The notes beneath the pieces are model-generated. The model did no database searches. It worked only from the letters and a program-made list of their open reading frames with translations, and had not been told where the DNA came from. Made by a program: the position numbers and the translations under genes. A stretch of 64,000 nt of DNA, taken from the IMG/VR virus record IMGVR_UViG_3300032224_001591, positions 1 through 64,000 of that record; one strand, 5' to 3'. Shown here piece after piece: positions 1-64,000 of this stretch. The number at the start of each line of letters is the position of its first letter. Positions within the stretch are counted from its first letter, which is position 1. The stretch comes from a virus.

Positions 1-189
1 ATTAAAAATTTCGGTAAGTTAGTAGCAAATAAAGAAGTTAGTCAACCAACTAAAAAGTATGTTGCTACAGGGGGACCGCGTGGTAGAAAACCGTTAGATC
101 CAATTGAAAAAGCCAAACGAGAAACCGAAGCGTTAGAGCGCAAACAGAGAAGCGGAGGCAAACGCGGCCGCCCCAAAGCAATAAATTAA
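1..189 (+). CDS. 5'-truncated basic protein with AT-hook motifs
   Basis: Frame 1 is open from base 1 to TAA at 187-189: ...GGPRGRKPLDPIEKAKRE...SGGKRGRPKAIN*. KRGRPK is a canonical AT-hook. Confidence 0.65.
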   Translation: MKNFGKLVANKEVSQPTKKYVATGGPRGRKPLDPIEKAKRETEALERKQRSGGKRGRPKAIN

Positions 190-227
190 AATTCAAAACC
201 GCCATGTTTTGTAAGTTTTAAGGGTTA

Positions 228-256
228 GCAAGAGGTCTTTTTTAAGACCTTTTTGC
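228..256. terminator. Stem-loop, probable intrinsic terminator
   Basis: GCAAGAGGTCTT-TTTT-AAGACCTTTTTGC downstream of the first ORF. Confidence 0.5.
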
Positions 257-336
257 GTCGATGGAATATATACGTATATTTTAGCGTCACTCAAAACTTT
301 CACATTATATTTATATACGTAATCCAGAATTCAACC

Positions 337-744
337 ATGAGATCGCTTCGTTTATCTAAAACCAAGTTAAGACGCATAGCCAAGGAAATCCTTGAGTTAT
401 GCCCGGATTACATGGGGTATCCACATATGTCTAAGGCAGTGTTTATACAGCCAAGACTCAGTGTGTCTTATACTGACGACAAATATTGTGGGGAATTTGA
501 TAATGAAAATCTTATTATTCGTATATTTCCTCGTCGTATTAAGTCTAAATTAGATTTGATTCGAACTATAATTCACGAGTATACTCATTATGTTCAACTA
601 TATGATTCTCCCCGTATGGATAGAAAATACGTTAAGGCAAATGAGGAATTGGGTTACAAAAACAATCCATTTGAAATTGAGGCAAGGGAAAATGAAGTTA
701 AGTATATGCGCTTAGTTTATGCTAGGGTTAAGCATTTATTCTAA
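337..744 (+). CDS. Zincin-type metallopeptidase-like protein
   Basis: HEYTH (HExxH) followed by NPFEIEA. ATG337 chosen as start because it lies downstream of the ATATTTAT motif at 307-314. Confidence 0.7.
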   Translation: MRSLRLSKTKLRRIAKEILELCPDYMGYPHMSKAVFIQPRLSVSYTDDKYCGEFDNENLIIRIFPRRIKSKLDLIRTIIHEYTHYVQLYDSPRMDRKYVKANEELGYKNNPFEIEARENEVKYMRLVYARVKHLF

Positions 745-838
745 TCGAGGGGCGTATATACGTATTTAAGTATTAGGGGCGTTTAAGCTCAAAAGTTAGG
801 GTTCAAATCCCCACATATTTATCATAAAAACACAACAC

Positions 839-1096
839 ATGAATTATCCTAAAATCGTAAACGGACAAATTGAGGTTTTTGAAAACTTTGAAGACGGGTG
901 CATGGACCCTTTAGCATTTTATTCTGTAGCATTTATTAATGCTGAAGGTAATTTAGCTTTTTATGGTGCTGAAACTGATGAAGATTACATCGCTTTAGCT
1001 AACCAATTAAGTGGTGAATGTACTACCGTAGCAGAAGCAACAGCATATGTAAATAGCCAAGGATATAAGGCTTTTTACAATGGCGTGGCACTTTAA
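839..1096 (+). CDS. Hypothetical protein
   Basis: ORF with an A-rich leader and an upstream ATATTTAT motif (815-822). Confidence 0.75.
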   Translation: MNYPKIVNGQIEVFENFEDGCMDPLAFYSVAFINAEGNLAFYGAETDEDYIALANQLSGECTTVAEATAYVNSQGYKAFYNGVAL

Positions 1097-1124
1097 GAGT
1101 TTTTAAAAATTTATTGCAAATTAG

Positions 1125-1155
1125 TTGGAGGGGCGAAAGCCCCTTCGTACATTTA
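1125..1155 (+). promoter_or_regulatory. Host-sigma-type promoter with a hairpin in the spacer
   Basis: TTGGA-N15-TCGTACATTTA. The spacer contains GAGGGGC-GAAA-GCCCCTT. Confidence 0.65.
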
Positions 1156-1178
1156 CGTAAATAAAAAATGATAAAGAT

Positions 1179-1337
1179 ATGGATTTTAATTTAGTAAAAA
1201 TCAACAAGACATGGTTACGTGAGATAGATGACCTTTATTATGTAGGAGATATCGTTGATATAGATGGTGATGGTTGGGTAAGCCGCGAAGATGCTGAACT
1301 TGCCGTATATGAATTTGAAAATTGTGTAGAAGATTAA
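1179..1337 (+). CDS. 52-aa acidic protein with an EF-hand-like loop (not in ORF track)
   Basis: MDFNLVKINKTWLREIDDLYYVGDIVDIDGDGWVSREDAELAVYEFENCVED*, directly downstream of a promoter. Confidence 0.65.
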   Translation: MDFNLVKINKTWLREIDDLYYVGDIVDIDGDGWVSREDAELAVYEFENCVED

Positions 1338-1355
1338 AGATCCTGCACAAGAAGC

Positions 1356-1386
1356 TTGGAAAAGCGAAAAAACCGTCGTATATTTA
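1356..1386 (+). promoter_or_regulatory. Host-sigma-type promoter
   Basis: TTGGA-N15-TCGTATATTTA. Confidence 0.7.
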
Positions 1387-1431
1387 CGTCACAAGAAATA
1401 AATAATTAATTAACCAAAAAATCAAGGTTCT

Positions 1432-2232
1432 ATGTTAAAATTAAACAATTCAGAGTTCTTAAGTCAAGAACAAATCCGTAAAGTCGCTCCTAGCGTATTC
1501 ACAGCACAAGGTGCTGAAACTACTTCTGAGAAGTATGCTCACATTCCTACAAACCGTATCTTAGAAGATATGCAAACTTTAGGTTGGGGTGTTGTAGATG
1601 CTAAAGAGGTTAAAGCTCGTAAGCAAATTGGTTTCCAAAAACACTTAATTGTGTTCCGTAACAACGACATCGTTATTAATGGTTCAGATGGTGACACAGT
1701 TTATCCACAAGTATTATTGACAAATAGTCATGATGGTAAAAATGCATTTACTTTCACTGCTGGTTTGTTTCGTTTAGTTTGTGAAAATGGTTTAGTAGTA
1801 TCTACTCAAGAGTTTGAGAATATGAAAATCCGTCACTATGGTTATGATTTTGAAACATTACAAAATACAATTAAAGCAATGGTTGAAAAATTACCTTTAA
1901 CTGTTGAGTCAATGAATAAATTTAAAGCTACAGAGTTAGCGCAAGATCAGGCCTTAGACTTTGCTAAACGCGCTATTGAATGTCGTTTTACTGACGAAGA
2001 AATCGAGAATGTAAAAATCGATTGGAATGATTTATTAACACCAACTCGCCCTGAAGACCAAGGTAATAATCTTTGGAGTGTATTCAATGTGATTCAAGAA
2101 AAATTAGTTCACGGTATGTTCAGTTATAATTACGGAACTAAAAACCGTAAAGCTCGTAAAATTAAGAACTTCAAACAAGATATGGTTTTGAACGAAAAAT
2201 TATACGATCTAGCTTTAGAATATGCTAACTAA
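1432..2232 (+). CDS. DUF932/DUF945-family protein
   Basis: APSVF...SEKY.HIPT, LLTNSHDG..AF....GLFRLVCENGL and NLWSVFNVIQE motifs. Confidence 0.85.
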   Translation: MLKLNNSEFLSQEQIRKVAPSVFTAQGAETTSEKYAHIPTNRILEDMQTLGWGVVDAKEVKARKQIGFQKHLIVFRNNDIVINGSDGDTVYPQVLLTNSHDGKNAFTFTAGLFRLVCENGLVVSTQEFENMKIRHYGYDFETLQNTIKAMVEKLPLTVESMNKFKATELAQDQALDFAKRAIECRFTDEEIENVKIDWNDLLTPTRPEDQGNNLWSVFNVIQEKLVHGMFSYNYGTKNRKARKIKNFKQDMVLNEKLYDLALEYAN

Positions 2233-2239
2233 ATAAATC

Positions 2240-2259
2240 GGGGCGGTTAGCGCCGCCCC
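2240..2259 (+). terminator. GC-rich stem-loop
   Basis: GGGGCGG-TTAGCG-CCGCCCC; weak U tract. Confidence 0.4.
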
Positions 2260-2274
2260 ACAATTTTTCAAATC

Positions 2275-2739
2275 ATGAATATACAAAGACTTACAGTTGA
2301 AGAAGCTCAACACTATATTAGTTGCAAAGACGATTTGATGGGATATCCAGCCGAATATTATACATTAGTACCTTCTGGAGATGGAAAATGGGATGATGTT
2401 ACGTATTATACAGGTAAAAAGAAAATAGGAATTAATCGTTCAGGCGAAGGTAAGTATTGGATCTACGTTTTATCAAATGAATCCATGCCTGATGTAGTTA
2501 AGATTGGGTACACAAAGCAAACGCCCGAAGAACGCGCATATCAAATATCATCTGCTACCGGTGTTGCTACACCATTTAAAGTAGAATATGCTTTCAAATG
2601 TCACGAAGGTGAATTTTTAGAAGCCGAAATACATAGACATTTAGATTCATGTCGTGTTAACACTAATAGAGAGTTTTTTAGCATTGGGATAAAAGAAGCA
2701 AAAGAAATAATTGAAGAGATTGGTAAAAAGTACGTATAA
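2275..2739 (+). CDS. T5orf172/MUG113-like GIY-YIG domain protein
   Basis: WIYVLSN...VKIGYT..PEERA..I...TGVATPF...LEAEIHR.L....NREFF. Confidence 0.85.
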   Translation: MNIQRLTVEEAQHYISCKDDLMGYPAEYYTLVPSGDGKWDDVTYYTGKKKIGINRSGEGKYWIYVLSNESMPDVVKIGYTKQTPEERAYQISSATGVATPFKVEYAFKCHEGEFLEAEIHRHLDSCRVNTNREFFSIGIKEAKEIIEEIGKKYV

Positions 2740-2743
2740 AGAT

Positions 2744-2774
2744 TTGGATAAGTAAAAAAATAGTCGTATATTTA
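2744..2774 (+). promoter_or_regulatory. Host-sigma-type promoter
   Basis: TTGGA-N15-TCGTATATTTA. Confidence 0.7.
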
Positions 2775-2793
2775 AATATATAAAAACATAAAT

Positions 2794-2982
2794 ATGGAAA
2801 ATAATAAATCAACACAAGAAGATTTAATCAATAAGATTTTCTTCTTATCAGAAATTCAAGCTGAAATTTGGAGATACCATCCATTAAACCCAGCATGTGT
2901 CGACGTTCTTGTTGAATACGATAAGATTACCGACGAAATTAGAAATGTAAAAAGACAAATAGACGAATTAGAGAATAACTAA
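2794..2982 (+). CDS. Hypothetical protein
   Basis: 62-aa ORF downstream of a promoter; WRYHPLNP motif, coiled-coil end. Confidence 0.7.
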   Translation: MENNKSTQEDLINKIFFLSEIQAEIWRYHPLNPACVDVLVEYDKITDEIRNVKRQIDELENN

Positions 2983-3033
2983 TATTTATAGTAATACTAA
3001 ACTTTTTAATTATTTAAACAAAAAACAAACATC

Positions 3034-3198
3034 ATGAAAAAAATGATTATCGCAGCGATCGCAATCGCAACAATGACAGTAACAGCATGTTCTAACAACA
3101 ACACAACAGTTCCAACTACAGATAGTACAGCAGTAGATTCAACTGCAGTAAGCGTTGATAGTACAGCAACTACAGTAGATACAACCGCTACAAAATAG
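3034..3198 (+). CDS. Small lipoprotein with DST/DTT repeats (not in ORF track)
   Basis: MKKMIIAAIAIATMTVTAC-SNNNTTVPTTDSTAVDSTAVSVDSTATTVDTTATK*; signal peptide plus lipobox VTAC. Confidence 0.85.
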   Translation: MKKMIIAAIAIATMTVTACSNNNTTVPTTDSTAVDSTAVSVDSTATTVDTTATK

Positions 3199-3266
3199 TT
3201 TAAAAACTTCACAATTAGAGATCTTCGGCCGTGTAAAGGTGCCGCTAATTAAAAAGTAGATCGGAT

Positions 3267-3337
3267 AGTCAGATGGTGTAATGGTAGCACAACAGTTTTT
3301 GGTTCTGTTTGTTTTGGTTCGAGTCCAGGTCTGACTA
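3267..3337 (+). tRNA. tRNA-Gln(UUG)
   Basis: Acceptor AGTCAGA/TCTGACT; D arm GTGT-AATGGTA-GCAC; anticodon loop TT-TTG-GT; T loop TTCGAGT. U-U mismatch at 31:39; CCA not encoded. Confidence 0.8.
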
Positions 3338-3342
3338 CATAA

Positions 3343-3458
3343 ACAGGAGTGGCGGAATATATTATAGCAGCTACTGTAATATTACGCAGACGTGACCTAG
3401 TAAAATAGGTTGGTTAATAGGCAACTAAACCGTGTTGGTTCGAATCCAACCTCCTGTA
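3343..3458 (+). ncRNA. Atypical class-II tRNA-like RNA (Leu-like scaffold)
   Basis: Perfect acceptor ACAGGAG/CTCCTGT and T arm GTTGG-TTCGAAT-CCAAC. Hairpin inserted in the D loop, 6-nt (or 8-nt) anticodon loop, long variable arm. Confidence 0.7.
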
Positions 3459-3464
3459 CAATAT

Positions 3465-3866
3465 GGGGCTGGCACTGGTATTGACAGCAATTGAAGTAGA
3501 GAAAGATGAAGCAAGCAGGATTAGATTGGAAATCCTTAAACACCTATCAAACAATAAACGCAGTAGAATTATCTACAATGACTTTCGAAGACGTTATGTC
3601 TTTCGTTGGTGCTGATTACGCAGTAGCTGCCTAATCCCTCCCGTACACATCATGGGACTTAAAATAGAATGTGAATTAAAAGGTAGCGTTAGAGGTACTA
3701 CCTGTAAATCCATTAAATGGTAGAAGTGAACTTCCCACAGTTGAGAGTAATAATGGCAAAATAGGAACTTTATATTTTGTTTGTTTAGAAAAATAAGCTA
3801 AGCTTGTGAATGAGTTGATTTAGACTTATTGTTTGGACCTGGGTTCGAGCCCCAGCAGCTCCACCA
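3465..3866 (+). ncRNA. ssrA: tmRNA
   Basis: 5' GGGGCTG pairs with CAGCTCC-ACCA (G3:U70 Ala identity); T arm CTGGG-TTCGAGC-CCCAG; tag frame 3560-3634 ends DYAVAA*. Confidence 0.93.
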
Positions 3867-3871
3867 AAACG

Positions 3872-3901
3872 AAACATCAACGGAAACGTTGGTGTTTTTT
3901 T
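3872..3901 (+). terminator. Intrinsic terminator after tmRNA
   Basis: AAACATCAACG-GAAA-CGTTGGTGTTT followed by a T run. Confidence 0.8.
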
Positions 3902-3924
3902 ATGTTCGGCATATATTTATATAC

Positions 3925-4353
3925 ATGGACATCAACAAAATCTTCAATTTATTTGACGATAAAAGCGATTTCAAAGACGAGGAAATATATGTTATTAACT
4001 TGTACGAGCAGCCGTTGTTTTGGGTTGGTATGTTTGAAAAATTAATAAAAAATAACGATGTATTCAAACGCCAACTTAGTACTTTCTTTAGAAAAAATGA
4101 TCCCGAATACAGTACAGATCTATTACATGAGTCCGGTGACGCACTCGTATTTAACAGAGCATGGCAATTTATCAAAATGATAGATTTAAACGACCCGAAT
4201 CATCAGAACGCAGTTCGAATTAGGGCAAATGGAAGTTATTTATGCAACGCATTGGAACAGGCCATTAATTATTTTGTTGCTATTGAAGATTATGAAAAAT
4301 GTTCCTACCTAAAAAAGATTTTTGATTTTGGGGAAGAAAATTTGGAAGTATAA
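3925..4353 (+). CDS. Hypothetical protein with C-terminal UVR-like motif
   Basis: EDYEKCSYLKK. Start moved to ATG3925 because the ORF-track start overlaps the tmRNA. Confidence 0.7.
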   Translation: MDINKIFNLFDDKSDFKDEEIYVINLYEQPLFWVGMFEKLIKNNDVFKRQLSTFFRKNDPEYSTDLLHESGDALVFNRAWQFIKMIDLNDPNHQNAVRIRANGSYLCNALEQAINYFVAIEDYEKCSYLKKIFDFGEENLEV

Positions 4354-4372
4354 GATAGCTTTCGTAACTTCT
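4342..4372 (+). promoter_or_regulatory. Host-sigma-type promoter (variant)
   Basis: TTGGA-N15-TCGTAACTTCT, same spacing as the other copies. Confidence 0.55.
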
Positions 4373-4469
4373 AAATACGGGGTTAAAGGGAAAAAGGGGG
4401 AATAAGAGATGAGTGATGAGAGGGATGATGAAACCGGGGGTAAATAGTAAACAATAAATAAACAAATAT

Positions 4470-4670
4470 ATGTTAAATCGAGAAATCATTAGACGCAAAC
4501 TAGAAAAACTAGAAGGCAATCTAACAAAATTACAATTCATTTTAAGACGACAAGGTTCTTTAGAAGAATATGTTCAAGTTCATGAAGAAATGAGGGAACT
4601 TGTAAATGAAGTAAAAGGATATATTGAGCACGAACCACGTTCTGCTAATGAAATAAACACATCAATCTAA
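4470..4670 (+). CDS. Hypothetical coiled-coil protein
   Basis: ORF with A-rich leader. Confidence 0.75.
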   Translation: MLNREIIRRKLEKLEGNLTKLQFILRRQGSLEEYVQVHEEMRELVNEVKGYIEHEPRSANEINTSI

Positions 4671-4687
4671 ATTTAAAAATAAAAGTT

Positions 4688-5479
4688 ATGAATCTTACCG
4701 CTGAACAAATCCAAGGAAATTGGGAAAAATTGATGTCGATGATTGATCAATTCATCACATCACCACGTAAAGACAATTTGGTTGCTTTCTATGAAAAATA
4801 CCAAGATCGTTTAATGATGATGCCTGCGTCACATAAGAAAGAATACCACAACGCTTTCCCTGGAGGGTATGTTGATCATGTTGTTCGAGTAATGGAATGT
4901 GCTGTTCGCTTACATAAAGTATGGGATGATATGGGTGCTGATACTAGTACTTATACGTTTGAAGAATTAATATTCTCTGCTTTGAATCATGACCTGGGTA
5001 AATTGGGTGATGAAAATCAAGACGCTTATATCCCACAAACGGATCAATGGCGTAGAGATAAACTAGGTGAAGATTATATGTTTAACAACACTATTCCATT
5101 TGCTTCGGTTCCCGATCGTAGTTTATTCTTCTTACACTCTAATAACATCCAGTACACATTTAATGAAATGGTAGCTATTCAAACACATGATGGTTTATAC
5201 GATGAAGGTAACAAGAAATATCTTATGGGTTATCTTCCCGAACAAAAACCACGTACAGCATTACCATTTATATTACACCAGGCTGATTTGATGGCTGCTC
5301 GTATTGAATTTGAAAAAGAATGGCTTCCAAAATTCCAGGGAAAAAACTTGGAGGAGCCAAAGAAAAATTTTACATTGGGGGGAAACAAGCCCAATGGTAA
5401 AACTCAAAGTGCCCAAAAACAAAAAGCACTTGGTAGTATCAAATCAGAGGGATTAAAAAACCTGTTAAATAATATTTAG
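4688..5479 (+). CDS. HD-domain phosphohydrolase (YhaM-like)
   Basis: PAS..EYHNAFPGGYVDH, ALNHDLGK, HDG and ILHQAD motifs. Confidence 0.85.
   Translation: MNLTAEQIQGNWEKLMSMIDQFITSPRKDNLVAFYEKYQDRLMMMPASHKKEYHNAFPGGYVDHVVRVMECAVRLHKVWDDMGADTSTYTFEELIFSALNHDLGKLGDENQDAYIPQTDQWRRDKLGEDYMFNNTIPFASVPDRSLFFLHSNNIQYTFNEMVAIQTHDGLYDEGNKKYLMGYLPEQKPRTALPFILHQADLMAARIEFEKEWLPKFQGKNLEEPKKNFTLGGNKPNGKTQSAQKQKALGSIKSEGLKNLLNNI
5348..5378 (+). promoter_or_regulatory. Possible internal promoter ahead of the sigma-factor genes
   Basis: TTGGA-N15-TTTTACATTGG, inside the HD gene. Confidence 0.4.
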
Positions 5480-5755
5480 ATGCTAATTTTAGTTTGTATT
5501 TTATCGGTTTTGGTTGTTGTATTAAGTTACACAACCATTAACCTTCTCCGCAAAAACGAGAAACAAGAAGACATTTTAAAAGGCTATATGACCTATTTAA
5601 ACAAATTTTCAGACATTATAGCATTCTCAGATCAAAAATTAAAAGAAGTAGATGCTAAAGGTTCATTTGAAAGTGATGATGAAGTTGGTTTCTTTTTCCA
5701 ACAACTAAAAGCAATACAGGAAATATTGAACCAATTTAATATTAAGAATTTATAG
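5480..5755 (+). CDS. Small membrane protein
   Basis: N-terminal hydrophobic helix; FESDDEVGFFF. Confidence 0.75.
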   Translation: MLILVCILSVLVVVLSYTTINLLRKNEKQEDILKGYMTYLNKFSDIIAFSDQKLKEVDAKGSFESDDEVGFFFQQLKAIQEILNQFNIKNL

Positions 5756-5756
5756 A

Positions 5757-6476
5757 ATGGAAGTAGAAGTTAGAAAAAGGAAGAAAAAAACTTCCAATGT
5801 GTATTTTACTAAGGATACCGAAAACGCTATTGTAGCATACAATCATAGTACTGATTTTGAAGAACGTAATAGAATATATAACGAACAAATTCACTATGCG
5901 TTTTTTAAATTAACCGAAAATATCATTCATACCTTTAAGTTTTACTATACCGAGGTAGATAATATTGAGGATTTACAACATGAAGTAATTACATTTTTAC
6001 TTTCTAAAATTCACTTATTTGATCAAAGTAAAGGTGCTAAAGCATTTTCTTATTTTGGAACAATCGCTAAACGTTATTTGATTTTATCTAATCAGAAAAA
6101 CTATAAAAAACGTGTTGAAACATCTTCAGTAGCTTCAATTGAAGAAGACGAAAAATTTTCATATCAATTAGATGATACTAAAAGCGTTGTTGAAAGTAAT
6201 TTATCTAAATTTATAGATGAATATATCAATTATTGTACCGATAATATATTTGAATTATTCCCTAAAGAAACAGATGCTCAAGTAGCCGATGCTATTTTAG
6301 AAGTATTCCGTAAAAGAGATAGTTTAGATGTATTTAATAAAAAAGCACTTTACATATATATTCGCGAAATGATAGACGTTAAAACGCCTAAAATTACCAA
6401 AATAGCAGACCAATTATACGATATATTTAAGAAAAAGTACGTGTTTTATTTAGAACACGGATATACAAATTTTTAG
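5757..6476 (+). CDS. Phage late sigma factor (T4 gp55-like)
   Basis: Sigma region-2 signature EDLQHEVITFLLSKIHLFDQSKGAKAFSYFGTIAKRYL; N-terminal YFT..E. Confidence 0.75.
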   Translation: MEVEVRKRKKKTSNVYFTKDTENAIVAYNHSTDFEERNRIYNEQIHYAFFKLTENIIHTFKFYYTEVDNIEDLQHEVITFLLSKIHLFDQSKGAKAFSYFGTIAKRYLILSNQKNYKKRVETSSVASIEEDEKFSYQLDDTKSVVESNLSKFIDEYINYCTDNIFELFPKETDAQVADAILEVFRKRDSLDVFNKKALYIYIREMIDVKTPKITKIADQLYDIFKKKYVFYLEHGYTNF

Positions 6477-6506
6477 TTATAATATTTATAGTCAAAAATA
6501 AAACGT

Positions 6507-6848
6507 ATGAGTTCATTAGAAAACGTAGTTTTTGGCAAGAAAACATTTAGCAGCATATTAGAAGAGATATACGATAATCAAAAGAAAAAAGATAAACAAA
6601 TATCCGCTTTAATATCCGAGTTAAAACCACTGATAAGTGATATAGGTGATGCCACTTTGATAGTTCCGTTAATTAAAGAATACTTAGAAATAAGTGTTAA
6701 AAATGACGAGCAACTTATCAAAATGGCCACTATTATCCAACGTGCATTAAATTCAACATCAACAGACGATGGTGGATTTGGTATCTCGGATGAAGAAAAA
6801 GCTCAATTACTTGCTGAAATAGATAAAATACACGGAGAAAATAAATAA
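6507..6848 (+). CDS. Hypothetical helical protein
   Basis: ORF downstream of an ATATTTAT motif at the head of the baseplate operon. Confidence 0.75.
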   Translation: MSSLENVVFGKKTFSSILEEIYDNQKKKDKQISALISELKPLISDIGDATLIVPLIKEYLEISVKNDEQLIKMATIIQRALNSTSTDDGGFGISDEEKAQLLAEIDKIHGENK

Positions 6849-6852
6849 TTAA

Positions 6853-8085
6853 ATGGCACAAGTATTTGGACAAGCAGCTGTCAATCAGCAAAATGTTAAT
6901 AATTCTTTTACTGCATTATCTTCTAATACCCAACAAGGACAATTAATCCCTGTTCGTGTAAAAAGTATTATATTAAATGAATCTCATCCTCGTTTTAAAG
7001 AATTAGGGGGATGGAATGCTTTAGGTTTAATTGAATATGATAATGTTATTAATCCAACTCTTTCACCTACCAAATATTCAGTTGCTTATCCTTTTTATCC
7101 TAATTTAAAAAATTATCCTTTAATAAATGAGATAGTTTTTATAGTAAGTTTACCTAACAATACAATAGGAACATCATCATCCTCAACACAGTCATATTAT
7201 ATGGGGGTAACATCTCTTTGGAATCACCCCCATCAAAATGCTTATCCTTCTAACAGTAATGAACCGGCTCCACCCCAACAAAAATCATATATTGAAACAC
7301 AAGCCGGAAGTGTTGTAACACCACAAAATAATCCAACACAAGTTTTTTTAGGTGATACTTTTAAAGAACGCGGTAATATTCATCCACTTTTACCTTTTGA
7401 AGGTGATGTTATACAAGAAGGTAGATGGGGTAATAGTATACGATTTGGTTCAACTGTTAAAAATCAACCTAATAATTGGTCGTCTGTTGGTAATGATGGT
7501 GATCCTATTATTATTTTAAGAAACGGCCAACCTAGTAATGCAAGTAAAGAAGGTTGGATTCCTATTACTGAGGATATTAATAATGATTTAACATCTATCT
7601 ATGCTACATCAACTCAACAAATTCCATTAAATGCATCCTCAACAAGCTATGTTAGTTATAAATCAGATGCACCAGTAATACCTAACAAATACTCAGGTAA
7701 TCAATTAATAGTAAGTTCGGGTCGTTTAGTATTTAATAGTACTATAGATCATATTTTATTAAGTGCTAAAAAAACAGTTAATTTAAATGCTATTACTTCG
7801 GTTAACATTGATGCTCCTAGTACTATAATACAATCAAATAATGTGTATTTAGGGTCTAAAGATGCAACTCAACCTGTTTTATTAGGTAATACAACAATTC
7901 AACTATTGAATCAATTAATAACAAGTTTAAATTCTTTTATGACTATTTGTTCAACAGTTGTAGGTACCGCTCCTGGTGCTCCTTTAGGTCCGCTTAATAT
8001 GGCTGCCTCTCAAATGATGACTACCCTAAATCAGTTACAAGCAAATCTAGAAGGTACTAAATCTAAATACGTTAAAACATCATAA
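6853..8085 (+). CDS. Baseplate hub/spike protein (gp5-like)
   Basis: OB-fold-like YPLINEIVFI, EGD.IQEGRWGNSIRFGS, C-terminal beta-helix and PVLLGN. Confidence 0.65.
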   Translation: MAQVFGQAAVNQQNVNNSFTALSSNTQQGQLIPVRVKSIILNESHPRFKELGGWNALGLIEYDNVINPTLSPTKYSVAYPFYPNLKNYPLINEIVFIVSLPNNTIGTSSSSTQSYYMGVTSLWNHPHQNAYPSNSNEPAPPQQKSYIETQAGSVVTPQNNPTQVFLGDTFKERGNIHPLLPFEGDVIQEGRWGNSIRFGSTVKNQPNNWSSVGNDGDPIIILRNGQPSNASKEGWIPITEDINNDLTSIYATSTQQIPLNASSTSYVSYKSDAPVIPNKYSGNQLIVSSGRLVFNSTIDHILLSAKKTVNLNAITSVNIDAPSTIIQSNNVYLGSKDATQPVLLGNTTIQLLNQLITSLNSFMTICSTVVGTAPGAPLGPLNMAASQMMTTLNQLQANLEGTKSKYVKTS

Positions 8086-9548
8086 TGGCAAATTATACCT
8101 ATGATATTATAAAATCAGGTTTTACTAAACAAATTCGTATATATGAAGACGGATTATTAATATATACTGGAGAACCATCAACTTCGGCTGCTGTATCTAT
8201 ACTTTTAGATGAAGCTAAATTAGCTTTAATTGATAATTTAAAAGCACAAGGAAAGTTACAAAATATAGTAACTATCAATAATTGGAATGTAATTCCACAA
8301 CCGGGATATACTCCACCTGCTCCTCCTACTCCTCCTCCAACTCCTCAAGAAACAGATACACAACGTAAAAAAGAAGAAGCTATAAATAATAGTAATGCTC
8401 AAAAAGTTATACCTGTTGATGCTACAGCAATTAATAATTCTAATACTGATAAACCTAAGGGTACAGCTAAACTAGGAGCTATTATAACAAATTTAGGTAA
8501 AAAGATTATAGTTGGGCTTATACCTATTGCTATTGATTTAGTTAGACAATTTATTACTCAAATAGTAGAAAATGAAATAACTAAAGCTAAAGAAAAAGCA
8601 AATATTGAACAACAAAAAATACAAGATCAAATCAATACTTTAAATACTAAAAGAAAAAATGGTGTTAAAGGATTAGACGCACAAATAGGTACATTAACTG
8701 CTAAAAAAGAAGCAATACCTGTAGCTACAAAAGCTATTGAAGATAATTTACGTGCTCAAGTAACAAATTTTGGGTTATTTTCATTTGCCGAACTTCCTAC
8801 TCAAATTCCTCCAATTCTTAAAACGGTATTTGCTAATGGTTGTCCTAACCCTAATAGTCCTACTATTGTAAAAATTATTACCATTAGAAATGGTTTAGTA
8901 GTATCTTTAAATTCAATAGGAAAACAATTAAATAATATAACTCAAGCTATTACTAGTTTATCTACATTTTTAAGTTTAACTGAAATAGTATTAACATCTT
9001 TAGATACGGTAAAAACTTTATTGTCTGCGGGTTCAAAATTTATACCCTCACCTCCAGGAGTACCAGGAGTTATCACTTCTGGTTTGGCTGATTTAGAAAC
9101 TATCATACGTAAAAAATTATTTACTCCAATCGGTGAAGCAAGATTACCCAAAATAGCAGGTTCAATTGCCGCTGCTGCTATTCCTATATCAATAATAAAC
9201 ATATATATACAACAATTAGTAGGAATATTATCGGCATTAGATATTAAATTAAAACAATGTGTCCCTGATAAAGTTAATGATCTTACTTCACTTTCGGATA
9301 CTATTATTTCAATATCAGCTCAACAAACTCTTGCAAATCAAACAATCAACGAAACAACATATAATGGATTTTTAATTGAAATTGAAACCGTACCTTATAC
9401 TCCAACGGTAAATCGTTATAGAGCTGTAGGTAAAAATCAAAGTGGTATTATTCTTGTATCAACAGAATTATCATTTACTCTTGAACCTCAAATATTAATC
9501 AATGAACTTAAATTAATAATTGATAGAGATAATTTAAAAGCTTATTAA
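8085..9548 (+). CDS. Putative baseplate-associated protein
   Basis: Coupled to the gp5-like gene; Pro-rich linker and long amphipathic helices. Confidence 0.5.
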   Translation: MANYTYDIIKSGFTKQIRIYEDGLLIYTGEPSTSAAVSILLDEAKLALIDNLKAQGKLQNIVTINNWNVIPQPGYTPPAPPTPPPTPQETDTQRKKEEAINNSNAQKVIPVDATAINNSNTDKPKGTAKLGAIITNLGKKIIVGLIPIAIDLVRQFITQIVENEITKAKEKANIEQQKIQDQINTLNTKRKNGVKGLDAQIGTLTAKKEAIPVATKAIEDNLRAQVTNFGLFSFAELPTQIPPILKTVFANGCPNPNSPTIVKIITIRNGLVVSLNSIGKQLNNITQAITSLSTFLSLTEIVLTSLDTVKTLLSAGSKFIPSPPGVPGVITSGLADLETIIRKKLFTPIGEARLPKIAGSIAAAAIPISIINIYIQQLVGILSALDIKLKQCVPDKVNDLTSLSDTIISISAQQTLANQTINETTYNGFLIEIETVPYTPTVNRYRAVGKNQSGIILVSTELSFTLEPQILINELKLIIDRDNLKAY

Positions 9549-9567
9549 TTTTAATATTTATAATACG

Positions 9568-9921
9568 ATGGAAACAACAAAATTTAAAAAACTCATCAAA
9601 GAAGCAGTAAAAGAAGCAATTCAAGAAGAATTGCGTGAAATTTTACTAGAAGCAGTTAAAGCACCAAAAGCAACAGTAATGAATGAATCATATGTACCTC
9701 AAAACACATATGCTCAACCTCATGTATCACAACCAAAACAACTTACAGCATCTGAACGTAAAGCAATGTTCGGTGGTATACTTGAAGAAATGCAAAATGG
9801 TACTCCTGCTTCAACAAATAATGTTCCTTTTAGACCACAAGGACCCGTTGATTCGATCAATGGTAAATTACCTGAAGGTGAATTAGGATTAGATCAAATC
9901 ATGGGATTAATGAATAAATAA
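9568..9921 (+). CDS. Hypothetical protein with KKLIKE-type leader
   Basis: METTKFKKLIKEAVKEAIQEE; upstream ATATTTAT. Confidence 0.7.
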   Translation: METTKFKKLIKEAVKEAIQEELREILLEAVKAPKATVMNESYVPQNTYAQPHVSQPKQLTASERKAMFGGILEEMQNGTPASTNNVPFRPQGPVDSINGKLPEGELGLDQIMGLMNK

Positions 9922-10328
9922 TGGCATACGGCGCTAAAAAAATATTTCCAATAGACACCCAACCCGGAACCGCGGTTGGTATTTCTATCCCTTTTAATGC
10001 ACCTAATGTGTTTTTTCAAACATATACTACAAAAGATGCTGTTCGAAATAATCTTTTAAATTATTTTTTAACAAATAAAACTGAAAGATATTTAAACGTA
10101 AGTTTTGGTGCTAATTTAAGAGCATTTATTTTTGAACAAATAACAAATGGAAATATAGAAGGTTTAAAAGAAGATATTCAATCTCAATTATCTCTTTACT
10201 TTCCTAATGTTATTGTAGCATCATTAGATATTTTACAAAATCCCGACGATAATACAATTACAGTAGTTTTAAAATACAATGTTAAAGATACAGGAATATC
10301 TGATCAATTACAAATATCATTTCAATAA
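9921..10328 (+). CDS. Baseplate wedge/sheath initiator (gp25-like)
   Basis: AVRNNLLNYFLTNKTERY....FGANLRAFIFE. Confidence 0.85.
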   Translation: MAYGAKKIFPIDTQPGTAVGISIPFNAPNVFFQTYTTKDAVRNNLLNYFLTNKTERYLNVSFGANLRAFIFEQITNGNIEGLKEDIQSQLSLYFPNVIVASLDILQNPDDNTITVVLKYNVKDTGISDQLQISFQ

Positions 10329-12193
10329 TGGCAGTTAATAATACTAAAAAAGATATAAAATATATCAATAAGGATTTTACCGAATTAAGAGCAAGTTTAG
10401 TAGACTATGCTAGAACGTATTTTCCTACAACCTATAATGATTTTAGTCCTACCTCACCAGGTATGATGTTTATGGAGATGGCCGCTTATGTTGGTGATGT
10501 TTTATCTTTTTATCTTGATAATCAATTTCAAGAAAACTTTTTACAATATGCTCGTCAAACAAATAATTTATTTGAATTAGCATATATGTTTGGTTATAAA
10601 CCAACTGTAACTCAAGTTGCAACTACAGATATTAGTTTTTACCAACAATTACCATCTAAATTATCCGGATCAACATATATACCTGATTATGATTATGCTT
10701 TATTTTTACCGGCAAATACTACTATTGGTTCTTCATTAACTGGGATTTCACCATTTTTAGTAGCTGATCCTATTGATTTTACAGTATCATCGTCTCAAGA
10801 TCCAACCGAAGTAACAGTATATTCTACTTCTGGAGGTAATCCAACATATTTTTTACTTAAAAAGGATAGAAAAGCAATTTCATCTACTATTAATACTACT
10901 ACTTTTAGTTTTGGTTCACCCGTTCAATTTTCAACAGTTAATATTAATGAAAATCAAATTGTAGGAATTTTAGATATAGTAGATAGTAATGGTAATACAT
11001 GGTATGAAGTAGACTATTTAGGTCAAGAAATGGTTTATAAACCACTTAAAAATACAAATCCAAATGATCCTAATTATTATTATGATCAGGGTAATGCTCC
11101 TTATCTTTTAAAATTAGAAAAAGAACAACGTCGTTTTGCTACACGTTTTATAGGTTCAACAACATTACAAATCCAATTCGGAGCAGGTACAGCAAATGAT
11201 GTAGATGAAAATATCACTCCTAATCCTAATAATGTAGGTATAGGATTACCATTTGAACAAACAAAACTAACAACGGCCTATTCACCTTCAAATTTCTTAT
11301 TTACAAAAACCTATGGTATTGCTCCTTCAAATACAACTTTAACAGTTAGATATTTAACAGGAGGAGGAGTTACAGCTAATGTAGCCGCAAATACTCTTGA
11401 TACAATCAATACCTCAACTACATTCTTAAATTCAAATTTAAATGCTACTACAGCTAATACAATATTTAATTCATTAGCATGTACTAATCTATATGCCGCT
11501 GATGGTGGTGGAGACGGAGACACAGTAGAACAAATTAGACAAAATTCAATGGCTAATTTTGCATCTCAATTACGTAATGTAACACAAGATGATTATTTAG
11601 TTAGAGCTCTTTCAATGCCTGCTAAATATGGTGTTATATCTAAAGCGTATATAGAACCATCTAAACGCGTTAGTATGTCCGCAGGAGAATCTAATTCTGT
11701 GTTGGACTTATATGTTTTAAGCTATAACGCGGACAATACATTAAGAACGGCTTCTCCGGCCTTAAAACAAAATTTAACAACATATTTATCTCAATATAGA
11801 ATGATTGGAGATGCTGTTAATATTAGAGATGGATTTATAATTAATATCGGAGTTAATTTTGAAATAATAGTACTACCAGACTATAATAATAATCAAGTAT
11901 TAATAGATTGTATAACTGCTCTTAAAACATATTTTTCAATAAATAATTGGTCTATAAATCAACCAATTGTATTAAGAGAATTATATATCTTATTAGATAA
12001 AATAACAGGAGTACAAACAGTAAAAACAATTCAAATAACAAATTTAGTTGGAGAAAATATAGGATATAGTCCTTATGCTTATGATATATCAGCAGCAACA
12101 AGTGCAAATGTAATTTATCCATCACTTGATCCTTCTATTTTTGAAGTTAAATATCCAAATCAAGACATTCAAGGAAAAGTAGTATCATTATAA
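10328..12193 (+). CDS. Baseplate wedge subunit (gp6-like)
   Basis: KDFTELRASL..YA..YFP..YNDF, MAAYVGDVLSFYLD, GGGDGDTVEQIR, RNVTQDDY. Confidence 0.88.
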   Translation: MAVNNTKKDIKYINKDFTELRASLVDYARTYFPTTYNDFSPTSPGMMFMEMAAYVGDVLSFYLDNQFQENFLQYARQTNNLFELAYMFGYKPTVTQVATTDISFYQQLPSKLSGSTYIPDYDYALFLPANTTIGSSLTGISPFLVADPIDFTVSSSQDPTEVTVYSTSGGNPTYFLLKKDRKAISSTINTTTFSFGSPVQFSTVNINENQIVGILDIVDSNGNTWYEVDYLGQEMVYKPLKNTNPNDPNYYYDQGNAPYLLKLEKEQRRFATRFIGSTTLQIQFGAGTANDVDENITPNPNNVGIGLPFEQTKLTTAYSPSNFLFTKTYGIAPSNTTLTVRYLTGGGVTANVAANTLDTINTSTTFLNSNLNATTANTIFNSLACTNLYAADGGGDGDTVEQIRQNSMANFASQLRNVTQDDYLVRALSMPAKYGVISKAYIEPSKRVSMSAGESNSVLDLYVLSYNADNTLRTASPALKQNLTTYLSQYRMIGDAVNIRDGFIINIGVNFEIIVLPDYNNNQVLIDCITALKTYFSINNWSINQPIVLRELYILLDKITGVQTVKTIQITNLVGENIGYSPYAYDISAATSANVIYPSLDPSIFEVKYPNQDIQGKVVSL

Positions 12194-12202
12194 TATTAAA
12201 CA

Positions 12203-13375
12203 ATGGCTGTATATAAAATATTTCCCACTAAAGACGCAACAATATATTCTTTATTCCCTAACATGAATACGGGATTAGATGAAATTATTGAAGCAACCGA
12301 AACCCAAATTAGCGCTACTAATAATTCTAACCCAGCAGCTAGTAGATTTCTTATTCAGTTTTCTCCAGATGAAGTAGATAGTGTGTTAGAAAATATAATT
12401 GGAATTAGTAGTTCAGCTCAATTATTAAGTAGTAATTGGAAAGCAGAATTACAATGTTTTGTAGCAACAGCAACAGGATTAGCATTAAATACAACTCTAG
12501 ATTGCTTCCCGGTTTATGGTGATTGGGGAATGGGAACAGGACATTATTTAGATGATCCTAGTGTAACTAATGGAACTAGTTGGATATGGAAAGACTATTC
12601 AGGTTCAGTTAAATGGTTAACTAGTGGTTATCCAACAGGTGTAACCGCTTCTTATAATATAGCATTCGCACCATCCGGTGGTGGAAATTGGTGGACTGGA
12701 TCTACATCTACTTGGTTTAATACTAATACTTATCCTATAACTCAATCTCAAGTATTTAATTATTCTAGTAATAAAGATGTTAACATGAATATTACTAATA
12801 TAGTTAGAGCTTGGTACACAGGTTCAATTTCATGGGATGGTTTGATAATAAAACAATCTTCAGGATCAGAATTTGTAAATAATATTAATATTCAACCTGA
12901 GTTGAAATTCTTTTCAATTGATACTCATACAATATATCCTCCTCAACTTCAATTTAGTTGGAGAGATTATTCATATAATCCTGGTACTTTATCAACATTA
13001 AATACTTTACCAGCAACTATAACATTAGCTCAAAATCCTAATTTCTTTTATTCTGAAAGTATTAACAGATTTAGGGTTTATGCTAGACCAGAATACCCAA
13101 CACAAGTATGGAGTACAGTAAATCAAAATACTGTAAATTATGCTTTACCAACTGCATCTTATTATGCTATTAAAGATTTAGATACAAATGAATATGTTAT
13201 TGGGTTTGATACTCAATTTACTCAATTAAGTTGTGATACTACAAGTAGTTATTTTGACATGCATATGAATGGTTTAGAACCTGAAAGATATTATACTATT
13301 TTAATTCAAACAACTATTAATGGTTCAACATTAGTATTTAATGATCAATATTCATTTAAAGTAATAAACGGATAA
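12203..13375 (+). CDS. Virion structural protein (baseplate region)
   Basis: Located in the baseplate operon; beta-rich, PTKDATIY start, S/T-rich. Confidence 0.6.
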   Translation: MAVYKIFPTKDATIYSLFPNMNTGLDEIIEATETQISATNNSNPAASRFLIQFSPDEVDSVLENIIGISSSAQLLSSNWKAELQCFVATATGLALNTTLDCFPVYGDWGMGTGHYLDDPSVTNGTSWIWKDYSGSVKWLTSGYPTGVTASYNIAFAPSGGGNWWTGSTSTWFNTNTYPITQSQVFNYSSNKDVNMNITNIVRAWYTGSISWDGLIIKQSSGSEFVNNINIQPELKFFSIDTHTIYPPQLQFSWRDYSYNPGTLSTLNTLPATITLAQNPNFFYSESINRFRVYARPEYPTQVWSTVNQNTVNYALPTASYYAIKDLDTNEYVIGFDTQFTQLSCDTTSSYFDMHMNGLEPERYYTILIQTTINGSTLVFNDQYSFKVING

Positions 13376-13734
13376 TGGCAGATCAAATAACATTAGTAAA
13401 ACAACAGTACAATAAAGCACAGTACAATAAGGTAATTGATAATAATTTTACTCAATTAACGCAACCTGTTGACTTAACTCAAACCATTGTACCTAATGCT
13501 GATAATATTAGCGTACAACAATTTTTTGATTATTACCAACAATTATTTTATGTTATCCCTAAATTTGGAGATATAAATTCTCATCAGTATCTTATTACGA
13601 CGAGTACAGAATATATAGGTGGTACAACTCAAAATGATGATTTAGTTCAATCATTGTTAGAAGAGGTAACACAATTAAGACAAGAAAATTTAGATTTACA
13701 ACAACAAATAGTAGATATAACAAAGACAATATAA
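13375..13734 (+). CDS. Hypothetical structural protein
   Basis: Translationally coupled; C-terminal coiled coil. Confidence 0.6.
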   Translation: MADQITLVKQQYNKAQYNKVIDNNFTQLTQPVDLTQTIVPNADNISVQQFFDYYQQLFYVIPKFGDINSHQYLITTSTEYIGGTTQNDDLVQSLLEEVTQLRQENLDLQQQIVDITKTI

Positions 13735-13737
13735 CAA

Positions 13738-16700
13738 ATGGCTGAAATAGTTAACATATCACAATTAAATCCTCAAACATTTGAGTTACAAGAATATTCT
13801 CAACAGGATACTAGTCTTATTATAGCTACAGATGTATTTGATACTTTTGATCCTACTATTGATCATATTGAATATTTTATTTATGATTTAAATAGAACCC
13901 CACTATATGTTAATGATGATAGCTATCCTGTTTATTCCTTAATTAATAATACTTTAGTTATTGATCCTGAAGAGGATCTAAAACGTCAAGGATTTACTGA
14001 AGGTAATTATAATACATTATATAATTTCTTAAAAAATAGATTAGCATCAAGTTATGAATATCGTTATTATATAAGTCAAATTAGTTCTGATAGAACAGAA
14101 GTTAGATTAGATACCACATCTATTTCAAATGCGGATGTTATATTTTCAACAAATGAATTTATAGATTATAGAGCTAGTAGTAGTGTATTTGTAGATTTTT
14201 ATTTAGATTTTGGTAATAATAATTTAGTTATTGCTAATAATATTTTATTAGACCCTACAGATCCTTTAAATCCAACGGTATTAATTAAATTATATGAACC
14301 TTTACCTCAAAATTTTGATGTTAATTCACAATGTTGGGTAGTAGAAACTATATCTAATCCCGTCGCATATAATATTAATATAATACAAACTTTTGATTTT
14401 TTAGATAATGGTATTCCTTTACAAGGACCTAATTTAAATATATCTCTTAAAGATCAAATTAATAATTCAACACCTTATTATACTTATAATAATTTAACTT
14501 CTAACACATCAACATTAGGAACAGGTAGTTTACAATATCAAATTAATAGTATATTAGCTGAAAGAGGATTAGAAATTAATATTGACTACTCCGACTACTC
14601 AGATTTTGTATTTTTTGGATCTGCTTTAAATCAATTAGAAAATTTTTATTATAAATTATCACTACTCCAAACATATCAATATAGTGCTAGTATTGCCGGT
14701 CCTAGTACTACTAGTACTTATGTATCTTCTAGTAATAATGTTTGGTTAAATAAAATAAATGAAATTATAACAGGTTTTAGTGGATATGAATATTATCTTT
14801 ATTATGAATCAGGAAGTCATGCTTGGCCTAAAACTAATTCAACATATCCTTACATAAATGCTGCTGCTAACTCAGTAGCAGGTTTATCATTTTTAACAAC
14901 ACAATCAGTTTCGGCATCATTGTATGATGAGGAAAATAATAATCAATTAATAAATGCTATACCTTCATACTTAAGAGAAGATCCGAGTAATGATCAATAT
15001 CAACTATTTGTAAATATGGTTGGTCAAAATTTTGATAGTGTTTGGGTTTATATTAAAGATGTTACAAATAAATTCAATGCTGATAATCGTTTAAACTATG
15101 GTGTATCTAAAGATTTAGTAGCCGATATTTTAAGAGATTTAGGTGTTAAAATATATCAAAATAATTTTTCAACAAATGATTTATATTCTGCTCTATTAGG
15201 TATTTCACCTTCAGGCAGTTTATATAATTTACCTTATACAACAGGTTCATTACCAACACCATCAGGATACCAATACGTTAACACGTATATAACGGCGTCT
15301 GCTACTGGTTCCTTGATGCCTACATATGATATCAATGCTGAAACCTATAAACGCATTTACAATAATTTACCTTATCTTCTTAAAAAGAAAGGTACACCTG
15401 AAGGTTTAAGAGCATTGATTACATTATATGGTATTCCTGATACTATTTTACGTATAAATGAGTTTGGGGGTAAAGATAAAAATCAAAATACTTGGGATTA
15501 TTGGCAAGATGAATTTAATTATGCTTTTAGTGTATCTAAAAATGGATCTATAAGAATTCCATTTACAGCATCTTCAGCCCCGTATGGTACTACTTATCCT
15601 AATTCTATTGAATTTAGATTTAAAACAACAGGTTTACCTACAGCTTCTATTTCATATAGTCAATCCTTATGGAAACATACTACAGCTAATTTAGGTGTAG
15701 TATTAGAATATACAGGCTCAGCTTATACAAGTGGATCGTATAGTGGATCTATTATTGATCCTTATTACCAATATGCTAATCTTAAATTTATAAGTGGATC
15801 AGCATCATCCAGTGTTTATTTACCATTTTATAATGGTGGTTGGTGGTCTGTAATGGTTAATAAAGATAATAGTAATATTTATACTTTATATGCTAAAGAT
15901 AAAAATTATGAAGGTGAAGATGGAAATATCATTGGATTCCAAGCATCATCAAGTTTAACAGGATCTAGTTCTTGGGCGGTAAGTGGATCTTTAATATTTG
16001 GTTCGGGTAGTGTTCTTGCTGGTAAAACATATACTGCCTTTAGTGGTTCATATCAAGAAATAAGATATTATAATGTACCTTTAAGTGAAAGTGCATTTGA
16101 TGCTTATGTAATGAATCCTAATTCAATTGAAGGAAATACAATAAGTAGAGCTCAATCCTCTAAAAATAGTTTATTCTTTAGATTATCTTTAGGAGGTGAA
16201 TTATACACAAGTTCACTTTCAATCCACCCCGGTATTACCGGTTCAACTCCTGTTACTCAATCATTCATAAACAATAGTTTATCAGCTACATTTAGTGGAT
16301 CTTATTCATTTGTTTCAAATTATGAAGTATCATATTATGATCAAGTAATAGCAGGTATCCAAAATCCAGTATCTGAAAAAATTCAAAATAAAAATAATGT
16401 ACTACCTTTTACAAGTAGTAACTCAACATATGGTGGGGTACCTAATAATCAAGTATTATCCCCATTTATTTCAGTTCAACAAACGATTCCTGCAAGTAGT
16501 TCATATACAGCAAACGTAGATTATCTTGAAGTAGCTTTTTCTCCTCAAGATGAAATAAATGAAGATATAAATGATTCAATTGGTTATTTTAATATTGGTG
16601 AATTAATAGGTGACCCTAGAGAAGTACCTTCACGTAATACAAGTTATCCATTATTGGATGCTTTAAGAAATGAATATTTTACTAAATATTCGGGTAATTA

Positions 16701-17421
16701 TAATATTTGGGATTATGTAAGACTTATCAAATATTTTGATAATTCATTATTTAAAATGATCCAAGACTGGATACCAGCACATACGGATGCAGCTACAGGT
16801 ATTGTAATTAAACAAACATTATTAGAAAGAAACAGATATCCTCAACCACAAGCAAATATTGTTACCTCACAATCTTATTATGGTAGTGGTAGTAACCCAA
16901 ATATAGCTTGGGATACTCAAATTCCTTTTGAAGATATTACATTAACCGCTTCAATCAGACAAATTCCGGGAATATTAAACGGACAAAAAATATTTACTGC
17001 TTCTACCCAATATGAATCTTTTCCTATTGAACAAGTAACAGGTAGTTCAGGAGGTGTAATGCCTGAATTAAATGGTACTTCATCGGTTAATTTATATGTT
17101 AATATAAATCAAGTTTGGAGTGGTTCAAATTCAAGTCCTTTAGGTCCTATTCCTTTTATTGAATCATATCAATATGAATTTTTTAATGGTGAATTAAGTG
17201 GCTCCGTTATTGTTACAGATAAATTAGGTAATTTAACAGATCCAGATTGTCTACCATATTTACAAGCAAGTAAATCCCCTACCCCCTATAAACCAGTATT
17301 TTATAAATCAGATCAAATGTTAGGATCTAATAATTCAATATCTGTATTTTTAGACGCTAACACATCACCAAACAACGGAGAAATATATATTTATTGGGAC
17401 TCTGGTAGTTTTAACATATAA
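13738..17421 (+). CDS. Large baseplate protein (gp7-like) with LamG-like domain
   Basis: YKRIYNNLPYLLKKKGTPEGLRALITLYG baseplate motif; IEFRFK...WWSVMV...GSYQEIRYYN..LS. Confidence 0.65.
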   Translation: MAEIVNISQLNPQTFELQEYSQQDTSLIIATDVFDTFDPTIDHIEYFIYDLNRTPLYVNDDSYPVYSLINNTLVIDPEEDLKRQGFTEGNYNTLYNFLKNRLASSYEYRYYISQISSDRTEVRLDTTSISNADVIFSTNEFIDYRASSSVFVDFYLDFGNNNLVIANNILLDPTDPLNPTVLIKLYEPLPQNFDVNSQCWVVETISNPVAYNINIIQTFDFLDNGIPLQGPNLNISLKDQINNSTPYYTYNNLTSNTSTLGTGSLQYQINSILAERGLEINIDYSDYSDFVFFGSALNQLENFYYKLSLLQTYQYSASIAGPSTTSTYVSSSNNVWLNKINEIITGFSGYEYYLYYESGSHAWPKTNSTYPYINAAANSVAGLSFLTTQSVSASLYDEENNNQLINAIPSYLREDPSNDQYQLFVNMVGQNFDSVWVYIKDVTNKFNADNRLNYGVSKDLVADILRDLGVKIYQNNFSTNDLYSALLGISPSGSLYNLPYTTGSLPTPSGYQYVNTYITASATGSLMPTYDINAETYKRIYNNLPYLLKKKGTPEGLRALITLYGIPDTILRINEFGGKDKNQNTWDYWQDEFNYAFSVSKNGSIRIPFTASSAPYGTTYPNSIEFRFKTTGLPTASISYSQSLWKHTTANLGVVLEYTGSAYTSGSYSGSIIDPYYQYANLKFISGSASSSVYLPFYNGGWWSVMVNKDNSNIYTLYAKDKNYEGEDGNIIGFQASSSLTGSSSWAVSGSLIFGSGSVLAGKTYTAFSGSYQEIRYYNVPLSESAFDAYVMNPNSIEGNTISRAQSSKNSLFFRLSLGGELYTSSLSIHPGITGSTPVTQSFINNSLSATFSGSYSFVSNYEVSYYDQVIAGIQNPVSEKIQNKNNVLPFTSSNSTYGGVPNNQVLSPFISVQQTIPASSSYTANVDYLEVAFSPQDEINEDINDSIGYFNIGELIGDPREVPSRNTSYPLLDALRNEYFTKYSGNYNIWDYVRLIKYFDNSLFKMIQDWIPAHTDAATGIVIKQTLLERNRYPQPQANIVTSQSYYGSGSNPNIAWDTQIPFEDITLTASIRQIPGILNGQKIFTASTQYESFPIEQVTGSSGGVMPELNGTSSVNLYVNINQVWSGSNSSPLGPIPFIESYQYEFFNGELSGSVIVTDKLGNLTDPDCLPYLQASKSPTPYKPVFYKSDQMLGSNNSISVFLDANTSPNNGEIYIYWDSGSFNI

Positions 17422-17430
17422 AATTAAACA

Positions 17431-19392
17431 ATGGCAAATACACCCGTATATACAAGAGGAGTTAAATATATTAAAGTAGCACGAGTAGATGCTAATGGAA
17501 AAGATAATTCAAATCAATTACAAAATCTAACAGATATTAGAGAAGTATTTTCTGATATTAGTTATCCTATCCAATATGATATTGTTAGTGTAACTGAATA
17601 TCCAACCTACTATCTTTATGCTACTATACCAACCGATATTACATCATCTGCTAATCAAGAAGTATTAAATTATTCCTTATCAGGAAGTTCAACAACTATA
17701 GTAAGTGCACCGGCTGGTTTTCCTAGTAACCCTCAAAGATTTGTATCAGCTTCTATAAAATCGGGAACAAATACTTTAGGATATTTTAATTCAACTAACG
17801 GTATATATACTTTTGGAAATACACCTAATATATCTTTAAGTTGGACAGCTTCTGTAACAGGTAGCAGAACAGCATTTATTGAAGTTGGTAATTTTTTATT
17901 AAATCAAACTGATTCTAATGGTAATTTTTTAAACCCAACTTCATCCTATAATTTTACATACCCTACCAATACAACCTTTAGAGGCACATTTTCAGGATCT
18001 TTTACTCCTGTAGAAAATCAAACCTATGGTTTTGGTATTTCAAACAATGCTAGTGGATTAACGGGTATAACTAATTTTCAATTTTCAATAACACAATCTT
18101 ATAATACTCAATCTTCTACAACAGATGTAGTAGTATTAGAACCATATGTTGATGAAAATTTTGATAATAGTGATTGTAATGTTCTACAAAATAATGTTGA
18201 TATAAATAGATTTGATGGATTTTTTATGGAAATGGATTTTACAAGTGGATCTATTTTACCTCAAAATCAACAAGCAATATTAAGTGGCTCAGCAATGAGA
18301 GCACAAGTTCAGCCTTGGAATTATACATATTCTTCTCAAGTAATAAGTAGATATAGTGGTAAAGAACAAAATGCTATTGCTGTAAATGTCTACACAAGTG
18401 CTAGCCAATTTGTAACAGCATCAGCATATGGATTTAGTGGTTCATGGCCGGGTGATACAACCTCTCCTTCATTGAATGGTGGAATAGTTATCCAACAATT
18501 AGATAGTTGTATTTATGAAACTAATTGGGCTGGGGGAGGATATCCTGAAAATTCATACGGTGGTGCTTTTAGTTTAGGAGATATAATGTTAGTAGGAGAA
18601 AATAAAGACGTTGTTCAAATATTTAAATCAGACAGTCCTTTATACTATCAAATTTTAAATCAAAATTTATCCTTTAGATCATCATTTATTCAAAGATCAT
18701 ATACCCCTAATAATGCTTTATCCTCTCAGTTAACCTCATTATACCCAGGAGTACAACTTCAAGATGCAGCTTATTGGGTACCTTCAAATTACACTATTAG
18801 TTCTTTAAATCAAGGTGGTTATTTTTATCCAACTGGTTCACCTACGTATAATGTGCCCTATATGAATTTTGCTACAGTAATTACTAACCTAATATATCTA
18901 CCCTCAGGGACCAGAAATTCATCAGGCACACAACAAACAGGTTCTTTAGCTACAGCAAGTATAGCTTTTGCTTCTATTTCAAGTAGTTTAAATGCTGGAA
19001 ATAAATGGTATTTAAGTTTTTATCAATCTTTAGGAAATATAGCTGATGGAACTGATTTTTATCAATATGGTTATCCTTTTGAAGTAACTAAAATGGTTCA
19101 AAATGGTATTTATTCTTATGATTTTTTACTTAAAGCAGATGCAAGATCCTATTTTCCAACCAGTAGCAATCCATATTCCGCTTATCCTATAGGCTACTCA
19201 GGTAGCCAAAGTAACACTGGAGTATTATTTGTTCAAGGAATACCAAATCAAAATCAATTAGTAGCATATGGTGATAACTGGCAGGATTTTAGTTCAAATG
19301 CTGGATATTTAACTTTACCTTATCCTAAAGCAGTTATAACTCAAAACGCTAATTATATTACTAAACAATATGGTAATAATCCAAACCCTTAA
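17431..19392 (+). CDS. Virion structural protein
   Basis: S/T/N/Y-rich beta protein in the tail operon. Confidence 0.55.
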   Translation: MANTPVYTRGVKYIKVARVDANGKDNSNQLQNLTDIREVFSDISYPIQYDIVSVTEYPTYYLYATIPTDITSSANQEVLNYSLSGSSTTIVSAPAGFPSNPQRFVSASIKSGTNTLGYFNSTNGIYTFGNTPNISLSWTASVTGSRTAFIEVGNFLLNQTDSNGNFLNPTSSYNFTYPTNTTFRGTFSGSFTPVENQTYGFGISNNASGLTGITNFQFSITQSYNTQSSTTDVVVLEPYVDENFDNSDCNVLQNNVDINRFDGFFMEMDFTSGSILPQNQQAILSGSAMRAQVQPWNYTYSSQVISRYSGKEQNAIAVNVYTSASQFVTASAYGFSGSWPGDTTSPSLNGGIVIQQLDSCIYETNWAGGGYPENSYGGAFSLGDIMLVGENKDVVQIFKSDSPLYYQILNQNLSFRSSFIQRSYTPNNALSSQLTSLYPGVQLQDAAYWVPSNYTISSLNQGGYFYPTGSPTYNVPYMNFATVITNLIYLPSGTRNSSGTQQTGSLATASIAFASISSSLNAGNKWYLSFYQSLGNIADGTDFYQYGYPFEVTKMVQNGIYSYDFLLKADARSYFPTSSNPYSAYPIGYSGSQSNTGVLFVQGIPNQNQLVAYGDNWQDFSSNAGYLTLPYPKAVITQNANYITKQYGNNPNP

Positions 19393-19439
19393 TTAAAAAT
19401 TAAAAATTATATATATTTATAACAAAATAAACATTAAAA

Positions 19440-20090
19440 ATGGGATATTTAAATAACACGATAGTAACAGTTGATGCGATCCTAACAACCAAAGGTCGCC
19501 AGTTACTAGCTCAAAACGATGGTACGTTCCGTATTACTCAATTTGCTTTAGCAGATGATGAAATCGATTACACCTTGTACAATCCAAACCATCCATCAGG
19601 TTCTGCTTATTATGGTCAAGCAATTGAAAACATGCCTTTGTTAGAAGCCTTTCCTTTGGAAACTCAAACAATGAAATATAAATTAGTTACGTTACCACGT
19701 GGTACAGCTAAAATGCCAATTTTAAATGTTGGTTATGCTTCAATTACAATTAAACAAGGTGCTTCATTAGCTATTACTCCTCAAACATTAAATTATATTG
19801 GTGGTAATACTTACGAAACAAGTGGATATTCATATACAATTGGTGATGTTAGAACAATGGCAACGTTTGATGGTGTTGGTATTAATACTCCAAATGCTAC
19901 AGCGTTAAATGCAACTACAACATTAGGTACAAGCGTATCTAAAACAGTTATTGGTACTACATTAAACATGAAAGCAACAACTGTAAATACATTGTTTGGT
20001 TCAAATACAGCATTATATACTACATTGACCGTAATTGGTAGAGATAGTGGTGCTAGAGTAACTATACCTGTAACTGTAACTAAAGTTTAA
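19440..20090 (+). CDS. Baseplate/tail structural protein
   Basis: DAILTTKGRQLLA...ITQFALADDEIDY, resembling a tail-collar/fibre-attachment N-terminus. Confidence 0.6.
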   Translation: MGYLNNTIVTVDAILTTKGRQLLAQNDGTFRITQFALADDEIDYTLYNPNHPSGSAYYGQAIENMPLLEAFPLETQTMKYKLVTLPRGTAKMPILNVGYASITIKQGASLAITPQTLNYIGGNTYETSGYSYTIGDVRTMATFDGVGINTPNATALNATTTLGTSVSKTVIGTTLNMKATTVNTLFGSNTALYTTLTVIGRDSGARVTIPVTVTKV

Positions 20091-20114
20091 AAAATAAAAA
20101 TATAAAATAATAAT

Positions 20115-21164
20115 ATGGCTGGAACATTTATAACACTAGACCCTGCAGACTTTGTAGTAAGCTCAGATGCAATTACAGCAACGCTATGGTCAGGAGGATC
20201 TCCAACATTATCTACATTCTACACTTCATCAACACAAGAAGCAGGTTCATCAGGTAATTTTTACTTAAACGTATATCAAACCGCATCTACTGATTCTAAT
20301 GCAGCTATTCAATTTGCTATTGCTTATGGTAATAATAATGGTAGTGGTAGTCAAGATTATAATTTAGCGGTAGATGGTTATTCACCAACATCGACAATTT
20401 TTGGTCAATGGCAAGATTTAGTAATTGGAGATGAAAATACAAATTTTACATTTGGTACAATTACATCTTCTCAATTTTACGTCTTATCAGTTGATAGAAC
20501 AAGATATAAAGAAGCATTAGCTTTAGGCACTTTATCTTTAACATTATCAGGTAGTTCAGGTTCAATTACCTTAACTGATAATAGTAATTATACAACAGCC
20601 GTTACAACTACAGGTGCTGGAGTAACAGTATATCAATTAATTACAGGTTCTCAAGGTACTAAAGCAACAATTACTTCTAGAAATACAGCTGATGGATACT
20701 CAGCAAACTCAGGTTCTTATGGTTGGTTATTACCACAATTAGGAGCTATTGTTTTGAATCCTTTAGCATTAGCTGATTTTGCTACAAGTGGAGGTATTGG
20801 GTTTCAATATAGTGGTTCATCTACAGGTTCTGTAGTTCCAAATAATTCACCGAATAGAAGTTTATACCAAGCAATTAGTGGATCAGGTAATTTTAAATTA
20901 AATAGTCAAGAAACAATTACTTCAGATTACGTGTTTGTAAGAGCAAGAAGTTCAGAATTTAATTATTCAGAAAACCCATCTTATATTTCAGGCTCAACTG
21001 GTGAAGTATTGTATCCTTACTTTATTAATAATCCTCAAACGTATATTACTACAATTGGTTTATATAACGATTCAACTGAGTTACTAGCAGTAGCTAAATT
21101 ATCAAGACCATTGTTAAAAAACTTTACTAAAGAAGCTTTAGTTAGAGTTAAGTTAGATTTTTAA
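20115..21164 (+). CDS. Baseplate/tail structural protein
   Basis: C-terminal YITTIGLYND..ELLAVAKLSRPL motif. Confidence 0.6.
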   Translation: MAGTFITLDPADFVVSSDAITATLWSGGSPTLSTFYTSSTQEAGSSGNFYLNVYQTASTDSNAAIQFAIAYGNNNGSGSQDYNLAVDGYSPTSTIFGQWQDLVIGDENTNFTFGTITSSQFYVLSVDRTRYKEALALGTLSLTLSGSSGSITLTDNSNYTTAVTTTGAGVTVYQLITGSQGTKATITSRNTADGYSANSGSYGWLLPQLGAIVLNPLALADFATSGGIGFQYSGSSTGSVVPNNSPNRSLYQAISGSGNFKLNSQETITSDYVFVRARSSEFNYSENPSYISGSTGEVLYPYFINNPQTYITTIGLYNDSTELLAVAKLSRPLLKNFTKEALVRVKLDF

Positions 21165-21167
21165 TGG

Positions 21168-22187
21168 ATGATAGCATTCAAACAATTATTAACATCTGAT
21201 GTCATAGTGACACCGCTAGAGGTAAACAAAGCGTTTGCCTTTAGTGGTAGTCAATTAATTAGTTCTAGTGTAGGTATAGATAGATTTTTAGGAGCTTTAT
21301 CAACAGCAAGTTTATTTGATCCTACAACCGAACCTACAACCGGTTATTTATCAACCCAATACCAAACATTAGTATATAGTTCAATTAGAGAACTATATTA
21401 TTCAAACTATATAGGTAATCTTTACGGTAGTCCTTTAAATACAGCTAGTCTTGTACCTAATACTGTTCCTGTATTAGCTCCTCAAAGTTTACCAACAACA
21501 GGGGTATTAGTAGGTACTACACCATCACCCGGACTATATGATAATTACTTACAAAGTACATTAACTTTTCCTCGATATTTTCCTTCAGGTTCTTATATTC
21601 CCCCGGGTTCAAGTTATGGAACAGGATCTTATGGTATAGGAATATTCCAAGGATATCCAGTAACAGCAACTATTGGTGTTATATCAATCCCAAGTCGTTT
21701 ATACGGAGATTTTATTCAACCTAACTCATTTATATTTACGGCACCAAGTGGAACATTTTATGATGATGGTGAAGGTAATTTATTATTATCCGGTTCAAAT
21801 ATATTGTGTGGAAATATATTCTATGGACAAGGTTTAGCAGTAATAACATCAGGTTCAATATCAGCTTCAGTAGCTATTGACATACTTAATTATATAACAT
21901 CTTCAAATATAACATGTTCATTCTCTTCTTCACTTACTATTTATGAAAATCAATATAAATGTACTATTAGAGAAAATGAATTTACTTACACATTAAATCC
22001 AACTTTAACTACAGACCAAAGTGGTTCCTTACCAGGTTATGTAACCGGATCTTATTGGTCTCCATATGTAACAACAGTAGGTTTATATGATGATGCTCAA
22101 AACTTACTTGCTATAGGAAAATTAGCTCAACCATTACAAACATCGCCTACAACAGATACTACAATACTTATAAACATAGATATGTAA
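21168..22187 (+). CDS. Baseplate/tail structural protein (paralogue of previous)
   Basis: YVTTVGLYDDAQNLLAIGKLAQPL; DDGEGNL. Confidence 0.6.
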   Translation: MIAFKQLLTSDVIVTPLEVNKAFAFSGSQLISSSVGIDRFLGALSTASLFDPTTEPTTGYLSTQYQTLVYSSIRELYYSNYIGNLYGSPLNTASLVPNTVPVLAPQSLPTTGVLVGTTPSPGLYDNYLQSTLTFPRYFPSGSYIPPGSSYGTGSYGIGIFQGYPVTATIGVISIPSRLYGDFIQPNSFIFTAPSGTFYDDGEGNLLLSGSNILCGNIFYGQGLAVITSGSISASVAIDILNYITSSNITCSFSSSLTIYENQYKCTIRENEFTYTLNPTLTTDQSGSLPGYVTGSYWSPYVTTVGLYDDAQNLLAIGKLAQPLQTSPTTDTTILINIDM

Positions 22188-22190
22188 GTT

Positions 22191-22658
22191 ATGATGCAAA
22201 AAGAAAAATGCATCTATGTTGAGGATCTTATAAACGATCCAACATTCAACACAGATGACTATTACGGTTACGTTTACCTGACAACTAATTTAGAAACAGG
22301 TCGTCAGTATATAGGCAAAAAAATATTTAGACATACCACAAATAAAAAATTAGGTAAAAAGGAATTAACCGCTTTACCAACTCAACGTGGTCGTGTTCCG
22401 TCTAAAAAGAAAGTAGTTAAAGAATCCGATTGGAAAACATATTATGGTTCAGCTGATGAAGTTAAACAATGGGCTAAAACAACGCCTACTGATAAACTCA
22501 CTCGTGTTGTATTACGTTTATGTAGATCGTCGAAGGAATTAACTTATTATGAGACCAAATACCTATTTGATTATAACGTGTTAGCCGATGATAAAATATG
22601 GGTTAACAGTAATATATTAGGAAAATTCTTCCCCAAAGATTTGGCTTCCCAAGAGTAA
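22191..22658 (+). CDS. GIY-YIG nuclease, T4 endonuclease II (DenA)-like
   Basis: GYVYLTTNLETGRQYIGKK...ESDWKTYYGS...LTYYE. Confidence 0.75.
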   Translation: MMQKEKCIYVEDLINDPTFNTDDYYGYVYLTTNLETGRQYIGKKIFRHTTNKKLGKKELTALPTQRGRVPSKKKVVKESDWKTYYGSADEVKQWAKTTPTDKLTRVVLRLCRSSKELTYYETKYLFDYNVLADDKIWVNSNILGKFFPKDLASQE

Positions 22659-22671
22659 GGTCGTATATTAA
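22641..22671 (+). promoter_or_regulatory. Host-sigma-type promoter for primase
   Basis: TTGGC-N15-TCGTATATTAA. Confidence 0.65.
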
Positions 22672-22676
22672 TGGTT

Positions 22677-23603
22677 ATGGTAAATCAAGCTTTAATTGCA
22701 ATTACAAACTCGGTGTTAGGTAGTGGTAAATCTACTGCTCGAAACAACTATGCTTATACTTGCCCTTTCTGTAAACACCATAAACCAAAACTAGAAATCA
22801 ATTTTACTGAAAATGCTAAAGGTGAAAACGCTTGGCATTGTTGGGCTTGTGATAAAAAAGGTAAGAAATTGGTTCAACTATTTAAATTAATAGATATACC
22901 ACCCGAAAAAATATTAGAGTTAAAAACCTATCTAAAATCAGATACGGACTATAACGTAATATCATCAACTGAAAAAATTAGCCTACCTAAAGAATACATT
23001 TCACTAGTTAATCCACCTAAGTCAATCATGGCTAAACATGCTGTGGCTTATTTGAAAAAACGAAATATTAGTGAATGTGATATTATAAAATATAATCTAG
23101 GATATTGTGAAAAAGGAGTATATGCCAATCGTATAATAATACCATCTTATGATGAGAATGGTAACTTAAATTATTTTACAGCACGCAGTTTCGAAAAAAC
23201 AAATCCAATTAAATATAAAAACCCAAATTCTTCTCGTAACATTATTCCGTTTGAATTCTTTATAAACTGGGATTTACCATTAGTGTTATGTGAAGGACCA
23301 TTTGATGCTATTGCTATTAAACGTAATGTTATACCTTTATTAGGTAAAAATATCCAATCCAGTTTAATGAAAAAAATTGTTATGTCATCTGTTTCTAAAA
23401 TATACATTGCTTTAGATAAAGATGCTCAAAAACAAGCATTAAATTTTTGCCAACAACTTATGAATGAAGGCAAAGAAGTATATCTAGTTGATATGCAAGA
23501 CAAAGACCCATCTGAAATGGGATTTAAACAATTCACCAACGTTATACAAGAAACTGACTCTTTAAATTTTTCAGACTTGTTAGCTAAAAAACTCATGTTA
23601 TGA
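22677..23603 (+). CDS. DNA primase (zinc-binding domain + TOPRIM)
   Basis: CPFC...WHCWAC, RIIIP, LCEGPFDA, IALDKDA, KDPSE. Start is ATG22671 or ATG22677. Confidence 0.9.
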   Translation: MVNQALIAITNSVLGSGKSTARNNYAYTCPFCKHHKPKLEINFTENAKGENAWHCWACDKKGKKLVQLFKLIDIPPEKILELKTYLKSDTDYNVISSTEKISLPKEYISLVNPPKSIMAKHAVAYLKKRNISECDIIKYNLGYCEKGVYANRIIIPSYDENGNLNYFTARSFEKTNPIKYKNPNSSRNIIPFEFFINWDLPLVLCEGPFDAIAIKRNVIPLLGKNIQSSLMKKIVMSSVSKIYIALDKDAQKQALNFCQQLMNEGKEVYLVDMQDKDPSEMGFKQFTNVIQETDSLNFSDLLAKKLML

Positions 23604-24436
23604 TTGAGAAACATTCAAACATTATCCGCGATCCTAAAATTAAAAGAATTGTAGAATACAGTAATGACAATAAACAAGTAAACGTATTAGATAAAAGATT
23701 TTATAGACGTAACGAAAAATATTATCCATCTGTATCAAGTATCTTAAATTATTTTCCTAAAAATCAATATTTTCATAGCTGGTTAAAAGACGTAGGACAC
23801 AATAGTGATATCATCGCTCAAAAAGCAGCTTGGGAAGGTACACAAGTACACAATGCAATTGAAAGTTTTCTTGAAGGAAACGAAATAACCTGGATAGATA
23901 AAGACGGAAACGCTTTATACAATTTAGATGTTTGGAGAATGATATTACGTTTTGCTGATTTTTGGAACACAATTCAACCTGAACTTATATCAACCGAATA
24001 TCATTTATTCTCAGACGAATATGAATTCGCAGGTACAGCAGATATTATTTGTCGTATAGATGGAAAATTACATTTACTTGATATTAAAACATCTAATTCA
24101 ATTCATAGCTCATATAATTTGCAGTTAGCAGCATACGCTCAGGCTTGGAATGAAACACATAATGAAAAAGTAGTAGACACAGGTATAGTATGGTTAAAAT
24201 CATCTACACGTGGTCCTTCAAAAGATAAAATTCAAGGTAACGGATGGCAGTTAAAACAAATCGGGGAAATCGAAAAACATTTTAGTATGTTTACAAAAAT
24301 ATACGATATATACCGTATGGAAAACCCGGATTCTAAACCTGCAACCGAGACTTTACCTACAACAATTAAGATAGCTACTGGAAAACCTGCGCTTCTTGTT
24401 GAGGAAACAAAAAAGTCAACCAAGAAGAAAAAATAA
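23600..24436 (+). CDS. PD-(D/E)XK exonuclease
   Basis: YPSVSSIL, GTQVHNAIE, FAGTADII....LLDIKTS, QLAAYA. Confidence 0.85.
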   Translation: MIEKHSNIIRDPKIKRIVEYSNDNKQVNVLDKRFYRRNEKYYPSVSSILNYFPKNQYFHSWLKDVGHNSDIIAQKAAWEGTQVHNAIESFLEGNEITWIDKDGNALYNLDVWRMILRFADFWNTIQPELISTEYHLFSDEYEFAGTADIICRIDGKLHLLDIKTSNSIHSSYNLQLAAYAQAWNETHNEKVVDTGIVWLKSSTRGPSKDKIQGNGWQLKQIGEIEKHFSMFTKIYDIYRMENPDSKPATETLPTTIKIATGKPALLVEETKKSTKKKK

Positions 24437-24480
24437 ATTATCCATATTCCTTCAATATTTATAGGTAACATTCTGCTTTG

Positions 24481-25281
24481 ATGATTAAATTATTAAAAAT
24501 ATTGAAAGAGGCGACTAATTCACCTAAAGCAATTATCCTTGCAGGCGCTCCAGGTGCCGGTAAGGGTACAGTGCTAGGTGGTTTAAATTTAAGTAACTTA
24601 AAAGTATTTAATTTAGACGATACAATTGCCGCTTTATCTAAACAACAAGGTTTTACTCTAAACCAAAAATTAGCTAGCGCAGAAGAACGTAGTAAATTTG
24701 CTACCGCAATGGCCGCTGCAACTAAAAATATAAAAACAGAATTAATCCCTAATGCGATAGCAAATGGGGATTCTTTTATATTAGACGGCACTTCAGCATC
24801 AGTTAAAAATACAGTTGAACTTAAAAAACAACTTGAAGATGCTGGTTACGATGTGATGATGTTATATGTTTATACTGATCTAGAAACAGCATTAGAACGT
24901 AACGAAAAACGATTTGAAAAATCTAAAGGCGAAGACAGAAGTTTATACCCTGGAGCTGTATTAAGCACATGGTTGAGCGTAGCTAAAAACTTCGAAACAT
25001 ATCAACAATTATTTGGTGATAATTTTGTATCGGTATCAAATGTAGGTAACGATGAAACTTTAAAGGATATTGAAGCGATATTACAAAAATATATCTATCC
25101 ATTTACTCCAAAAGACGCTAAACCAAAAACCGATAAGGAAAAAGCAAAATCAAAAGAACAAGCAGCTAAATTAAACGCTGATATGCAAGCCTTCCTAAAC
25201 TCAGATCAAACTCAAAACATAATCAATTCATCTGTTTCTGTAAAAGAGGCACAATCAAAAATTAAACAATTCTTATCATGA
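24481..25281 (+). CDS. Zeta-toxin/AAA_33-like P-loop kinase with MIKLxxILxE leader
   Basis: GAPGAGKGT, FILDGT, ETALERN.KR. Confidence 0.75.
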   Translation: MIKLLKILKEATNSPKAIILAGAPGAGKGTVLGGLNLSNLKVFNLDDTIAALSKQQGFTLNQKLASAEERSKFATAMAAATKNIKTELIPNAIANGDSFILDGTSASVKNTVELKKQLEDAGYDVMMLYVYTDLETALERNEKRFEKSKGEDRSLYPGAVLSTWLSVAKNFETYQQLFGDNFVSVSNVGNDETLKDIEAILQKYIYPFTPKDAKPKTDKEKAKSKEQAAKLNADMQAFLNSDQTQNIINSSVSVKEAQSKIKQFLS

Positions 25282-25664
25282 GAACATCATTAGTGAATTT
25301 ATTAAAAGAATCCGCTGAATTAGGCGAATTAAATGAAATGGAAAAACATCCTGACTTAGTAGACGAAGTAGGTAAGTTTTTTGTAGTAGAAAAACCATCT
25401 AAAGACAGTACTAAAGATGATATTTTATTTCAATCCGATATTTTCTACTTTGCTAATCAAATAAAAGGTGGATTAAAACCTGAAAACGTTGTAGGTTTAT
25501 ATAAAAATAAATCCGATGCTAATCGTATAGCAACTGAACTTTTAAAAGCACGTGATACACAATTAGATGAACTTAAAGCTTCAATGGAAGAATATAGATC
25601 AACTAAAAAAGATATCGAAGATAAAAAATCTAAAGCAAAGGAATTAATCCAGAAACTTAAATAA
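25278..25664 (+). CDS. Hypothetical protein
   Basis: Coupled ORF with LVNLLKES leader and C-terminal coiled coil. Confidence 0.7.
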   Translation: MRTSLVNLLKESAELGELNEMEKHPDLVDEVGKFFVVEKPSKDSTKDDILFQSDIFYFANQIKGGLKPENVVGLYKNKSDANRIATELLKARDTQLDELKASMEEYRSTKKDIEDKKSKAKELIQKLK

Positions 25665-26746
25665 TGAATCAACTCGTTCAAGAATTAATTAAGGATCTTT
25701 TAGAACAAAAGAATCAAGACTATACTATTTACTTAGATATAGATGATACATTAACCAATTATTCTGAACGTTTAAAGTCGATGATAATAGATGATCCTGA
25801 AACAGGCGAAAAACGTCCTATTAAGGCATCTGATACTGTCGATAATTTAGAATTTTGGTCTAGTGCTAAATGGTTACCTGGTGCTAAAGAAATGGTAGAC
25901 TTTATTAAAAGTAATTTTGACAAAGTAGAAATACTATCAGCCGTACCCGAATTATCTAAAGCAAAACAAGCTGAAACTGGAGAACGTTTTTGGAACGCTC
26001 CAATTTTAGGTAAAGAAGATTGGCTAAAAGATAATGTTGGAAATATTAAAACAAATTGGACAAGAAGCGGAAGCCAAAAAGCAGCGTTTGCTCGTCCAAA
26101 TACCATTTTAATTGACGATAAACCAGAAAATATTAGAGCATTTCAAAAGGCAGGTGGTATAGGAATATTATACGATAATCCTTCTAATGTTATAGCTCAA
26201 CTACAATCTTTAAAAGACCAACCAATTCAAGAAGCAATAGTTAGAGATGAAGTAGTTTGTGATAGCTGTGGATGGCATTGGCCCATTGCAGATGGTGGAG
26301 ATGATACATATGTTTGTCATAAATGCGGATATGACAATAATCCTTCAAAAGAAAACTACGAAAACGGTTGGAATCTCAAGAAAGGGGTCGTATCTTTAAC
26401 TAAATACATGATGGACAATGGTATGAATATTAAACCATTTCCTAAAATAAAGGTTATAAATGATGATATTGAAAATGCCGAAAAATTGCTTGGATATACA
26501 GCATATTACAATCCCGGTGAAAAATCAATCACGTTATATACCTTAGGAAGACACCCCAAAGATGTATTACGTTCTTATGCTCATGAAATGGTTCATCATA
26601 TGCAGAACTTAGAAGGTAGATTAGGTAATATTACCACTACCAATACAAACGAAGATGGAAATCTTCCGGATATAGAAAAAGAAGCATACGAAACTGGAAA
26701 CATAATGTTTAGGAATTGGGAAGATAAAGTAAAGAACAATGTATAA
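25664..26746 (+). CDS. Fusion: HAD 5'(3')-nucleotidase-like domain + Zn ribbon + HExxH peptidase-like domain
   Basis: YLDIDDTL...ILIDDKPEN; CDSC...CHKC; AHEMVH...EKEAY. Confidence 0.75.
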   Translation: MNQLVQELIKDLLEQKNQDYTIYLDIDDTLTNYSERLKSMIIDDPETGEKRPIKASDTVDNLEFWSSAKWLPGAKEMVDFIKSNFDKVEILSAVPELSKAKQAETGERFWNAPILGKEDWLKDNVGNIKTNWTRSGSQKAAFARPNTILIDDKPENIRAFQKAGGIGILYDNPSNVIAQLQSLKDQPIQEAIVRDEVVCDSCGWHWPIADGGDDTYVCHKCGYDNNPSKENYENGWNLKKGVVSLTKYMMDNGMNIKPFPKIKVINDDIENAEKLLGYTAYYNPGEKSITLYTLGRHPKDVLRSYAHEMVHHMQNLEGRLGNITTTNTNEDGNLPDIEKEAYETGNIMFRNWEDKVKNNV

Positions 26747-27272
26747 ATATAAATTAACAAGTAAAATACAGCAATTGAGAGAGGAAGAAGAAGCATCCAA
26801 ACCACAATATACTATATATTGTGATATGGATGGAGTTATAGCTGACTTTGATAAGCGTTTTGAACAATTTTTTAAAATGTCTCCTAGAGAATACGAATCT
26901 AAATTTGGTAAAGAACAATTTTGGGACGTAATATCTAAAGAAGGCGTTAAGTTTTGGGTTGGTATTCCTTGGATGCCACAAGGAAAACAATTATGGGACT
27001 ATATCAAACAATATAATCCAATTTTGTTATCAGCACCTTCAAAAGAAAACGAATCACGTTTAGGTAAGAGATTATGGGTTAAAAATAATATACCTGGAAC
27101 TAAATTGATTTTAGCATCTCGTGAAACTAAACAAAACTATTCAAAACCAAACAAAATATTAATAGACGATAGACCTGATACCATCAGTGAATGGAACGCT
27201 AGAGGCGGAACCGGCATACTATTTATATCCACAGATCAAACAATTAACGATTTAAAACAACTAGGACTTTAA
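26739..27272 (+). CDS. HAD-family 5'(3')-deoxyribonucleotidase-like protein
   Basis: IYCDMDGVIADF...ILLSAP...GKRLW...ILIDDRPD. Confidence 0.85.
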   Translation: MYKYKLTSKIQQLREEEEASKPQYTIYCDMDGVIADFDKRFEQFFKMSPREYESKFGKEQFWDVISKEGVKFWVGIPWMPQGKQLWDYIKQYNPILLSAPSKENESRLGKRLWVKNNIPGTKLILASRETKQNYSKPNKILIDDRPDTISEWNARGGTGILFISTDQTINDLKQLGL

Positions 27273-27273
27273 C

Positions 27274-27612
27274 ATGGCATTCAGAAGAGTAATTTTCACA
27301 TCAGATAGTAAATTAGATACAGTTAAACAAGATATTAATCGTTTAATTGATACTAAAAATTTTCAAATTAAATTCCCGGATTGTAAAGTAGCAATCAAAC
27401 CATCAGTTAAACCTGACACTTTAATTGTTGACGTAAACGGAGAAGGTGCAGATTCAGTAGCTAAAAAATTAAAAGACTTAGGTAGTAAACACGGTGTTAC
27501 TGTTAAAATCAAAACAGACGTTAAGTTAACTCCGGCAAACGAATCTAAACTTATGAAAAAATCAGAATTTAGAGCAATGATTAAAGAAGAAATTCTTAAA
27601 ACACTTAAATAA
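27274..27612 (+). CDS. Hypothetical protein with C-terminal MKKSEFRAMIKEE motif
   Basis: Coupled ORF. Confidence 0.7.
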   Translation: MAFRRVIFTSDSKLDTVKQDINRLIDTKNFQIKFPDCKVAIKPSVKPDTLIVDVNGEGADSVAKKLKDLGSKHGVTVKIKTDVKLTPANESKLMKKSEFRAMIKEEILKTLK

Positions 27613-27617
27613 ATAAT

Positions 27618-27851
27618 ATGTCAAAAAATATTAACATATCAGAGTGGCAAAATAGATTATTAAATGAAGAATCATTATCTTATAACGATATATTCTCCGG
27701 TTTACCAAAAACAAATGCTATTGCTTCTGAATTAGGCGCTTACCTTGAATCTTTAGGAATTAAGGGTACTGTAGAATCATATAAAATACAAAGTTTATTA
27801 ATTAAACTATGTACTGAATATGAAAAAGAATTAAATGTAAAATATAAATAA
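27618..27851 (+). CDS. Hypothetical protein
   Basis: Coupled ORF; leader ends LLNEE. Confidence 0.65.
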   Translation: MSKNINISEWQNRLLNEESLSYNDIFSGLPKTNAIASELGAYLESLGIKGTVESYKIQSLLIKLCTEYEKELNVKYK

Positions 27852-28189
27852 TGAAATACTTAGGTAAAATAATAACAGCCGTAGCTATATTAGTATGCAT
27901 TTGGATGATGTACACATTCTTCCAAAGCAACGCTGCTAAATATGAACAATACGAACACGCAATTGATAGTTTATCTCACGAAGTAACTATACTAGACTCA
28001 GTACACGTTAAACAAGACAGTGTTATTGTAGTTTATCAAGACAGTATTGTTTTCTTAGACAACATCATTGAAGTTGAAAAAACAAAAATAGTTACAGTTG
28101 AGAAAAAATATAAAGAAATTCGTGACAAAGTACACGAATATAAACCAACTGAAATAGATTCATTTTTTAAAACCCGATACAATTATTAA
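27851..28189 (+). CDS. Membrane-anchored coiled-coil protein (spanin-like candidate)
   Basis: N-terminal TM helix, then a coiled coil with DSL/DSV/DSV/DSI. Confidence 0.5.
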   Translation: MKYLGKIITAVAILVCIWMMYTFFQSNAAKYEQYEHAIDSLSHEVTILDSVHVKQDSVIVVYQDSIVFLDNIIEVEKTKIVTVEKKYKEIRDKVHEYKPTEIDSFFKTRYNY

Positions 28190-28191
28190 AC

Positions 28192-28938
28192 ATGAAAAAA
28201 CAAATTAACGAATTTAAAAGAATGCAGCAATTAGCTGGTATTAAATTAAACGAAGCATACATCAATAAACAAGGAAATCTTATAAGTGATGCTGAATTTG
28301 TGGTTAAACAAACTGGTTTTTTTGATTTAATATTGATAGATAAAGAAAAAATAAATCTTAATGATTATATTAATTTTCAATCAACTCAATCTAAATGGAG
28401 TAATCAAAAAGTAGCTAATAGTATTTTTAACCAAATACTAGAATTATATAAAGGAACAGCACTTGAAAAATATAACAATACAGTTGGATTTATCCCTACA
28501 AAAAAAATAAATAGAGGCAATAATGTGTTTGATGCACCTTCATTAAGTTTAGACTTTATAGAAGGAATTGACAAAGTTGAAAATGGTGTATGGAAAGAAT
28601 GGTTATTACCACCATTATATATAGAAACTCCTATTGACCGAGAAGAATATTCATTAGAAGGTAGAACTTTTCCTGGTATTCCTGGTTTTACTAATAAACC
28701 TATTACTATAGGCCCTGGTGAAAAATCAAAAATTGCTACTAATCAAAATAGTGAAGAAGGAGATATTGAAAATAAACTAATGTATTTAGATATAACATAC
28801 ATACCTTTTATTTCTGTCCCTAAATATAAAGTAGGAACAGAAATAAAATATTCATATGATATCGAAACAAAATCTAATATTATTGATATGTTTAATGAAG
28901 TAGGATTAGACGCAATCTCTTATACAAAAAATAACTAA
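28192..28938 (+). CDS. Hypothetical protein with RMQQLAGI leader
   Basis: MKKQINEFKRMQQLAGIKLNEA. Confidence 0.7.
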   Translation: MKKQINEFKRMQQLAGIKLNEAYINKQGNLISDAEFVVKQTGFFDLILIDKEKINLNDYINFQSTQSKWSNQKVANSIFNQILELYKGTALEKYNNTVGFIPTKKINRGNNVFDAPSLSLDFIEGIDKVENGVWKEWLLPPLYIETPIDREEYSLEGRTFPGIPGFTNKPITIGPGEKSKIATNQNSEEGDIENKLMYLDITYIPFISVPKYKVGTEIKYSYDIETKSNIIDMFNEVGLDAISYTKNN

Positions 28939-29429
28939 TGAAATACTTATTTACTATATTATTATCTTTATTTTCTTTAACGGCTATGGCCACTATTAAA
29001 GATACAGTTGCAACTATAACAACACGTGATGCTAATCACAATGTTGTAGGACAACAAGCAATTGTATTTGAACATAAAGATACAACCAAAATAGAAATAC
29101 CAGCATATATCGCTAAACAAATGATTTTAGATTTGATGAGTGGTGATAGTGCTAAAGCACAATTAGCTATTGTTTATGATATGTTTAAAGCAACTGAAAA
29201 GAAAGTTGCGATGCAAGACAGTATGATGAAAGCATACCAACTTAAAGTTCAAACATACGCTAAACAAGTATTACTATATAAAGAAAAAGAACAACAATAT
29301 ATTAACTATACAAAAGATTTAAAAAAAGACGTTAAAAAGGCTAAAGTAAAAAATCACTTGGCAACAGGGGTTGGTGTACTAGCTATTTTAGGTGGTCTTT
29401 TATTTCTATTTGTAGCATCAGGAAAATAA
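28938..29429 (+). CDS. Exported coiled-coil protein with C-terminal hydrophobic helix (lysis accessory candidate)
   Basis: Signal peptide ending AMA, coiled coil, GVGVLAILGGLLFLF. Confidence 0.5.
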   Translation: MKYLFTILLSLFSLTAMATIKDTVATITTRDANHNVVGQQAIVFEHKDTTKIEIPAYIAKQMILDLMSGDSAKAQLAIVYDMFKATEKKVAMQDSMMKAYQLKVQTYAKQVLLYKEKEQQYINYTKDLKKDVKKAKVKNHLATGVGVLAILGGLLFLFVASGK

Positions 29430-29432
29430 TTT

Positions 29433-29999
29433 ATGTCAGAATCAGTTTTAAAAAAAGAGTTCCAACAACGCGATATAGAACGTATGCGTAACCTAATGAC
29501 AGGTAAGCATGGTGATAAAACGGTGGTTGGAATAGGTTACACTAAGCAAGAAGAGTTTCATAAAGAAGGTGACGTTTGGGAAGAAGATGGACGTAAATGG
29601 ACTATTAAGAATGGTATAAAACAAAATTTAACCAAACTTGATAAAGCAAAACAAGAGCTACATTTACCCCTATTTTGCTCACATTGCAACAATCTTATGA
29701 AACCCCATCTTGATAAACGTTTTTGGATTATGTATAAACGTTGCTTTAATTGTCAAGTAGATTTTGAGGCAGAGATTAGAAAACAAGGACTGTGGGAAGA
29801 ATATGAGAAAAACATTATCAATTCAGATATTGATTCTACAATTAAAGAATTTATGATTTGGAGTGATGAATATATAAATGAAACTGATTCATTCGTAACC
29901 GAAACCGGTGAAGTTGAAAAGTGGATAGGTAAGGGTAAAGAAGTGTTACAACAAAATGTTGAAGAAACAATTAAATACTTACAAAGCTTAAAAAAATAA
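29433..29999 (+). CDS. Zinc-finger protein
   Basis: CSHC...CFNC; EGDVWEEDGRKWTIKNG. Confidence 0.7.
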   Translation: MSESVLKKEFQQRDIERMRNLMTGKHGDKTVVGIGYTKQEEFHKEGDVWEEDGRKWTIKNGIKQNLTKLDKAKQELHLPLFCSHCNNLMKPHLDKRFWIMYKRCFNCQVDFEAEIRKQGLWEEYEKNIINSDIDSTIKEFMIWSDEYINETDSFVTETGEVEKWIGKGKEVLQQNVEETIKYLQSLKK

Positions 30000-30607
30000 T
30001 GGATTACATCATACCTGTATTAGTAGCGTTTATCACAGCTGTATTAGGACCTTTAGCAATGGAATGGGCTAAAGCTAAATTTAAATCTAAACCTAAAAAA
30101 TCACCAATTCAAGAAGCACTTGAAATGAATGAACTAGTTGACCATCAACTAGACTTAATTCTTGAAACCATTGGATGTGATAGAACGTGGATTATTCAAT
30201 TTCATAACGGTGGACATTTTTACCCAACAGGTAAATCAATCCAGAAATTCTCTATGTTTTATGAGAAAATTACTCCAAATTCATCTTCAATTCAACATAC
30301 ATTTCAAAATATTCCCGTATCTTTATTCCCTAAAATATTAGGTAAAATATACAAAGACGGAGAATTAGCAATACCTACATACGCTGAAGGCGAAACATAC
30401 GATTTAGAAACAATAGCAAAAGATTTAGATTCAAAATCATTTTATGCTGTTGGTTTATATAGTTTAGACGATCATTTAATTGGTGTTATGGGAATTGCTT
30501 ATAACAAAGAACATAAATTAACCAAAGACGAATGGATATTCGTACGTCAAAAAGTAGGCGTTATTGGAACATTATTAACAGATTATTTAAAATCAGTAAA
30601 AAAATGA
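29999..30607 (+). CDS. TM + GAF-like protein (T4 holin T-like architecture)
   Basis: Single N-terminal TM, then CDRTWIIQFHNG...SFYAVGL...LIGVMGIAY. Confidence 0.5.
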   Translation: MDYIIPVLVAFITAVLGPLAMEWAKAKFKSKPKKSPIQEALEMNELVDHQLDLILETIGCDRTWIIQFHNGGHFYPTGKSIQKFSMFYEKITPNSSSIQHTFQNIPVSLFPKILGKIYKDGELAIPTYAEGETYDLETIAKDLDSKSFYAVGLYSLDDHLIGVMGIAYNKEHKLTKDEWIFVRQKVGVIGTLLTDYLKSVKK

Positions 30608-30816
30608 AATCACCAGTCCCTTTCTTAAAACCAAAAACATACTATGAATCACCATCTAAACCAGCGGTTATAATGGATGAAATAGTAAATCAAGTAGATC
30701 CTACACCAGTAGTTGAAACTCAACCTGAACCGGAAATTAAAGTTATAATGAGCGGTGAACCGTCGCTAGATGCAATGGTTGAAGAAACTAAACCAAAATC
30801 AAAAAAATCCAAATAA
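30604..30816 (+). CDS. Hypothetical low-complexity protein
   Basis: ATGA overlap with the previous stop; Pro/Glu-rich with basic tail. Confidence 0.6.
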   Translation: MKSPVPFLKPKTYYESPSKPAVIMDEIVNQVDPTPVVETQPEPEIKVIMSGEPSLDAMVEETKPKSKKSK

Positions 30817-30860
30817 TACGAGATTCCCACATATTTATAACATATAAAATAAAAATAAAC

Positions 30861-32336
30861 ATGGCAAACAACTTTAAAAGAATGCAACTTATCGCTGGTT
30901 TGATAACTGAAAGCGAATATCGTGAATCAATGAGCGAAGCTGAAAATAAATTATCTTTAGAAGAAAAATTAAAAGGTTGGGTAGAATTTAACGCTGGTGG
31001 ATATGTAGATACTAGCGACATGGAAGATGAAGATAAAGATAAATTTGAACGTGAATTAAATACATTACTTCAAAATACTTTAAGAAAATTAGATAGTGAT
31101 CCATCTTTAAAAGATAAAATATTAAAGAATTTTGTTAACAATAGTTTAGATATTGTAGCAAAATATAGTATGGGTAATTATGGTGACTCTACTAGTTTTA
31201 GTCCTGAGGAATACAAAGAGGGTTTTTATGAATTTATAAGTAAAGATGATCCAATATCATCATTTTATGATATGAATGAGTCTAAATTAAACGAAAATAA
31301 AATTGGTGCTTTATTAAATACTGTAGCAGATGATTGGGGAGAAGATAGTGATTTATATAGTGATTTAGAAGATTCTCTTGCAGGTTGGACAGATAGAAAT
31401 GGTCAATTAACTCCTAAAGGTAAAATATCGATTAAAAATCTTTTATCTAACTGGGATTTATTAGATGATTATGGACATTTTTTAGATGATGAAGAAATGA
31501 ATGAAGGCGATACCGATTACGATAGAGCTAAAGACGCTAAACGTTTAGGTAAAAAAGGCGAAAAAGATATATACGGTGCTGGCGTTGAAAAAGGCGAAGA
31601 AATCGAAAAGAAAAAAATGAAAATGTCTGAACTTAAAGCAGCAATCAAAGAATTAGCTGAAATGGATGGTGCAGCCGTTACAAATGCAGATTATGATCCG
31701 GTAGCTGAAAGTGTTTGGTCAGTTTTACCTGCACGTATTCCTGAATTTATTCAAAAAATTAAAGATATTAAAGATGAATATCATGCTGTTGTGGGTAGTG
31801 ATGATGTATATGATGGTTTAGACCATGCTATTAGTGCTGCTGAAGAATTAATGAATTCTAAATTAAGCGAAGCTAAAAAAGACGAAAAAGTAAAATCAGA
31901 CAAATTCACTATAGGTACAGATAAATCAAATCCTCTCCATCCTTCTTTCTTTGTTTATAACACTGAAACTGGTGAAAAATCTAAAGTATTTAAAACAAAA
32001 AAGGAAGCTGAAGAATTAATGAATTCTAAATTAAATGAAGCTAAAAAAGATAAAGACGAAGAAATAGACGATAGTGAAACTATAGACACACCCAAAGGTG
32101 ATGAAGAAATAACAGCAGACGTTACAACAACAGATGTTGATCCTGATGTAAAAGCAGTACAAGATGCTTTAACTCAAGCTCAAGCAGCAGCCGAAAAATT
32201 AGGCGACGAAAAATTAACAGATCAAATTGGTAATACAATTACATTCTTTACACGTTCTCATATTGTTGAAAAACCAGGTGTAACTGCAGAATCAAACATC
32301 AAAGAACGTATAAATAAATTAGTAAAATCTTTATAA
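30861..32336 (+). CDS. Acidic modular protein with RMQLIAGL leader (putative internal head polyprotein)
   Basis: Repeated MNE/LNE/LSE linkers, internal direct repeat, upstream ATATTTAT. Confidence 0.7.
   Translation: MANNFKRMQLIAGLITESEYRESMSEAENKLSLEEKLKGWVEFNAGGYVDTSDMEDEDKDKFERELNTLLQNTLRKLDSDPSLKDKILKNFVNNSLDIVAKYSMGNYGDSTSFSPEEYKEGFYEFISKDDPISSFYDMNESKLNENKIGALLNTVADDWGEDSDLYSDLEDSLAGWTDRNGQLTPKGKISIKNLLSNWDLLDDYGHFLDDEEMNEGDTDYDRAKDAKRLGKKGEKDIYGAGVEKGEEIEKKKMKMSELKAAIKELAEMDGAAVTNADYDPVAESVWSVLPARIPEFIQKIKDIKDEYHAVVGSDDVYDGLDHAISAAEELMNSKLSEAKKDEKVKSDKFTIGTDKSNPLHPSFFVYNTETGEKSKVFKTKKEAEELMNSKLNEAKKDKDEEIDDSETIDTPKGDEEITADVTTTDVDPDVKAVQDALTQAQAAAEKLGDEKLTDQIGNTITFFTRSHIVEKPGVTAESNIKERINKLVKSL
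31839..32050 (+). repeat. 44-nt direct repeat pair flanking an in-frame cassette
   Basis: 31839-31882 vs 32007-32050, 42/44 identical, 168 nt apart. Confidence 0.9.
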
Positions 32337-32356
32337 ACAAAACAAAATAAAAGTAT

Positions 32357-32530
32357 ATGAACACACAAGAATTATTTGCAAAATTTGAAACTTTATATGA
32401 AGCTTTCAAAGCAGAACACGAAGGAAAATCTAAAGCAGCACAAGCACGTGCTAGAAAAATTGCAGGCGAAATTAAAAAATTAGCAGCAGAATACCGCAAA
32501 GCATCTGTTGCAGAAAGTAAAGCAAAATAA
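32357..32530 (+). CDS. Histone H1-like Hc1-family protein (not in ORF track)
   Basis: [57 protein letters not shown]; KAA..RARK....L...RK.S signature. Confidence 0.75.
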
Positions 32531-32531
32531 A

Positions 32532-34067
32532 ATGAAAAAAAATCTTACCGAACGCGAGCTTACAAAGCATGAATTGGAAAAACGTGAAGACGTTATCAAC
32601 GCATTAAAAACAAACCGAAAAAGTTTTGTAAGCCGCTACGGAAAAGATGCGGAAAAGGTTATGTACGCAATAGCAACTAAACGAGCTAAAAACGAAACCG
32701 AAAATATGCATAAAGATAAAATTAAAGAAATGGTTAAATCCGCTCTTATGAAACCTATGGAAGGTAAAAAATCCGATATGAACGGAGACGGTAAAATCGA
32801 TTCTAAAGATTATTTATTAAAACGTGATGCTGCTATTAAAAAATCAATGGCTAGCAAAATAAATGAAGATGACTGGATGCAAGCGGATGATGAATCTGAT
32901 ATGGCTAAGTCACAATTAAAATCAATTCAATCAAATGCTTCTAAATTAATGAGTATGATTGGAGATGAAGAACAATTAGACGCTTGGGTACAAGCTAAAT
33001 TAACTAAAGCTGAAGACTATTTAAACTCAGTTCAAGGATATTTGGCGGGTGAAGATGCTCAAGAACGTGGTTTAGATGAAAATATTGAAGAATTAGACAC
33101 AACCGGGTATTCTATGGACTATAAACAAGGATATAGAGATGGATTAGAAGATGGAAAAAAAGGTAAATTTGGTAAACAATTTGCTGTAAAAGAAGGTATA
33201 AATCGTTCTATTCCTTTTAAAGATTTATTAAAAAAAGTAGAAAAAGTAATAGAAGCAATTTCTATTTTAAAAAGTAATACAGCTACCAACTCAGAAATAC
33301 CAACAACTTCTAAAGAAGGCTTAATACGTGCTCTTGAAGCAGTAGAAGAAATGTTAGATACTATAGCTTTTAATATTGAAGTTGAAGCTGATGAAGAAGA
33401 TGTAAATCGATTCAATAAAGAATTAGATGAAAATATGTTAGATGAAGCTTATGTTCCTGACAATATTAAAAAATTCGCTAAACAAAGAGGTGTATCTTCT
33501 TTAGTAAATAAAGTAGCAGGTTGGGCTGAAAAAGTAGGTAAAAGAATTACTGGTGGTACAGCTATTGGTAAATACTACAGCACATTAGTATTAGATATGG
33601 GTTATCAAACATCCGACATTTATATTAATACCGATGATGAAACTATTAAATTATATGGAGAAGAAGTTAACAGCTTCCCTGAATTTAAAAAAGTATACGA
33701 TGATTACCATAAAGAAGATTTAGACGAAAACACAAAAGGATGGGATTCATTTAAAGACACCCCAGAAATTAAAGCGTTAATGGCTATAGCTGATGATACA
33801 TCTAATTCATATACTGAAAGAGATGAAGCAAGACAAAAAGCATACGATTTACGTGCTGCTATGTCAAAACAAGACGAAGGTTTATCTAAAGGATATTGGG
33901 CTAAAAAAATACCTGGAGGTAAAATGGAAGAATCATATGCTACCTTAGTTAACAAACTTAAAAAACAAGGTAAATCTGAAAAAGCATCTAAAGCAATAGC
34001 AGGTGCGGTTGCAGCATATAAAGCAAAAGGTGGTGGTTCTGGACCAACAGCAAAACAAGCTAAATAA
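32532..34067 (+). CDS. Acidic modular protein (putative internal head polyprotein) with EF-hand/dockerin-like loop
   Basis: [13 protein letters not shown]; [17 protein letters not shown]; many LDE/INE/VKE linkers. Confidence 0.7.
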
Positions 34068-34069
34068 AA

Positions 34070-34543
34070 ATGACTAGAGACGAACTTAAAGAAAAGATAA
34101 AATCACTAGTAAAACAGGTATATAAACCTGAAGACAGTAAGATTGACTTGGATTCTACCGAGTCAATCTCACTTGATTCGGCTAAATTCCCTATTTTACT
34201 TCAATATCCTTCACTTAAAGACGCTATTGAACAACTATTATCCCACCAGTATGAACCATTTTTAATGGATATTCAGTGGGTTGCTCCTAAACCTATAACG
34301 TTTAGAATAATATTAACTAATGGTGAAATATTTTATTTAATATCTACACCAAAAAGTTGGATAGCTCAAGTTGAAGGAAAAAAATATTATTTATTAAACC
34401 TTGGTGAAGAAGAGGCAGCGTGTCAATCAATATCTAGAATGTTGTATTACGGTAATCAAGCGGCGGAAACAGCGCCGGCTGAGGAAGAGACGACATCTAC
34501 GGAAGAAACATCAACTGAAGAAAAACCAGCAGAAGAAGCATAA
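34070..34543 (+). CDS. Hypothetical protein
   Basis: ELKEKIK leader; WIAQVEGKKYYL; acidic tail. Confidence 0.7.
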   Translation: MTRDELKEKIKSLVKQVYKPEDSKIDLDSTESISLDSAKFPILLQYPSLKDAIEQLLSHQYEPFLMDIQWVAPKPITFRIILTNGEIFYLISTPKSWIAQVEGKKYYLLNLGEEEAACQSISRMLYYGNQAAETAPAEEETTSTEETSTEEKPAEEA

Positions 34544-34548
34544 TAACT

Positions 34549-35619
34549 ATGAACTTATTCGATAAATTTTTTGTAAAATATGGGTATAAATTCCCAAAAG
34601 GATATCCTGACATGAATAATGAGCAGGATGTTTTATTGCTCGAATCAATTTTATTAAATGAATTAGGTATTGACCTTGATGAAGGTTATAATCCCTTAAA
34701 ATTTTATGATCTTCAAAAATATGGAGGTCCTAGATTAGAAACATTAGCATCTAAGATTCAAAAAGGTGAACCTTTTGATATGGTAGGAGGTGAACAAGTA
34801 GTATTATTATTTAATAAACCAAAATATAAATCCTTATTTGTTAATAAAGATATTGAAGGTTTAAAAGCTTTAACTAAATCAAATATTAATTCATTTCCAT
34901 TCTTTGTAGATAAAAATGGAAAAAATTATTCTATAGGTGATTTACTTAAAACATCTGATTTTGGTGGTAAAGGAGGTGGATCTGGAACTCGAGTAGAAGA
35001 TATAGCATTATCTAATGTTGATGCTAAACTTCGTGAGTTAGGAACAATTGATGTTAAATTAAGTGAAAACGGCAAAGTATATAAAAACATAGTAGGAGCA
35101 ACCACAGTAAATGGTACTCCAAAAGCAGATTTTACATTTAATACAGAATCAGGTCCTGTAATTTTTATCTCTCATAAAGACGGATCAAAACCAAAAGATT
35201 TCCAACAATACTCAGGATTTCAAGGTTTATCAGATTATCCTGAAGTTAAATCATTTGTAGATGCTGTTAGACAAGCTACTGGAGGGGAATTAAAATCAGG
35301 TGATTCTTTTAGAAGAAAAATTAAAGATAATTCTATTAAATTAAAAGCAGTATATGGTCTAGATCAATCTGTAGGTAATTACGGTGTTAATAATTGTCAA
35401 GTAATACTTCAAGGTCCTATTAATTTGAAATTAGATAATGCTGATGATGCTTATTTAATAGATGCTAATCATAAAGTAATTAATCCTAATTTACCTGTTG
35501 GAGATTACGAACCTTATATGTATGTTACTTTTAGAAGTGATAGAAATAATGAAGGTATAAAAAATGCACGATTTGGAACATATCCTGAAGCATATAAACG
35601 AAATGCTACCGAAATTTAA
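34549..35619 (+). CDS. PD-(D/E)XK-like nuclease candidate behind an FPKGYPD leader
   Basis: E...TPKADF....IFISHKDG...FQQYSG. Confidence 0.5.
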   Translation: MNLFDKFFVKYGYKFPKGYPDMNNEQDVLLLESILLNELGIDLDEGYNPLKFYDLQKYGGPRLETLASKIQKGEPFDMVGGEQVVLLFNKPKYKSLFVNKDIEGLKALTKSNINSFPFFVDKNGKNYSIGDLLKTSDFGGKGGGSGTRVEDIALSNVDAKLRELGTIDVKLSENGKVYKNIVGATTVNGTPKADFTFNTESGPVIFISHKDGSKPKDFQQYSGFQGLSDYPEVKSFVDAVRQATGGELKSGDSFRRKIKDNSIKLKAVYGLDQSVGNYGVNNCQVILQGPINLKLDNADDAYLIDANHKVINPNLPVGDYEPYMYVTFRSDRNNEGIKNARFGTYPEAYKRNATEI

Positions 35620-35630
35620 TATTTATCAAT

Positions 35631-36635
35631 ATGGACAAAATTAAAAAATTAATCAAAGAAGCATTACTTAACCATAAACACGATTGTGGTTGTGGTTGTC
35701 ACGGTAAATGTGCTAAAGCACCTATGTTAAACGAAAACTTAGGCGCTAAAGTAATCATGACCGAAAACATGCAATACCATATTAATAATAAAAAAGCATT
35801 AACTGAAAACACATTCCGCTACGGTTCAAAAGCATTTTTAGATTTATGGGCTGAAGCTAGATATTTATATTCTCGCGACGTTATTAATTTATCAGGTGAA
35901 GATAAAATCATAGTAGAAACAACACATTTAGGTGAATATGGTTTATTTGAAGGTGAAATGGTACCTTTAGATTTACCTATCATGGAAGAAATGGATGAAG
36001 CTATAAGTGATGAAATTAAAGTAGGAGATATTGTAGGTAATACTGTTCAAGGATTTAATTTTAAAGTATTAAATATTAAAGGTGATAAATTAGAAGTTGA
36101 AAATATAAAAACAGGTAAAAAATTTGAAACATACATTGATAACATGTATTTACCTGTTATGGAAGAAGTTGATGAAGCTATAAGTGGTGCTGATAAAGAT
36201 GAAATTTTTGCTCTAATATCAAAAGTAAAACAACAAGGCAAATTATCCGATGATACTCAACGTATGTTGATGCAATGGATAAGTCATCCGGATGCTTCAA
36301 AAGAAGCAATCGTTCAAGTATTAAAACAATTAACTGGTATTGTGGGTGAAGCTAAAGATAATAAACACGTTTTAAATAAACCACATCGTGGTGGATCTAA
36401 AAAATTCTATGTTTACGTTCGTAATCCTAAAACTAAAAAAATTAAAAAAGTATCATTCGGTGATACATCAGGATTATCAGCTAAAATTAATAATCCTACA
36501 GCACGTAAAGCATTTTCTGCACGTCACGATTGTCCAAATAAAAAAGATAAAACTAAAGCTTCATATTGGTCATGTCATTTGCCTAGATATGCTAAAGCAC
36601 TAGGACTTAAATCTAACTTTTCAGGATTCTGGTAG
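35631..36635 (+). CDS. Modular protein with SH3-like cassette and basic C-terminal domain
   Basis: KKLIKE leader; IKVGDIV cassette between repeats; KKFYVYV...KKVSFGD...ARH.C...YWSC. Confidence 0.7.
   Translation: MDKIKKLIKEALLNHKHDCGCGCHGKCAKAPMLNENLGAKVIMTENMQYHINNKKALTENTFRYGSKAFLDLWAEARYLYSRDVINLSGEDKIIVETTHLGEYGLFEGEMVPLDLPIMEEMDEAISDEIKVGDIVGNTVQGFNFKVLNIKGDKLEVENIKTGKKFETYIDNMYLPVMEEVDEAISGADKDEIFALISKVKQQGKLSDDTQRMLMQWISHPDASKEAIVQVLKQLTGIVGEAKDNKHVLNKPHRGGSKKFYVYVRNPKTKKIKKVSFGDTSGLSAKINNPTARKAFSARHDCPNKKDKTKASYWSCHLPRYAKALGLKSNFSGFW
35971..36189 (+). repeat. 42-nt direct repeat pair flanking an in-frame cassette
   Basis: 35971-36012 vs 36148-36189, 37/42 identical, 177 nt apart. 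Confidence 0.85.
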
Positions 36636-36636
36636 T

Positions 36637-37533
36637 ATGAAAGATATAAAGAAAATAATACGAGAGGTTTTAAACCAAATCAACGAAAAAGAAGATCGTT
36701 GTAAACGTATTGCTGATCGCAAATACGATAAGCCATCAGCTTATAAATCGGGAGCTATCGTTCGTTGCCGTAAAGGTGATATTTGGAAAGATATAAAAGA
36801 AGACCAAATAAATGAATTAGATATATCTAAATATATTAGTTCTTGGATAGATACTAAAACATTAAAAAAAGCAAAAGATTTTCCTGAGTCTATATTTCTA
36901 TATCTTAAAAAAGAAGGATATCTTAATAAAGGAGAAATATATAGAATCTTAACTTTAGATCCCTTAGTTATCATACTAAAACAAAATACAGAATATATTG
37001 ATTTAGATAAATTTTTAGAAGATAATCAAGATATAGAACCATACGATGATTTATATAGTACATATCAAGATGAAAAAGAAGTTGTAGCTCGTTTAGATTC
37101 TAATTTTTCTTTTGAAGATATACATTATGCTAGTTCAACAGGTATGAATATGAATATGTTTTTAAAAAATTTAGATAAGAATAAATTAAAAAACGATATT
37201 TTAAAAAAAGATCAAGGTAAATTATTATCATTTACTAAAGATAAAGAAGCAGCTAATGATATTTTTTATACAGCTATTAATCATTTAGAAGATGAAGAAG
37301 AAGATGATGAGTTTTTAACAGAAGATGAATCTCTTCATAAATGGTTTCAACGTTCAGGTCCTAAAGGTAAAGAAAAAGGATGGGTAGATTGTAATGCACC
37401 TGATGGAAAAGGAGGATATAAATCGTGTGGTAGAAAAGAAGGCGAAAAACGCGCTAAATATCCTTCATGTCGTCCTACACCCGCACAATGTAAATCGCCT
37501 GGTAAAGGTAAAAAATGGGGTAAAACAAAATAA
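36637..37533 (+). CDS. Modular protein: basic Cys-containing ends with a central ART-like cassette
   Basis: PSAYKSGAIVRCRK; IYR...SFTKDKEAA; SLHKWF...WVDC...CGR...YPSCRP. Confidence 0.6.
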   Translation: MKDIKKIIREVLNQINEKEDRCKRIADRKYDKPSAYKSGAIVRCRKGDIWKDIKEDQINELDISKYISSWIDTKTLKKAKDFPESIFLYLKKEGYLNKGEIYRILTLDPLVIILKQNTEYIDLDKFLEDNQDIEPYDDLYSTYQDEKEVVARLDSNFSFEDIHYASSTGMNMNMFLKNLDKNKLKNDILKKDQGKLLSFTKDKEAANDIFYTAINHLEDEEEDDEFLTEDESLHKWFQRSGPKGKEKGWVDCNAPDGKGGYKSCGRKEGEKRAKYPSCRPTPAQCKSPGKGKKWGKTK

Positions 37534-37559
37534 TTAAATTAACTATTAAACTAAATAAA

Positions 37560-37931
37560 ATGAATCCAGAATTTTTAAAACTAGTATCGTATTTATTTCA
37601 TTCAGCAACACAAGTTCATATATTTCATCTTCAAACAAATTCATATGCTGAACATAAAGCATTGAATAAATATTATGATAAAATCGTTGATTTGACAGAT
37701 GGTTTAATTGAGTCTTTTCAAGGTAAATATGATATCTTAAGAGATTATGAAAACTATGCTTTAGACAACTATAAAGATAATACTCAAGTCATAACATACT
37801 TTAAAGCATTATTAAAAACAGTAGAAACTTTAAGAATGTCTGTAGCAAATGATTCTTATTTACAAAACCAAATTGATACTATAGTTGAATTAATTACATC
37901 TACTTTATATAAATTAAGATTTTTACACTAA
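37560..37931 (+). CDS. Ferritin-like (Dps/DUF5856-type) protein
   Basis: H.FHLQT.SYAEHKAL..YY.....TDGLIESFQG...LYKL. Confidence 0.75.
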   Translation: MNPEFLKLVSYLFHSATQVHIFHLQTNSYAEHKALNKYYDKIVDLTDGLIESFQGKYDILRDYENYALDNYKDNTQVITYFKALLKTVETLRMSVANDSYLQNQIDTIVELITSTLYKLRFLH

Positions 37932-38431
37932 TGATCAAATTATTAGATTTATTAAGAGAAAATGATCCTAAAAAAGGTACAGGTAAAAAACCCGAAGGAT
38001 CAGGTCGTAGACTTTACACTGATGAAAATCCGAAAGATACAGTACATGTAAAATTTAAAACCGCTCAAGATATAAAAGATACTTTATCTAAAACAACGTT
38101 TAAATCAAAACCACACGCTCGTCAATCTCAAATAATTAATTTAATACATCAACGAGTAAGAGCAGCGTATAATAAAGCAAAAGATCCTGAAGTAAAATCA
38201 AGATTAAAACGTGCTTTAGATTATATTGAAAAACGTAAAGAAGCATCTAAAAAGAAAACCCAACAATTACAAAAAGAAGCTTCATCTTTAGCACAACAAG
38301 CAGCTATTGCTATCGCTAAAAAGAAAAGTGGTAAATATGATAAAGAAGGTAAACGTATAAAAGAAACAGCAAATCCACAATCAGGTAAATCATCACCTTA
38401 TGGTTCAGGATATGCTCCCGTAAAAAAATAA
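37931..38431 (+). CDS. Basic hypothetical protein with MIKLLDLLRE leader
   Basis: DPKKGTGKKP.GSGRRLYTDENP. Confidence 0.7.
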   Translation: MIKLLDLLRENDPKKGTGKKPEGSGRRLYTDENPKDTVHVKFKTAQDIKDTLSKTTFKSKPHARQSQIINLIHQRVRAAYNKAKDPEVKSRLKRALDYIEKRKEASKKKTQQLQKEASSLAQQAAIAIAKKKSGKYDKEGKRIKETANPQSGKSSPYGSGYAPVKK

Positions 38432-38449
38432 TATATTTATAAATAAATT

Positions 38450-38767
38450 ATGGTTAAACTTATTCACTTATTAACTGAAGCTAAAGAAAGCTTTGAAACA
38501 TTTGCTAAAAATCGTTTAGCTGGTGCCGAAAAAATTATAGCTAATGCTAAAGAAAAGGGTGGTGATGCTTTATTAACGTATAATCACTTTAAAGTAAAAC
38601 CATCTTATTACAAGAAAGCAATAGATGGTAAATTTGATAAAGAAGCTGCTCAAAAAGAATTCGAAGAAACATATAAAAAAATCTCATTAGATATGACCCA
38701 AACCGAATTTCAAAAAGAAGTTGGTCGTTTAGAGGTATTAGGTGAATTATTAATAAGAGAAAAATGA
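38450..38767 (+). CDS. Hypothetical protein with MVKLIHLLTE leader
   Basis: ORF downstream of ATATTTAT. Confidence 0.7.
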   Translation: MVKLIHLLTEAKESFETFAKNRLAGAEKIIANAKEKGGDALLTYNHFKVKPSYYKKAIDGKFDKEAAQKEFEETYKKISLDMTQTEFQKEVGRLEVLGELLIREK

Positions 38768-39177
38768 TTAAATTATCAAAAATATTAAACGAGGCAGAAT
38801 TAGATAAATGTCCTGCTCCAACTCAAAATATTGAGTTAAATTTAAAAAATAGACAAATAGCTATTGAAAAATATGGCTATGGTCCTCTTAATCCTAATGA
38901 ACCAAATATAAAGTTTTGGGAAAAAAAGGTTGAAATGTGGAATCTTGATTCTATAGAAGAAGCTAAAAAATCACGTTGTGGTAATTGTGCGGCTTTTGAT
39001 ATCACTGAAAAAACATTAGATTGTATAGCTAAAGGAATAGGTAATGATGAAGGATCAGAAGATCCATTTGATGTAATTAAAGTTGGACAATTAGGATATT
39101 GTAGATTTTTAAAATTTAAATGTGCTGCTACTCGTACCTGTGATGCTTGGGTTGTTGGAGGTCCTTTAACTGATTAA
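38764..39177 (+). CDS. Cys-rich metal-binding protein (HiPIP-like spacing) with MIKLSKILNE leader
   Basis: RCGNCAAF...GYC....FKC....TCDAW. Confidence 0.6.
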   Translation: MIKLSKILNEAELDKCPAPTQNIELNLKNRQIAIEKYGYGPLNPNEPNIKFWEKKVEMWNLDSIEEAKKSRCGNCAAFDITEKTLDCIAKGIGNDEGSEDPFDVIKVGQLGYCRFLKFKCAATRTCDAWVVGGPLTD

Positions 39178-39181
39178 AATA

Positions 39182-39442
39182 ATGAGACCATATAAAGATA
39201 TAGAAATAACAGATAAATACATTATTCGTGAGTTTAATGAAACTATAGATCCTATAGAATTAATGTGGCATCGCGATGATGAAGATAGAATAGTAGAGAT
39301 AGTAGGTAAAACAGATTGGAAATTACAATTAGATAATCAATTACCAACTTCAATAAACGATCCTATATTTATCCCAAGACATGAATGGCATCGTATATTA
39401 AAAGGAACAGGAAAATTAAGATTAAAAATACATAAAATTTAA
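39182..39442 (+). CDS. Small cupin-like protein
   Basis: LMWHRD.EDR...W...FIPRHEWHRI. Confidence 0.65.
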   Translation: MRPYKDIEITDKYIIREFNETIDPIELMWHRDDEDRIVEIVGKTDWKLQLDNQLPTSINDPIFIPRHEWHRILKGTGKLRLKIHKI

Positions 39443-39443
39443 A

Positions 39444-39529
39444 GGTTAGATTCATTGCCTAGCCGCCTCAGTTGAGGATTTATATATAAGAGGAGTAGTG
39501 GCCCGACCTGTAAAGGTTGGGCTTTCTCT
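39444..39529 (+). other. Multi-hairpin structured intergenic element ending in a terminator-like stem
   Basis: GGTTAG/CTAGCC, CCTC/GAGG, GCCCGACCT-GTAA-AGGTTGGGC, AGAGGA/TTCTCT. Confidence 0.55.
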
Positions 39530-39531
39530 AT

Positions 39532-39562
39532 TTGGAAAACTAAAAAAAATTTATTATATTAA
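39532..39562 (+). promoter_or_regulatory. Host-sigma-type promoter (variant)
   Basis: TTGGA-N15-TATTATATTAA. Confidence 0.5.
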
Positions 39563-39590
39563 GGGGTTGGTCTGATGGAATTTTACAAGT

Positions 39591-39731
39591 ATGGAAGAAA
39601 ATATAATATATAAAATAGAATTACTTCAACTTATTGAATCTAAATATAATATTGAAATAAAAGATGAAGAAGTTGAAAATATAATTACATTTGAAGATTT
39701 AATTAATTTAATAAAAAACAAATTAAATTAA
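39591..39731 (+). CDS. 46-aa truncated acyl-carrier-protein-like peptide (not in ORF track)
   Basis: MEENIIYKIELLQLIESKYNIEIKDEEVENIITFEDLINLIKNKLN* resembles ACP helices II-IV. Confidence 0.65.
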   Translation: MEENIIYKIELLQLIESKYNIEIKDEEVENIITFEDLINLIKNKLN

Positions 39732-39733
39732 AT

Positions 39734-40381
39734 ATGACTCGAATTTATCTTGTTGAAAAATGTTATGGTGATCCTAATAAAGTTTATATTGGAAAAACTA
39801 AAAATAGTAGAATCCAACCTCATAAAGCTAAATATGGAAAAAATATAATATATACTATTATTGATCAAATTAATAGTTTAAACCATAAAGAATGGAAACC
39901 ATTAGAATCATATTGGATAGAACAGTTTAGACAATGGGGGTTTGAATTAATGAATATTAATAAAAATGGGGGACAAGGGCCTGGGGTTTATTCTGAAGAG
40001 TCTAAAAATAAAATGAGAAAAAAACGAAAACTTGGAACTGGTAAAAAAATAAGTAAAAAATTAAAAGAAAATAATCATTCCCAATATTACACAGATGAAG
40101 TTAGATTAAAAATAAGTAAAGGTAATAAAGGTTTATCTAAACCATTTACTAAAGAACATCAACAAAATATATTATTAGCTAAACGTAAACAAGCAAAACC
40201 GGTATTGATGTTTGATTTAGAAGATAATTTAATTAAAGAATGGGAAAGTAAAGGACAAGCAGCGGAGTGGGTAAAAGAACAAACAGGTAAAACAAGCAAT
40301 TTGGTTTCTCAAATAAAAGATTGTATATTGGGAAGACAAAAAACAGCTTTTGGATATAAATGGAAATATAAAATAATATGA
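39734..40381 (+). CDS. Free-standing GIY-YIG homing endonuclease-like protein (NUMOD repeats)
   Basis: RIYL...VYIGKT, LESYWI, SEESKNKM, KPVLMFDLEDNLIKEWES...KTAFGYKWKY. Confidence 0.8.
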   Translation: MTRIYLVEKCYGDPNKVYIGKTKNSRIQPHKAKYGKNIIYTIIDQINSLNHKEWKPLESYWIEQFRQWGFELMNINKNGGQGPGVYSEESKNKMRKKRKLGTGKKISKKLKENNHSQYYTDEVRLKISKGNKGLSKPFTKEHQQNILLAKRKQAKPVLMFDLEDNLIKEWESKGQAAEWVKEQTGKTSNLVSQIKDCILGRQKTAFGYKWKYKII

Positions 40382-41676
40382 AACATACTAAAAAAATTGT
40401 AATCGTAGGAAGTGGTGTAGCAGGTATCAATGCTGCAACTAAATTAGTGGATAATGGATATCCGGGTGAACTAATAACAATAATTGATAAAGGAAGTGAT
40501 CCTCACAATCGCTTACCTAGTGAAGTAATGTGTGGTTTTGCAGGAGCAGGAGCATGGAGTGATGGTAAATTAACTTATCACACATCAATTGGTGGTCAAT
40601 TATCAAAATATTGTGGTGAAGAAAAAGCAATGGAATTAATGAAACAAGTAGTAGATAACTTTACTCGTTTCCATCCAAAACCAGAAGAAATCTTTATGTC
40701 TGATCCACAGGAAGAACCTGAATTTATTAAACCATACTTTGGTTTGAGAATGTTTCCAGTATGGCATATTGGATCTAATTTCCTTCACGAGATTGCTAAA
40801 ACATGGTATCAATATTTGTTAGATAAAGGAGTTAAATTTATATGGAATACTGAAGTAACACATATTGATTTTGAATCTCAGAGTATTTTTACACATCATA
40901 AATTTCCCACATTTGATTATGATCAACTTATATTTGGTGTAGGTAAATCAGGTATTGACTTTGCTCAAAAACTATCTGATGACTATGAATTACCAACTGA
41001 ACCTAAATCAGTACAAATTGGAGTTCGATTTGAAGCACCACAAAAATATTTCCAAAAATTAATTGATATATCTTATGATTTTAAATTGTATCAAAAATTT
41101 GATAATGTTAGTTTACGTTCATTTTGTACTAACAATAACGCTGCATATGTTGCTGTTGAAGAAACTTATGGTGATGTTACATACAATGGTCACGCGAAAA
41201 AAGGTGAAGAATTTAGAAACAATATGACCAACTTTGGTATATTAATGGAAATTAAAGGTATCGAAGATCCATTTAAATGGAGTAGAGATGTAGTACAAAA
41301 ATTACAATTAAATAATACTGGATTATATTATTCACCTAATAATACTCGTACACCAGCATTAACATCTGAAGGTACTACAGTATCATCAGTTCAAATTTCA
41401 AATTTAGATACATTTAAAGAATCAATAGGTGTGTATGCTGATTATATTATTAACTTTATTGATGATATGAATAAAATATTTGATTTTGGTGATGATTGGG
41501 GTATGTATATTCCTGAAGTAAAATATCTTTCACCTGAACCATTAGTTAATTACGATAATTTATCTTTAACTGAATATCCAAATGTTCACTTTGTAGGTGA
41601 TGCTTTAAGTGCTAGAGGAATTACAGTATCAGGAGCGCACGGAATTTACGTTGCCGAATATTTATCGCAAAAATAG
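40378..41676 (+). CDS. FAD/NAD(P)-dependent oxidoreductase
   Basis: IVIVGSGVAG Rossmann motif; GFAGAGAWSDGKL; IGVRFE; RSFC; VHFVGD. Confidence 0.88.
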   Translation: MKHTKKIVIVGSGVAGINAATKLVDNGYPGELITIIDKGSDPHNRLPSEVMCGFAGAGAWSDGKLTYHTSIGGQLSKYCGEEKAMELMKQVVDNFTRFHPKPEEIFMSDPQEEPEFIKPYFGLRMFPVWHIGSNFLHEIAKTWYQYLLDKGVKFIWNTEVTHIDFESQSIFTHHKFPTFDYDQLIFGVGKSGIDFAQKLSDDYELPTEPKSVQIGVRFEAPQKYFQKLIDISYDFKLYQKFDNVSLRSFCTNNNAAYVAVEETYGDVTYNGHAKKGEEFRNNMTNFGILMEIKGIEDPFKWSRDVVQKLQLNNTGLYYSPNNTRTPALTSEGTTVSSVQISNLDTFKESIGVYADYIINFIDDMNKIFDFGDDWGMYIPEVKYLSPEPLVNYDNLSLTEYPNVHFVGDALSARGITVSGAHGIYVAEYLSQK

Positions 41677-41733
41677 CTATGACTTTTGACCCAAACGAAG
41701 AATATCCAGAATTCATCGAAAATTTTTAAAATT

Positions 41734-41982
41734 ATGAAAAAAGAAACATTAGAAACAAAATGTCTGAAACAAGCAGACGGAACTATCGTCTACTACTTCC
41801 AAAATAAAATGCACAATTGGGATGGACCAGCTTATATTCCCCAAGGTGATAAACGTAGAGCTGAATATTACTTATTCGGTGTAAAACAAACTAAAGGTCA
41901 ATGGTTAGAAGCTAAAAAAGATGTTAACGGCGTTCCGTTTCATAAAACAGCTGCGGGAAAACAAGCAGGAGTTCGTGCTTAA
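41734..41982 (+). CDS. Hypothetical protein (HxxDGPA family)
   Basis: MHNWDGPAYIP...EYYLFG; ATG41734. Confidence 0.7.
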   Translation: MKKETLETKCLKQADGTIVYYFQNKMHNWDGPAYIPQGDKRRAEYYLFGVKQTKGQWLEAKKDVNGVPFHKTAAGKQAGVRA

Positions 41983-41983
41983 T

Positions 41984-42014
41984 TTGGAGAAGCAAAATAA
42001 AAGTCGTATATTTA
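41984..42014 (+). promoter_or_regulatory. Host-sigma-type promoter, probably giving a leaderless mRNA
   Basis: TTGGA-N15-TCGTATATTTA, 4 nt before ATG42019. Confidence 0.7.
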
Positions 42015-42018
42015 CGTT

Positions 42019-42543
42019 ATGAAAATTGGTTTATGTGGTACAGTGTCTGTTGGGAAGACAACACTTGTCAATGCTCTTAAAGAAGTAGAGCAATTTAAAG
42101 ATTATGAATTTGCTACTGAGCGTAGTAAATATTTAAGGGATCAAGGTATTGCTTTAAATACTGATTCAACGTTAAAAGGACAAATTGTATTTGCTGCTGA
42201 ACGTGCTCTTGAATTAATGAAAGAAAATATCATTACTGATAGAACAATTTATGATGTTATAGCATTTACATTTAGTGCTGAATCAATATTAGATTTTGAA
42301 AAACGTGATTTTGCAGATTTAATGTTTCGTTTAGCAAAAGAATATGATGTTGTTATTTACGTATCACCAGAAGGCGTTGAAATTGAAGATAATGGTGTTC
42401 GTACAATAGATGCGAAATATCGTGATTCAATTGATAATGCTATTAAATTAATGTTAAATGAATGGCCTCCAGTTAAATTAATTGAAATTAAGGGTACAAC
42501 TGAGGAAAGAATTGAAACAATTAAAGGAGCACTATTTTCGTAA
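42019..42543 (+). CDS. AAA_28/NadR-like nucleoside/nucleotide kinase
   Basis: GTVSVGKTT, IITDRT.YD, EDNGVR. Confidence 0.8.
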   Translation: MKIGLCGTVSVGKTTLVNALKEVEQFKDYEFATERSKYLRDQGIALNTDSTLKGQIVFAAERALELMKENIITDRTIYDVIAFTFSAESILDFEKRDFADLMFRLAKEYDVVIYVSPEGVEIEDNGVRTIDAKYRDSIDNAIKLMLNEWPPVKLIEIKGTTEERIETIKGALFS

Positions 42544-42568
42544 TATTTATATATAAACACTAACGCAA

Positions 42569-43042
42569 ATGAAAAAATCTGAATTAAAAAAATATATTAA
42601 AGAAACAATTATTGCTGAGTTAATGGAAGAAACTACAATTGTAGGTCCTAAAACAGACCCAGCAAAAGCAACAGATATAGCTAAAAATGAAAAAACAGAT
42701 GTAAATACTGTAAAATCAGCAATATCACAAGCAAGAAAAACAAATACATCTATAAATGTAGCTGAAGCTAAAAAAGACGAAGAAGATACTGAAGATGATG
42801 AAGAAAAATTAGATAAAAAAGCACAAGCCGCAGCTAAAAAAGGTGGTGGTAAAGTAGGTAAATTACAACGCGTTACTGCTCAATTAAAAGAGTTAGAAAA
42901 AGAAATGAAAGAACTAGTAGGCAAATGGAAAAAAGCTGAAGGTAAAGAAAAAGAAACGTTACTAAGCAAATTAAAAGAAAAAACTAAAGCTAAAAAAGAA
43001 TTAGAAGCTTTAGAAGATAAATTAGCAGATGCTATTGTTTAG
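42569..43042 (+). CDS. Charged coiled-coil protein with MKKSELKKYIKE leader
   Basis: ORF downstream of ATATTTAT. Confidence 0.7.
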   Translation: MKKSELKKYIKETIIAELMEETTIVGPKTDPAKATDIAKNEKTDVNTVKSAISQARKTNTSINVAEAKKDEEDTEDDEEKLDKKAQAAAKKGGGKVGKLQRVTAQLKELEKEMKELVGKWKKAEGKEKETLLSKLKEKTKAKKELEALEDKLADAIV

Positions 43043-43061
43043 TATCTAAAAAAACTTAGAT

Positions 43062-43097
43062 AGCCTATAGCATCTCAACCATGTTATAGGCTTTTTT
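43062..43097 (+). terminator. Intrinsic terminator
   Basis: AGCCTATAGCAT-CTCAACC-ATGTTATAGGCT followed by a T run. Confidence 0.7.
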
Positions 43098-43105
43098 AAA
43101 CATTT

Positions 43106-44677
43106 ATGAGTCAAGATTTAAAACAAATTATCCGACAGGAATATCTTTTATGTGCCCAAGACCCGGCGCACTTTATGAAGAAATACTGTAATATACAACA
43201 CCCACAACGTGGTCGTGTTATATTTAACTTATACCCATTTCAAGGTAAAGTATTAAATTTATGGAAGGATAATCCATATTCAATTATCCTAAAATCAAGA
43301 CAATTAGGTATATCAACATTAGCCGCAGGTTATTCTTTATGGTTAATGTTATTTCAAAAGGATAAAAACGTACTTTGTTTAGCAACAAAACAAGAAACAG
43401 CTAAAAACATGGTTACGAAGGTAAAATTCATGTATGAAAATCTACCTTCATGGCTTAAAGTACCAGCCGAAGAAAATAATAAACTAACACTCAGATTAAA
43501 TAATGGTTCTCAGATTAAAGCAGTATCAGCAGCAGGTGATGCTGGTCGATCTGAAGCCGTATCTTTGTTAATTGTCGATGAGGCCGCTTTTATTGAAAAT
43601 ATTGGTGAGATATGGGCTTCAGCACAACAAACCCTAGCAACGGGTGGTGGTGCTATTGTATTATCTACACCTTACGGTACTGGTAACTGGTTCCATCAAA
43701 CATGGGTTAAAGCAGAAAATGCTGAAAATGACTTTTTACCAATTAAATTACCTTGGTATGTTCACCCTGAACGAAATGAGGCTTGGAGAAAACGACAAGA
43801 TGAATTACTAGGTGATCCTAGATTAGCAGCACAAGAGTGTGATTGCGACTTTAGCACCTCAGGTGACGTTGTGTTTTACCCTGAATGGATTGATTTTATA
43901 AAAGAAACTACTGTACAAGATCCAATGGAAAGAAGAGGTGCAGATCAAAATCTTTGGATTTGGGAACAAGCCGATTATTCTAGAGACTATATGGTTTTAG
44001 CCGATGTAGCCAGAGGTGATGGTAAAGACTTTTCCGCATTTCACGTTATTGACATTGCTACAAACACACAAGTAGCAGAATATAAAGGCCAAATGCCTCC
44101 AAAAGAATTTGGATATTTTGTAACCGCTATTGCTACCGAATACAACCAAGCATTATTAGTATGTGAAAATGCCTCTATTGGTTGGGCTGCTATAGATGCA
44201 ATATTGGAAAGAGGATACAGAAATGTATATTATTCTCCAAAAACAGAAGCACTAACTGTAGATTCATTCTTTAACAAGTATGAAAATAGTGATAGTGTAA
44301 CTCCTGGTTTTACAATGTCACTTAAAACACGTCCTTTAGTAATAAATAAATTTAAAGAATATATTGGGGATAGATCAGTTACAATTCGTTCTAAACGTTT
44401 ACTTGAAGAAATGAAAGTATTTGTTTGGAAAAATGGTAGAGCTGAAGCACAAACCGGTTACAATGACGATTTAGTAATGTCATTCGGTATTGGAATGTAT
44501 TTAAGAGATACATCATTAAAATTTCAATCACAAAGCCAAGATCTTACCCGCGCAGCATTAGGTAATATGGGAAAATCAAATCCTACACAAGGTGCTTATT
44601 TTGCATCAGGACGCGATAATCCATACCATATTGATAATGGAGCTAAAGGAAAGGAAGATATTAGTTGGCTTTTTTAA
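43106..44677 (+). CDS. terL: Terminase large subunit (T4 gp17-like)
   Basis: KSRQLGIST, LIVDEAAF, LSTPYG, ADVARGDGKDFS, NDDLVM. Confidence 0.95.
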   Translation: MSQDLKQIIRQEYLLCAQDPAHFMKKYCNIQHPQRGRVIFNLYPFQGKVLNLWKDNPYSIILKSRQLGISTLAAGYSLWLMLFQKDKNVLCLATKQETAKNMVTKVKFMYENLPSWLKVPAEENNKLTLRLNNGSQIKAVSAAGDAGRSEAVSLLIVDEAAFIENIGEIWASAQQTLATGGGAIVLSTPYGTGNWFHQTWVKAENAENDFLPIKLPWYVHPERNEAWRKRQDELLGDPRLAAQECDCDFSTSGDVVFYPEWIDFIKETTVQDPMERRGADQNLWIWEQADYSRDYMVLADVARGDGKDFSAFHVIDIATNTQVAEYKGQMPPKEFGYFVTAIATEYNQALLVCENASIGWAAIDAILERGYRNVYYSPKTEALTVDSFFNKYENSDSVTPGFTMSLKTRPLVINKFKEYIGDRSVTIRSKRLLEEMKVFVWKNGRAEAQTGYNDDLVMSFGIGMYLRDTSLKFQSQSQDLTRAALGNMGKSNPTQGAYFASGRDNPYHIDNGAKGKEDISWLF

Positions 44678-44701
44678 TATTTATTCGTATATTATAATCA
44701 T

Positions 44702-46597
44702 ATGGCTGATACAAGTATTTTTACCAGATTGCAGAGACTGTTTTCAACAGATGTAATCATTCGTAATGATGGCGGAGATCAACTGAAAGTAATGGATACT
44801 AACACTATTCAACAATCAGGAGAATTTGCTACAAACGCACTAGTAGATAGATTTAACCGAATTTATTCGATTAATGCTACCTCAATGTATGGTGCTCAAT
44901 TTAACTTAAATTATCGTTATTTAAGAACCCAAATCTACTCAGACTACGATATCATGGATACAGATGCTATTATTGCTTCTGCCTTGGATATTCTGTCCGA
45001 AGAATCGACTCTTAAAAATGACATGGGTGAAGTACTTCAAATTAGAAGTAATAACGAAGATATTCAAAAATCATTATATAATTTATTCTATGATGTAATT
45101 AATATTGAATTTAATTTAAGTTGGTGGATTAGACAACTATGCAAATATGGTGATTTTTTCTTAAAATTAGATATTTCTGAAAAATTTGGTGTTTATAATG
45201 TTATTCCAATAACACCATATCATATTGAAAGAGAAGAAGGATATGATAAAGACAATCCATTCTCAGTTAAATTTAAATATTCCCCTCAAGGATTTTATTC
45301 TGGCACTTCAGGTTATTATAGTGTAGCAGGAACGGATCCTAAAGATACACCAGGTATCTATTTTGATAATTATGAAATGGCACATTTCCGTTTATTATCA
45401 GATTTTAACTATTTACCTTATGGTAGATCTTATATTGAACCAGCTCGCCGTTTGTATAAACAATATGCGTTGATGGAAGATGCAATGTTGATCCATCGTA
45501 TTGTTCGTTCCCCAGACAAACGTATTTTCTATTTAAATGTTGGTTCTATACCTCCCAATGAAGTAGAAAACTTCATGCAAAAAACTATTTCTACAATGAA
45601 ACGTACTCCGTTCATTGATCAAGAAACGGGACAATATAATTTAAAATATAACGTACAAAATCTATTAGAGGATTATTTTATACCTGTTCGTAATGGTGAC
45701 CAAGTAACTAAAATTGATACTTTACCTGGTTTACAATATACAGCTATTGAGGATGTTACTTACTTAAGAGATAAACTATTTGCTGCTTTAAAAGTACCTA
45801 AAGCATTTATGGGTTATGAAAAAGACTTAACTGGTAAAGCAACACTAGCAGCTGAAGACATCAGATTTGCTCGTACAATTGATAAAATTCAACGTATTGT
45901 ATTATCCGAATTATATAAAATAGCATTAGTACATTTATATACCCAAGGTTATACCTCAGAACAATTAACTAATTTTGAATTAAACTTAACTACACCTTCA
46001 ATCATATACGATCAAGAAAAGATTGCATTATTGACACAAAAAGTAGAATTAGCTCAAAAGATAATGGAATCTAAATTATTACCTACAGATTGGATTTACG
46101 ATAACATATTCCATTTATCACAAGACCAATACGATGAATATCGTGATATGACTGTTGAGGATGCTAAACGTGATTTCCGTATAAAACAAATTACTGATGA
46201 AGGTAATGATCCTAAAGTAACAGGTAAATCTTATGGTACACCTCATGATTTAGCTTTAGCATATGGTAAAGGCAGAATGGGAAGTAATCCTGAAAACGTA
46301 CCTGATGGATACGATAGTGATTTAAAATTAGGTCGTCCTGAAGAAACAGGAACTGATCGTAACCATCAAGATAATGCGTTTGGTAAAGATAGATTAGGCA
46401 CAGTAGCTATGAAAAAAGATGACCAAGAAAAATACGGTAATCCAAATTATAAAGGTGGTTCACCACTAGCTCTTGAAACAGCTCAAGCCGTTTACGCAAA
46501 AAATAAAACATTAATTGAGAGTTTAGGTAAAGCTCCGTTGTTTACCAAAGAAATAGACAATACTACGCTTCTAAACGAAGATCAATTAAAGGGGTAA
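44702..46597 (+). CDS. Portal protein (gp20-like)
   Basis: LMEDAMLIHRIVRSPDKRIFY, EDYFIPVR, KIDTLPG, LFAALKVP. Confidence 0.95.
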   Translation: MADTSIFTRLQRLFSTDVIIRNDGGDQLKVMDTNTIQQSGEFATNALVDRFNRIYSINATSMYGAQFNLNYRYLRTQIYSDYDIMDTDAIIASALDILSEESTLKNDMGEVLQIRSNNEDIQKSLYNLFYDVINIEFNLSWWIRQLCKYGDFFLKLDISEKFGVYNVIPITPYHIEREEGYDKDNPFSVKFKYSPQGFYSGTSGYYSVAGTDPKDTPGIYFDNYEMAHFRLLSDFNYLPYGRSYIEPARRLYKQYALMEDAMLIHRIVRSPDKRIFYLNVGSIPPNEVENFMQKTISTMKRTPFIDQETGQYNLKYNVQNLLEDYFIPVRNGDQVTKIDTLPGLQYTAIEDVTYLRDKLFAALKVPKAFMGYEKDLTGKATLAAEDIRFARTIDKIQRIVLSELYKIALVHLYTQGYTSEQLTNFELNLTTPSIIYDQEKIALLTQKVELAQKIMESKLLPTDWIYDNIFHLSQDQYDEYRDMTVEDAKRDFRIKQITDEGNDPKVTGKSYGTPHDLALAYGKGRMGSNPENVPDGYDSDLKLGRPEETGTDRNHQDNAFGKDRLGTVAMKKDDQEKYGNPNYKGGSPLALETAQAVYAKNKTLIESLGKAPLFTKEIDNTTLLNEDQLKG

Positions 46598-46630
46598 TAA
46601 TTTTTATATATTTATAACAAAAACTAGAGA

Positions 46631-47491
46631 ATGAATATTAAACATTCTAAATATAAGAATACGGGTATACTTTTTGAATTATTAGTTAGACAGATCACAG
46701 CGGATACTTTATCCGGTAAAGAATCAAAAGCTACCCCTATTCTTAAAAAATTCTTTGTTAAAACGGAGTTAGGCAAAGAATATAAACTATATGAAACTAT
46801 TTTAAGTAAAAAGCATTTATCGGAAGGTAAAGCTGAGATAGTTATCAACACTATAATCGAATCATCTAAGTCATTAAATAAAGGATCTTTAAAAAGACAA
46901 AAATACAATCTTATTAAAGAAATATCTAAACATTACAATGTTGATGAATTCTTTAAAACTAAATTACCTAACTATAAGGCACAAGCAGCTTTATATACAT
47001 TGTTAGAAATTTATAATAGTGATAATTTATCTAACCCAGACCAAATAATTGCAAATAAAATATCTTTACTTGAAACATTAACCAATAAACAAGTTGATGA
47101 AAAACAAGTTAAAGATCAATTATTAGAAGAATTTAAAACATACGATCAAGATTTACGTATTTTAACTTACCGTGTATTATTAGAAAAATTTAATGGTAAA
47201 TACTCTAGTTTAAACAAAAATCAAAAAATGGTTCTTAAAGAGTTTATCAATTCAATTGATTCTACTCCTAAATTAAGATCATTTTACAATACTAAAATTA
47301 ACGAAATTAAATCATCATTACTTAGTCTAAACAATAAAGTAGCTGATAAAGCAGTTAAAATCAAAATCAACGAAGTATCGAATTTCTTAGTTGAATTAGG
47401 AAAAACAGCAAATGTGGGTAATGATGATTTAGTTAATTTGTTACAATATTATGAATTATTAGAAGAACTTACTAATATACATGGCAAGTAA
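46631..47491 (+). CDS. Head-module helical protein
   Basis: Between portal and protease; KHSKYKNTGILFELL. Confidence 0.65.
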   Translation: MNIKHSKYKNTGILFELLVRQITADTLSGKESKATPILKKFFVKTELGKEYKLYETILSKKHLSEGKAEIVINTIIESSKSLNKGSLKRQKYNLIKEISKHYNVDEFFKTKLPNYKAQAALYTLLEIYNSDNLSNPDQIIANKISLLETLTNKQVDEKQVKDQLLEEFKTYDQDLRILTYRVLLEKFNGKYSSLNKNQKMVLKEFINSIDSTPKLRSFYNTKINEIKSSLLSLNNKVADKAVKIKINEVSNFLVELGKTANVGNDDLVNLLQYYELLEELTNIHGK

Positions 47492-48113
47492 TAAACAATT
47501 AGCAGATAAATTAGCTAAAAAACTTAAAGAAGTAAGTGCAACGGGTACAGGCGCAAGTTTTACTCCGGGTAGTGGCGAACAAGTTGCTACTCCTTTTGCC
47601 TTTAACTCAAATAAAAAAGCTAATGGATCTCAAGGCGCTAAATATTCATACAAATTAGGATATAAATTAGCACCTAAACAACCTATGGAAGAAACTAATC
47701 CAGGAGCATCACTAGGTAAAGGACCATCAGCTGGAAAAACAGGTGTAAAAAATAGCTATTACACTAAATTAGGATTTAAAAATGTTAATCCAAAAGAATT
47801 AGCTAAAAATGCTAAATGGGTTGATACAAAATATTTATGGAAGGAAGATCAAACATTATCTGAAGATACTAATGTTGAAGAATATATTAATACATTAGGT
47901 ATTGATAGTCCTGAATTAAAAAAATTTATCTCTAGTCGTATTTTAGGATTCGATAAAGTAGAAGATAAATTAAACGAATTACTTCCATTGTTACAAAAAG
48001 CAAAGCAAAAAACAATGGATGAATATAAACAAAATCCAAGTTTTAATGTGTTGTATGGTACAGACCTAGCAGCGGATTATTTGGATGATTTAATTGAAAT
48101 GTTTAAAAACTAA
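47481..48113 (+). CDS. Head protein carrying a copy of the capsid N-terminal arm
   Basis: EVSATGTGASFTPGSGEQVA matches MCP EVSSTGTGAFFTPGQGEQWA. Confidence 0.7.
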   Translation: MASNKQLADKLAKKLKEVSATGTGASFTPGSGEQVATPFAFNSNKKANGSQGAKYSYKLGYKLAPKQPMEETNPGASLGKGPSAGKTGVKNSYYTKLGFKNVNPKELAKNAKWVDTKYLWKEDQTLSEDTNVEEYINTLGIDSPELKKFISSRILGFDKVEDKLNELLPLLQKAKQKTMDEYKQNPSFNVLYGTDLAADYLDDLIEMFKN

Positions 48114-48118
48114 ATAAA

Positions 48119-48385
48119 ATGGCAAACATACCAGTAAATGCAACCGCAATAACAAAATTCCAAGGACAATCTGTAACAGGATCTTTTGCAGGATTTGTTG
48201 TGTGCCCTAACACATCAACTTCTCCTCAAGGAACAGTAGCTCATTTCCATGGTTTAAAAGATGGAAATGGAAACGAATTAGTAGTATCCGCTTCTTCTTT
48301 ATATTTTTTACCAGGATATTATCCAATATTTGTAACTAGTGCTTCTTTAGATGCTACAAGTAACAATGTAATATTTTTTACTTAA
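48119..48385 (+). CDS. Small beta-rich head protein
   Basis: Located in the head operon; TGS/SAS motifs. Confidence 0.6.
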   Translation: MANIPVNATAITKFQGQSVTGSFAGFVVCPNTSTSPQGTVAHFHGLKDGNGNELVVSASSLYFLPGYYPIFVTSASLDATSNNVIFFT

Positions 48386-48399
48386 AAAAACAATATACA

Positions 48400-48987
48400 A
48401 TGGCAACATTACAAGACCAATATAATCAAATTCAAGAAGGTAAAGGTGATAAAAACCACTTCTTAAAACAAGCACGTCATTTATTTCCTGATTACGTTAA
48501 TCACTATAATAATTTTGACGAAACTGTTAAAATTTTAAAAGGTAAAAGTATTTTATCTGAACATAGAGGTGGTTTAGGTATGGTATCTACAAACGGTAAA
48601 CGTGTTGAAGATTGGATTACTATATTTCAAGAAGCAGTTAAAGCAACAGAAACAAAAGTATCTAAAGAAGTATTAGATACTCAAGCTCATAATTGGGATA
48701 CTAAAGATATGAAAGAAATTGACAATTTATATGGTCAAGCTTTTTTAAATGGATTTTATGATGAGATGAAAGATCCTAAAAATCAAGATAAAACAGTAGA
48801 TCAAGTAAAACAACTTGTAGCTAAAAATTTAGGTAAAGATATATTATATTATACTACTAAAGCTCAATTCGGTGTTAAAGGTATTGGATATCAAACAGAA
48901 GCACCAGGTTTAGGTACTCCTAAAGAACCAAAAGGAAAATATAAAGCAAGTGGATACGGTGATTTACCTAAAAATAAAAAAGACTAA
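48400..48987 (+). CDS. Head-module hypothetical protein
   Basis: Coupled to the prohead protease gene. Confidence 0.65.
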   Translation: MATLQDQYNQIQEGKGDKNHFLKQARHLFPDYVNHYNNFDETVKILKGKSILSEHRGGLGMVSTNGKRVEDWITIFQEAVKATETKVSKEVLDTQAHNWDTKDMKEIDNLYGQAFLNGFYDEMKDPKNQDKTVDQVKQLVAKNLGKDILYYTTKAQFGVKGIGYQTEAPGLGTPKEPKGKYKASGYGDLPKNKKD

Positions 48988-49589
48988 TGAAACAAGTATT
49001 AATCGAAACCATACCATTTAGCGTTTCACCAATACAATTACATGAAGGTGTTAAAGCACCATCAGGTAATCCTTTGGTTGAAGGTATTTTAGCTACAGCT
49101 GAAGTAAAAAACGGTAATGGTAGATATTATTCTAAAGATTTATGGGAACGCGAAATAGACAAATATATGTCTAGCGTTAAAGAAAACAGAGCAACAGGCG
49201 AATTAGACCACCCAGATTCAACTATTATTTCCCTTAAAAATGTATCTCATATTATTAGAGATATTTGGTGGAATGGAGATAAAGTAATGGGTAAAATAGA
49301 AATCTTACCAACTGTATCAGGTAATATCTTAAAAGCACTTATTGACAATAATGTAATGGTAGGTGTATCATCTCGTGGTATGGGTAGTTTAAAACAAATA
49401 GGCGAAACCATGGAAGTACAAGATGATTTTGAATTACTATGTTGGGATTTCGTTTCAACACCTTCTAATCCAGGTTCATATATGAATGTTATTAAAGAAG
49501 GAAAAGAATTTAAACCATACCCATACAATAAAGTAAATAGTTTATTAACAGAAATTTTATGTGCTAATGGCACTTGTCCAATAATATAG
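48987..49589 (+). CDS. Prohead core protease (gp21-like)
   Basis: NGNGRYY, GELDHP, VSH, GVSSRGMGS, DFVSTPS. Confidence 0.95.
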   Translation: MKQVLIETIPFSVSPIQLHEGVKAPSGNPLVEGILATAEVKNGNGRYYSKDLWEREIDKYMSSVKENRATGELDHPDSTIISLKNVSHIIRDIWWNGDKVMGKIEILPTVSGNILKALIDNNVMVGVSSRGMGSLKQIGETMEVQDDFELLCWDFVSTPSNPGSYMNVIKEGKEFKPYPYNKVNSLLTEILCANGTCPII

Positions 49590-49623
49590 GCAATACCCCC
49601 TCCTTCGATAGTATCGTAGGACC

Positions 49624-49657
49624 AATCCTAGCCCCGTAAGGCTAGGATTTTTTTTTT
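49624..49657 (+). terminator. Intrinsic terminator
   Basis: AATCCTAGCC-CCGTAA-GGCTAGGATT followed by a long T run. Confidence 0.85.
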
Positions 49658-49794
49658 AATCCTGTTGCGTTTTGAAGAATCCTAATATATGTATATTGGA
49701 ATATGCGATTATCTATATCGCATTTATTTAATCAATTCTATTACGCTTCCACATCTAATAAGCGTACTTCCAAAACAAAAATTTGAGGAAAATT

Positions 49795-50925
49795 ATGGCA
49801 AACAGAGACATTCTGAAAGAAGCTATTGCTGACGCTAAATCAATTAAAGAAGCAGCAATCGCAAACGCAAAAGTCGCTCTAGAAGAAGCCTTTACTCCGT
49901 ATCTAAAAGAAAAATTATCAGCTAAATTAGCTGAAATTGACGCTATGGACGAAGAAATGGATGAATCAAAAGAGATGGACGAAGCTGAAATTGACGAGTA
50001 TGGTGATGAACACCCAATGTCGACAAAAGACGCTTTAAAAGAAAAATCTATGGACGAAGAAATGGATGAAACCATGGACGAAGAAATGGACGAAATGAAA
50101 AAATCTATGGACGAAATGGACTTAGATGAGTTATTAAGAGAATTAGAAGACATGGAAGAAAACATGGACGAAGTAATCAACGATCCTAAAGGTCCAGGTG
50201 CTCACGGTAACGTTGCTCCTCCAGGACAATCTGACACTGACTTAAACGAAGCTAAAGAAGGCGACGAAGAAGAAGACGTTGAAATCGACATCGAAAACAT
50301 GTCTGAAGAAGATCTTAAATCATTTATTGAAGGCGTTATCGCTGACATGGTTGCGGCTGGCGAATTAGAAGCTGGTCACGAAGGTATGGAAGACGAAGAA
50401 GGCGCTGAAGATGAAGAAAGTGAAGAAGAAGTTTCATTAGACGAACTTATGGACGAAATGGAAGAAGGCTCAGGCTACGATGAAATGGCTAAAAATCAAG
50501 CAATGAAAAACTCTCATTACGAAAAAATGAAAGAAGAAATGGACGAAATGAAGAAAGAACTTGAAGAAGCTTATGAGGCTTTAAATAAAGTTAAATCTGA
50601 AATTAACGAAGTTAATCTTTTAAATTCTAAACTTCTTTACTTAAACAAAGTGTTTAAAGCTAAAAACTTAACTGAATCACAAAAAGTTAAAGTATTAGCT
50701 GCTTTTGACAAAGCAACAAGTAAAAAAGAAGCAAAATTAGTTTACGAAACAGTAATGGAAAGTTTAAACAACACAAACACTACAAAACGTCCAGTAACTG
50801 AATCCGTAAGAGGTATGGCTTCTAAAGTTATAAGCGGTACTACTAATAATAGTACAAAACAACCAATTATTGAAGTTAATGCTGCTTTCGAAAGAATGCA
50901 AAAATTAGCTGGAATTAAAAAGTAA
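49795..50925 (+). CDS. Prohead scaffold protein (gp22-like)
   Basis: Immediately upstream of MCP; very acidic MDEE repeats; EVNLLNSKLLY; ends FERMQKLAGIKK. Confidence 0.85.
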   Translation: MANRDILKEAIADAKSIKEAAIANAKVALEEAFTPYLKEKLSAKLAEIDAMDEEMDESKEMDEAEIDEYGDEHPMSTKDALKEKSMDEEMDETMDEEMDEMKKSMDEMDLDELLRELEDMEENMDEVINDPKGPGAHGNVAPPGQSDTDLNEAKEGDEEEDVEIDIENMSEEDLKSFIEGVIADMVAAGELEAGHEGMEDEEGAEDEESEEEVSLDELMDEMEEGSGYDEMAKNQAMKNSHYEKMKEEMDEMKKELEEAYEALNKVKSEINEVNLLNSKLLYLNKVFKAKNLTESQKVKVLAAFDKATSKKEAKLVYETVMESLNNTNTTKRPVTESVRGMASKVISGTTNNSTKQPIIEVNAAFERMQKLAGIKK

Positions 50926-50961
50926 ATTTAAACAATTAAAAAACAACTAAAAACTAAAACG

Positions 50962-52689
50962 ATGAGTCAAATTCAATCATTATTAGAATCTGCTAACCCA
51001 TACAAATCGTTACAAAGCGATGCAGCTAAATTAGCTAGCAAATGGGCAAAAACAGGCCTTTTAGAAGGCTTAGACGAGACAAACAGAAATAACATGTCTC
51101 TTATGCTTGAAAATCAAGCAAAACAATTAGTAAGCGAGGTATCATCTACTGGTACAGGTGCTTTCTTTACTCCAGGACAAGGTGAACAATGGGCTGGTAT
51201 CGCTTTACCGTTAGTACGTAAAGTGTTCGGTCAAATCGCATCTAAAGAATTCGTAAGCGTTCAACCGATGAACTTACCTTCTGGTCTTGTGTTCTTCTTA
51301 GATTTCCAATATGGAACTGGAAAGAATCCATTCGCAGTTAACAGTTCAGTTTATGGTACTACTGGTTCTCAGTATCCATTTGCTACTCCATCTGCATCTG
51401 GTGGTCTTTATGGCGCTGGTCGTTTCACGTATTCTACCAACCAATTTAGTGCTTCTGTTAATTTAACAGGTTCGGTTTCAGGTTCAGCATTACCTGCTAA
51501 CGTTGCAGCTAGTACAGCTACAGTAGTTACAGCTTCTTGGTCTAACTTGAACTTTGATTCTGATTACTCTGCTTCAGTTGCAGCAAATCAAATCTATGCA
51601 GTTACTGTTCCAACAGCTTCTACTGCTTTATCTGCATTTGACCAAGACGCAGTTCGTGGTTTTACTACTTACTACTCTGTAGGTACAGGCGTTACTGGTG
51701 CTACATTTGGTACAGGTTCAATTTTACCTGCATTTACCACTTATAACTACACTGCTAACACAATCACTTTCTACTACACTGCTTCTACAGCAATTACTGC
51801 AGCTAACCTTTCTGGTTCAATGACTATCTTCTATAATAAACAAACTGACGATAACCGTCGTGGTGATTTTGAAGATTCTACAGCAACTACGTTCTCTATT
51901 CCGAATGCGCAAAGTACTAGTACTATCGTAATTCCTGAGATCAACATCAGTATGCAATCACAAGAAATTACAGCTAAAACTAAAAAATTAAAAGCTGTAT
52001 GGACTCCTGAGTTTGCACAAGATTTGAATGCTTACCAAAATATCGATGCTGAAGCTGAATTAACTAACATGTTAAGCGAGTATATCTCTATGGAGATTGA
52101 TCTTGAAATCTTAGATATGTTGATTGAAGACGCTGCAGCTGGTACTGAATACTGGTCAGCAATCAATAACAACGTTTATAACGGTTCAACAGGTGCTTTC
52201 TCAACTGGTGGTTCTGCTTTCTATAACACTCAAGGACAATGGTTCCAAACTTTAGGAACAAAAATCCAAAAATTAAGCAATAAAATTCACCAATTAACTT
52301 TAAGAGGTGGTGCTAATTTCATGGTAATTTCTCCTACAGTAGCAACTATCATCGAATCTATCCCTGGATTTGCTTCTAACAACAATGGCGAAGCTGATCA
52401 AATGGAATACGCTTTCGGTGTACAAAAAGTTGGTTCATTCAATGGTCGTTACAAAGTTTACAAAAACCCTTACATGACTGAAAACACTATCTTATTAGGA
52501 TACCGTGGTACTCAGTTCTTGGAAGCAGGTGCTGTATTCGCTCCGTACATTCCGTTGATCATGACTCCATTAGTGTACGATCCAAATACCTTCACTCCAC
52601 GTAAAGGTCTATTAACTCGTTACGCTAAGAAAATGTTACGTCCTGAATTCTACGCTAAGATCTATGTTAATGGTTTAAATACCCTTTAA
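50962..52689 (+). CDS. Major capsid protein (gp23-like)
   Basis: KW..TGLLEG, LENQ, VSVQPMNLPSGLVFFLDF, KKLKAVWTPE.AQDL.AY, APYIPL, PRKGLLTRY. Confidence 0.97.
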   Translation: MSQIQSLLESANPYKSLQSDAAKLASKWAKTGLLEGLDETNRNNMSLMLENQAKQLVSEVSSTGTGAFFTPGQGEQWAGIALPLVRKVFGQIASKEFVSVQPMNLPSGLVFFLDFQYGTGKNPFAVNSSVYGTTGSQYPFATPSASGGLYGAGRFTYSTNQFSASVNLTGSVSGSALPANVAASTATVVTASWSNLNFDSDYSASVAANQIYAVTVPTASTALSAFDQDAVRGFTTYYSVGTGVTGATFGTGSILPAFTTYNYTANTITFYYTASTAITAANLSGSMTIFYNKQTDDNRRGDFEDSTATTFSIPNAQSTSTIVIPEINISMQSQEITAKTKKLKAVWTPEFAQDLNAYQNIDAEAELTNMLSEYISMEIDLEILDMLIEDAAAGTEYWSAINNNVYNGSTGAFSTGGSAFYNTQGQWFQTLGTKIQKLSNKIHQLTLRGGANFMVISPTVATIIESIPGFASNNNGEADQMEYAFGVQKVGSFNGRYKVYKNPYMTENTILLGYRGTQFLEAGAVFAPYIPLIMTPLVYDPNTFTPRKGLLTRYAKKMLRPEFYAKIYVNGLNTL

Positions 52690-52710
52690 TCTAGAATAGA
52701 ATAGATAAAT

Positions 52711-52739
52711 AAAGACCCGGGCTTTTGCCCGGGTTTTTT
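52711..52739 (+). terminator. Intrinsic terminator after MCP
   Basis: AAAGACCCGGGC-TTTT-GCCCGGGTTTTT. Confidence 0.9.
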
Positions 52740-52782
52740 ATTTTTATTTTTAATATTTATACGAAACAAACGTTATAACAAT

Positions 52783-53442
52783 ATGCAAAAACCAAATAGG
52801 GAACGCAAAGGTGAAATAAAGGCAATTAGTAATGTTCAATTAAATGAAGAACAAAAAGAGGCAAAACGATTAATAATAGAAAATCAAATTGTTATAATAA
52901 CAGGTAGAGCAGGTTCAGGTAAATCATTAGTAGGAGCACAAGCCGGTCTAGAATTTTTATTAAAAAAACAAATTTCCCATTTATTCGTAACACGTGCAAC
53001 AATTGAAGTAGGCAAAACATTAGGATATTTGCCAGGCGATTTAGGCGATAAATTCAATCCGTACATTGAAGCGTTACAGGAAAATTTAGCTAAATGTTAT
53101 GATCCCGTTAAAGTAGATGAACTTATAACTAACGGTAAAATTAAAGCATTACCAATTCAGTTTATTAGAGGTAAAACAGTAGATGATGTTTTGATTGTAG
53201 AAGAAGCACAAAACATAACTAAACATGAAATGTTAGCTATTCTTACACGTTTAGGTAAAACCGGTAAAATTATAATAAACGGCGATTTAGAACAAAGCGA
53301 TATTAAAACCGGTGAAGCTAATGGGTTAGCATACGCTATTGAATTATCTAAAAAAATAGAAGATATTAAGTGGATTAAACTTAAAGAAAATCACCGTTCA
53401 GATCTAGTAGGAAAAATATTAGACTACGAATACAACAAATAA
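52783..53442 (+). CDS. phoH: PhoH-family ATPase
   Basis: GRAGSGKS, LGYLPGD, FIRGKT, EEAQN, ILTRLG, GDLEQSD, HRS. Confidence 0.92.
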   Translation: MQKPNRERKGEIKAISNVQLNEEQKEAKRLIIENQIVIITGRAGSGKSLVGAQAGLEFLLKKQISHLFVTRATIEVGKTLGYLPGDLGDKFNPYIEALQENLAKCYDPVKVDELITNGKIKALPIQFIRGKTVDDVLIVEEAQNITKHEMLAILTRLGKTGKIIINGDLEQSDIKTGEANGLAYAIELSKKIEDIKWIKLKENHRSDLVGKILDYEYNK

Positions 53443-53460
53443 TTTACATATTTATTTTAC

Positions 53461-53488
53461 AGGGACTCTGAATTAGGGTCCCTTTTTT
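53461..53488 (+). terminator. Intrinsic terminator
   Basis: AGGGACTCT-GAATT-AGGGTCCCT followed by a T run. Confidence 0.8.
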
Positions 53489-53508
53489 AATATTTATGAA
53501 TAAAACCA

Positions 53509-53934
53509 ATGGCGGATTTTAATTTACAAATATTAGAAAAAATAACAATAAACAATGTTGTTAGGGATGTATATACAACTCAAACAATCACTGGTATAAA
53601 TTTTATTGATAATAGAATATTAACTACCCCAACCGGATCTACTACTACAATATTCTCATTTGGTTCAGCTAATAATGCAGGAACTTTTATTACAAGTAGC
53701 TTTCAATATGGTAGAATAACTAATCAATCAGATACTATTCCTCTTAAACTTATTGTTTCATCATCAAATGAAGCTATGAGTTATTTAGTAAATCCTTCTA
53801 GTACATTTATGTTAACTACTACTAAAATGACAGGAAGTACTAATCTAGGAACATTTAATGATATAGTATCCGTAAAAGTAATCCCATCAGGAAGTGCAAG
53901 TGTTAATGTAGAATATTTTATAGCAACAACTTAA
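53509..53934 (+). CDS. Virion structural protein
   Basis: Beta-rich, S/T-rich, upstream of the neck genes. Confidence 0.6.
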   Translation: MADFNLQILEKITINNVVRDVYTTQTITGINFIDNRILTTPTGSTTTIFSFGSANNAGTFITSSFQYGRITNQSDTIPLKLIVSSSNEAMSYLVNPSSTFMLTTTKMTGSTNLGTFNDIVSVKVIPSGSASVNVEYFIATT

Positions 53935-53940
53935 TAAAAT

Positions 53941-55086
53941 ATGAATATACCTATTTATAATGGCGTGTCTAATTTCCAACCAGGAGATACTCCGTTTGGA
54001 TTTTACGACAATGATCCTCAATTTCAGACAGATGCTAATAAAGTAACTAAATTTTGTGCTCAACGTTTAGGTTATCCTATTATGGATGTTGAGTTACAAA
54101 ACATAAACTTTTATACAGCTTTTGAAGAAGCAGTTACAACTTATGGTAATGAACTTTATGCGTTTAAGGTTAGAGATAACATGCTTACTTTTGAAGGACT
54201 ACCTACATCGTCTAATTTGAATCAAGCGCTTATTACGCCTTCATTCTCGACTATTGTACGTATGTCTCAACAATATGCTGAAGAAGCAGGTACTGGGGGT
54301 AATGTAACTTGGTATAGTGGTTCTATTCAATTACAACCTGGAGTTCAAGATTATGATTTAACAGATTGGGCAATTTCTCAAAGTATAACAGGTGGTATTG
54401 AAATTAAAAGAGTATTTTATTATCCACCACCAGCAATTAATCAAATGTATAGTCCTCTTACTTATGGAGGTTTAGGTGGTGTTCCGGCAGTTGGTACTTA
54501 TGGTTTAGGTTTTGGTCCTACAGGTTATCTTATGGTACCTACAAGTTTAACAATTCAAACAGCTCAGGCTATTGAAATGCAAAACCAAGTTACATTATCA
54601 AATTATACTTTTGAATTAATTAATAATATGTTAAGAATATTCCCAATGCCTGGCTTTGGAAATGTTTATGGTTATATGTCTATTGAATATATTACTTTAG
54701 ATGATAGAACAAATAGTGCGGTACAACAGACACCTGATAAAGTTACAAATGAATCAAATGTAAATTTTCAAAATCCAACATATTCATATATTAACTCTAT
54801 TGGTCGACAATGGATATTTGAATATACTTTAGCTTTATCTAAAGAAATGTTAGGATACGTTAGGGGAAAATATGGTTCAAATATTCCTATACCAGGAGAA
54901 GAAGTAACATTAAACCAGGATGCTTTGATAAATGCAGCAACTGCAGAAAAAGAAGCATTAGTTACAAGATTAAGAGAATATTTTGATCAAACATCAAAAC
55001 AATCTTTACTTGAAAGAAGAGTAGCAGAATCAGATGCTAGAGTAAAAGAAATTAATTATTCACCAATGACAATTTTTATAGGATAA
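53941..55086 (+). CDS. Neck/adaptor protein (gp13-like)
   Basis: CAQRLGYPIMDVEL, WIFEYTLALSKEMLG.VRGKY..IP.PG.EVTLN. Confidence 0.85.
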   Translation: MNIPIYNGVSNFQPGDTPFGFYDNDPQFQTDANKVTKFCAQRLGYPIMDVELQNINFYTAFEEAVTTYGNELYAFKVRDNMLTFEGLPTSSNLNQALITPSFSTIVRMSQQYAEEAGTGGNVTWYSGSIQLQPGVQDYDLTDWAISQSITGGIEIKRVFYYPPPAINQMYSPLTYGGLGGVPAVGTYGLGFGPTGYLMVPTSLTIQTAQAIEMQNQVTLSNYTFELINNMLRIFPMPGFGNVYGYMSIEYITLDDRTNSAVQQTPDKVTNESNVNFQNPTYSYINSIGRQWIFEYTLALSKEMLGYVRGKYGSNIPIPGEEVTLNQDALINAATAEKEALVTRLREYFDQTSKQSLLERRVAESDARVKEINYSPMTIFIG

Positions 55087-55087
55087 T

Positions 55088-55597
55088 ATGGCTATATTTG
55101 GCTCAGCTCGTGATGTAAGTATGTTCCGAAAGGTAAATAGAGAATTAATGGGTAACGTTATTTCTCAAGAGTGTGTTTATTATAAAGTAAATGAAGCTCA
55201 AACCCAAGTTAACATGTACGGCGAGCAACAAGGTGGAAGATATTTTTCTCCTCCTATCATATTTAACTGTTTAATTGAAGTAGGAGATCAAACCGCTCCG
55301 ACTAATGATGGATTAGTAGGATTTGATTGGCCTCTTACTTTTAGATTTTTAAGAGATGATCTAGTAGATGCTAATTTAGTCCCAGCTATTGGAGACTTTA
55401 TTATGTACCAAAATGCATATTGGGAAGTAGATAATGAAAATATGACCCACTTCTTCGTAGGTAAAGATCCAGATTATCCTTATAATGTTAACCCATTAAA
55501 TCCAGGATTAGAATTCTTTGGTTACAATGTTGATGTTATTTGTCAATGTCACTATGTACCACAAGATCGTATTAACATTGTAAACGCTAGATACTAA
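55088..55597 (+). CDS. Neck/head-closure protein (gp14-like)
   Basis: NMYGE, P.IGDFI.Y....WEV; follows the gp13-like gene. Confidence 0.7.
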   Translation: MAIFGSARDVSMFRKVNRELMGNVISQECVYYKVNEAQTQVNMYGEQQGGRYFSPPIIFNCLIEVGDQTAPTNDGLVGFDWPLTFRFLRDDLVDANLVPAIGDFIMYQNAYWEVDNENMTHFFVGKDPDYPYNVNPLNPGLEFFGYNVDVICQCHYVPQDRINIVNARY

Positions 55598-56538
55598 TGG
55601 CTACTAAAGGAAGAACCCCCATACCTAAAACCCAAAGAGAAATAAGTGTAGGTTTACATACCTCTACAGATCCTCAAGCAGGTAATCCTAACTATTTTTA
55701 TGAATCTCCTAAAAATAATAGGGCGTTACAAACATCATTTAAAGGTGATACTGTAAAACCTTTTAGTATTGGTATTCAAGATATTGATGAGGCAATATTA
55801 TATTATTTTACAGAAGTAATCCAACCATTTGTAATTCAAAATGGACAAAGAATATCAGTACCTATATTATATGCGTCTCCTGAAAAATGGAAATCAATGC
55901 AAAAAGATGGATATTATAGAGATGCTAAAGGTGCTCCTATGTATCCTTTAATTGTATTTAAAAGAGATACTATTACTAAAAATAGAGCAATTGCTAATAA
56001 ATTAGATGCTAATAACCCAAACAATTTTGGTGTATTTACTAAAAAATATTCCATAAAAGACGCTTACTCTAATTTTCATGTACTAAATAATAGAACCCCA
56101 GAAAAAACGTATTATGCAACTATTATGCCTGATTACGTTACTATAGAATATAGTTGTACTATATTTACTTATTATATAGAACAACTAAATAAAATTGTAG
56201 AAGCAATCAACTATGCTTCTGATGCATATTGGGGAGATCCTCAACGTTTTAAATTCCAAGCTCGTATTGATTCATTTAATACAATTAGCGAATTATCAGA
56301 TAATGCTGAAAGAGCAGTAAAAAGCACGTTTAATATAAAATTATATGGTCATTTAATTCCTAGTATTTTACAAAAAGATATTAATTCTATTAAGAAATTT
56401 ACAGATAAAACTAAAGTAATATTCTCTTTAGAAGCTACAGCTAATGCCGCTATTCTTTCAGGTGAAATTAATTCAGATGGTACAGCAATGACAGCAACGC
56501 AAAAAGCAGCTCAAAGAAAAGCAACAGGATTATCATAG
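55597..56538 (+). CDS. Tail terminator/sheath stabiliser (gp15-like)
   Basis: VPILYASPEKW, PLIVFKR, PDYVTIEY, QLNKIVE. Confidence 0.75.
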   Translation: MATKGRTPIPKTQREISVGLHTSTDPQAGNPNYFYESPKNNRALQTSFKGDTVKPFSIGIQDIDEAILYYFTEVIQPFVIQNGQRISVPILYASPEKWKSMQKDGYYRDAKGAPMYPLIVFKRDTITKNRAIANKLDANNPNNFGVFTKKYSIKDAYSNFHVLNNRTPEKTYYATIMPDYVTIEYSCTIFTYYIEQLNKIVEAINYASDAYWGDPQRFKFQARIDSFNTISELSDNAERAVKSTFNIKLYGHLIPSILQKDINSIKKFTDKTKVIFSLEATANAAILSGEINSDGTAMTATQKAAQRKATGLS

Positions 56539-56587
56539 CAAATTAGGTTTCAATATTTATAATAGAATAAAAATTTTTAAATAAGTA

Positions 56588-59329
56588 ATGGCTAGAGTTA
56601 GATTTTTAGACCAAGTCCCTGTTGGAGTATATGCGGTTGATGGAGCAACAGGTAGCGGTTCTGCCGGATTACCAGGTTCTTCAGGAACATCAGGCTCAAG
56701 TGGTTTAGCAGGAACTAGTGGTAGTTCAGGTCTTTCAGGTACTTCTGGTTCTTCAGGTTTATCAGGTACAGCAGGAACAACAGGAACATCAGGTTCAACT
56801 GGTACTTCAGGAAGTAGCGGAATAAACGGAACATCAGGCTCTTCAGGATTAAGTGGAACATCAGGTAGTTCAGGTTTAAGTGGTACAAGTGGTACTTCAG
56901 GATCTTCAGGTTCAACTGGTACTTCAGGTTCATCAGGAACTAGTGGTTCTTCAGGATTAAGCGGAACATCAGGTTCAAGCGGTTTAGCAGGAACTAGTGG
57001 TAGTTCAGGAATAACTCAAAATACAGGTTCATTATTAGTTACCGCATCTGCTGCAGGTAACGTAATTACTTTTACTAAAGGAGATACTTCAACATTTAAT
57101 GTTACTGTAGATACAGGTTCTACAGGTATTTTTGTCCAATCAGGATCTTCAAATGTATATTTTACTACTTCTTCTTTAAAAATTACAGGAAGTACACTAC
57201 AAACAGCTGGAGCTCCTCCTATAACAACTGTTGCTACTCAATCAGCAGGTAATAATTATGCTCTTGTAGTAAGTCAATCAGGATGGTTTTATAATGTTAA
57301 TGCCGGAGTACCAACATCAAATGCTTGGGGTACAAATTTATCTGGTTCTTATTTTAATAACTTTACAAGTAATACGGATGTTTCTGAAATTTTAAGATTT
57401 GTAGCGGGATTATTAAGTGCTTCAGCACCCGATGCTTCTCCAAATACAAGAACTTATAGTACTACTCTTACTGAGAATCAATTAAATAATGGAACAACTG
57501 CTTCCCCTTCTGGTTTTGTACCTCAATCAGCTACAAACTCAGATGTTACTTATTTAACAGTTAAAGGATTTGCACCTACCGGTTCAGCTTTATTTTCAGG
57601 TAAAACTATATATAGTAACTCAGCATTTTCAGCAAATTATTCAAGTATAGCTGCTGGTTCTACTCTAGTATCATCATCAGCAAACGCTCAATTATTTGGG
57701 TTAGGCCCTTTAACAAGTGGAGGTCCAACACAATTTAACGTTTCAGGAACAATTAACTGGTTCTATTCAGATAACAATAATGAAACTAGTACAGCTACTT
57801 CACAGTCTGAAAATATATTATCTCAATCATCTTTTGCAACAACAAATGGTTTAACATTAGCTAAAATTAATACAGCTAACCCATCTGTAATACCTGCAGC
57901 TTATCAAGATGGTTTATTTACTAACATTTATACTTCAAGTTTATATAATGGTGGCAGATCATTTACTAGTGTAAGTTCTTCAGGCTGGTATCATATTAGT
58001 TCTTCTATAAAGATATCTTCAGGAAGTTCAGCATACAGTACTCCTGCTACGGATAAATTAAGAATATTCTTTTCTCCAATAGGTAGTTTAACAATTCCAA
58101 ATAATACTTTAGCTTTAGGATATGCGGGTAATGCTCCAACAACAGCTACTTCACGTTCATTATCCGGAGCTCCTTATTTATTAACAGCTACTTGGGATAT
58201 TTCATCTTCAGTAACAGGATTATTTAGTCCTTTATATTATACTTCATCAACAATAGCCGATTTTAATAAATCAGATACTTTAATAACATTAGCAGGAACA
58301 ACAGCGGCTTCAACAGCTACGGGTACTGTTCAAACATCAAATGCTATTTATGATTCAACAGGTACAACTGCTAGAACAATTGGTACTATACCGTTTGAAA
58401 CAGATATAGTAAAACTTACCGGTTCATCAACATTTAATGCTGGTGCGGCTGGAGCTACTAATATTACTGTTAACTCAATATCACCAACAACATATTCTTT
58501 ATTAACAAGAGGTATAAATAAAAATGGTACTCAATCTACTGTAACTACTCAAACAATATCTTATTTTACCTCTGGTACTTTTTCACAACCTGTAGGTTCG
58601 GGTTCAATGGCTTATTATGGTAGAGCTCAAGGATATGATGGTGGTTCATTAACAGGTACTACAGAACAATTTAGTGGAGAAACATACAGACTTCAAATAA
58701 CAGGTTCTTTATTATCAGGATCATATGCTAATGGTACTAAATTTGTTACTGGCTCATATTCAGTTTATACTTTAGGTGCTTTAGACTTACAAGTAAAACC
58801 AGGATATTTAGTAAAACCATCAGGTTCTACAGCTAATGGATATTGGTTAGCAAACCCAAGTGAAGCTCAAACATACAAATATTATGCTAGAGCATTCCAA
58901 ACTAATGGAACTGTTTACAGTGCAATGACTATAAATGTAGGACAAACATTAACTCCATGGACTGGTTCAGCTAATAATGCTGTTTCTGTTTTAGTTATGT
59001 TTTCTTCTTCTGTAGCGGGTACTGCTATTCCTAGTGGTGGTGGTGCTACATTACCTAGAGCGGTTTTATTTGATCCAAGTGCATTGTCTAATTTATCAAT
59101 AGCAACCAATCAAGCACAAGATAATTTTTTAAATCCTTTTTCTTCATCAATTGATATAAAAGGAAATAACCAAGGAGGTTCAGGTCTTGTGGGAACTACA
59201 TATACTATTCCTCTTACTGATACTCTTAATCAATTATTAACATCTGTTTATAAAGATTTAATAGTTATGGTACGATATAATGGCCAACCAGCCACTCCAG
59301 TTTCAACAATAACCGTAGGATTTAGTTAA
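56588..59329 (+). CDS. Fibre/appendage protein with Gly-X-Y (GTS-GSS-GLS) segment
   Basis: N-terminal Gly-X-Y tract followed by a large S/T/G-rich beta region. Confidence 0.7.
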   Translation: MARVRFLDQVPVGVYAVDGATGSGSAGLPGSSGTSGSSGLAGTSGSSGLSGTSGSSGLSGTAGTTGTSGSTGTSGSSGINGTSGSSGLSGTSGSSGLSGTSGTSGSSGSTGTSGSSGTSGSSGLSGTSGSSGLAGTSGSSGITQNTGSLLVTASAAGNVITFTKGDTSTFNVTVDTGSTGIFVQSGSSNVYFTTSSLKITGSTLQTAGAPPITTVATQSAGNNYALVVSQSGWFYNVNAGVPTSNAWGTNLSGSYFNNFTSNTDVSEILRFVAGLLSASAPDASPNTRTYSTTLTENQLNNGTTASPSGFVPQSATNSDVTYLTVKGFAPTGSALFSGKTIYSNSAFSANYSSIAAGSTLVSSSANAQLFGLGPLTSGGPTQFNVSGTINWFYSDNNNETSTATSQSENILSQSSFATTNGLTLAKINTANPSVIPAAYQDGLFTNIYTSSLYNGGRSFTSVSSSGWYHISSSIKISSGSSAYSTPATDKLRIFFSPIGSLTIPNNTLALGYAGNAPTTATSRSLSGAPYLLTATWDISSSVTGLFSPLYYTSSTIADFNKSDTLITLAGTTAASTATGTVQTSNAIYDSTGTTARTIGTIPFETDIVKLTGSSTFNAGAAGATNITVNSISPTTYSLLTRGINKNGTQSTVTTQTISYFTSGTFSQPVGSGSMAYYGRAQGYDGGSLTGTTEQFSGETYRLQITGSLLSGSYANGTKFVTGSYSVYTLGALDLQVKPGYLVKPSGSTANGYWLANPSEAQTYKYYARAFQTNGTVYSAMTINVGQTLTPWTGSANNAVSVLVMFSSSVAGTAIPSGGGATLPRAVLFDPSALSNLSIATNQAQDNFLNPFSSSIDIKGNNQGGSGLVGTTYTIPLTDTLNQLLTSVYKDLIVMVRYNGQPATPVSTITVGFS
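56666..57010 (+). repeat. Uninterrupted Gly-X-Y coding repeat (~38 triplets, ~9-aa period)
   Basis: GLP GSS GTS GSS GLA GTS GSS GLS ... Confidence 0.9.
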
Positions 59330-59340
59330 AGATAACATAA

Positions 59341-62300
59341 ATGGCATTTGATAAAAATATAAAATCGAGTAGATTACTCCAAAGTAAAAGATATACTGAA
59401 GCAACCTTTGACAGTCAGGAAGCTTATACATCGGTATTGGATATAAATGCTACGGAAATTTACACCCAACAAAATTTAATCCCATCATCAAGTATTCCAT
59501 ATTCAGGTTCTAGTCAAAATAATCTTTATATTACGATTTCGGGTTCAAATATTTTACAATACTTATACAGATTACCATTAACACCTGGTCCCGCTTCAGG
59601 AAGTGTGTACCCAGTTTGGTTTGCTATTAGTTCTTCTAATACAGCATCTGTATCTAATCAAGTAATACAAGCAAATCAATTAACAAGTTTCATATCTAAC
59701 AAATATGCTGTACCAACATTAGGTCCATATGATGCTGAATCCGCATCTCCTAATACAGCATATAACGTCGTTCTTACAACAGGTGCTACTTCAGGCTCAG
59801 CTACAGTAGTATCAGTTAATGACTATACTTTTGATTATAAGCAAGGTGTTTTAGAGTTTATACAAAATGAACCTTCAACATCTTCTAAATTATATCTTAC
59901 TGCTTATCGATATGTAGGACAAACTTTAGATCAATCCCTAACATCAGGCAGTGGTGGTAGTGGATTTCCTTTTACAGGTTCTGCACAAATTACAGGTTCA
60001 TTAGGTGTTACAGGTAGTGTAAATTTTAAAACATTACCGGCTCAAGATATAGTTACTATTGTAACATACAATACAGCATCCGGACAATTAGGATATGTAA
60101 ACGTTACCTCAGGTACAAGTGGATTTGCCGGTTCTTCAGGAACCGCAGGGATATCAGGTACAAGTGGAACTACAGGTTCTTCAGGTAGTTCAGGATCTAA
60201 CGGTGCAAGTGGATCAAGCGGCGTAGCAGGTACTTCAGGTACAACTGGTTCAAGTGGATCTTCAGGAGTAGCAGGACAAAGTGGATTATCGGCAACTAGT
60301 GGAACAGCAGGTTCTACTGGTTCTAATGGTTCAAGTGGTGCTGCTGGTTCAAGTGGTTTAAGTGCATTAAGTGGAACTTCAGGTTCAACAGGTTCAAATG
60401 GATCTTCAGGAGCAGCAGGACAAAGTGGCTTAAGCGCTACATCCGGTTCTTCTGGTTCTACGGGTTCTAACGGTTCTAGTGGAGTTGCAGGTTCAAGTGG
60501 TCTTTCGGCTTTAAGCGGAACTTCAGGTTCAACGGGTTCAAATGGTTCAAGCGGTGCTGCTGGAGCTTCAGGTTTAAGTGCAACTAGTGGAACTTCAGGT
60601 TCTACTGGTTCTACGGGTTCAAATGGTGCCGCGGGTCAAAGTGGCTTAAGCGCTACTTCAGGCTCATCAGGTTCGACAGGTTCAAATGGTTCTACTGGTG
60701 TCGCAGGCACTAGTGGAAATAGTAATACAGCTGGTACTTCGGGTTCAACCGGTTCAACCGGTTCTTCAGGAAATGCTGGTCAAAGTGGTTTAAGTGCAAC
60801 TTCAGGAACAAGTGGTTCTACAGGTTCTAATGGATCTGCAGGAGTTGCAGGATTAAGTTCAACTTCAGGCTCTTCAGGCTCTTCAGGATCATCAGGTTCT
60901 TCAGGTGTAGCAGGTCAAAGTGGCTTAAGCGCTACTTCAGGTTCATCAGGTTCTACAGGATCTAGTGGTTCTTCAGGTGCGGCAGGATCGAGTGGTTTAA
61001 GTGTACTTAGTGGAACTTCAGGATCTACAGGTTCAAATGGTTCAAGCGGTGCGGATGGACAAAGTGGTTTAAGCGCTACCTCAGGCACAGCTGGATCTTC
61101 AGGCTCAACTGGTTCAAATGGTGCAGCGGGTCAAAGTGGATTATCTGCTACTTCAGGTTCATCAGGTTCATCAGGTTCAAGTGGTAGTTCAGGTGTTGCT
61201 GGTTCAAGCGGAGCTTCTGCTTTATCAGGTACATCCGGTTCTACAGGATCTAATGGTTCTTCAGGAACTGATGGAGCTAGTGGTTTATCTGCAACTAGTG
61301 GAACTTCAGGTTCTACTGGTTCTAATGGTTCGGCTGGTGTAGCAGGCCAAAGTGCAACTTCAGGTTCATCGGGTTCATCAGGTTCATCAGGATCTTCAGG
61401 TGTAGCTGGTCAAAGTGGTTTATCTGCAACTTCAGGATCTTCCGGTTCAACAGGATCAAGTGGCTCTTCAGGTGTAGCAGGTTCAAGTGGTTTAAGTGCA
61501 ACTAGTGGAACAAGTGGTTCTACAGGTTCAAATGGTAGCTCAGGTTTAGCAGGAAATAGTGGTGCTAGTGCAACATCGGGAACTTCAGGATCTACAGGAT
61601 CTACTGGTTCTAATGGTGCCGCTGGTCAAAGCGGTTTATCAGCAACTTCAGGAACTTCAGGTTCATCCGGTTCAAATGGTTCAACAGGCGTTGCTGGAAC
61701 TTCAGGTAATAGCCAAACTTCAGGTTCATCCGGTTCTTCAGGATCAAATGGATCTTCAGGTAATGCTGGAGCTTCAGGTTTAAGTAATACATCTGGATCT
61801 TCAGGTTCTTCAGGTTCAAATGGATCTTCAGGTGTAGCGGGTTCAAGCGGTTTATCTGCTTTAAGTGGAACAAGTGGTTCTACAGGTACGAACGGATCTA
61901 GCGGAGATGCAGGTTCAAATGGTTTATCTGCTTTATCAGGAACTTCAGGTTCAACTGGTTCCAATGGATCTAGTGGAGCAGCAGGTTCAAATGGCTTATC
62001 TACTTTAAGTGGAACTTCAGGTTCAACAGGATCTAATGGTTCTTCAGGAGCTGCAGGTCAAAGTGGTTTAAGCGCAACTAGCGGAACAGCAGGTTCTGCT
62101 GGTTCTACAGGTTCAAATGGTGCCGCCGGTCAAAGCGGTTTAAGTTCAACATCAGGTTCTTCAGGTACTTCAGGTTCAAACGGATCTACAGGTAATGCTG
62201 GAACTTCAGGAAATAGTAATACAGCCGGAACATCCGGTTCAACAGGTTCTACAGGTTCATCAGGTATTGCTGGACAAAGCGGTTTATCAGCAACTAGTGG

Positions 62301-64000
62301 AACTTCAGGTTCTGCTGGTACAACAGGTTCTTCGGGTGATGCTGGAAATAGTGGAATTAGCGGCACAAATGGTACATCAGGTTCATCAGGAACTTCAGGT
62401 TCAACTGGAGCTAGTGGTAATGCGGGTGCTTCAGGAGCTAGTGCATCTTCAGGATCAACCGGTTCAAATGGTAGCTCAGGAGCTGCTGGTTCAAGTGGTT
62501 TATCCTCTTTATCCGGTACTTCAGGTTCAACTGGTACTAATGGTTCTTCAGGTATTGCTGGTTTAAGTGGTGCAAGTGAAACTAGTGGTACTGCTGGTAC
62601 TTCAGGTTCAACGGGTTCAAATGGTATAGCTGGACAAAGTGGTTTAAGCGCTACTTCAGGAACATCCGGTTCAACAGGTACAAATGGTTCTACAGGTAAT
62701 GCTGGAACTTCAGGAAATAGCAATACAGCAGGTAGTTCAGGAACTTCAGGTTCTTCAGGTTCTACAGGTTCAGCAGGTGTTGCTGGACAAAGCGGTTTAA
62801 GTGCAACTTCAGGATCTTCAGGTTCAACAGGTACAAGTGGTTCTACAGGTAATGCTGGTAGTGGTGGATTTAGCAATACATCAGGTTCATCAGGTTCATC
62901 AGGTACAAGTGGTGAAACCGGTACAAGTGGTACTTCAACATATGCAGCTTCTGGAACTTCAGGTTCTGGAGGTTCATCAGGTACAAGTGGTGAATTAGGT
63001 TCAAATGGAACTTCAAATATATCAAGTACTTCAGGATCTTCAGGATCAAGCGGTACAACAGGTTCAGCAGGTGCAAATGGTCAAAGTGGTGCGAGTGCAT
63101 CTTCAGGCTCTTCAGGTTCAACTGGTTCAAATGGTAGTTCAGGAAACGCAGGTACATCAGGAAATAGCTTTACAAGTGGAACTTCAGGTTCTACAGGATC
63201 TAATGGTTCGGCAGGTATAGCAGGTTTAAGTGCTAATTCTTCAACAAGTGGAACTTCAGGTTCTAGTGGTACAAGCGGTTCAGCCGGAAATGCGGGTCAA
63301 AGTAATTCATCTTCAACTTCAGGTTCTTCTGGTTCTTCTGGTTCTTCAGGATCTGCAGGTTTAGCAGGTGCAAGTGCTGCTTCCGCAACTAGCGGAACTT
63401 CAGGTTCTAGTGGTTCTACAGGTTCAAATGGAGCTAGTGGTCAAAGTGGTTTATCAGGTACTTCAGGTTCATCAGGTTCAACTGGATCAAATGGTTCAAC
63501 TGGTGTGGCTGGTACTAGTGGTAATAGTGAAACTTCAGGAACTTCAGGTTCATCAGGTTCTACCGGTTCAGCAGGTGCGGCAGGTATAAGTGGTTTAAGC
63601 TCAACAGCCGGAACATCAGGTTCATCAGGTTCAAATGGTTCTACTGGTGTCTCAGGCACTAGTGGAAATAGTAATACAGCAGGTACTTCTGGCTCTGCTG
63701 GTACAAATGGTTCTACAGGAGATGCAGGATTAAGTGGCGCTTCCGCTACTAGTGGTACATCAGGTACAACGGGGTCTACTGGTTCAAACGGAGTAGCAGG
63801 TCAAAGTGGTTTATCATTTACTGCAGGTTCATCAGGCTCAGGAGGTTCAAACGGATCTTCAGGTGTTGCTGGTACCTCAGGTACATCTTCAGCAACTAAT
63901 TCAGGAACTTCAGGTTCAAGTGGTTCAAATGGCTCTTCAGGAAACACAGGTTCAAATGGTTTAAGTGCATTAAGCGGAACTTCAGGATCAACAGGTTCAA
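59341..64000 (+). CDS. Giant Gly/Ser/Thr-repeat virion fibre protein, 3'-truncated (>1550 aa; not in ORF track)
   Basis: ATG59341 MAFDKNIKSSRLLQSKRYT...FDYKQGVLEF...GFPFTGSAQITGSLGVTGS, then repeats; no in-frame stop seen before the window end. Confidence 0.85.
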   Translation, partial: MAFDKNIKSSRLLQSKRYTEATFDSQEAYTSVLDINATEIYTQQNLIPSSSIPYSGSSQNNLYITISGSNILQYLYRLPLTPGPASGSVYPVWFAISSSNTASVSNQVIQANQLTSFISNKYAVPTLGPYDAESASPNTAYNVVLTTGATSGSATVVSVNDYTFDYKQGVLEFIQNEPSTSSKLYLTAYRYVGQTLDQSLTSGSGGSGFPFTGSAQITGSLGVTGSVNFKTLPAQDIVTIVTYNTASGQLGYVNVTSGTSGFAGSSGTAGISGTSGTTGSSGSSGSNGASGSSGVAGTSGTTGSSGSSGVAGQSGLSATSGTAGSTGSNGSSGAAGSSGLSALSGTSGSTGSNGSSGAAGQSGLSATSGSSGSTGSNGSSGVAGSSGLSALSGTSGSTGSNGSSGAAGASGLSATSGTSGSTGSTGSNGAAGQSGLSATSGSSGSTGSNGSTGVAGTSGNSNTAGTSGSTGSTGSSGNAGQSGLSATSGTSGSTGSNGSAGVAGLSSTSGSSGSSGSSGSSGVAGQSGLSATSGSSGSTGSSGSSGAAGSSGLSVLSGTSGSTGSNGSSGADGQSGLSATSGTAGSSGSTGSNGAAGQSGLSATSGSSGSSGSSGSSGVAGSSGASALSGTSGSTGSNGSSGTDGASGLSATSGTSGSTGSNGSAGVAGQSATSGSSGSSGSSGSSGVAGQSGLSATSGSSGSTGSSGSSGVAGSSGLSATSGTSGSTGSNGSSGLAGNSGASATSGTSGSTGSTGSNGAAGQSGLSATSGTSGSSGSNGSTGVAGTSGNSQTSGSSGSSGSNGSSGNAGASGLSNTSGSSGSSGSNGSSGVAGSSGLSALSGTSGSTGTNGSSGDAGSNGLSALSGTSGSTGSNGSSGAAGSNGLSTLSGTSGSTGSNGSSGAAGQSGLSATSGTAGSAGSTGSNGAAGQSGLSSTSGSSGTSGSNGSTGNAGTSGNSNTAGTSGSTGSTGSSGIAGQSGLSATSGTSGSAGTTGSSGDAGNSGISGTNGTSGSSGTSGSTGASGNAGASGASASSGSTGSNGSSGAAGSSGLSSLSGTSGSTGTNGSSGIAGLSGASETSGTAGTSGSTGSNGIAGQSGLSATSGTSGSTGTNGSTGNAGTSGNSNTAGSSGTSGSSGSTGSAGVAGQSGLSATSGSSGSTGTSGSTGNAGSGGFSNTSGSSGSSGTSGETGTSGTSTYAASGTSGSGGSSGTSGELGSNGTSNISSTSGSSGSSGTTGSAGANGQSGASASSGSSGSTGSNGSSGNAGTSGNSFTSGTSGSTGSNGSAGIAGLSANSSTSGTSGSSGTSGSAGNAGQSNSSSTSGSSGSSGSSGSAGLAGASAASATSGTSGSSGSTGSNGASGQSGLSGTSGSSGSTGSNGSTGVAGTSGNSETSGTSGSSGSTGSAGAAGISGLSSTAGTSGSSGSNGSTGVSGTSGNSNTAGTSGSAGTNGSTGDAGLSGASATSGTSGTTGSTGSNGVAGQSGLSFTAGSSGSGGSNGSSGVAGTSGTSSATNSGTSGSSGSNGSSGNTGSNGLSALSGTSGSTGS
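60106..64000 (+). repeat. 24-aa (72-nt) periodic Gly-X-Y coding repeat
   Basis: Consensus GQS-GLS-ATS-GTS-GST-GSN-GSS-GAA, with occasional 21-aa units. Confidence 0.9.

Follow-up and report, generated by a model that had tools for sequence, protein, structure and literature searches.

A phage RNA derived from tRNA-Leu(UAA) with a hairpin in its D loop and no conserved anticodon, probably a non-decoding mimic

The window analysed here, a stretch of 64,000 nucleotides of a viral genome (IMG/VR record IMGVR_UViG_3300032224_001591, positions 1 to 64,000), contains only three genes of the tRNA type: a tRNA-Gln, a tmRNA and, between the two, a 116-nt RNA with the body of a leucine tRNA, an additional hairpin in the D loop and an abnormal anticodon loop. 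What is such an RNA, and what may a phage use it for? The locus, which reads entirely on the + strand, is organised as follows.

3034..3198, + strand: small lipoprotein ORF of 54 aa, rich in Thr, Asp and Ser; counterparts lie directly upstream of most family members
3267..3338, + strand: tRNA-Gln(UUG), 4 nt upstream of the tRNA-like RNA (ARAGORN; Rfam tRNA model, 55.7 bits)
3343..3458, + strand: 116-nt tRNA-like RNA, tRNA-Leu-derived and probably non-decoding (fold, covariance model R1, covariation)
3465..3866, + strand: phage tmRNA, 6 nt downstream of the tRNA-like RNA (Rfam tmRNA model, 75.5 bits; ARAGORN)
3871..3898, + strand: terminator-like hairpin and T run closing the unit of tRNA-Gln, tRNA-like RNA and tmRNA (consensus match only)

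Standard tools do not recognise the middle gene. ARAGORN called no tRNA there in default mode. With introns allowed or thresholds lowered, the program proposed two candidates, a tRNA-Thr(agt) containing an "intron" of 21 nt and a tRNA-Ile(aat) lacking the D arm, and both were rejected, their stems being mismatched and the perfect acceptor stem being ignored. The Rfam tRNA model (RF00005) stayed below its threshold of 29 bits, with 20.5, and was placed in a wrong register; its alignment, which starts from 3386 with a 5/7 acceptor stem, was discarded for the 7/7 stem. The Rfam YrlA / Y RNA and tmRNA models gave nothing over the element at E <= 10, and the mascRNA model matched only at 3811-3862 (17.2 bits, threshold 42.5), inside the tmRNA. 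A group I intron in a tRNA-Leu(UAA) was also considered and dismissed, the loop being shorter than normal rather than longer and an Rfam intron match being absent. [quoted passage not shown] Since standard tRNA finders and Rfam miss genes of this type, phage annotations under-count them.

The cloverleaf that RNAfold predicts for this RNA includes the extra hairpin and has an energy of -37 kcal/mol (z = -3.7); none of 200 shuffled sequences folded as well. The elements that a preliminary description of the sequence had claimed between 3343 and 3458 are all present and agree with this fold. Its parts, all on the + strand, are listed below.

3343..3349, + strand: 5' strand of the acceptor stem, ACAGGAG, 7/7 pairs with 3451-3457
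3352..3354, + strand: 5' strand of the D stem, GCG, paired with CGT at 3391-3393; RNAalifold gives the same pairing independently
3359..3382, + strand: D-loop hairpin inserted after position 16 and ahead of the G19 equivalent; 9 bp, one of them U.G, closing the loop CAGCTA
3391..3393, + strand: 3' strand of the D stem, CGT, preceded by an invariant AGA (AGAC is invariant in the family)
3395..3410, + strand: "anticodon" arm, stem 3395-3399/3406-3410 (ACCTA/TAGGT), 6-nt loop GTAAAA at 3400-3405
3412..3431, + strand: long variable arm, 7 bp with a 2-nt bulge and a GCAA cap (rather than the roughly 8 bp first described)
3434..3450, + strand: T arm, GTTGG / TTCGAAT / CCAAC, with a canonical loop
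3458, + strand: discriminator A (A73), found in 43/44 relatives

The body corresponds to a tRNA of class II and of the leucine type: the 7-bp acceptor stem and the 5-bp T stem are perfect, and the T loop is of the TTCRANY type. The D stem consists of G10.U25, C11-G24 and G12-C23. The free-energy fold chose as its 3' strand the CGC at 3385-3387, within the insert, and this choice is contradicted by the family covariation between GCG/CGY and GUG/CAY. The "anticodon" stem can be extended to 6 bp by G52.U69, and opening of the last pair would enlarge its loop to 8 nt; a loop of 7 nt is impossible in this RNA.

The likeness to canonical tRNA-Leu(UAA) covers the acceptor stem with C2-G71 and A73, U8-A14, A15-U48, the absence of an encoded CCA, the 3-bp D stem GCG/CGY with its GAAT...AGAC flanks, the long variable arm and the T arm, and the 5' part of the RNA (TGGCGGAAT...AGACGTG) matches phage tRNA-Leu(UAA) genes of the same array in relatives. 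It differs from the canonical molecule by the 24-nt D-loop hairpin, the lack of G18 and an unconserved 6-nt loop in place of CUUAAAA. A73, U8-A14, A15-U48, C2-G71, G19-C56 and U54-A58, which belong to the leucine identity set of E. coli (PMC9976931), are all present. LeuRS of E. coli relies on A73, A15-U48 and the contacts of G18/G19 with the T loop, and on neither the anticodon nor the variable arm; a tRNA-Leu devoid of its anticodon arm is still charged, and G18:U55 matters for leucylation in E. coli (PMC9976931). G18 and G19 had been described as missing from our RNA: G18 is indeed lost, whereas the G at position 19 (3386) is kept, as in every relative. After the hairpin the sequence reads C18-G19 rather than G18-G19, and since C18 faces U55 the G18:U55 contact is absent.

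Relatives were collected by pattern scans of viral and metagenome contigs (one metagenome scan and two viral scans for the set of 24). Of the distinct relatives obtained, 24 share the acceptor stem of the window's RNA, which is invariant in this set because the search pattern demanded it, and 20 more have GCTCAAG-type acceptor stems, 44 in total. A looser viral scan returned at least 42 distinct bodies of the leucine type whose D loops are expanded; among the matches listed, the canonical CTTAAAA loop is kept by a single one (L261). The sole match in a prokaryote genome collection, in a Chitinophagaceae MAG, was a coding sequence without T arm and was set aside as a chance match. We found no description of this freshwater-phage look-alike family in the literature. 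Covariance model R1 gives the window's RNA, one of its seed sequences, 108 bits; it gives independent members 63-110 bits, GCTCAAG-type members 38-53 bits and phage tRNA-Leu(UAA) genes in the arrays of relatives 38-49 bits. Membership of the family was defined by four features: a body of the leucine type, a hairpin placed after position 16 and before G19, an anticodon arm that is closed or non-canonical, and a variable arm with a GNRA cap. The window's RNA has each of them, and the architecture was seen in every constrained fold.

The stems of the family covary. Over 24 sequences, 84.6% of the cells are paired versus 69.5% in shuffles, both sides change at 24/36 pairs, and the covariation score is 0.383 versus 0.142 in shuffled alignments (0/500 shuffles reach 0.383; slid controls give 0.06-0.15). 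Over 44 sequences these values become 87.8% versus 66.2%, 29/36 pairs and 0.474 versus 0.170; the comparison with relatives that the preliminary description had called for thus brought out compensatory changes. The acceptor stem, the D stem and the T arm have 100% of their cells paired across relatives, with both-side changes at 4/7 pairs of the first and 3/5 of the last and covariation of C11-G24 with U-A in the D stem. The variable arm stem covaries too, and nearly all relatives cap it with GTAA, GAAA or GCAA. U8, A14, A15, U48 and C56 are invariant across the 44 relatives, and C2-G71 is found in 43/44. Positions 18 and 55 covary (G18/U55, n = 13; A18/G55, n = 21; C18/G55, n = 6), most relatives pairing A18 or C18 with G55, and the L174 variant reads G18-G19. 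Close copies of the window's RNA have 0/15 variable sites in the 54 core-stem bases (P = 3.4e-5), a sign of purifying selection. Position 18 is G, C or U among these copies, which suggests, from sequence comparison, a relaxed constraint on the elbow in this sub-branch.

The anticodon arm behaves differently: the body, the tertiary bases and A73 that make the RNA a tRNA mimic, as had been proposed, are conserved and covary over the 44 relatives, whereas the anticodon loop is unconserved. Close copies carry GTAAAA, GTAAGA or ATAAGA. In the nearest clade loops measure 5, 6 and 7 nt with differing sequences; one relative, L287, has the 7-nt loop TTTAATG, and other members have tetraloops (GTTA, GATG, GCAA, GTCA, GAGA, GTAA) or 8-nt loops. 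Because loop length varies between 5 and 7 nt in the nearest clade and is 4 or 8 elsewhere, with unrelated sequences, there is no conserved anticodon, nor the constant 7-nt loop with U33 of a decoding tRNA. The same loops speak against a frameshifting tRNA, one of the functions first suggested. A decoy for anticodon nucleases, another of these suggestions, is also unlikely, since in most relatives a tetraloop occupies the site that such a nuclease would bind and cut. A decoy or sponge for LeuRS, or for enzymes whose target is the body, the variable arm or the 3' end, is still a candidate role.

The D-loop hairpin lies at the same site in 44/44 relatives with unrelated sequences. It was not recovered as a consensus by MAFFT and RNAalifold, because its length and register vary between members, yet it is present in each single fold. 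Among close copies, positions 17 and 40 switch jointly from A-U to G-C (one compensatory change), the U23.G34 pair is kept in all copies and the loop is UAGCUA or UGGCCA, each self-complementary. In most members the tip is a perfect DNA palindrome (GTCGAC, ACCGGT, CCATGG, GATATC, AGTACT, GGCGCC, TGGCCA, ATGCAT), and closed forms of the hairpin end in self-complementary tetraloops (CAUG, GUAC, CGCG, GGCC, AUAU, UAUA, UGCA), unlike the variable-arm caps, which are GNRA and never palindromic. This listing rests on the loops of two well-aligned subfamilies; an axis-centred palindrome count over all hairpins is noisy because the free-energy fold misplaces some loops.

Relatives hold 10-24 tRNAs at this locus, very often including a tRNA-Leu(UAA). 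In seven loci, of which five span 6-10 kb, ARAGORN finds no tRNA and the family member stands as the sole tRNA-like gene. A tmRNA adjoins or is near the family members of L174, L182 and L194, and the lipoprotein ORF type occurs at 14 of about 19 loci having enough upstream sequence. In 10 relatives this ORF runs into a covarying hairpin of 5-6 bp (GCUAA/UUAGC, GGUUAA/UUAACC, ACUGA/UCAGU) and ends within its GUAA loop; the hairpin itself terminates 2 nt upstream of the +1 of the tRNA-like RNA. Across relatives no protein partner is conserved beside the gene except this small lipoprotein ORF, and a conserved membrane/coiled-coil ORF found downstream of relatives' members is absent from the genome studied here. 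A search of this genome for CCA-adding enzyme, Pth and SmpB genes found none. In RNA libraries, a freshwater metatranscriptome contig at depth 307 covers a whole variant of our RNA with its hairpin, a contig-level observation compatible with DNA carry-over, and a second RNA run contains, also as a contig, a different family member. No contig joined across the D-loop hairpin occurs in the RNA runs, which is weak evidence as these are contigs only; such contigs hold no end, CCA or strand information and were used solely to state presence in RNA libraries.

Covariation, invariant tertiary bases, unvaried core stems and the RNA contig argue for a selected mimic. We therefore consider it probable that the RNA is a functional, small, stable, non-decoding molecule, derived from a phage tRNA-Leu(UAA) and acting as a mimic for a host factor away from the decoding site. 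The RNA could instead be a cis-acting processing signal only, a handle for RNase P and 3'-end enzymes that frees the tmRNA and defines mRNA ends without any function in trans. Its position between the tRNA-Gln and the tmRNA, 4 and 6 nt away, would suit this role, as would the ORF-end hairpin of the 10 relatives, where cleavage by RNase P would leave the mRNA capped by a hairpin, and vertebrate mascRNA at the MALAT1 3' end provides a precedent. However, the tRNA-Gln and the tmRNA are RNase P substrates themselves, so that the RNA is redundant for cutting in the window, yet its stems are under purifying selection. RNase P requires little past the acceptor-T minihelix and the elbow, whereas A73, C2-G71, A15-U48, the D stem and the GNRA-capped variable arm are all conserved, and a cis signal leaves the conserved D-loop hairpin without a role. 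We regard an exclusively cis-acting function as possible but unlikely. That the hairpin is a feature of the DNA, a palindromic insertion element or a protein-binding palindrome, rather than a selected part of the RNA, is suggested by its mostly palindromic tips, next to variable-arm caps that never are; template switching in quasi-palindromes could also yield such hairpins without selection. The constant D-loop position over many acceptor-stem lineages and the G.U pairs of the stems, such as U23.G34, which work only in RNA of this strand, make this very improbable.

The lack of a normal anticodon could also reflect decay. A tRNA-Leu(UAA) pseudogene left from a lost tRNA array, with a D-loop insertion and a 1-nt deletion in the anticodon loop, would explain why relatives have arrays of 10-24 tRNAs where only tRNA-Gln, the tRNA-like RNA and the tmRNA remain here, why GTAAAA resembles CTTAAAA minus one base, and why G18 is gone and position 18 drifts among close copies. 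It does not fit the same architecture with strong covariation in at least 44 diverged relatives, the 0/15 variable sites in core stems, the persistence of members as lone tRNA-like genes in seven loci or the RNA-library contig at high depth. A pseudogene would moreover have called for a normal tRNA-Leu in relatives and a unique insertion without covariation, and what we found is a widespread insertion with a covarying stem; this reading is already largely refuted, and we give it only a marginal chance. A decoder with an abnormal 6- or 8-nt loop, perhaps a frameshifting one, or a precursor whose D-loop hairpin gets removed, is the least credible of all. Close copies do keep R-UAA-R-A, recalling U34-A35-A36-R37-A38 of tRNA-Leu(UAA), L287 has a 7-nt loop, and the expanded-D-loop tRNA-Leu of L261 retains a canonical one. 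Against this stand the loop lengths of 4-8 nt with an unconserved anticodon, the lack of a 7-nt loop in the window's RNA, and a genome that reads well under the standard code. The precursor proposed in the preliminary description fares no better: removal of the hairpin still leaves no anticodon, and the depth-307 contig retains it (weak evidence). We know of no splicing system for D-loop inserts in bacteria, and a search of the genome for a T4-type RNA ligase (T4 Rnl1) was empty, although the controls gave no match either.

Known RNAs place this mimic among several precedents. Small stable RNAs with tRNA-like ends occur in the tRNA clusters of lytic phages, RNA1 and RNA2 of T5 (T5s03, T5s06; annotated as "tRNA-like stable RNA with unknown functions") and rnaC and rnaD of T4 (species 1 and 2); all are devoid of a D-loop hairpin. 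T5 RNA1 is the closest annotated RNA, with a leucine-type D arm (CCGGAAU.GGUAGACGG), variable arm, T arm and acceptor stem as in our RNA; it differs by 47 extra nt in the anticodon arm and a normal D loop with GG, and R1 matches it weakly, at 20 bits, whereas T4 rnaC and rnaD do not match R1. The MALAT1 mascRNA is tRNA-shaped with no conserved anticodon, and its excision by RNase P makes the 3' end of the upstream transcript before CCA is added to mascRNA. This element and its MEN-beta counterpart may be compared with the hairpin-capped lipoprotein mRNA end in relatives; mascRNA is however eukaryotic and without long variable arm or D-loop hairpin. YrlA and other bacterial Y RNAs, which occur in phages too, are non-decoding and resemble a tRNA in its acceptor, T and D regions. 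The tRNA-like module of YrlA lies within the molecule, whose own ends make up the Ro/Rsr-binding helix, whereas our RNA has true tRNA ends. Septu and retron-Eco7 cleave class II tRNA-Tyr in its variable loop, and phage tRNA-Tyr counteracts them as a supplement or decoy; this phage RNA shares with ours a class II body and a long variable arm, and it counters a host enzyme acting off the anticodon (PMC13096335). Those tRNA-Tyr RNAs, unlike ours, genuinely decode. No nuclease targeting leucine tRNA was found in this analysis. To our knowledge, none has been described.

The non-decoding mimic may work as follows. It would be transcribed in one unit with the tRNA-Gln and the tmRNA and cut out by the host RNase P and 3'-end enzymes; since neither the gene nor the phage provides CCA, the host CCA-adding enzyme would add the tail. 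The mature RNA is predicted to retain what builds the L-shape and the 3' end, namely the acceptor stem, A73, U8-A14, the A15-U48 Levitt pair, the D stem, G19-C56 and the variable and T arms. It would be without anticodon, its 6-nt loop having no U33 geometry, and the hairpin would project from the D loop at the elbow. Such a molecule could occupy a host factor whose recognition of class II tRNA-Leu relies on the body or the 3' end. LeuRS, which in E. coli depends on A73 and the D/T hinge and not on the anticodon arm, comes first among the candidates, and a tRNA-directed defence enzyme second. Cleavage by RNase P at the 5' end of the family RNA would, in most relatives, also give a hairpin-capped 3' end to the upstream lipoprotein mRNA. 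Occupation of LeuRS or of a tRNA-directed host factor, and use of the RNA as an RNase P cutting site, are the leading ideas. More specifically, RNAs of this family might be leucylated or tightly bound by the host LeuRS and be kept off the ribosome by the closed arm and the hairpin, thus serving as carriers or sponges, and the self-complementary hairpin tips (UAGCUA, UGGCCA, GUCGAC, ACCGGU, CAUG) might form a kissing dimer, a two-headed mimic; we hold this more specific picture to be speculative and quite unlikely. The hairpin lies at what we take to be the elbow region contacted by the LeuRS C-terminal domain and by RNase P, and binding could therefore be blocked rather than permitted.

The usual accounts of phage tRNA genes, codon supply and replacement of tRNAs destroyed by defence systems, do not fit a leucine body without anticodon. 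If the carrier or sponge picture were true, RNAs of this family would be non-ribosomal leucyl carriers, or sponges for LeuRS or a tRNA-directed defence enzyme. The family also offers a natural experiment on how far the D loop and elbow can change with tertiary contacts kept, as the 18/55 covariation illustrates. The family is widespread in freshwater phages, often as the sole tRNA-like gene of the stretch sampled and often linked to a tmRNA, suggesting that these phages use the tRNA shape outside decoding; candidate uses are the titration of a synthetase or defence enzyme, the carriage of an amino acid off the ribosome, and the marking of RNase P sites that shape mRNA ends.

The viral record carrying X, the tRNA-like RNA gene studied here, is 147,248 bp long and an estimated 93% complete. 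The window, its first 64 kb, has a G+C content of ~31% and includes T4-like baseplate genes; read in the standard genetic code, it shows long open frames. X comprises 116 bases, in which an A follows the 7-bp acceptor stem, the D loop holds a 9-bp hairpin (3359-3382), the stem ACCTA/TAGGT closes a GTAAAA loop, GCAA caps the long variable arm and the T arm is canonical. The fold (-37 kcal/mol, z = -3.7; none of 200 shuffles as stable) confirmed every element drawn in the preliminary description. X matches nothing in Rfam 15; against the Rfam tRNA model it scores 20.5 bits where 29 is the threshold, and the alignment takes a wrong register. ARAGORN, whose scoring had been proposed as a check, makes no call in default mode, and the tRNA-Thr it proposes in intron mode is implausible. 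The only RNA genes that ARAGORN calls in the whole genome are a tRNA-Gln and a tmRNA, which flank X as follows:

1432-2232, DUF932 protein (110 bits), upstream of X
2275-2739, T5orf172/MUG113-domain protein, upstream of X
3034-3198, lipoprotein ORF with a lipobox and a Thr/Asp/Ser-rich tail
3267-3338, tRNA-Gln(UUG), upstream neighbour of X (ARAGORN and Rfam)
3343-3458, + strand, X
3465-3866, complete tmRNA (75.5 bits), downstream neighbour of X
3871-3898, terminator-like hairpin after the tmRNA

The tmRNA tag is long (24 residues) and ends in YAVAA. T5orf172/MUG113 domains are of the type seen in phage homing-endonuclease-like genes. At the other end of the window, G+C rises from ~0.31 to 0.46 over 60001-64000, within a very long open frame running from 59341 to the window end (>1553 aa).

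Relatives were located via two flanking protein genes, encoding the DUF932 protein and an HD-like phosphohydrolase; the DUF932 gene lies directly 5' of the tRNA array in many of them. At the locus of X, these arrays hold up to 24 tRNA genes, very often with a tRNA-Leu(UAA) of 84-91 nt. Because the 5' TGGCGGAAT of X and the AGACGTG following its insert match the TGGCGGAAT-AGGT-AGACGCG of the relatives' tRNA-Leu(UAA), X derives from tRNA-Leu(UAA), with ~29 nt replacing the G18 region. The same comparison shows CGT at 3391-3393 to be the true 3' strand of the D stem and contradicts the choice of the free-energy fold, a CGC within the insert.

Close copies of X (92-93% identity) were found in four other viral contigs, always with the tmRNA following them; a tmRNA also adjoins or is close to family members in the contigs L174, L182 and L194. 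Motif scans, two viral and one metagenomic, gave 24 distinct real members of 105-124 nt; the patterns were an anticodon-arm motif and the 5' acceptor/D-stem motif, the latter by itself or combined with the 3' acceptor strand. Another 20, with GCTCAAG-type acceptor stems, came from relatives' arrays, sought via T arms with perfect acceptor stems and via R1, a covariance model having X among its seeds. All folded members of the 24, which share the acceptor stem of X, carry a hairpin of 5-11 bp and unrelated sequence at the same D-loop site; the D-loop inserts of the other 20 were taken from the sequences. In members, the 'anticodon' arm is a helix of 4-7 bp with a tetraloop (GTTA, GATG, GCAA, GTCA, GAGA or GTAA) or an 8-nt loop, and the variable arm ends in a GTAA, GAAA or GCAA cap. 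A looser viral scan yielded at least 42 distinct bona fide leucine-type bodies with an expanded D loop and many acceptor stems, and a canonical CTTAAAA anticodon loop occurs in one of 42 among the matches listed. Since this loop counts 5 or 7 nt in the ACAAGAG-acceptor clade, the nearest to X, and tetraloops occur elsewhere, no anticodon is conserved anywhere in the family, the nearest relatives of X included. A frameshifting tRNA, one of the roles initially considered, is thus not supported, the loop being conserved neither in length nor in sequence. Moreover, seven loci (five spanning 6-10 kb) have a family member as their sole tRNA-like gene, and hence the family is not merely tRNA-array debris.

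The relatives carry other unusual genes. Their arrays contain many further tRNA-like genes of 95-149 nt, several per array and uncalled by ARAGORN; these have the acceptor stem AGTCAGG/CCTGACT with A after it, and combine a D arm of leucine type and a normal T arm with diverse inserts in place of the anticodon arm. In two contigs (L036 1853-1974; L194 upstream of 549), a 122-nt tRNA-like RNA replaces the tRNA-Gln before X; it keeps the tRNA-Gln acceptor stem AGTCAGA/TCTGACT around an unrelated interior, which looks as if exchanged between fixed ends. ARAGORN 'tRNA-???' calls in the arrays are otherwise normal tRNAs of 73-77 nt with 6-nt anticodon loops (GTCTCA, CTAAAA, TTTTCA), and the tRNA-Thr(UGU) calls, at 84-85 nt, would imply threonine tRNAs bearing a long extra arm. 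An 83-nt tRNA-Glu(CUC) and a 91-nt tRNA-Pro(CGG) are also present. Ten loci have, downstream of the member and in some cases beyond a tRNA-Met, a conserved ORF of ~105 aa in which a predicted coiled coil follows an N-terminal membrane helix; this ORF has no family match and is absent from the genome of X.

Genes in contigs of relatives
95-149 nt tRNA-like genes: L012 7125-7227; L014 4653-4758, 5089-5206; L015 6391-6531; L027 11283-11407; L036 1615-1725; L140 1184-1281; many more
'tRNA-???' genes: L030 1791-1866; L037 7265-7340; L128 693-769; L063 7044-7116
tRNA-Thr(UGU) calls: L087 1432-1516; L016 1582-1666; L019 4116-4199
~105-aa ORF: L192 1975-2316; L204 570-890; L188 8059-8376; 7 more
Lipoprotein ORF, with lipobox and Thr/Asp/Ser-rich tail: L175 8388-8549; L192 1578-1736; L204 153-329; others

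Compensatory changes among related phages, a check suggested in the preliminary description, were abundant. With 24 sequences, in an alignment fitted to the model and hence biased toward structure, 84.6% of cells pair versus 69.5% in shuffles, 24 of 36 pairs changed on both sides, and the covariation score is 0.383 versus 0.142 (0/500 shuffles reach 0.383); when the partners are shifted by 1-3 columns, the score is 0.06-0.15. With all 44 sequences, under the same bias, these values become 87.8% versus 66.2%, 29 of 36 pairs and 0.474 versus 0.170, the acceptor, D and T stems being paired in 100% of cells. RNAalifold, on its own, finds the helices of the acceptor, D, 'anticodon' and T arms and of the variable tip. 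The tertiary-contact bases U8, A14, A15, U48 and C56 occur throughout the family; A73 and C2-G71 are each present in 43 of the 44 members. The T-loop base U55 is near-universal in tRNA; most of the 44 members have U54-G55-C56 (TGCAAGY), G55 always coming with A or C at position 18. This covariation between position 55 and the base before the conserved G19 (G18/U55, n=13; A18/G55, n=21; C18/G55, n=6) suggests that the elbow still forms. In the close copies of X, none of 15 variable sites falls within the 54 core-stem bases (hypergeometric P = 3.4e-5), and the hairpin base shows a compensatory A-U to G-C change. Given the family-wide covariation and these unvaried core stems, the pseudogene reading is not supported.

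Most members have a self-complementary D-hairpin tip: GUCGAC or ACCGGU in large loops, a CAUG, GUAC, CGCG, GGCC, AUAU, UAUA or UGCA tetraloop in closed hairpins, and CAGCUA, UAGCUA or UGGCCA in copies of X. Variable-arm caps in the same RNAs are GNRA, never palindromic. The change from UAGCUA to UGGCCA preserves self-complementarity at positions unable to pair within one hairpin, which fits either dimerisation by kissing loops or a process acting on DNA, for instance quasi-palindrome correction. The stems contain G.U pairs, which argue for selection of the hairpin itself as RNA.

The RNA runs consist of contigs, so neither ends nor CCA can be read from them. In one freshwater metatranscriptome, a 396-nt contig of depth 307 (5-30 for neighbouring contigs) spans the tmRNA start and a whole variant of X of the L174 type, hairpin present; another run carries part of a different member. 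These contigs weakly support transcription of X-type RNA. No contigs joined across the hairpin were found among the runs examined, which weakly disfavours its efficient removal; with the hairpin kept in the RNA contig, the spliced precursor considered initially is not supported.

X could instead act purely in cis, as an RNase P cutting site. In 14 of ~19 loci with enough upstream sequence, the tRNA-like gene is directly preceded by the lipoprotein ORF (53-62 aa, rich in Thr/Asp/Ser), whose PHROG matches, to phage lipoproteins such as Cor, are all weak. The stop codon of this ORF falls, in 10 loci, in the GUAA loop of a covarying hairpin (5-6 bp), which ends 2 nt ahead of the RNA's first base; an RNase P cut there would leave a hairpin-capped mRNA 3' end. 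MALAT1 offers a close parallel: RNase P excises mascRNA, a tRNA-shaped RNA with no conserved anticodon, and thereby forms the 3' end of the transcript before it. A second, cis-acting role is thus plausible for the family in relatives. In the window, however, tRNA-Gln separates the lipoprotein ORF from X, and X is conserved even though, beside tRNA-Gln and tmRNA, it is redundant for cutting; we therefore rank a purely cis role second.

Full-text literature searches found no description of the family. The closest annotated RNAs are the T5 'tRNA-like stable RNAs with unknown functions', of which RNA1 has a leucine-type body whose anticodon arm carries a 47-nt insert; its R1 score is 20 bits. T4 species 1 and 2 RNAs do not match R1. 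New here are the D-loop hairpin subclass with palindromic tips, the covariation of positions 18 and 55, and the association with the lipoprotein ORF and the hairpin at its stop codon.

A CCA-adding enzyme, Pth and SmpB were not found in the phage genome, and a T4-type RNA ligase search gave no match, its controls being likewise silent. As the X gene encodes no CCA either, maturation would depend on the host for RNase P, 3'-end enzymes and a CCA-adding enzyme. E. coli LeuRS relies on A73, A15-U48 and D/T-loop contacts, including G18:U55, and is independent of the anticodon and variable arm, a tRNA-Leu without anticodon arm still being charged; C2-G71 blocks SerRS (PMC9976931). The conserved bases of the family coincide with the leucine identity set and exceed the needs of RNase P, which leads us to prefer a non-decoding tRNA-Leu mimic. 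Two caveats bear on this reading: in X, C18 replaces G18, so that the G18:U55 contact is absent, and the hairpin lies at the part of the elbow that LeuRS and RNase P contact. The tRNA mimic envisaged at the outset is supported, body and tertiary-contact bases being conserved and covarying while the anticodon is not. A nuclease targeting leucine tRNA was not found in the present analysis. The defence systems Septu and retron-Eco7 cleave class II tRNA-Tyr in its variable loop and are counteracted by phage tRNA-Tyr (PMC13096335), a precedent for a decoy role of X. Excluded from translation by its closed anticodon arm and elbow hairpin, such a mimic would engage LeuRS or another factor reading the class II body or the 3' end.

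What the first reader, a model, noticed from the sequence alone, without database searches (positions are those of the whole stretch)
12203..59329. Virion-wide [ST]-[GA]-S motif: candidate sequon for phage-directed surface modification
Seen: SGS/TGS/SAS/TAS (also TSS), usually after a hydrophobic or aromatic residue, is scattered through unrelated structural proteins. Examples: 13738 (YTGSAYTSGSYSGSII, LTGSSSWAVSGSLIFGSGSV), 20115 (about ten by hand count in 349 aa), 12203, 17431, 21168, 48119, 53509, 56588, 59341 and the MCP insertion (LTGSVSGSA, VTASW, YSASV, YTAST, LSGSM). I could not find it in terminase, portal, primase or the protease, and it is rare in core gp6/gp13. Convergence on one tripeptide across non-homologous folds is not explained by repeat expansion. 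Known: some phages glycosylate capsid and tail proteins with their own glycosyltransferases. Inference: an undescribed O-glycosylation (or similar) sequon coating the virion. No modifying enzyme is visible in this window.
Basis: partly seen in the sequence, partly recalled or inferred. Interest (0 to 1): 0.8.

Follow-up and report, generated by a model that had tools for sequence, protein, structure and literature searches.

The report
Ser/Thr-small-Ser tag on phage surface
The outer-facing parts of this aquatic phage's capsid, tail sheath and baseplate proteins carry the tripeptide Ser/Thr-Gly/Ala-Ser about five times more often than chance, a pattern that follows a phage-encoded sugar-transferase gene set and so may mark where a sugar coat attaches, though no chemistry shows this yet.

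Summary
In nine globular virion proteins of the window, [ST]-[GA]-S occurs 102 times against about 20 expected (z about 18, even with 15-residue local shuffles). Codons are diverse, the order of residues matters, and position 3 must be Ser. The motif sits only in outward domains (capsid insertion domain, variable part of the sheath, baseplate periphery). T4, Syn33 and the larger RM378 proteins lack it.

Enzymes do exist, outside the window. A true TibC/Aah-type heptosyltransferase plus two GT4 genes lie at 69.6-74.4 kb. However, that module tracks a giant collagen-like Ser/Gly fibre, not the dispersed motif, which is equally dense in four complete relatives without it. A second locus at 129-138 kb (two GT-B enzymes, one GT2, a deoxy-sugar pathway) is present in all eight motif-rich genomes. 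Its 428-aa GT and GT2 are absent from motif-poor relatives, including LR756508, which is nested inside the clade.

Best reading, at about 45%: an O-glycosylation sequon read by this core locus. Main rival: a surface sequence style with no modification. In the two collagen-like fibres the motif is a repeat by-product.

The scan has noted this motif before in related genomes. I found no published description.

The parts
12203..13375 (+). Baseplate-region protein just after the gp6-like wedge protein, 390 aa, 6 motifs vs 1.0 expected
   Evidence: Orthologs in 6 relatives are also enriched, 4-9 vs 0.6-1.0. The LR756508 ortholog has 0 vs 0.3.
13738..17421 (+). Large baseplate or fibre-like protein, 1227 aa, 28 motifs vs 3.2 expected; no Pfam or PHROG family
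   Evidence: Orthologs range from 3/1.6 to 23/4.0.
17431..19392 (+). Virion protein, 653 aa, 14 motifs vs 2.6 expected; poorly conserved among relatives
20115..21164 (+). Baseplate-region protein, 349 aa, 10 motifs vs 2.0 expected
   Evidence: Its C-terminal 74 aa are related to ORF 21168.
21168..22187 (+). Baseplate-region protein, 339 aa, 10 motifs vs 1.3 expected
48119..48385 (+). Small head-module protein, 88 aa, 3 motifs vs 0.3 expected
50962..52689 (+). Major capsid protein (gp23 family), 575 aa, 11 motifs vs 2.0 expected
   Evidence: PF07068. AlphaFold model with pLDDT 82 matches T4 gp23 structures at E down to 1e-20.
51337..51936 (+). Capsid insertion domain (residues 126-325), which holds all 11 capsid motifs
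   Evidence: In 128 orthologs the mean is 8.1 motifs, all within residues 126-325 plus a few at 401-425. Over 71 diverse relatives the insertion domain has 325 vs 80 expected and the rest of the protein 12 vs 36.
53509..53934 (+). Small Thr/Ser-rich virion-module protein, 141 aa, 4 motifs vs 0.5 expected
   Evidence: The immuto and G001 orthologs each have 4/0.7.
56588..59329 (+). Fibre protein, 913 aa. The N-terminal ~150 aa are collagen-like Gly-X-Y, where the motif is a repeat by-product. The globular remainder carries about 16 dispersed motifs.
   Evidence: PF01391 Collagen and tail-fibre PHROGs; site list.
59341..64000 (+). First half of a 3190-aa proline-free collagen-like (Gly-X-Y)n fibre that runs to genome position 68913. 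Its [ST]GS count is a repeat by-product. It is the likely substrate of the TibC-like enzyme downstream.
   Evidence: Gly occupies every third position at 0.72-0.97, and 213 of 250 [ST]GS are in GxxGxxG register. Proteins with at least 50% Ser+Gly+Thr occur only in TibC-positive genomes.

Best explanation
[ST]-[GA]-S, usually between hydrophobic residues, is a short acceptor tag for O-glycosylation of the phage's own particle. Virion proteins would be modified in the host cytoplasm before assembly by the phage's core sugar locus at genome 129.2-138.2 kb. That locus holds a 477-aa and a 428-aa GT-B enzyme, a 213-aa GT2, an RmlC-like 3,5-epimerase, two NAD-dependent epimerase/dehydratases and a methyltransferase, so it could make and transfer a methylated 6-deoxyhexose-containing glycan. 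The invariant Ser at position 3 would be the acceptor. The small residue at position 2 would give the enzyme access, and the hydroxyl at position 1 would be a recognition contact or a second acceptor. The result would be a hydrophilic coat on the capsid insertion domain, the outer sheath domains, the baseplate periphery and the fibres. The TibC-type heptosyltransferase with its two GT4 genes at 69.6-74.4 kb is a separate accessory module that most likely glycosylates the giant collagen-like fibre. Shown: the motif statistics, its protein-level nature, its location in variable outward domains, its lineage restriction, and the gene content and co-distribution. Inferred: every enzymatic step, the acceptor residue, the sugar and the biological role.
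For: 1. Sharp position profile over 53 virion proteins (27,773 aa) from 8 genomes: position 1 S 5.2x and T 4.6x; position 2 G 6.2x, A 3.5x, S 2.2x, with charged residues at 0.1-0.4x; position 3 S 4.9x but T only 1.3x. Asp and Asn, which substitute for Ser/Thr in turns and helix caps, are not enriched (0.5-1.1x). The tripeptides exceed first-order Markov expectation by 1.9-2.7x.
2. The motif is restricted to outward, variable domains: capsid insertion domain and sheath residues 62-428, with none in the Pfam-matched sheath domains at 433-700. It is absent from tube, portal, terminase, protease and the GTs.
3. In the confident capsid model the 11 sites lie in mixed contexts: 4 at strand ends, 2 at strand starts, 3 in coil, 2 in helical turns. 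This does not fit one structural element.
4. Density is maintained while sites turn over. Substitutions at conserved sites stay within the motif (site 273: TAS 53, TGS 42, SAS 10, SGS 4), and many sheath sites are unique to this phage.
5. It is not generic to T4-like phages: T4 9/21, Syn33 1.27x, no RM378 protein of 300 aa or more significant, Vibrio phage 0.8x.
6. The GT477, GT428 and GT2 genes are core genes in all 8 motif-rich genomes. Among 50,697 phage records, GT428 and GT2 occur only in immuto and Mel-JY01. LR756508, RM378 and LR756511 lack GT428 (GT2 absence) and lack the motif: LR756508 orthologs plus the RM378 sheath pool to 9 vs 5.3, with Ser+Thr at 9-16%.
7. LR756508 is nested inside the clade spanned by this phage and Mel-JY01 in the capsid-core tree (sister to Mel-JY01, support 0.94). 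RM378 is also nested. These are therefore co-losses rather than outgroup states.
8. The closest solved relative of GT477 is chlorovirus GT B736L (3OY2, E 1.2e-9). It comes from a virus group whose members encode the glycosylation machinery for their own capsid protein (PMC4691112).
Against: No glycan has been shown on any particle of this clade, and I found no paper on it. The GT-motif association rests on two or three independent contrasts read from a single-gene tree. One contrast is a 484-kb jumbo phage whose virion proteins are altogether poorer in Ser/Thr, so a general change of surface composition could explain it. The GT locus sits near DNA-modification genes (DUF1599, methyltransferase, 7-deazaguanine pathway) and could act on DNA or on host polysaccharide instead. 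LR756508 and RM378 retain a homolog of GT477 without having the motif. Motif residues are not significantly more conserved than other Ser, Thr, Gly or Ala residues in the same capsid domain (p = 0.19-0.34). Solvent exposure could not be computed because no coordinates were available, and the sheath model failed. The enrichment extends to capsid relatives at 30-38% identity whose GT status is unknown.
Confidence: 0.45

Rival explanations
1. The motif is a surface sequence style with no modification. Outward beta-rich domains of this phage lineage have evolved a Ser/Thr-rich, uncharged surface. Hydroxyl-small-Ser next to hydrophobic strand residues would be favoured for physicochemical reasons such as hydration, low stickiness, protease resistance or strand-end stability. 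The GT locus would then be merely a co-inherited clade marker.
For: The enrichment is ancient and spread over the whole capsid family tree, down to 30% identity. Six of 11 capsid sites lie at strand boundaries and flanks are hydrophobic, 53-54% vs 33% background. In LR756508 the motif and overall Ser+Thr content fall together. Individual sites are no more conserved than neighbouring Ser/Thr. There is no direct evidence of any modification.
Against: Thr, which favours beta-strands, is not accepted at position 3 (1.3x vs 4.9x for Ser). Asp and Asn are not enriched at either end, which is unexpected for a turn or capping motif. Permuted tripeptides of the same composition are not enriched, and 15-residue local shuffles leave z at 17. 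Secondary-structure contexts are mixed. T4 and Syn33, and the RM378 and Vibrio-phage regions sampled, have comparable folds without the motif.
Confidence: 0.3
2. The TibC/Aah-type heptosyltransferase at genome 73190-74395, with its two GT4 partners, is the enzyme that reads the dispersed [ST]-[GA]-S motif.
For: It is a true family member: TIGR04414 at 342.7 bits against a cutoff of 200, and 4RAP at E 1e-63, with the catalytic and iron-binding residues conserved. It lies inside the virion gene block next to the sheath gene in 80 related contigs. TibC modifies Ser and not Thr, in small-residue loops (PMC4358343), which matches the strict Ser. Genomes with the enzyme have slightly higher motif density, mean 5.4x vs 4.4x.
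Against: Four complete or near-complete relatives without any TIGR04414 match have 3.6-5.0x enrichment in the same six protein families. The difference between groups is not significant (one-sided rank test about 0.06, my own count from the values, and not corrected for phylogeny). The enzyme instead co-occurs with giant Ser/Gly/Thr fibres, which are present in 3 of 4 genomes with it and 0 of 4 without. Known TibC sites are Ser followed by GG or AA, not [ST]-[GA]-Ser.
Confidence: 0.07
3. The motif is read by a host enzyme or marks another modification, such as phosphorylation or acylation, or it is a docking site for a decoration protein or host ligand.
For: The chemical specificity for hydroxyl residues does not by itself say which group is added. 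The cultured relatives infect Flavobacterium and, as reported, Microcystis, so a shared host factor cannot be excluded.
Against: The motif is unlike the Bacteroidota O-glycosylation sequon D-[ST]-[AILVMT] (recalled from memory). Only 4% of residues at position -1 are charged, against 11% background, and that host system acts outside the cytoplasm. No kinase or acyltransferase was found among the core genes scanned. I have no positive evidence for this reading.
Confidence: 0.1
4. The enrichment is an artefact of composition, low-complexity repeats or a DNA-level motif.
For: This is true for the two collagen-like fibres, where the motif is a Gly-X-Y junction.
Against: For the globular proteins: z is 17-19 after local shuffles, 0 of 72 motifs lie in a Gly-X-Y register, codons are diverse, there are no internal repeats, and the enrichment is reproduced in eight genomes and 128 capsid orthologs.
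Confidence: 0.01

Closest known systems
Bacterial autotransporter heptosyltransferases: TibC with TibA, and Aah with AIDA-I, of E. coli (BAHT family, TIGR04414; PDB 4RAP, 4RB4)
   Same: The phage encodes a full-length family member with the catalytic Asp, the Lys, Arg and Trp sugar-binding residues and the four iron-binding Cys. It is a cytoplasmic enzyme that puts sugar on Ser, not Thr, in small-residue loops of beta-rich surface proteins.
   Different: There is no autotransporter substrate. The likely target is a collagen-like phage fibre. Known sites are Ser-Gly-Gly or Ser-Ala-Ala rather than [ST]-[GA]-Ser. The stereoselectivity residue Pro300 is Gly here. The dispersed motif is equally dense in relatives that lack the enzyme.
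Virion O-glycosylation of mycobacteriophages by phage-encoded glycosyltransferases (Freeman et al. 2023, Cell Host Microbe; recalled from memory, not read here)
   Same: Phage-encoded glycosyltransferases are proposed to modify the phage's own capsid and tail proteins in the cytoplasm, giving a sugar-coated particle.
   Different: In mycobacteriophages the sugars have been shown experimentally and, as I recall, sit on C-terminal extensions with no defined short sequon. Here there is a defined tripeptide dispersed through folded domains, different enzyme families, a different host phylum and no chemistry.
Chlorovirus PBCV-1 capsid protein Vp54 glycosylation by virus-encoded enzymes (PMC4691112)
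   Same: The virus encodes its own nucleotide-sugar pathway (6-deoxyhexoses), glycosyltransferases and methyltransferases for its capsid protein, and attachment sites are atypical. The closest solved relative of the 477-aa GT is chlorovirus B736L (3OY2).
   Different: Chlorovirus glycans are N-linked to Asn with no common sequence pattern, in a eukaryotic host. The similarity to B736L covers only about 135 residues of the nucleotide-binding half.
GtfA/GtfB with serine-rich repeat adhesins of streptococci (SAS-type repeats; recalled from memory)
   Same: An adjacent pair of GT-B proteins of about 500 and 440 aa acts in the cytoplasm on Ser in Ser-Ala-Ser-type sequence. This resembles the 477 + 428 aa gene pair and the motif seen here.
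   Different: There is no significant sequence match (4PQG E = 0.16; no GtfA or GtfB NCBIfam hit). SRRP acceptors are long tandem repeats, not isolated tripeptides in folded domains.
General O-glycosylation of Bacteroidota, sequon D-[ST]-[AILVMT] (recalled from memory)
   Same: A short O-glycosylation sequon in the phylum of the probable host.
   Different: The sequence is different, since acidic residues are depleted before the motif here. That system also acts after export from the cytoplasm, where phage particles are not assembled.

Membership tests
BAHT (TibC/Aah) heptosyltransferases - tested for the enzyme at genome 73190-74395 | Full-length match to the family model above its curated cutoff | tested here: met
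   TIGR04414 at E 2.4e-102, 342.7 bits against a cutoff of 200, profile positions 2-373 of 374. TibC 4RAP at E 1.1e-63.
BAHT (TibC/Aah) heptosyltransferases | Catalytic base Asp110 and sugar-binding Thr226, Lys230, Arg286, Trp305 | tested here: met
   In the alignment, read against the residue list in PMC4358343, Asp, Lys, Arg and Trp are identical and Thr226 is Ser.
BAHT (TibC/Aah) heptosyltransferases | Iron finger of four Cys (339, 342, 358, 370) | tested here: met
   CxxC...WCP...FEC is conserved in the alignment; residue numbers are.
BAHT (TibC/Aah) heptosyltransferases | ADP-heptose donor and dodecameric ring | not testable with these tools
   The stereoselectivity residue Pro300 (Ser in Aah) is Gly here. 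I did not search for heptose-pathway genes in this phage.
BAHT sequon as the explanation of the dispersed motif | The motif should depend on presence of the enzyme across relatives | tested here: not met
   Enrichment is 3.6-5.0x in four genomes without the enzyme and 4.6-6.4x in four with it.
GtfA/GtfB glycosylation pair of serine-rich repeat adhesins | Sequence membership of the 477-aa and 428-aa GTs in the GtfA and GtfB families | tested here: not met
   No GtfA or GtfB model appears among NCBIfam hits at E up to 1. PDB 4PQG scores E 0.16 for GT477 and is absent for GT428.
Bacteroidota general O-glycosylation sequon D-[ST]-[AILVMT] | Asp immediately before the acceptor Ser/Thr | tested here: not met
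   Charged residues make up 4% at position -1 against 11% background. In the x-[GA]-S profile, Asp stands at 0.5x.
Collagen-like triple-helix fibres - tested for ORF 56588 N-terminus and ORF 59341 | Gly at every third residue over long stretches | tested here: met
   PF01391 at E 2e-16 for ORF 56588. Gly-phase fraction is 0.72-0.97 over about 2,800 residues of ORF 59341, with no Pro.
Phage virion glycosylation systems (mycobacteriophage type) | Glycan demonstrated on virion proteins | not testable with these tools
   Needs glycoprotein staining or mass spectrometry of purified particles. No paper on this clade was found.
T4-type major capsid protein (gp23, HK97 fold with insertion domain) | Family profile match and fold match to solved gp23 | tested here: met
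   PF07068 at E 1e-73. The model (pLDDT 82) matches 8GMO, 6UZC and 5VF3 at E 1e-20 to 1e-16.

The most novel reading that the evidence does not exclude
A defined three-residue O-glycosylation sequon, [ST]-[GA]-S, is read in the cytoplasm by a phage-encoded pair of GT-B enzymes plus a GT2. It coats capsid, sheath and baseplate of a globally abundant lineage of aquatic T4-like phages (more than 4,000 capsid clusters at 50% identity). A second, swappable TibC-type module sugar-coats collagen-like fibres in a subset. This would be the first short sequon for phage particle glycosylation.
Probability: 0.4. Interest if true: 0.8.

Novelty: new variant of a known kind. Interest (0 to 1): 0.62.

Why it matters
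Sugar-coated phage particles have been shown only in mycobacteriophages, and no sequence rule for where the sugars go is known. Here a simple, countable tripeptide marks the outward surfaces of many unrelated virion proteins in a very abundant group of aquatic phages. It co-varies with a specific phage sugar-transferase gene set.

If it is a sequon, phage surface glycosylation would become predictable from sequence. There would be a compact enzyme-plus-tag system for cytoplasmic O-glycosylation of folded proteins. It would also bear on how phages avoid proteases, sticking, grazers or host recognition in water.

The idea can be tested directly, because cultured relatives exist (vB_FspM_immuto on Flavobacterium sp. 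LMO8, and Mel-JY01). If it is not a sequon, it remains a clear example of a lineage-specific surface sequence style that needs an explanation.

Tried and rejected
1. The sheath structure prediction from 15 orthologs failed (mean pLDDT 35), so sheath motifs were placed only relative to the Pfam-matched domains.
2. The model tool gives no coordinates, so solvent exposure of the capsid motifs could not be computed. Only secondary structure was mapped.
3. Motif depletion in non-virion proteins (20 vs 35 here) looked like avoidance of off-target modification. T4 structural proteins show the same baseline (9 vs 21), so it is uninformative.
4. I searched for distant motif-rich and motif-poor capsid lineages in viral contigs and found nothing. 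Their metagenome contigs were too short (11-84 kb) or not searchable as whole records, so the GT-motif link could not be tested on more lineages.
5. GtfA/GtfB homology of the GT pair is not supported.
6. Extra conservation of motif residues over other Ser, Thr, Gly or Ala in the capsid insertion domain is not significant.
7. The distant homolog of the 477-aa GT in LR756508 and RM378 does not predict the motif. Only the 428-aa GT and the GT2 co-vary with it.
8. No clade-wide kinase, acyltransferase or other protein-modifying enzyme appeared among about 30 core proteins scanned. Several core proteins remain without any family.
9. A DNA-level motif is rejected by codon diversity. A shared repeated domain is rejected by all-against-all BLAST.

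Full report
WHAT THE WINDOW IS. The window is the first 64 kb of a 147,248-bp phage contig. All genes are on the + strand and GC is about 30%. It is a T4-like myophage. Its capsid protein is closest to Flavobacterium phage vB_FspM_immuto (55% identity), Microcystis phage Mel-JY01 (49%) and the uncultured phage LR756508 (47%). The lineage is very abundant: 4,045 capsid clusters at 50% identity in the representative library, and more than 598 viral contigs.

Against per-protein shuffles, [ST]-[GA]-S is enriched in ORFs 12203, 13738, 17431, 20115, 21168, 48119, 50962 (capsid), 53509, 56588 and 59341. It is essentially absent from the other roughly 55 ORFs, including terminase, portal, protease and primase.

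- Pooled over nine proteins, with the collagen-like part of 56588 removed and 59341 excluded, the count is 102 against 19-23 expected. The z-score is 17-19 whether shuffling whole proteins or windows of 30 or 15 residues.
- SGS, TGS and TAS are the three most over-represented of all tripeptides, and SAS ranks ninth. The five permuted orders are not enriched, or only weakly (the strongest, [GA]-S-[ST], reaches 34 vs about 20). [ST]-[GA]-T is not enriched (23 vs 17-19).
- Codons at each position follow background usage, with both TCN and AGY serine codons, so the constraint acts on the protein.
- Flanks are hydrophobic (53-54% vs 33% background) and poor in charged residues.
- The proteins are not detectably homologous to one another apart from two small paralog groups, and they have no internal repeats.

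A NECESSARY SPLIT. The 3190-aa protein that starts at 59341 is a proline-free collagen-like (Gly-X-Y)n fibre. Of its 250 [ST]GS, 213 are simply Y-G-X junctions in GxxGxxG register. In the globular proteins the figure is 0 of 72. The first ~150 residues of ORF 56588 are also collagen-like. These repeat-derived counts should not be pooled with the dispersed motif.

WHERE THE DISPERSED MOTIF SITS.
- Capsid: all 11 sites lie in residues 126-325. Across 128 orthologs the mean is 8.1 motifs per protein, all in that region apart from a small cluster at 401-425. Across 71 diverse relatives the insertion region has 325 vs 80 expected, and the rest of the protein has 12 vs 36. The AlphaFold model (pLDDT 82) matches T4 gp23 structures.
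- Sheath: all 16 sites lie in residues 62-428. None falls in the Pfam-matched sheath domains at 433-700.
- Proteins expected to be buried in the particle have none: tube, tape measure, hub, portal.
- On the capsid model, 4 sites are at strand C-termini, 2 at strand starts, 3 in coil and 2 in helical turns. That is not one stereotyped structural element. Exposure could not be computed.

SPECIFICITY. Over 53 virion proteins from eight genomes:
- Position 1 accepts S (5.2x) or T (4.6x) only.
- Position 2 prefers G (6.2x), then A (3.5x), then S (2.2x), and excludes charged residues.
- Position 3 is S (4.9x), with T at 1.3x.
- Asp and Asn, the usual alternatives to Ser/Thr in turns and helix caps, are not enriched.
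- The tripeptides exceed first-order Markov expectation by about 2-fold.

At conserved sites, substitutions stay inside the motif (capsid site 273: TAS 53, TGS 42, SAS 10, SGS 4). Many sheath sites are unique to this phage. Motif residues are nevertheless not significantly more conserved than other Ser, Thr, Gly or Ala residues nearby. So what seems to be maintained is density rather than particular positions.

LINEAGE RESTRICTION. T4 structural proteins give 9 vs 21, Syn33 gives 1.27x with no significant protein, the RM378 region has no significant protein of 300 aa or more (its pooled ratio is 2.35x on 18 vs 7.7), and a Vibrio phage gives 0.8x. The normal baseline for this tripeptide is therefore at or below expectation, which makes 4-6x more striking.

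CANDIDATE ENZYME 1: THE TibC-TYPE MODULE. Earlier first-reader notes on this genome (e1-5705097, e1-5705107) pointed to glycosyltransferases just past the window, and I tested this.
- Genome 73190-74395 is a full-length TIGR04414 member (342.7 bits, cutoff 200). It matches TibC 4RAP at E 1e-63 and conserves Asp110, Lys230, Arg286, Trp305 and the four iron-binding Cys. Thr226 is Ser and Pro300 is Gly.
- Two GT4 genes precede it. The order GT4, GT4, TibC-like, small variable proteins, sheath, tube is conserved in 80 viral contigs.
- TibC modifies Ser and not Thr, which is attractive given the strict Ser.
- The co-occurrence test fails. In six shared virion families, enrichment is 6.4, 5.2, 4.6 and 5.4x in genomes with the enzyme (this phage, Mel-JY01, G003, G005). 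It is 3.6, 4.6, 4.2 and 5.0x in complete or near-complete genomes without it (immuto, G001, G002, G004).
- What tracks the enzyme instead is the giant Ser/Gly/Thr fibre: present in 3 of 4 genomes with it and 0 of 4 without.

I therefore read this module as a fibre-glycosylation accessory. An earlier follow-up on another genome (e1-5668747) reached the same conclusion.

CANDIDATE ENZYME 2: THE CORE SUGAR LOCUS. Scanning genes shared by all eight genomes turned up a cassette at genome 129241-133532. It contains a 477-aa GT-B enzyme, a 428-aa GT4, a 155-aa protein and a 213-aa GT2. It is followed by an RmlC-like epimerase, two NAD-dependent epimerase/dehydratases and a methyltransferase. Immuto has the same order.
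- Among 50,697 phage records, the 428-aa GT and the GT2 occur only in immuto and Mel-JY01.
- LR756508, RM378 and LR756511 lack them.
- Those phages also lack the motif. The capsid regions give 1.1x and 1.0x. LR756508 orthologs of the motif-rich families, plus the RM378 sheath, pool to 9 vs 5.3, with Ser+Thr at only 9-16%.
- In a capsid-core tree, LR756508 is sister to Mel-JY01 (support 0.94) and lies inside the clade spanned by this phage and Mel-JY01. RM378 is also nested among motif-rich lineages. These are co-losses, not outgroup states.

This agrees with two earlier follow-ups on other genomes (e1-5511176, e1-5632146), and I tested it here only partly. It rests on few contrasts and a single-gene tree. 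LR756508 and RM378 keep a homolog of the 477-aa GT without the motif. The locus also lies near DNA-modification genes, so a role on DNA or host glycans is not excluded.

The closest solved relative of the 477-aa GT is chlorovirus B736L. It comes from a virus group that encodes the glycosylation machinery for its own capsid protein. A GtfA/GtfB-like pairing is not supported by sequence.

VERDICT. The glycosylation reading is partly supported.
- About 45%: a sequon for a glycan made by the core locus.
- About 30%: an unmodified surface sequence style.
- About 10%: another modification, a host enzyme or a docking role.
- About 7%: the TibC-type enzyme reads the dispersed motif.
- About 1%: artefact.
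- The remainder is undecided.

I found nothing on this in the literature searched. The scan has flagged the same motif in several related genomes.

Noticed in passing
Genome 69595-74395 (beyond the window; L002:10595-15395): A three-gene module inside the virion block: an 888-aa GT4 with a weak GT25-like C-terminus, a 315-aa GT4, and a 401-aa true TibC/Aah-type heptosyltransferase. The order is conserved next to the sheath gene in 80 viral contigs. In Mel-JY01 the same domains appear fused into one 1226-aa protein annotated as FkbM methyltransferase.
   Followed up: yes
Window 59341-64000, continuing to genome 68913: A 3190-aa proline-free collagen-like fibre (GSS, GTS, GST and GSN triplets over about 2,800 residues). 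It ends in a YSDERVKENI-type sequence that looks like a self-cleaving fibre chaperone domain. Fibres of this kind occur only in genomes that carry the TibC-like gene.
   Followed up: partly
Genome 116920-117234 (L012): A second, weak TIGR04414-like match (24 bits, profile positions 56-161) in a roughly 220-aa ORF with no Pfam family. It may be a stand-alone copy of the N-terminal part of the heptosyltransferase.
   Followed up: no
Genome 74395-76263 (L002:15395-17263): Three small paralogous proteins (212, 202 and 203 aa) between the TibC-like gene and the sheath gene. They are motif-rich (8/1.6, 3/1.1, 5/1.5), and this slot is variable among relatives.
   Followed up: partly
Genome 123642-125258, 113006-114862 and 118303-118938: A phage-encoded GroEL-type chaperonin, and a 7-deazaguanine pathway (QueC, PTPS, GTP cyclohydrolase I), are core genes of the clade. 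A DUF1599 nucleotide-modification domain and methyltransferases lie just upstream of the GT cassette.
   Followed up: no
Window 29433-29999 and 32532-34067: Core proteins with a weak RPB9-type zinc ribbon (E 2e-5) and a weak dockerin-like match (E 7e-4). Both score below the Pfam cutoffs.
   Followed up: no
L226:1732-3054 (metagenome contig carrying the motif-poor capsid P0215): A 440-aa GT1-like gene lies 8 kb upstream of a motif-poor capsid gene. Its relation to the cassette GTs could not be tested because the record was not searchable.
   Followed up: no
LR756508.1 202.6-208.4 kb (L239): This 484-kb uncultured phage has two sheath paralogs of about 825 aa side by side. Both are motif-poor.
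   Followed up: no

Follow-up and report, generated by a model that had tools for sequence, protein, structure and literature searches.

The genome analysed here belongs to an uncultured T4-like phage (147 kb; 175 ORFs and 46,690 residues scanned), and Flavobacterium is the host genus of its nearest cultured relative. The window, i.e. the whole stretch of DNA that was analysed, comprises 64,000 nucleotides. A sequence-only reading of the window had described 24481-43042 as a head-cargo locus, in which unrelated proteins share short leaders ending in a protease-type site. About 12 genes of this region are tagged, but the rest of its approximately 31 genes carry no leader. The leaders were sorted into classes, of which class C is a copy of the C-terminal peptide of the putative scaffolding protein (scaffold-tail leader). 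The features of the locus, and one gene upstream of it, are as follows.

24455-24463, plus strand: ATATTTATA motif, late-promoter-like, at the head of the locus
24481-25281, plus strand: zeta-toxin/PNK-like P-loop kinase (Pfam), 10-residue class A leader at 24481-24510
25278-25664, plus strand: 128-residue protein, 11-residue class-A-like leader at 25278-25310 (loose pattern, Glu at 11)
25664-27272, plus strand: two putative NT5C-type deoxyribonucleotidases, starting at 25664 and 26739 (PHROG 2643)
27553-27612, plus strand: full copy of the class B leader at the C-terminus of the protein starting at 27274
28192-28938, plus strand: 248-residue protein, class C leader at 28192-28254
30861-32336, plus strand: 491-residue modular protein, class C leader at 30861-30911
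35631-36635, plus strand: 334-residue Cys-rich protein, 10-residue class B leader at 35631-35660
36637-37533, plus strand: 298-residue Cys-rich protein, 10-residue class B leader at 36637-36666
37931-38431, plus strand: 166-residue very basic protein (mature pI 10.2), class A leader at 37931-37960
38450-38767, plus strand: 105-residue protein, class A leader at 38450-38479
38764-39177, plus strand: 137-residue protein with 7 invariant Cys (family alignment), class A leader at 38764-38793
42569-43042, plus strand: 157-residue coiled-coil protein, 12-residue class B leader
9568-9921, plus strand: 117-residue protein, class-B-like N-terminus, directly upstream of baseplate wedge genes

The kinase matches Pfam Zeta_toxin with 59.9 bits (cut-off 22.3) and AAA_33 with 41.9 bits (cut-off 27); the Pfam match starts at residue 18, and the P-loop (Walker A) lies at residue 22. 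Its AF2 model has a pLDDT of 87.5 overall and 48 for residues 1-10, where the leader is modelled as a helix of low confidence and then coil, and Foldseek matched the fold to PezT/zeta, AvrRxo1 and PNK. The two nucleotidases match PHROG 2643 (E = 6e-22 and 1e-28) from residues 16 and 21 onwards and show the D-x-D motif, the N-terminal Asp motif of HAD phosphatases, while their Pfam NT5C scores (18.0 and 22.2 bits) are under the cut-off of 24.8. Their N-terminal extensions of approximately 15-20 residues contain L-x-E sites, and the orthologues in immuto and Melnitz are likewise extended, with L-x-E sites. The leaders of the kinase and the nucleotidases fall outside the respective family profiles. 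For the kinase, the start of the family profile served to separate leader from domain in place of leaderless homologues, since the 120 matches listed were all close metagenomic relatives and included no leaderless distant cellular kinase.

The protein at 30861 has repeated L-x-E joints. In the protein at 35631, the leader is followed by a Cys knuckle and then by a second L-N-E site, and the middle part of the protein at 36637 is missing in the near-identical strain L004. PDB sequence searches with the proteins at 34549, 30861, 36637 and 35631 gave no informative match. For the 38764 family, an AF2 model from 13 sequences was unusable (pLDDT 43), and the ESM Atlas returned unnamed viral clusters only. 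Of the identities proposed earlier, the kinase, the Cys-rich proteins and the phosphatases, as two NT5C-type nucleotidases, received support from Pfam, PHROG and PDB searches, but no leader-bearing gene matched a peptidase, a nuclease or an ADP-ribosyltransferase in these searches. The untagged genes of the locus include membrane/exported proteins, an FAD oxidoreductase and a thymidylate-kinase-like protein; the start of one more resembles a GIY-YIG endonuclease, which Pfam did not confirm. The ATATTTATA motif recurs at 30831, 38433 and 42543, with a variant at 35618, and heads leader-bearing operons. In the genome, a start codon follows within 60 nt for 26 of its 33 copies, in most cases that of a tail, baseplate or head gene. 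The tagged cassette genes are probably transcribed late.

The phage encodes a T4-type head module with a Gp20 portal, an S77 protease and a Gp23 capsid protein. Three of its genes are needed below (a slash marks a predicted cut site).

48987-49589, plus strand: prohead protease of the T4 gp21 family (Peptidase_S77; Pfam PF03420, E = 5e-29)
49795-50925, plus strand: putative scaffolding protein, N-terminus ending I-L-K-E/A, C-terminus being the class C motif
50962-52689, plus strand: Gp23-family major capsid protein (Pfam Gp23, E = 1e-73)

In the protease, His75 and Ser128/129 align with the catalytic residues of T4-type gp21, so that a protease matching the leaders, with catalytic His and Ser, is present in this phage. 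Pfam and PHROG searches with the scaffold candidate gave no match. The capsid protein does begin with IQSLLE-S, as had been pointed out, but the main maturation site aligns to residue 59; by alignment with T4-type gp23, the cut is predicted after Glu59 (nt 51138). This site reads V-S-E/V, and Val/Ile thus appears to be tolerated after Glu here.

The N-termini quoted in the sequence-only reading are all found at their starts. Class A leaders are MIKLLKILKE-A (24481), MIKLLDLLRE-N (37931), MVKLIHLLTE-A (38450) and MIKLSKILNE-A (38764), with SLVNLLKE-S (25278) as a looser form, and class B N-termini are present at 35631, 36637, 42569 and 9568. Further class B copies are C-terminal in the protein at 27274 (residues 94-112) and internal in the protein at 30861 (residues 255-264, 31623-31652; class-B-like). 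The leader-bearing starts are the first start codon of the ORF or one codon away from it. A strict register taken from T4 mutagenesis (hydrophobic residues at 4, 7 and 8, and Glu at 10) is found in 6 of the 175 ORFs, namely 24481, 35631, 36637, 37931, 38450 and 38764. Shuffling residues 2-16 gives an expectation of 0.25, and none of 5000 shuffles reached 6; the expectation from the internal rate is 0.35. A loose pattern, h-x-x-h-h-x-E with Glu at 9-14, is matched by 10 ORFs where 1.5 would be expected. These are concentrated in the locus, with 8 of the 28 called ORFs in 24.4-43.0 kb and 2 of the 147 elsewhere (Fisher p = 6e-6). Beyond 94.6 kb, in the replication/metabolism part of the genome, 1 of 76 ORFs is a loose fit. 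Of the 5 class B hexamers in the 46,690 residues, 4 are N-terminal. The loose pattern is unspecific: large terminase N-termini of many relatives match it, as do 5 ORFs of Flavobacterium phage 11b. In four control AT-rich phages with no T4-type head, there were 0 strict and 5 loose fits among 236 ORFs.

It could be argued that the likeness is compositional, in that AT-rich codons favoured near starts yield N-termini rich in Lys, Ile, Leu and Glu by chance, and the N-termini of this phage are indeed richer in Lys, Ile and Leu than the protein interiors. However, shuffles that keep the composition of the N-termini never reach the observed count, strict fits are absent from the control phages, and the leader is kept across homologues despite varied codons. 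We consider this explanation very improbable, and the shuffles and control genomes reject compositional chance as the source of the leaders.

In relatives, the leaders are conserved as peptides. An alignment of 28 kinase homologues (mean column identity 42%) has M1 and E10 in every sequence, with very few departures at L4, L7 and L8, and approximately 116 of the 120 closest homologues listed start with the leader pattern. Of 95 proteins with a class A prefix, 81 have Glu at position 10 and none has Asp, and most of the exceptions carry [I/L/V]-x-E four residues later. The Leu4 codons are spread over four synonymous forms (28/23/18/6), which points to selection on the peptide. The DNA behind 81 class A leaders takes 79 different forms, in which synonymous codons are mixed; an origin as a DNA-level repeat or translation signal is therefore rejected. 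The passengers are unrelated, as had been claimed: in about 158 related environmental loci, the same leaders stand on at least 74 unrelated payload groups (BLAST clusters). In related loci, a leader is found on 74 of the 479 genes that precede the terminase gene and on 3 of the 271 that follow it, although these loci are not independent samples. Conversely, the same payload can bear different leaders. The proteins at 38450 and 38764 have some orthologues with class A leaders and others with class D leaders; in either class, L-x-E closes the leader just ahead of the conserved part. The gene set also differs between strains: in L004 (94-97% nucleotide identity), whole leader-bearing genes are swapped at gene boundaries. 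As for the payloads themselves, a depletion of [L/I]-x-E sites would point to exposure to the protease, but none is seen relative to other proteins (O/E 1.27 vs 1.28), which counts against their being head cargo.

Any system in which one partner serves many clients would give a common leader on unrelated proteins, and the N-terminal helix might thus be a docking tag for a non-capsid partner such as a modifying enzyme, a chaperone, the membrane or a protease as a degron. The phage has genes whose products start like GroES and GroEL, judged by their N-termini, and look-alike helices occur on terminase proteins. In the look-alike helix of the large terminase, however, E, Q and D all occur at the corresponding position, whereas register, length and the invariant Glu (never Asp) of the leaders agree with the T4 protease rule throughout. 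Pfam finds no radical-SAM or other candidate maturase among the locus genes, and the tagged genes cluster by the head genes, behind late-type motifs. We regard docking to a non-capsid partner as quite unlikely.

In T4, propeptides of 10-19 residues follow a rule in which residues 4 and 7 target and residues 8 and 10 direct processing, with the cut after L/I-x-E (PMC9026906). The propeptides of IPI, IPII, IPIII, Alt and gp24 are removed by gp21 (Mullaney and Black 1996, as reported in PMC9026906 and PMC3012670), and the same register is seen in Ip4, an IP-like ORF and gp24 of the T-even phage AR1. The resemblance of the present leaders to the T4 capsid targeting sequence holds in length, register and terminal Glu. 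As in T4, the N-terminal leader has 10 residues, is hydrophobic at 4, 7 and 8, carries Glu at 10 and precedes unrelated cargo, the protease is of the same family, and a small basic IP-like protein (37931) is present. Unlike in T4, a single genome holds at least three leader classes, which replace one another on the same payload, the tagged genes (about ten or more) form one block adjoining the terminase gene, and the predicted cargo includes a zeta/PNK-like kinase and nucleotidases. Neither leaders nor payloads are homologous in sequence to those of T4, and PHROG and Pfam gave no match to internal virion proteins or ADP-ribosyltransferases that would relate the payloads to IPI, IPII, IPIII or Alt. 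This non-homology weighs little because the T4 internal proteins are mutually unrelated. The T-even internal-protein loci are polymorphic as well, and their basic proteins, which are not conserved, bear CTS-like sequences (PMC9026906 section 3.1, PMC3012670); there too, tagged genes differ between close strains while the leader is constant, but the clade studied here is far more distant and its repertoire, at least 74 payload groups in the sampled relatives, is much larger. The ejection proteins of SPN3US, phiKZ and 201phi2-1 are cut after Glu in a short motif by a homologous prohead protease, and their propeptides are thought to send proteins into the head (PMC5694885). Those propeptides are mostly 80-130 residues long with an A/S-x-E motif (PMC5694885), in contrast to 10-20 residues and L/I/V-x-E here.

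Together, the analogy suggests that the system is most likely a further case of the T4-type capsid-targeting/internal-protein kind. Register, protease family and catalytic residues, conservation, modularity and clustering of the tagged genes are observed; core binding, cleavage, head retention and ejection we infer from T4. The leader would be a short amphipathic helix at the N-terminus, with its hydrophobic residues at 4, 7 and 8, and would tie the cargo to the scaffolding core during prohead assembly. Once the shell is closed, the gp21-family protease would cleave behind the leader-terminal [L/I/V]-x-Glu, and the freed cargo would remain in the head and exit with the DNA at infection. The tagged genes would then be a collection of exchangeable cassettes adjoining the head genes. 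By this comparison, the virion probably contains the tagged proteins in a form trimmed by the head protease, and we lean towards the full reading, namely T4-type capsid-targeting propeptides on an exchangeable late cargo set, cut by the protease and ejected with the DNA. To our knowledge, enzymes of nucleotide metabolism would be unusual as head cargo, which counts against this reading.

The leaders may instead be head-assembly propeptides, many of the tagged proteins being prohead core or assembly factors that maturation would degrade or expel and that are not delivered, of which gp67 and gp68 are examples in T4. The head-module protein at 47481 and its homologues have class-B-like leaders ahead of their predicted cut site, a class B N-terminus is joined to the C-terminal motif of the scaffold in one protein in several relatives, and many payloads are small, charged and coiled-coil-like. 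Yet folded enzymes such as the kinase and the nucleotidases are improbable as scaffold parts, and the cargo set differs between near-identical strains, unlike essential core proteins. This makes the core-factor explanation unlikely.

Targeted cargo leaves room for a further idea, that the leader classes are an address code in which every class would have its own docking site on the prohead core or shell, and this site would set copy number, position or release order. Its members would be A and B in the T4 register, C as the scaffold-tail copy and D in relatives. Class C resembles A and B as an N-terminal tag with a protease-site end on unrelated proteins, and two class C genes (28192 and 30861) lie inside the locus, but C copies a scaffold peptide, whereas the likeness of A and B to the scaffold is limited to the cut site at its N-terminus. 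We find such a code rather doubtful. If it held, cassette exchange would re-equip the injected enzymes (kinase, nucleotidases, metal-binding proteins) strain by strain.

Two class B members differ in their surroundings. Their N-termini are present as had been claimed, but 9568 belongs to a baseplate module and is doubtful as head cargo, and 42569 is in the position of a small terminase gene. The latter lies directly upstream of the large terminase gene in nearly all relatives, which is the position of the small subunit gene in T4. Comparison with T4-type gp16 by hhalign gave a probability of 0.2%, and a PDB profile search returned coiled coils only, none of them informative. Two roles may be considered for this protein, as cargo or as the small terminase subunit (T4 gp16).

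If the tagged proteins are truly packed and injected, this clade delivers strain-specific enzymes and small proteins alongside its DNA, and a sequence rule would list the injected set directly from genomes. In that case the T4 targeting rule, which is in current use for engineering T4 heads, would also apply to a distant lineage with several interchangeable leader types. In the literature, we found no virion proteome with mapped cleavage sites for immuto-like or other non-enteric T4-like phages. The prediction is open to ordinary virion proteomics because a cultured relative exists, Flavobacterium phage immuto, grown on Flavobacterium sp. LMO8. In the environmental viral-contig collection, the terminase gene has at least 598 relatives.

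The sequence-only reading had claimed that unrelated proteins encoded at 24481-43042 carry short leaders resembling capsid-targeting sequences. All of the N-termini that it quoted were found in the sequence, each starting no more than one codon from the earliest start codon of the ORF, and the class B (KKLIKE-type) copies at the C-terminus of the 27274 protein and inside the 30861 protein (numbers are gene starts) both exist. We took the register of the leaders from T4 work beforehand so as not to fit a pattern post hoc. In T4, propeptides are 10-19 residues long, the IPIII leader uses residues 4 and 7 for targeting and residues 8 and 10 for processing, gp21 cleaves after L/I-x-E, and an Asp at position 10 prevents processing while leaving targeting intact (PMC9026906). 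The same register was seen in Ip4, an IP-like ORF and gp24 of T-even phage AR1, and also in its gp23 cut site. The strict register (hydrophobic at positions 4, 7 and 8, Glu at 10) matched exactly six of the 175 ORFs of the genome: 24481, 35631, 36637, 37931, 38450 and 38764. When residues 2-16 of each N-terminus were shuffled, the mean was 0.25 matches and none of 5000 trials reached six; the expectation from the protein-internal rate was 0.35. Among 236 ORFs of four AT-rich phages that lack a T4-type head, there were 0 matches. A looser form (h-x-x-h-h-x-E, Glu at 9-14), which lacks specificity, matched ten ORFs, eight of them within 24.4-43.0 kb (Fisher p = 6e-6). Leaders are not equally common on replication genes, as the looser form was found in just one of 76 replication/metabolism ORFs. 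The leader observation is confirmed and is clearly non-random. Leaders were found on just about a dozen of the ~31 genes in 24.4-43.0 kb; the leaderless rest includes genes for membrane proteins or exported proteins, for an oxidoreductase and for a thymidylate-kinase-like protein.

The identities first proposed for the payloads, the parts behind the leaders, survived in part. A kinase, nucleotidases and Cys-rich proteins were supported; peptidase, nuclease and ADP-ribosyltransferase payloads found no support in Pfam, PHROG and PDB searches of the leader-bearing genes.

Payload identities, by gene start
24481: zeta-toxin/PNK-like P-loop kinase (Pfam; Foldseek matches PezT/zeta, AvrRxo1 and PNK)
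25664 and 26739: probable NT5C-type nucleotidases
35631 and 36637: Cys-rich proteins
37931: very basic, low-complexity protein, mature pI 10.2

The 37931 protein recalls the T4 internal proteins. The payload of 38764 (38764-39177) has seven invariant Cys in the alignment of its family (A4), including a C-G-N-C-A-x-F stretch that recalls high-potential iron-sulfur proteins; a Pfam search with this payload gave no match. The 30861 protein (491 aa, 30861-32336) has a class C leader, a copy of the scaffold C-terminal motif, and behind it what resembles a chain of modules with L-x-E joints. A class-B-like segment lies inside it (residues 255-264), as do two nearly identical joints that end in L-S-E/A and L-N-E/A (slash, position after Glu), and its C-terminal motif also ends unrelated proteins in three related loci (L095, L128 and L147). 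By this layout it looks like a polyprotein.

The leaders are a functional module by several independent lines. Among 28 aligned kinase homologues (mean column identity 42%), M1 and E10 do not vary and L4, L7 and L8 hardly vary, and the leader pattern opens ~116 of the best 120 database homologues of the kinase. Behind a class A (MIKLLKILKE-type) prefix, Glu is at position 10 in 81 of 95 proteins and Asp in none; most of the class A proteins without Glu10 have [I/L/V]-x-E one helical turn further on. The N-terminus of the large terminase (window 43106-43150; loci L004-L083) served as an internal control, since its amphipathic helix resembles class B leaders and E, Q and D interchange freely at the leader-Glu position. 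This comparison indicates that the Glu of class A leaders is specifically constrained. The 81 class A leaders are encoded by 79 distinct DNA sequences, and four synonymous codons encode Leu4 (28, 23, 18 and 6 times), showing that selection acts on the peptide. The leaders sit outside the catalytic domains, as family profiles begin at residue 18 in the kinase and at residues 16 and 21 in the nucleotidases. In the AF2 kinase model (pLDDT 87.5), residues 1-10 are predicted as a helix with low confidence (mean 48), and coil connects it to the first strand.

The source is a single contig of 147,248 bp, of which the window covers the first 64 kb, with a GC content of ~31% and nearly all genes on the + strand. 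Among cultured phages, the closest to it is Flavobacterium phage vB_FspM_immuto, which infects Flavobacterium sp. LMO8; DNA-level alignment with immuto is possible for the capsid gene only. We compared 2185 distinct proteins from ~158 related environmental loci, and 351 of them carry a leader. By BLAST, the payloads of tagged proteins form at least 74 clusters, with class A alone on at least 17. Payloads of 38764, 38450 and the kinase were found behind either a class A or a class D (~17-19 residues) leader, each ending in L-x-E right before the conserved part. Class D, roughly F-D-L-K-K-Y-L-x-E-x-K-L-x-E, is a fourth leader type that is common in relatives, including immuto (L001; 15807, 29632, 30633 and 37242) and many other loci; it is missing from the present genome, and the near-identical strain L004 has one (6517-7152). 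In L004 (94-97% nucleotide identity), one unrelated 79-aa class A gene replaces three class A genes at 37935-39179, a class D gene stands in place of 39562-40390, and the breakpoints of these cassette swaps fall at gene boundaries. Across related loci, leaders occur on 74 of the 479 genes that precede the terminase and on 3 of the 271 that follow it, which is a pattern and not a probability because the loci are related to one another. Furthermore, Melnitz, a T4-like methylophage (Kyanoviridae), has a partly syntenic block in which gene starts carry leaders in the same register, although in wording they come closer to the leaders of T4 itself. From this block, the leader arrangement looks old within T4-like phages.

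A T4-type head module lies directly downstream of the leader locus.

Head module
43106-44677: large terminase gene
44702-46597: Gp20 portal
48987-49589: Peptidase_S77 prohead protease (Pfam E = 5e-29)
49795-50925: putative scaffold
50962-52689: Gp23 capsid protein

The S77 protease conserves the catalytic His and Ser of T4-type gp21. The residue after the leader Glu is commonly Val or Ile. The T4 gp23 maturation site aligns to V-S-E/V at residue 59 of the capsid protein, and in the 47481 head-module protein L-K-E/V precedes a copy of the N-terminus of the mature capsid protein, so Val or Ile after Glu is plausible for this protease. The motif ATATTTATA has 33 + strand copies genome-wide. With a limit of 60 nt to the next start codon, 26 of them count as upstream copies, at distances of 12-52 nt; most of these stand in front of tail, baseplate and head genes. 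It heads leader-bearing operons at 24455, 30831, 38433 and 42543, and we infer that it is probably a late-type promoter. ATATTTATA is the reverse complement of the T4 TATAAATA core.

Further copies of ATATTTATA, examples
6482, 9554, 19413, 46608, 52753 and 56553 (window), + strand

The best explanation, which we regard as fairly probable, is that a T4-type capsid-targeting and processing leader would be carried by a strain-variable set of cargo proteins. We are more confident of this for the six strict-register proteins and less so for 42569 and 9568. In the main rival reading, some of the tagged proteins would be factors of the core or of assembly rather than injected payload. The 42569 gene always occupies the position of the small terminase subunit in T4, an identity neither confirmed nor excluded by sequence comparison, and the 9568 gene is within the baseplate module. 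Cut-site motifs are not depleted in the payloads, and our literature search found no proteomic data for the clade. The mechanism of capsid targeting is already known; what is new is the distant lineage and the unusually large and modular repertoire.

Several other features of the locus were observed. The final 19 residues of the 27274 protein (27553-27612) are a complete class B leader that begins with Met and follows N-E-S-K-L. It may be what is left of a displaced gene start, or the tag may be used C-terminally here. Residues ~240-320 of the 35631-36635 product form a C-terminal domain that also occurs in small stand-alone proteins encoded by unrelated phages of Pelagibacter and Roseobacter and by one archaeal virus; some of these proteins carry an HVA1 family annotation. 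The first ~45 residues of the 34549 protein (34549-34690) are a separate module with a G-Y-P-D-M-N-N-centred motif and then L-L-L-E. This module alone is matched in more than 60 related loci (also L084-L161) at 60-80% identity with differing C-terminal domains, and L004 keeps it with a different C-terminal part. A leaderless DUF5856 protein (37560-37931; PHROG 858, whose annotation is starvation-inducible regulator) lies amid leader-bearing genes and is kept in L004. Finally, a 215-aa ORF at 39734-40381 has a start resembling a GIY-YIG homing endonuclease and no Pfam match. In L004 a class D leader gene stands in its place, which points to a mobile insertion.
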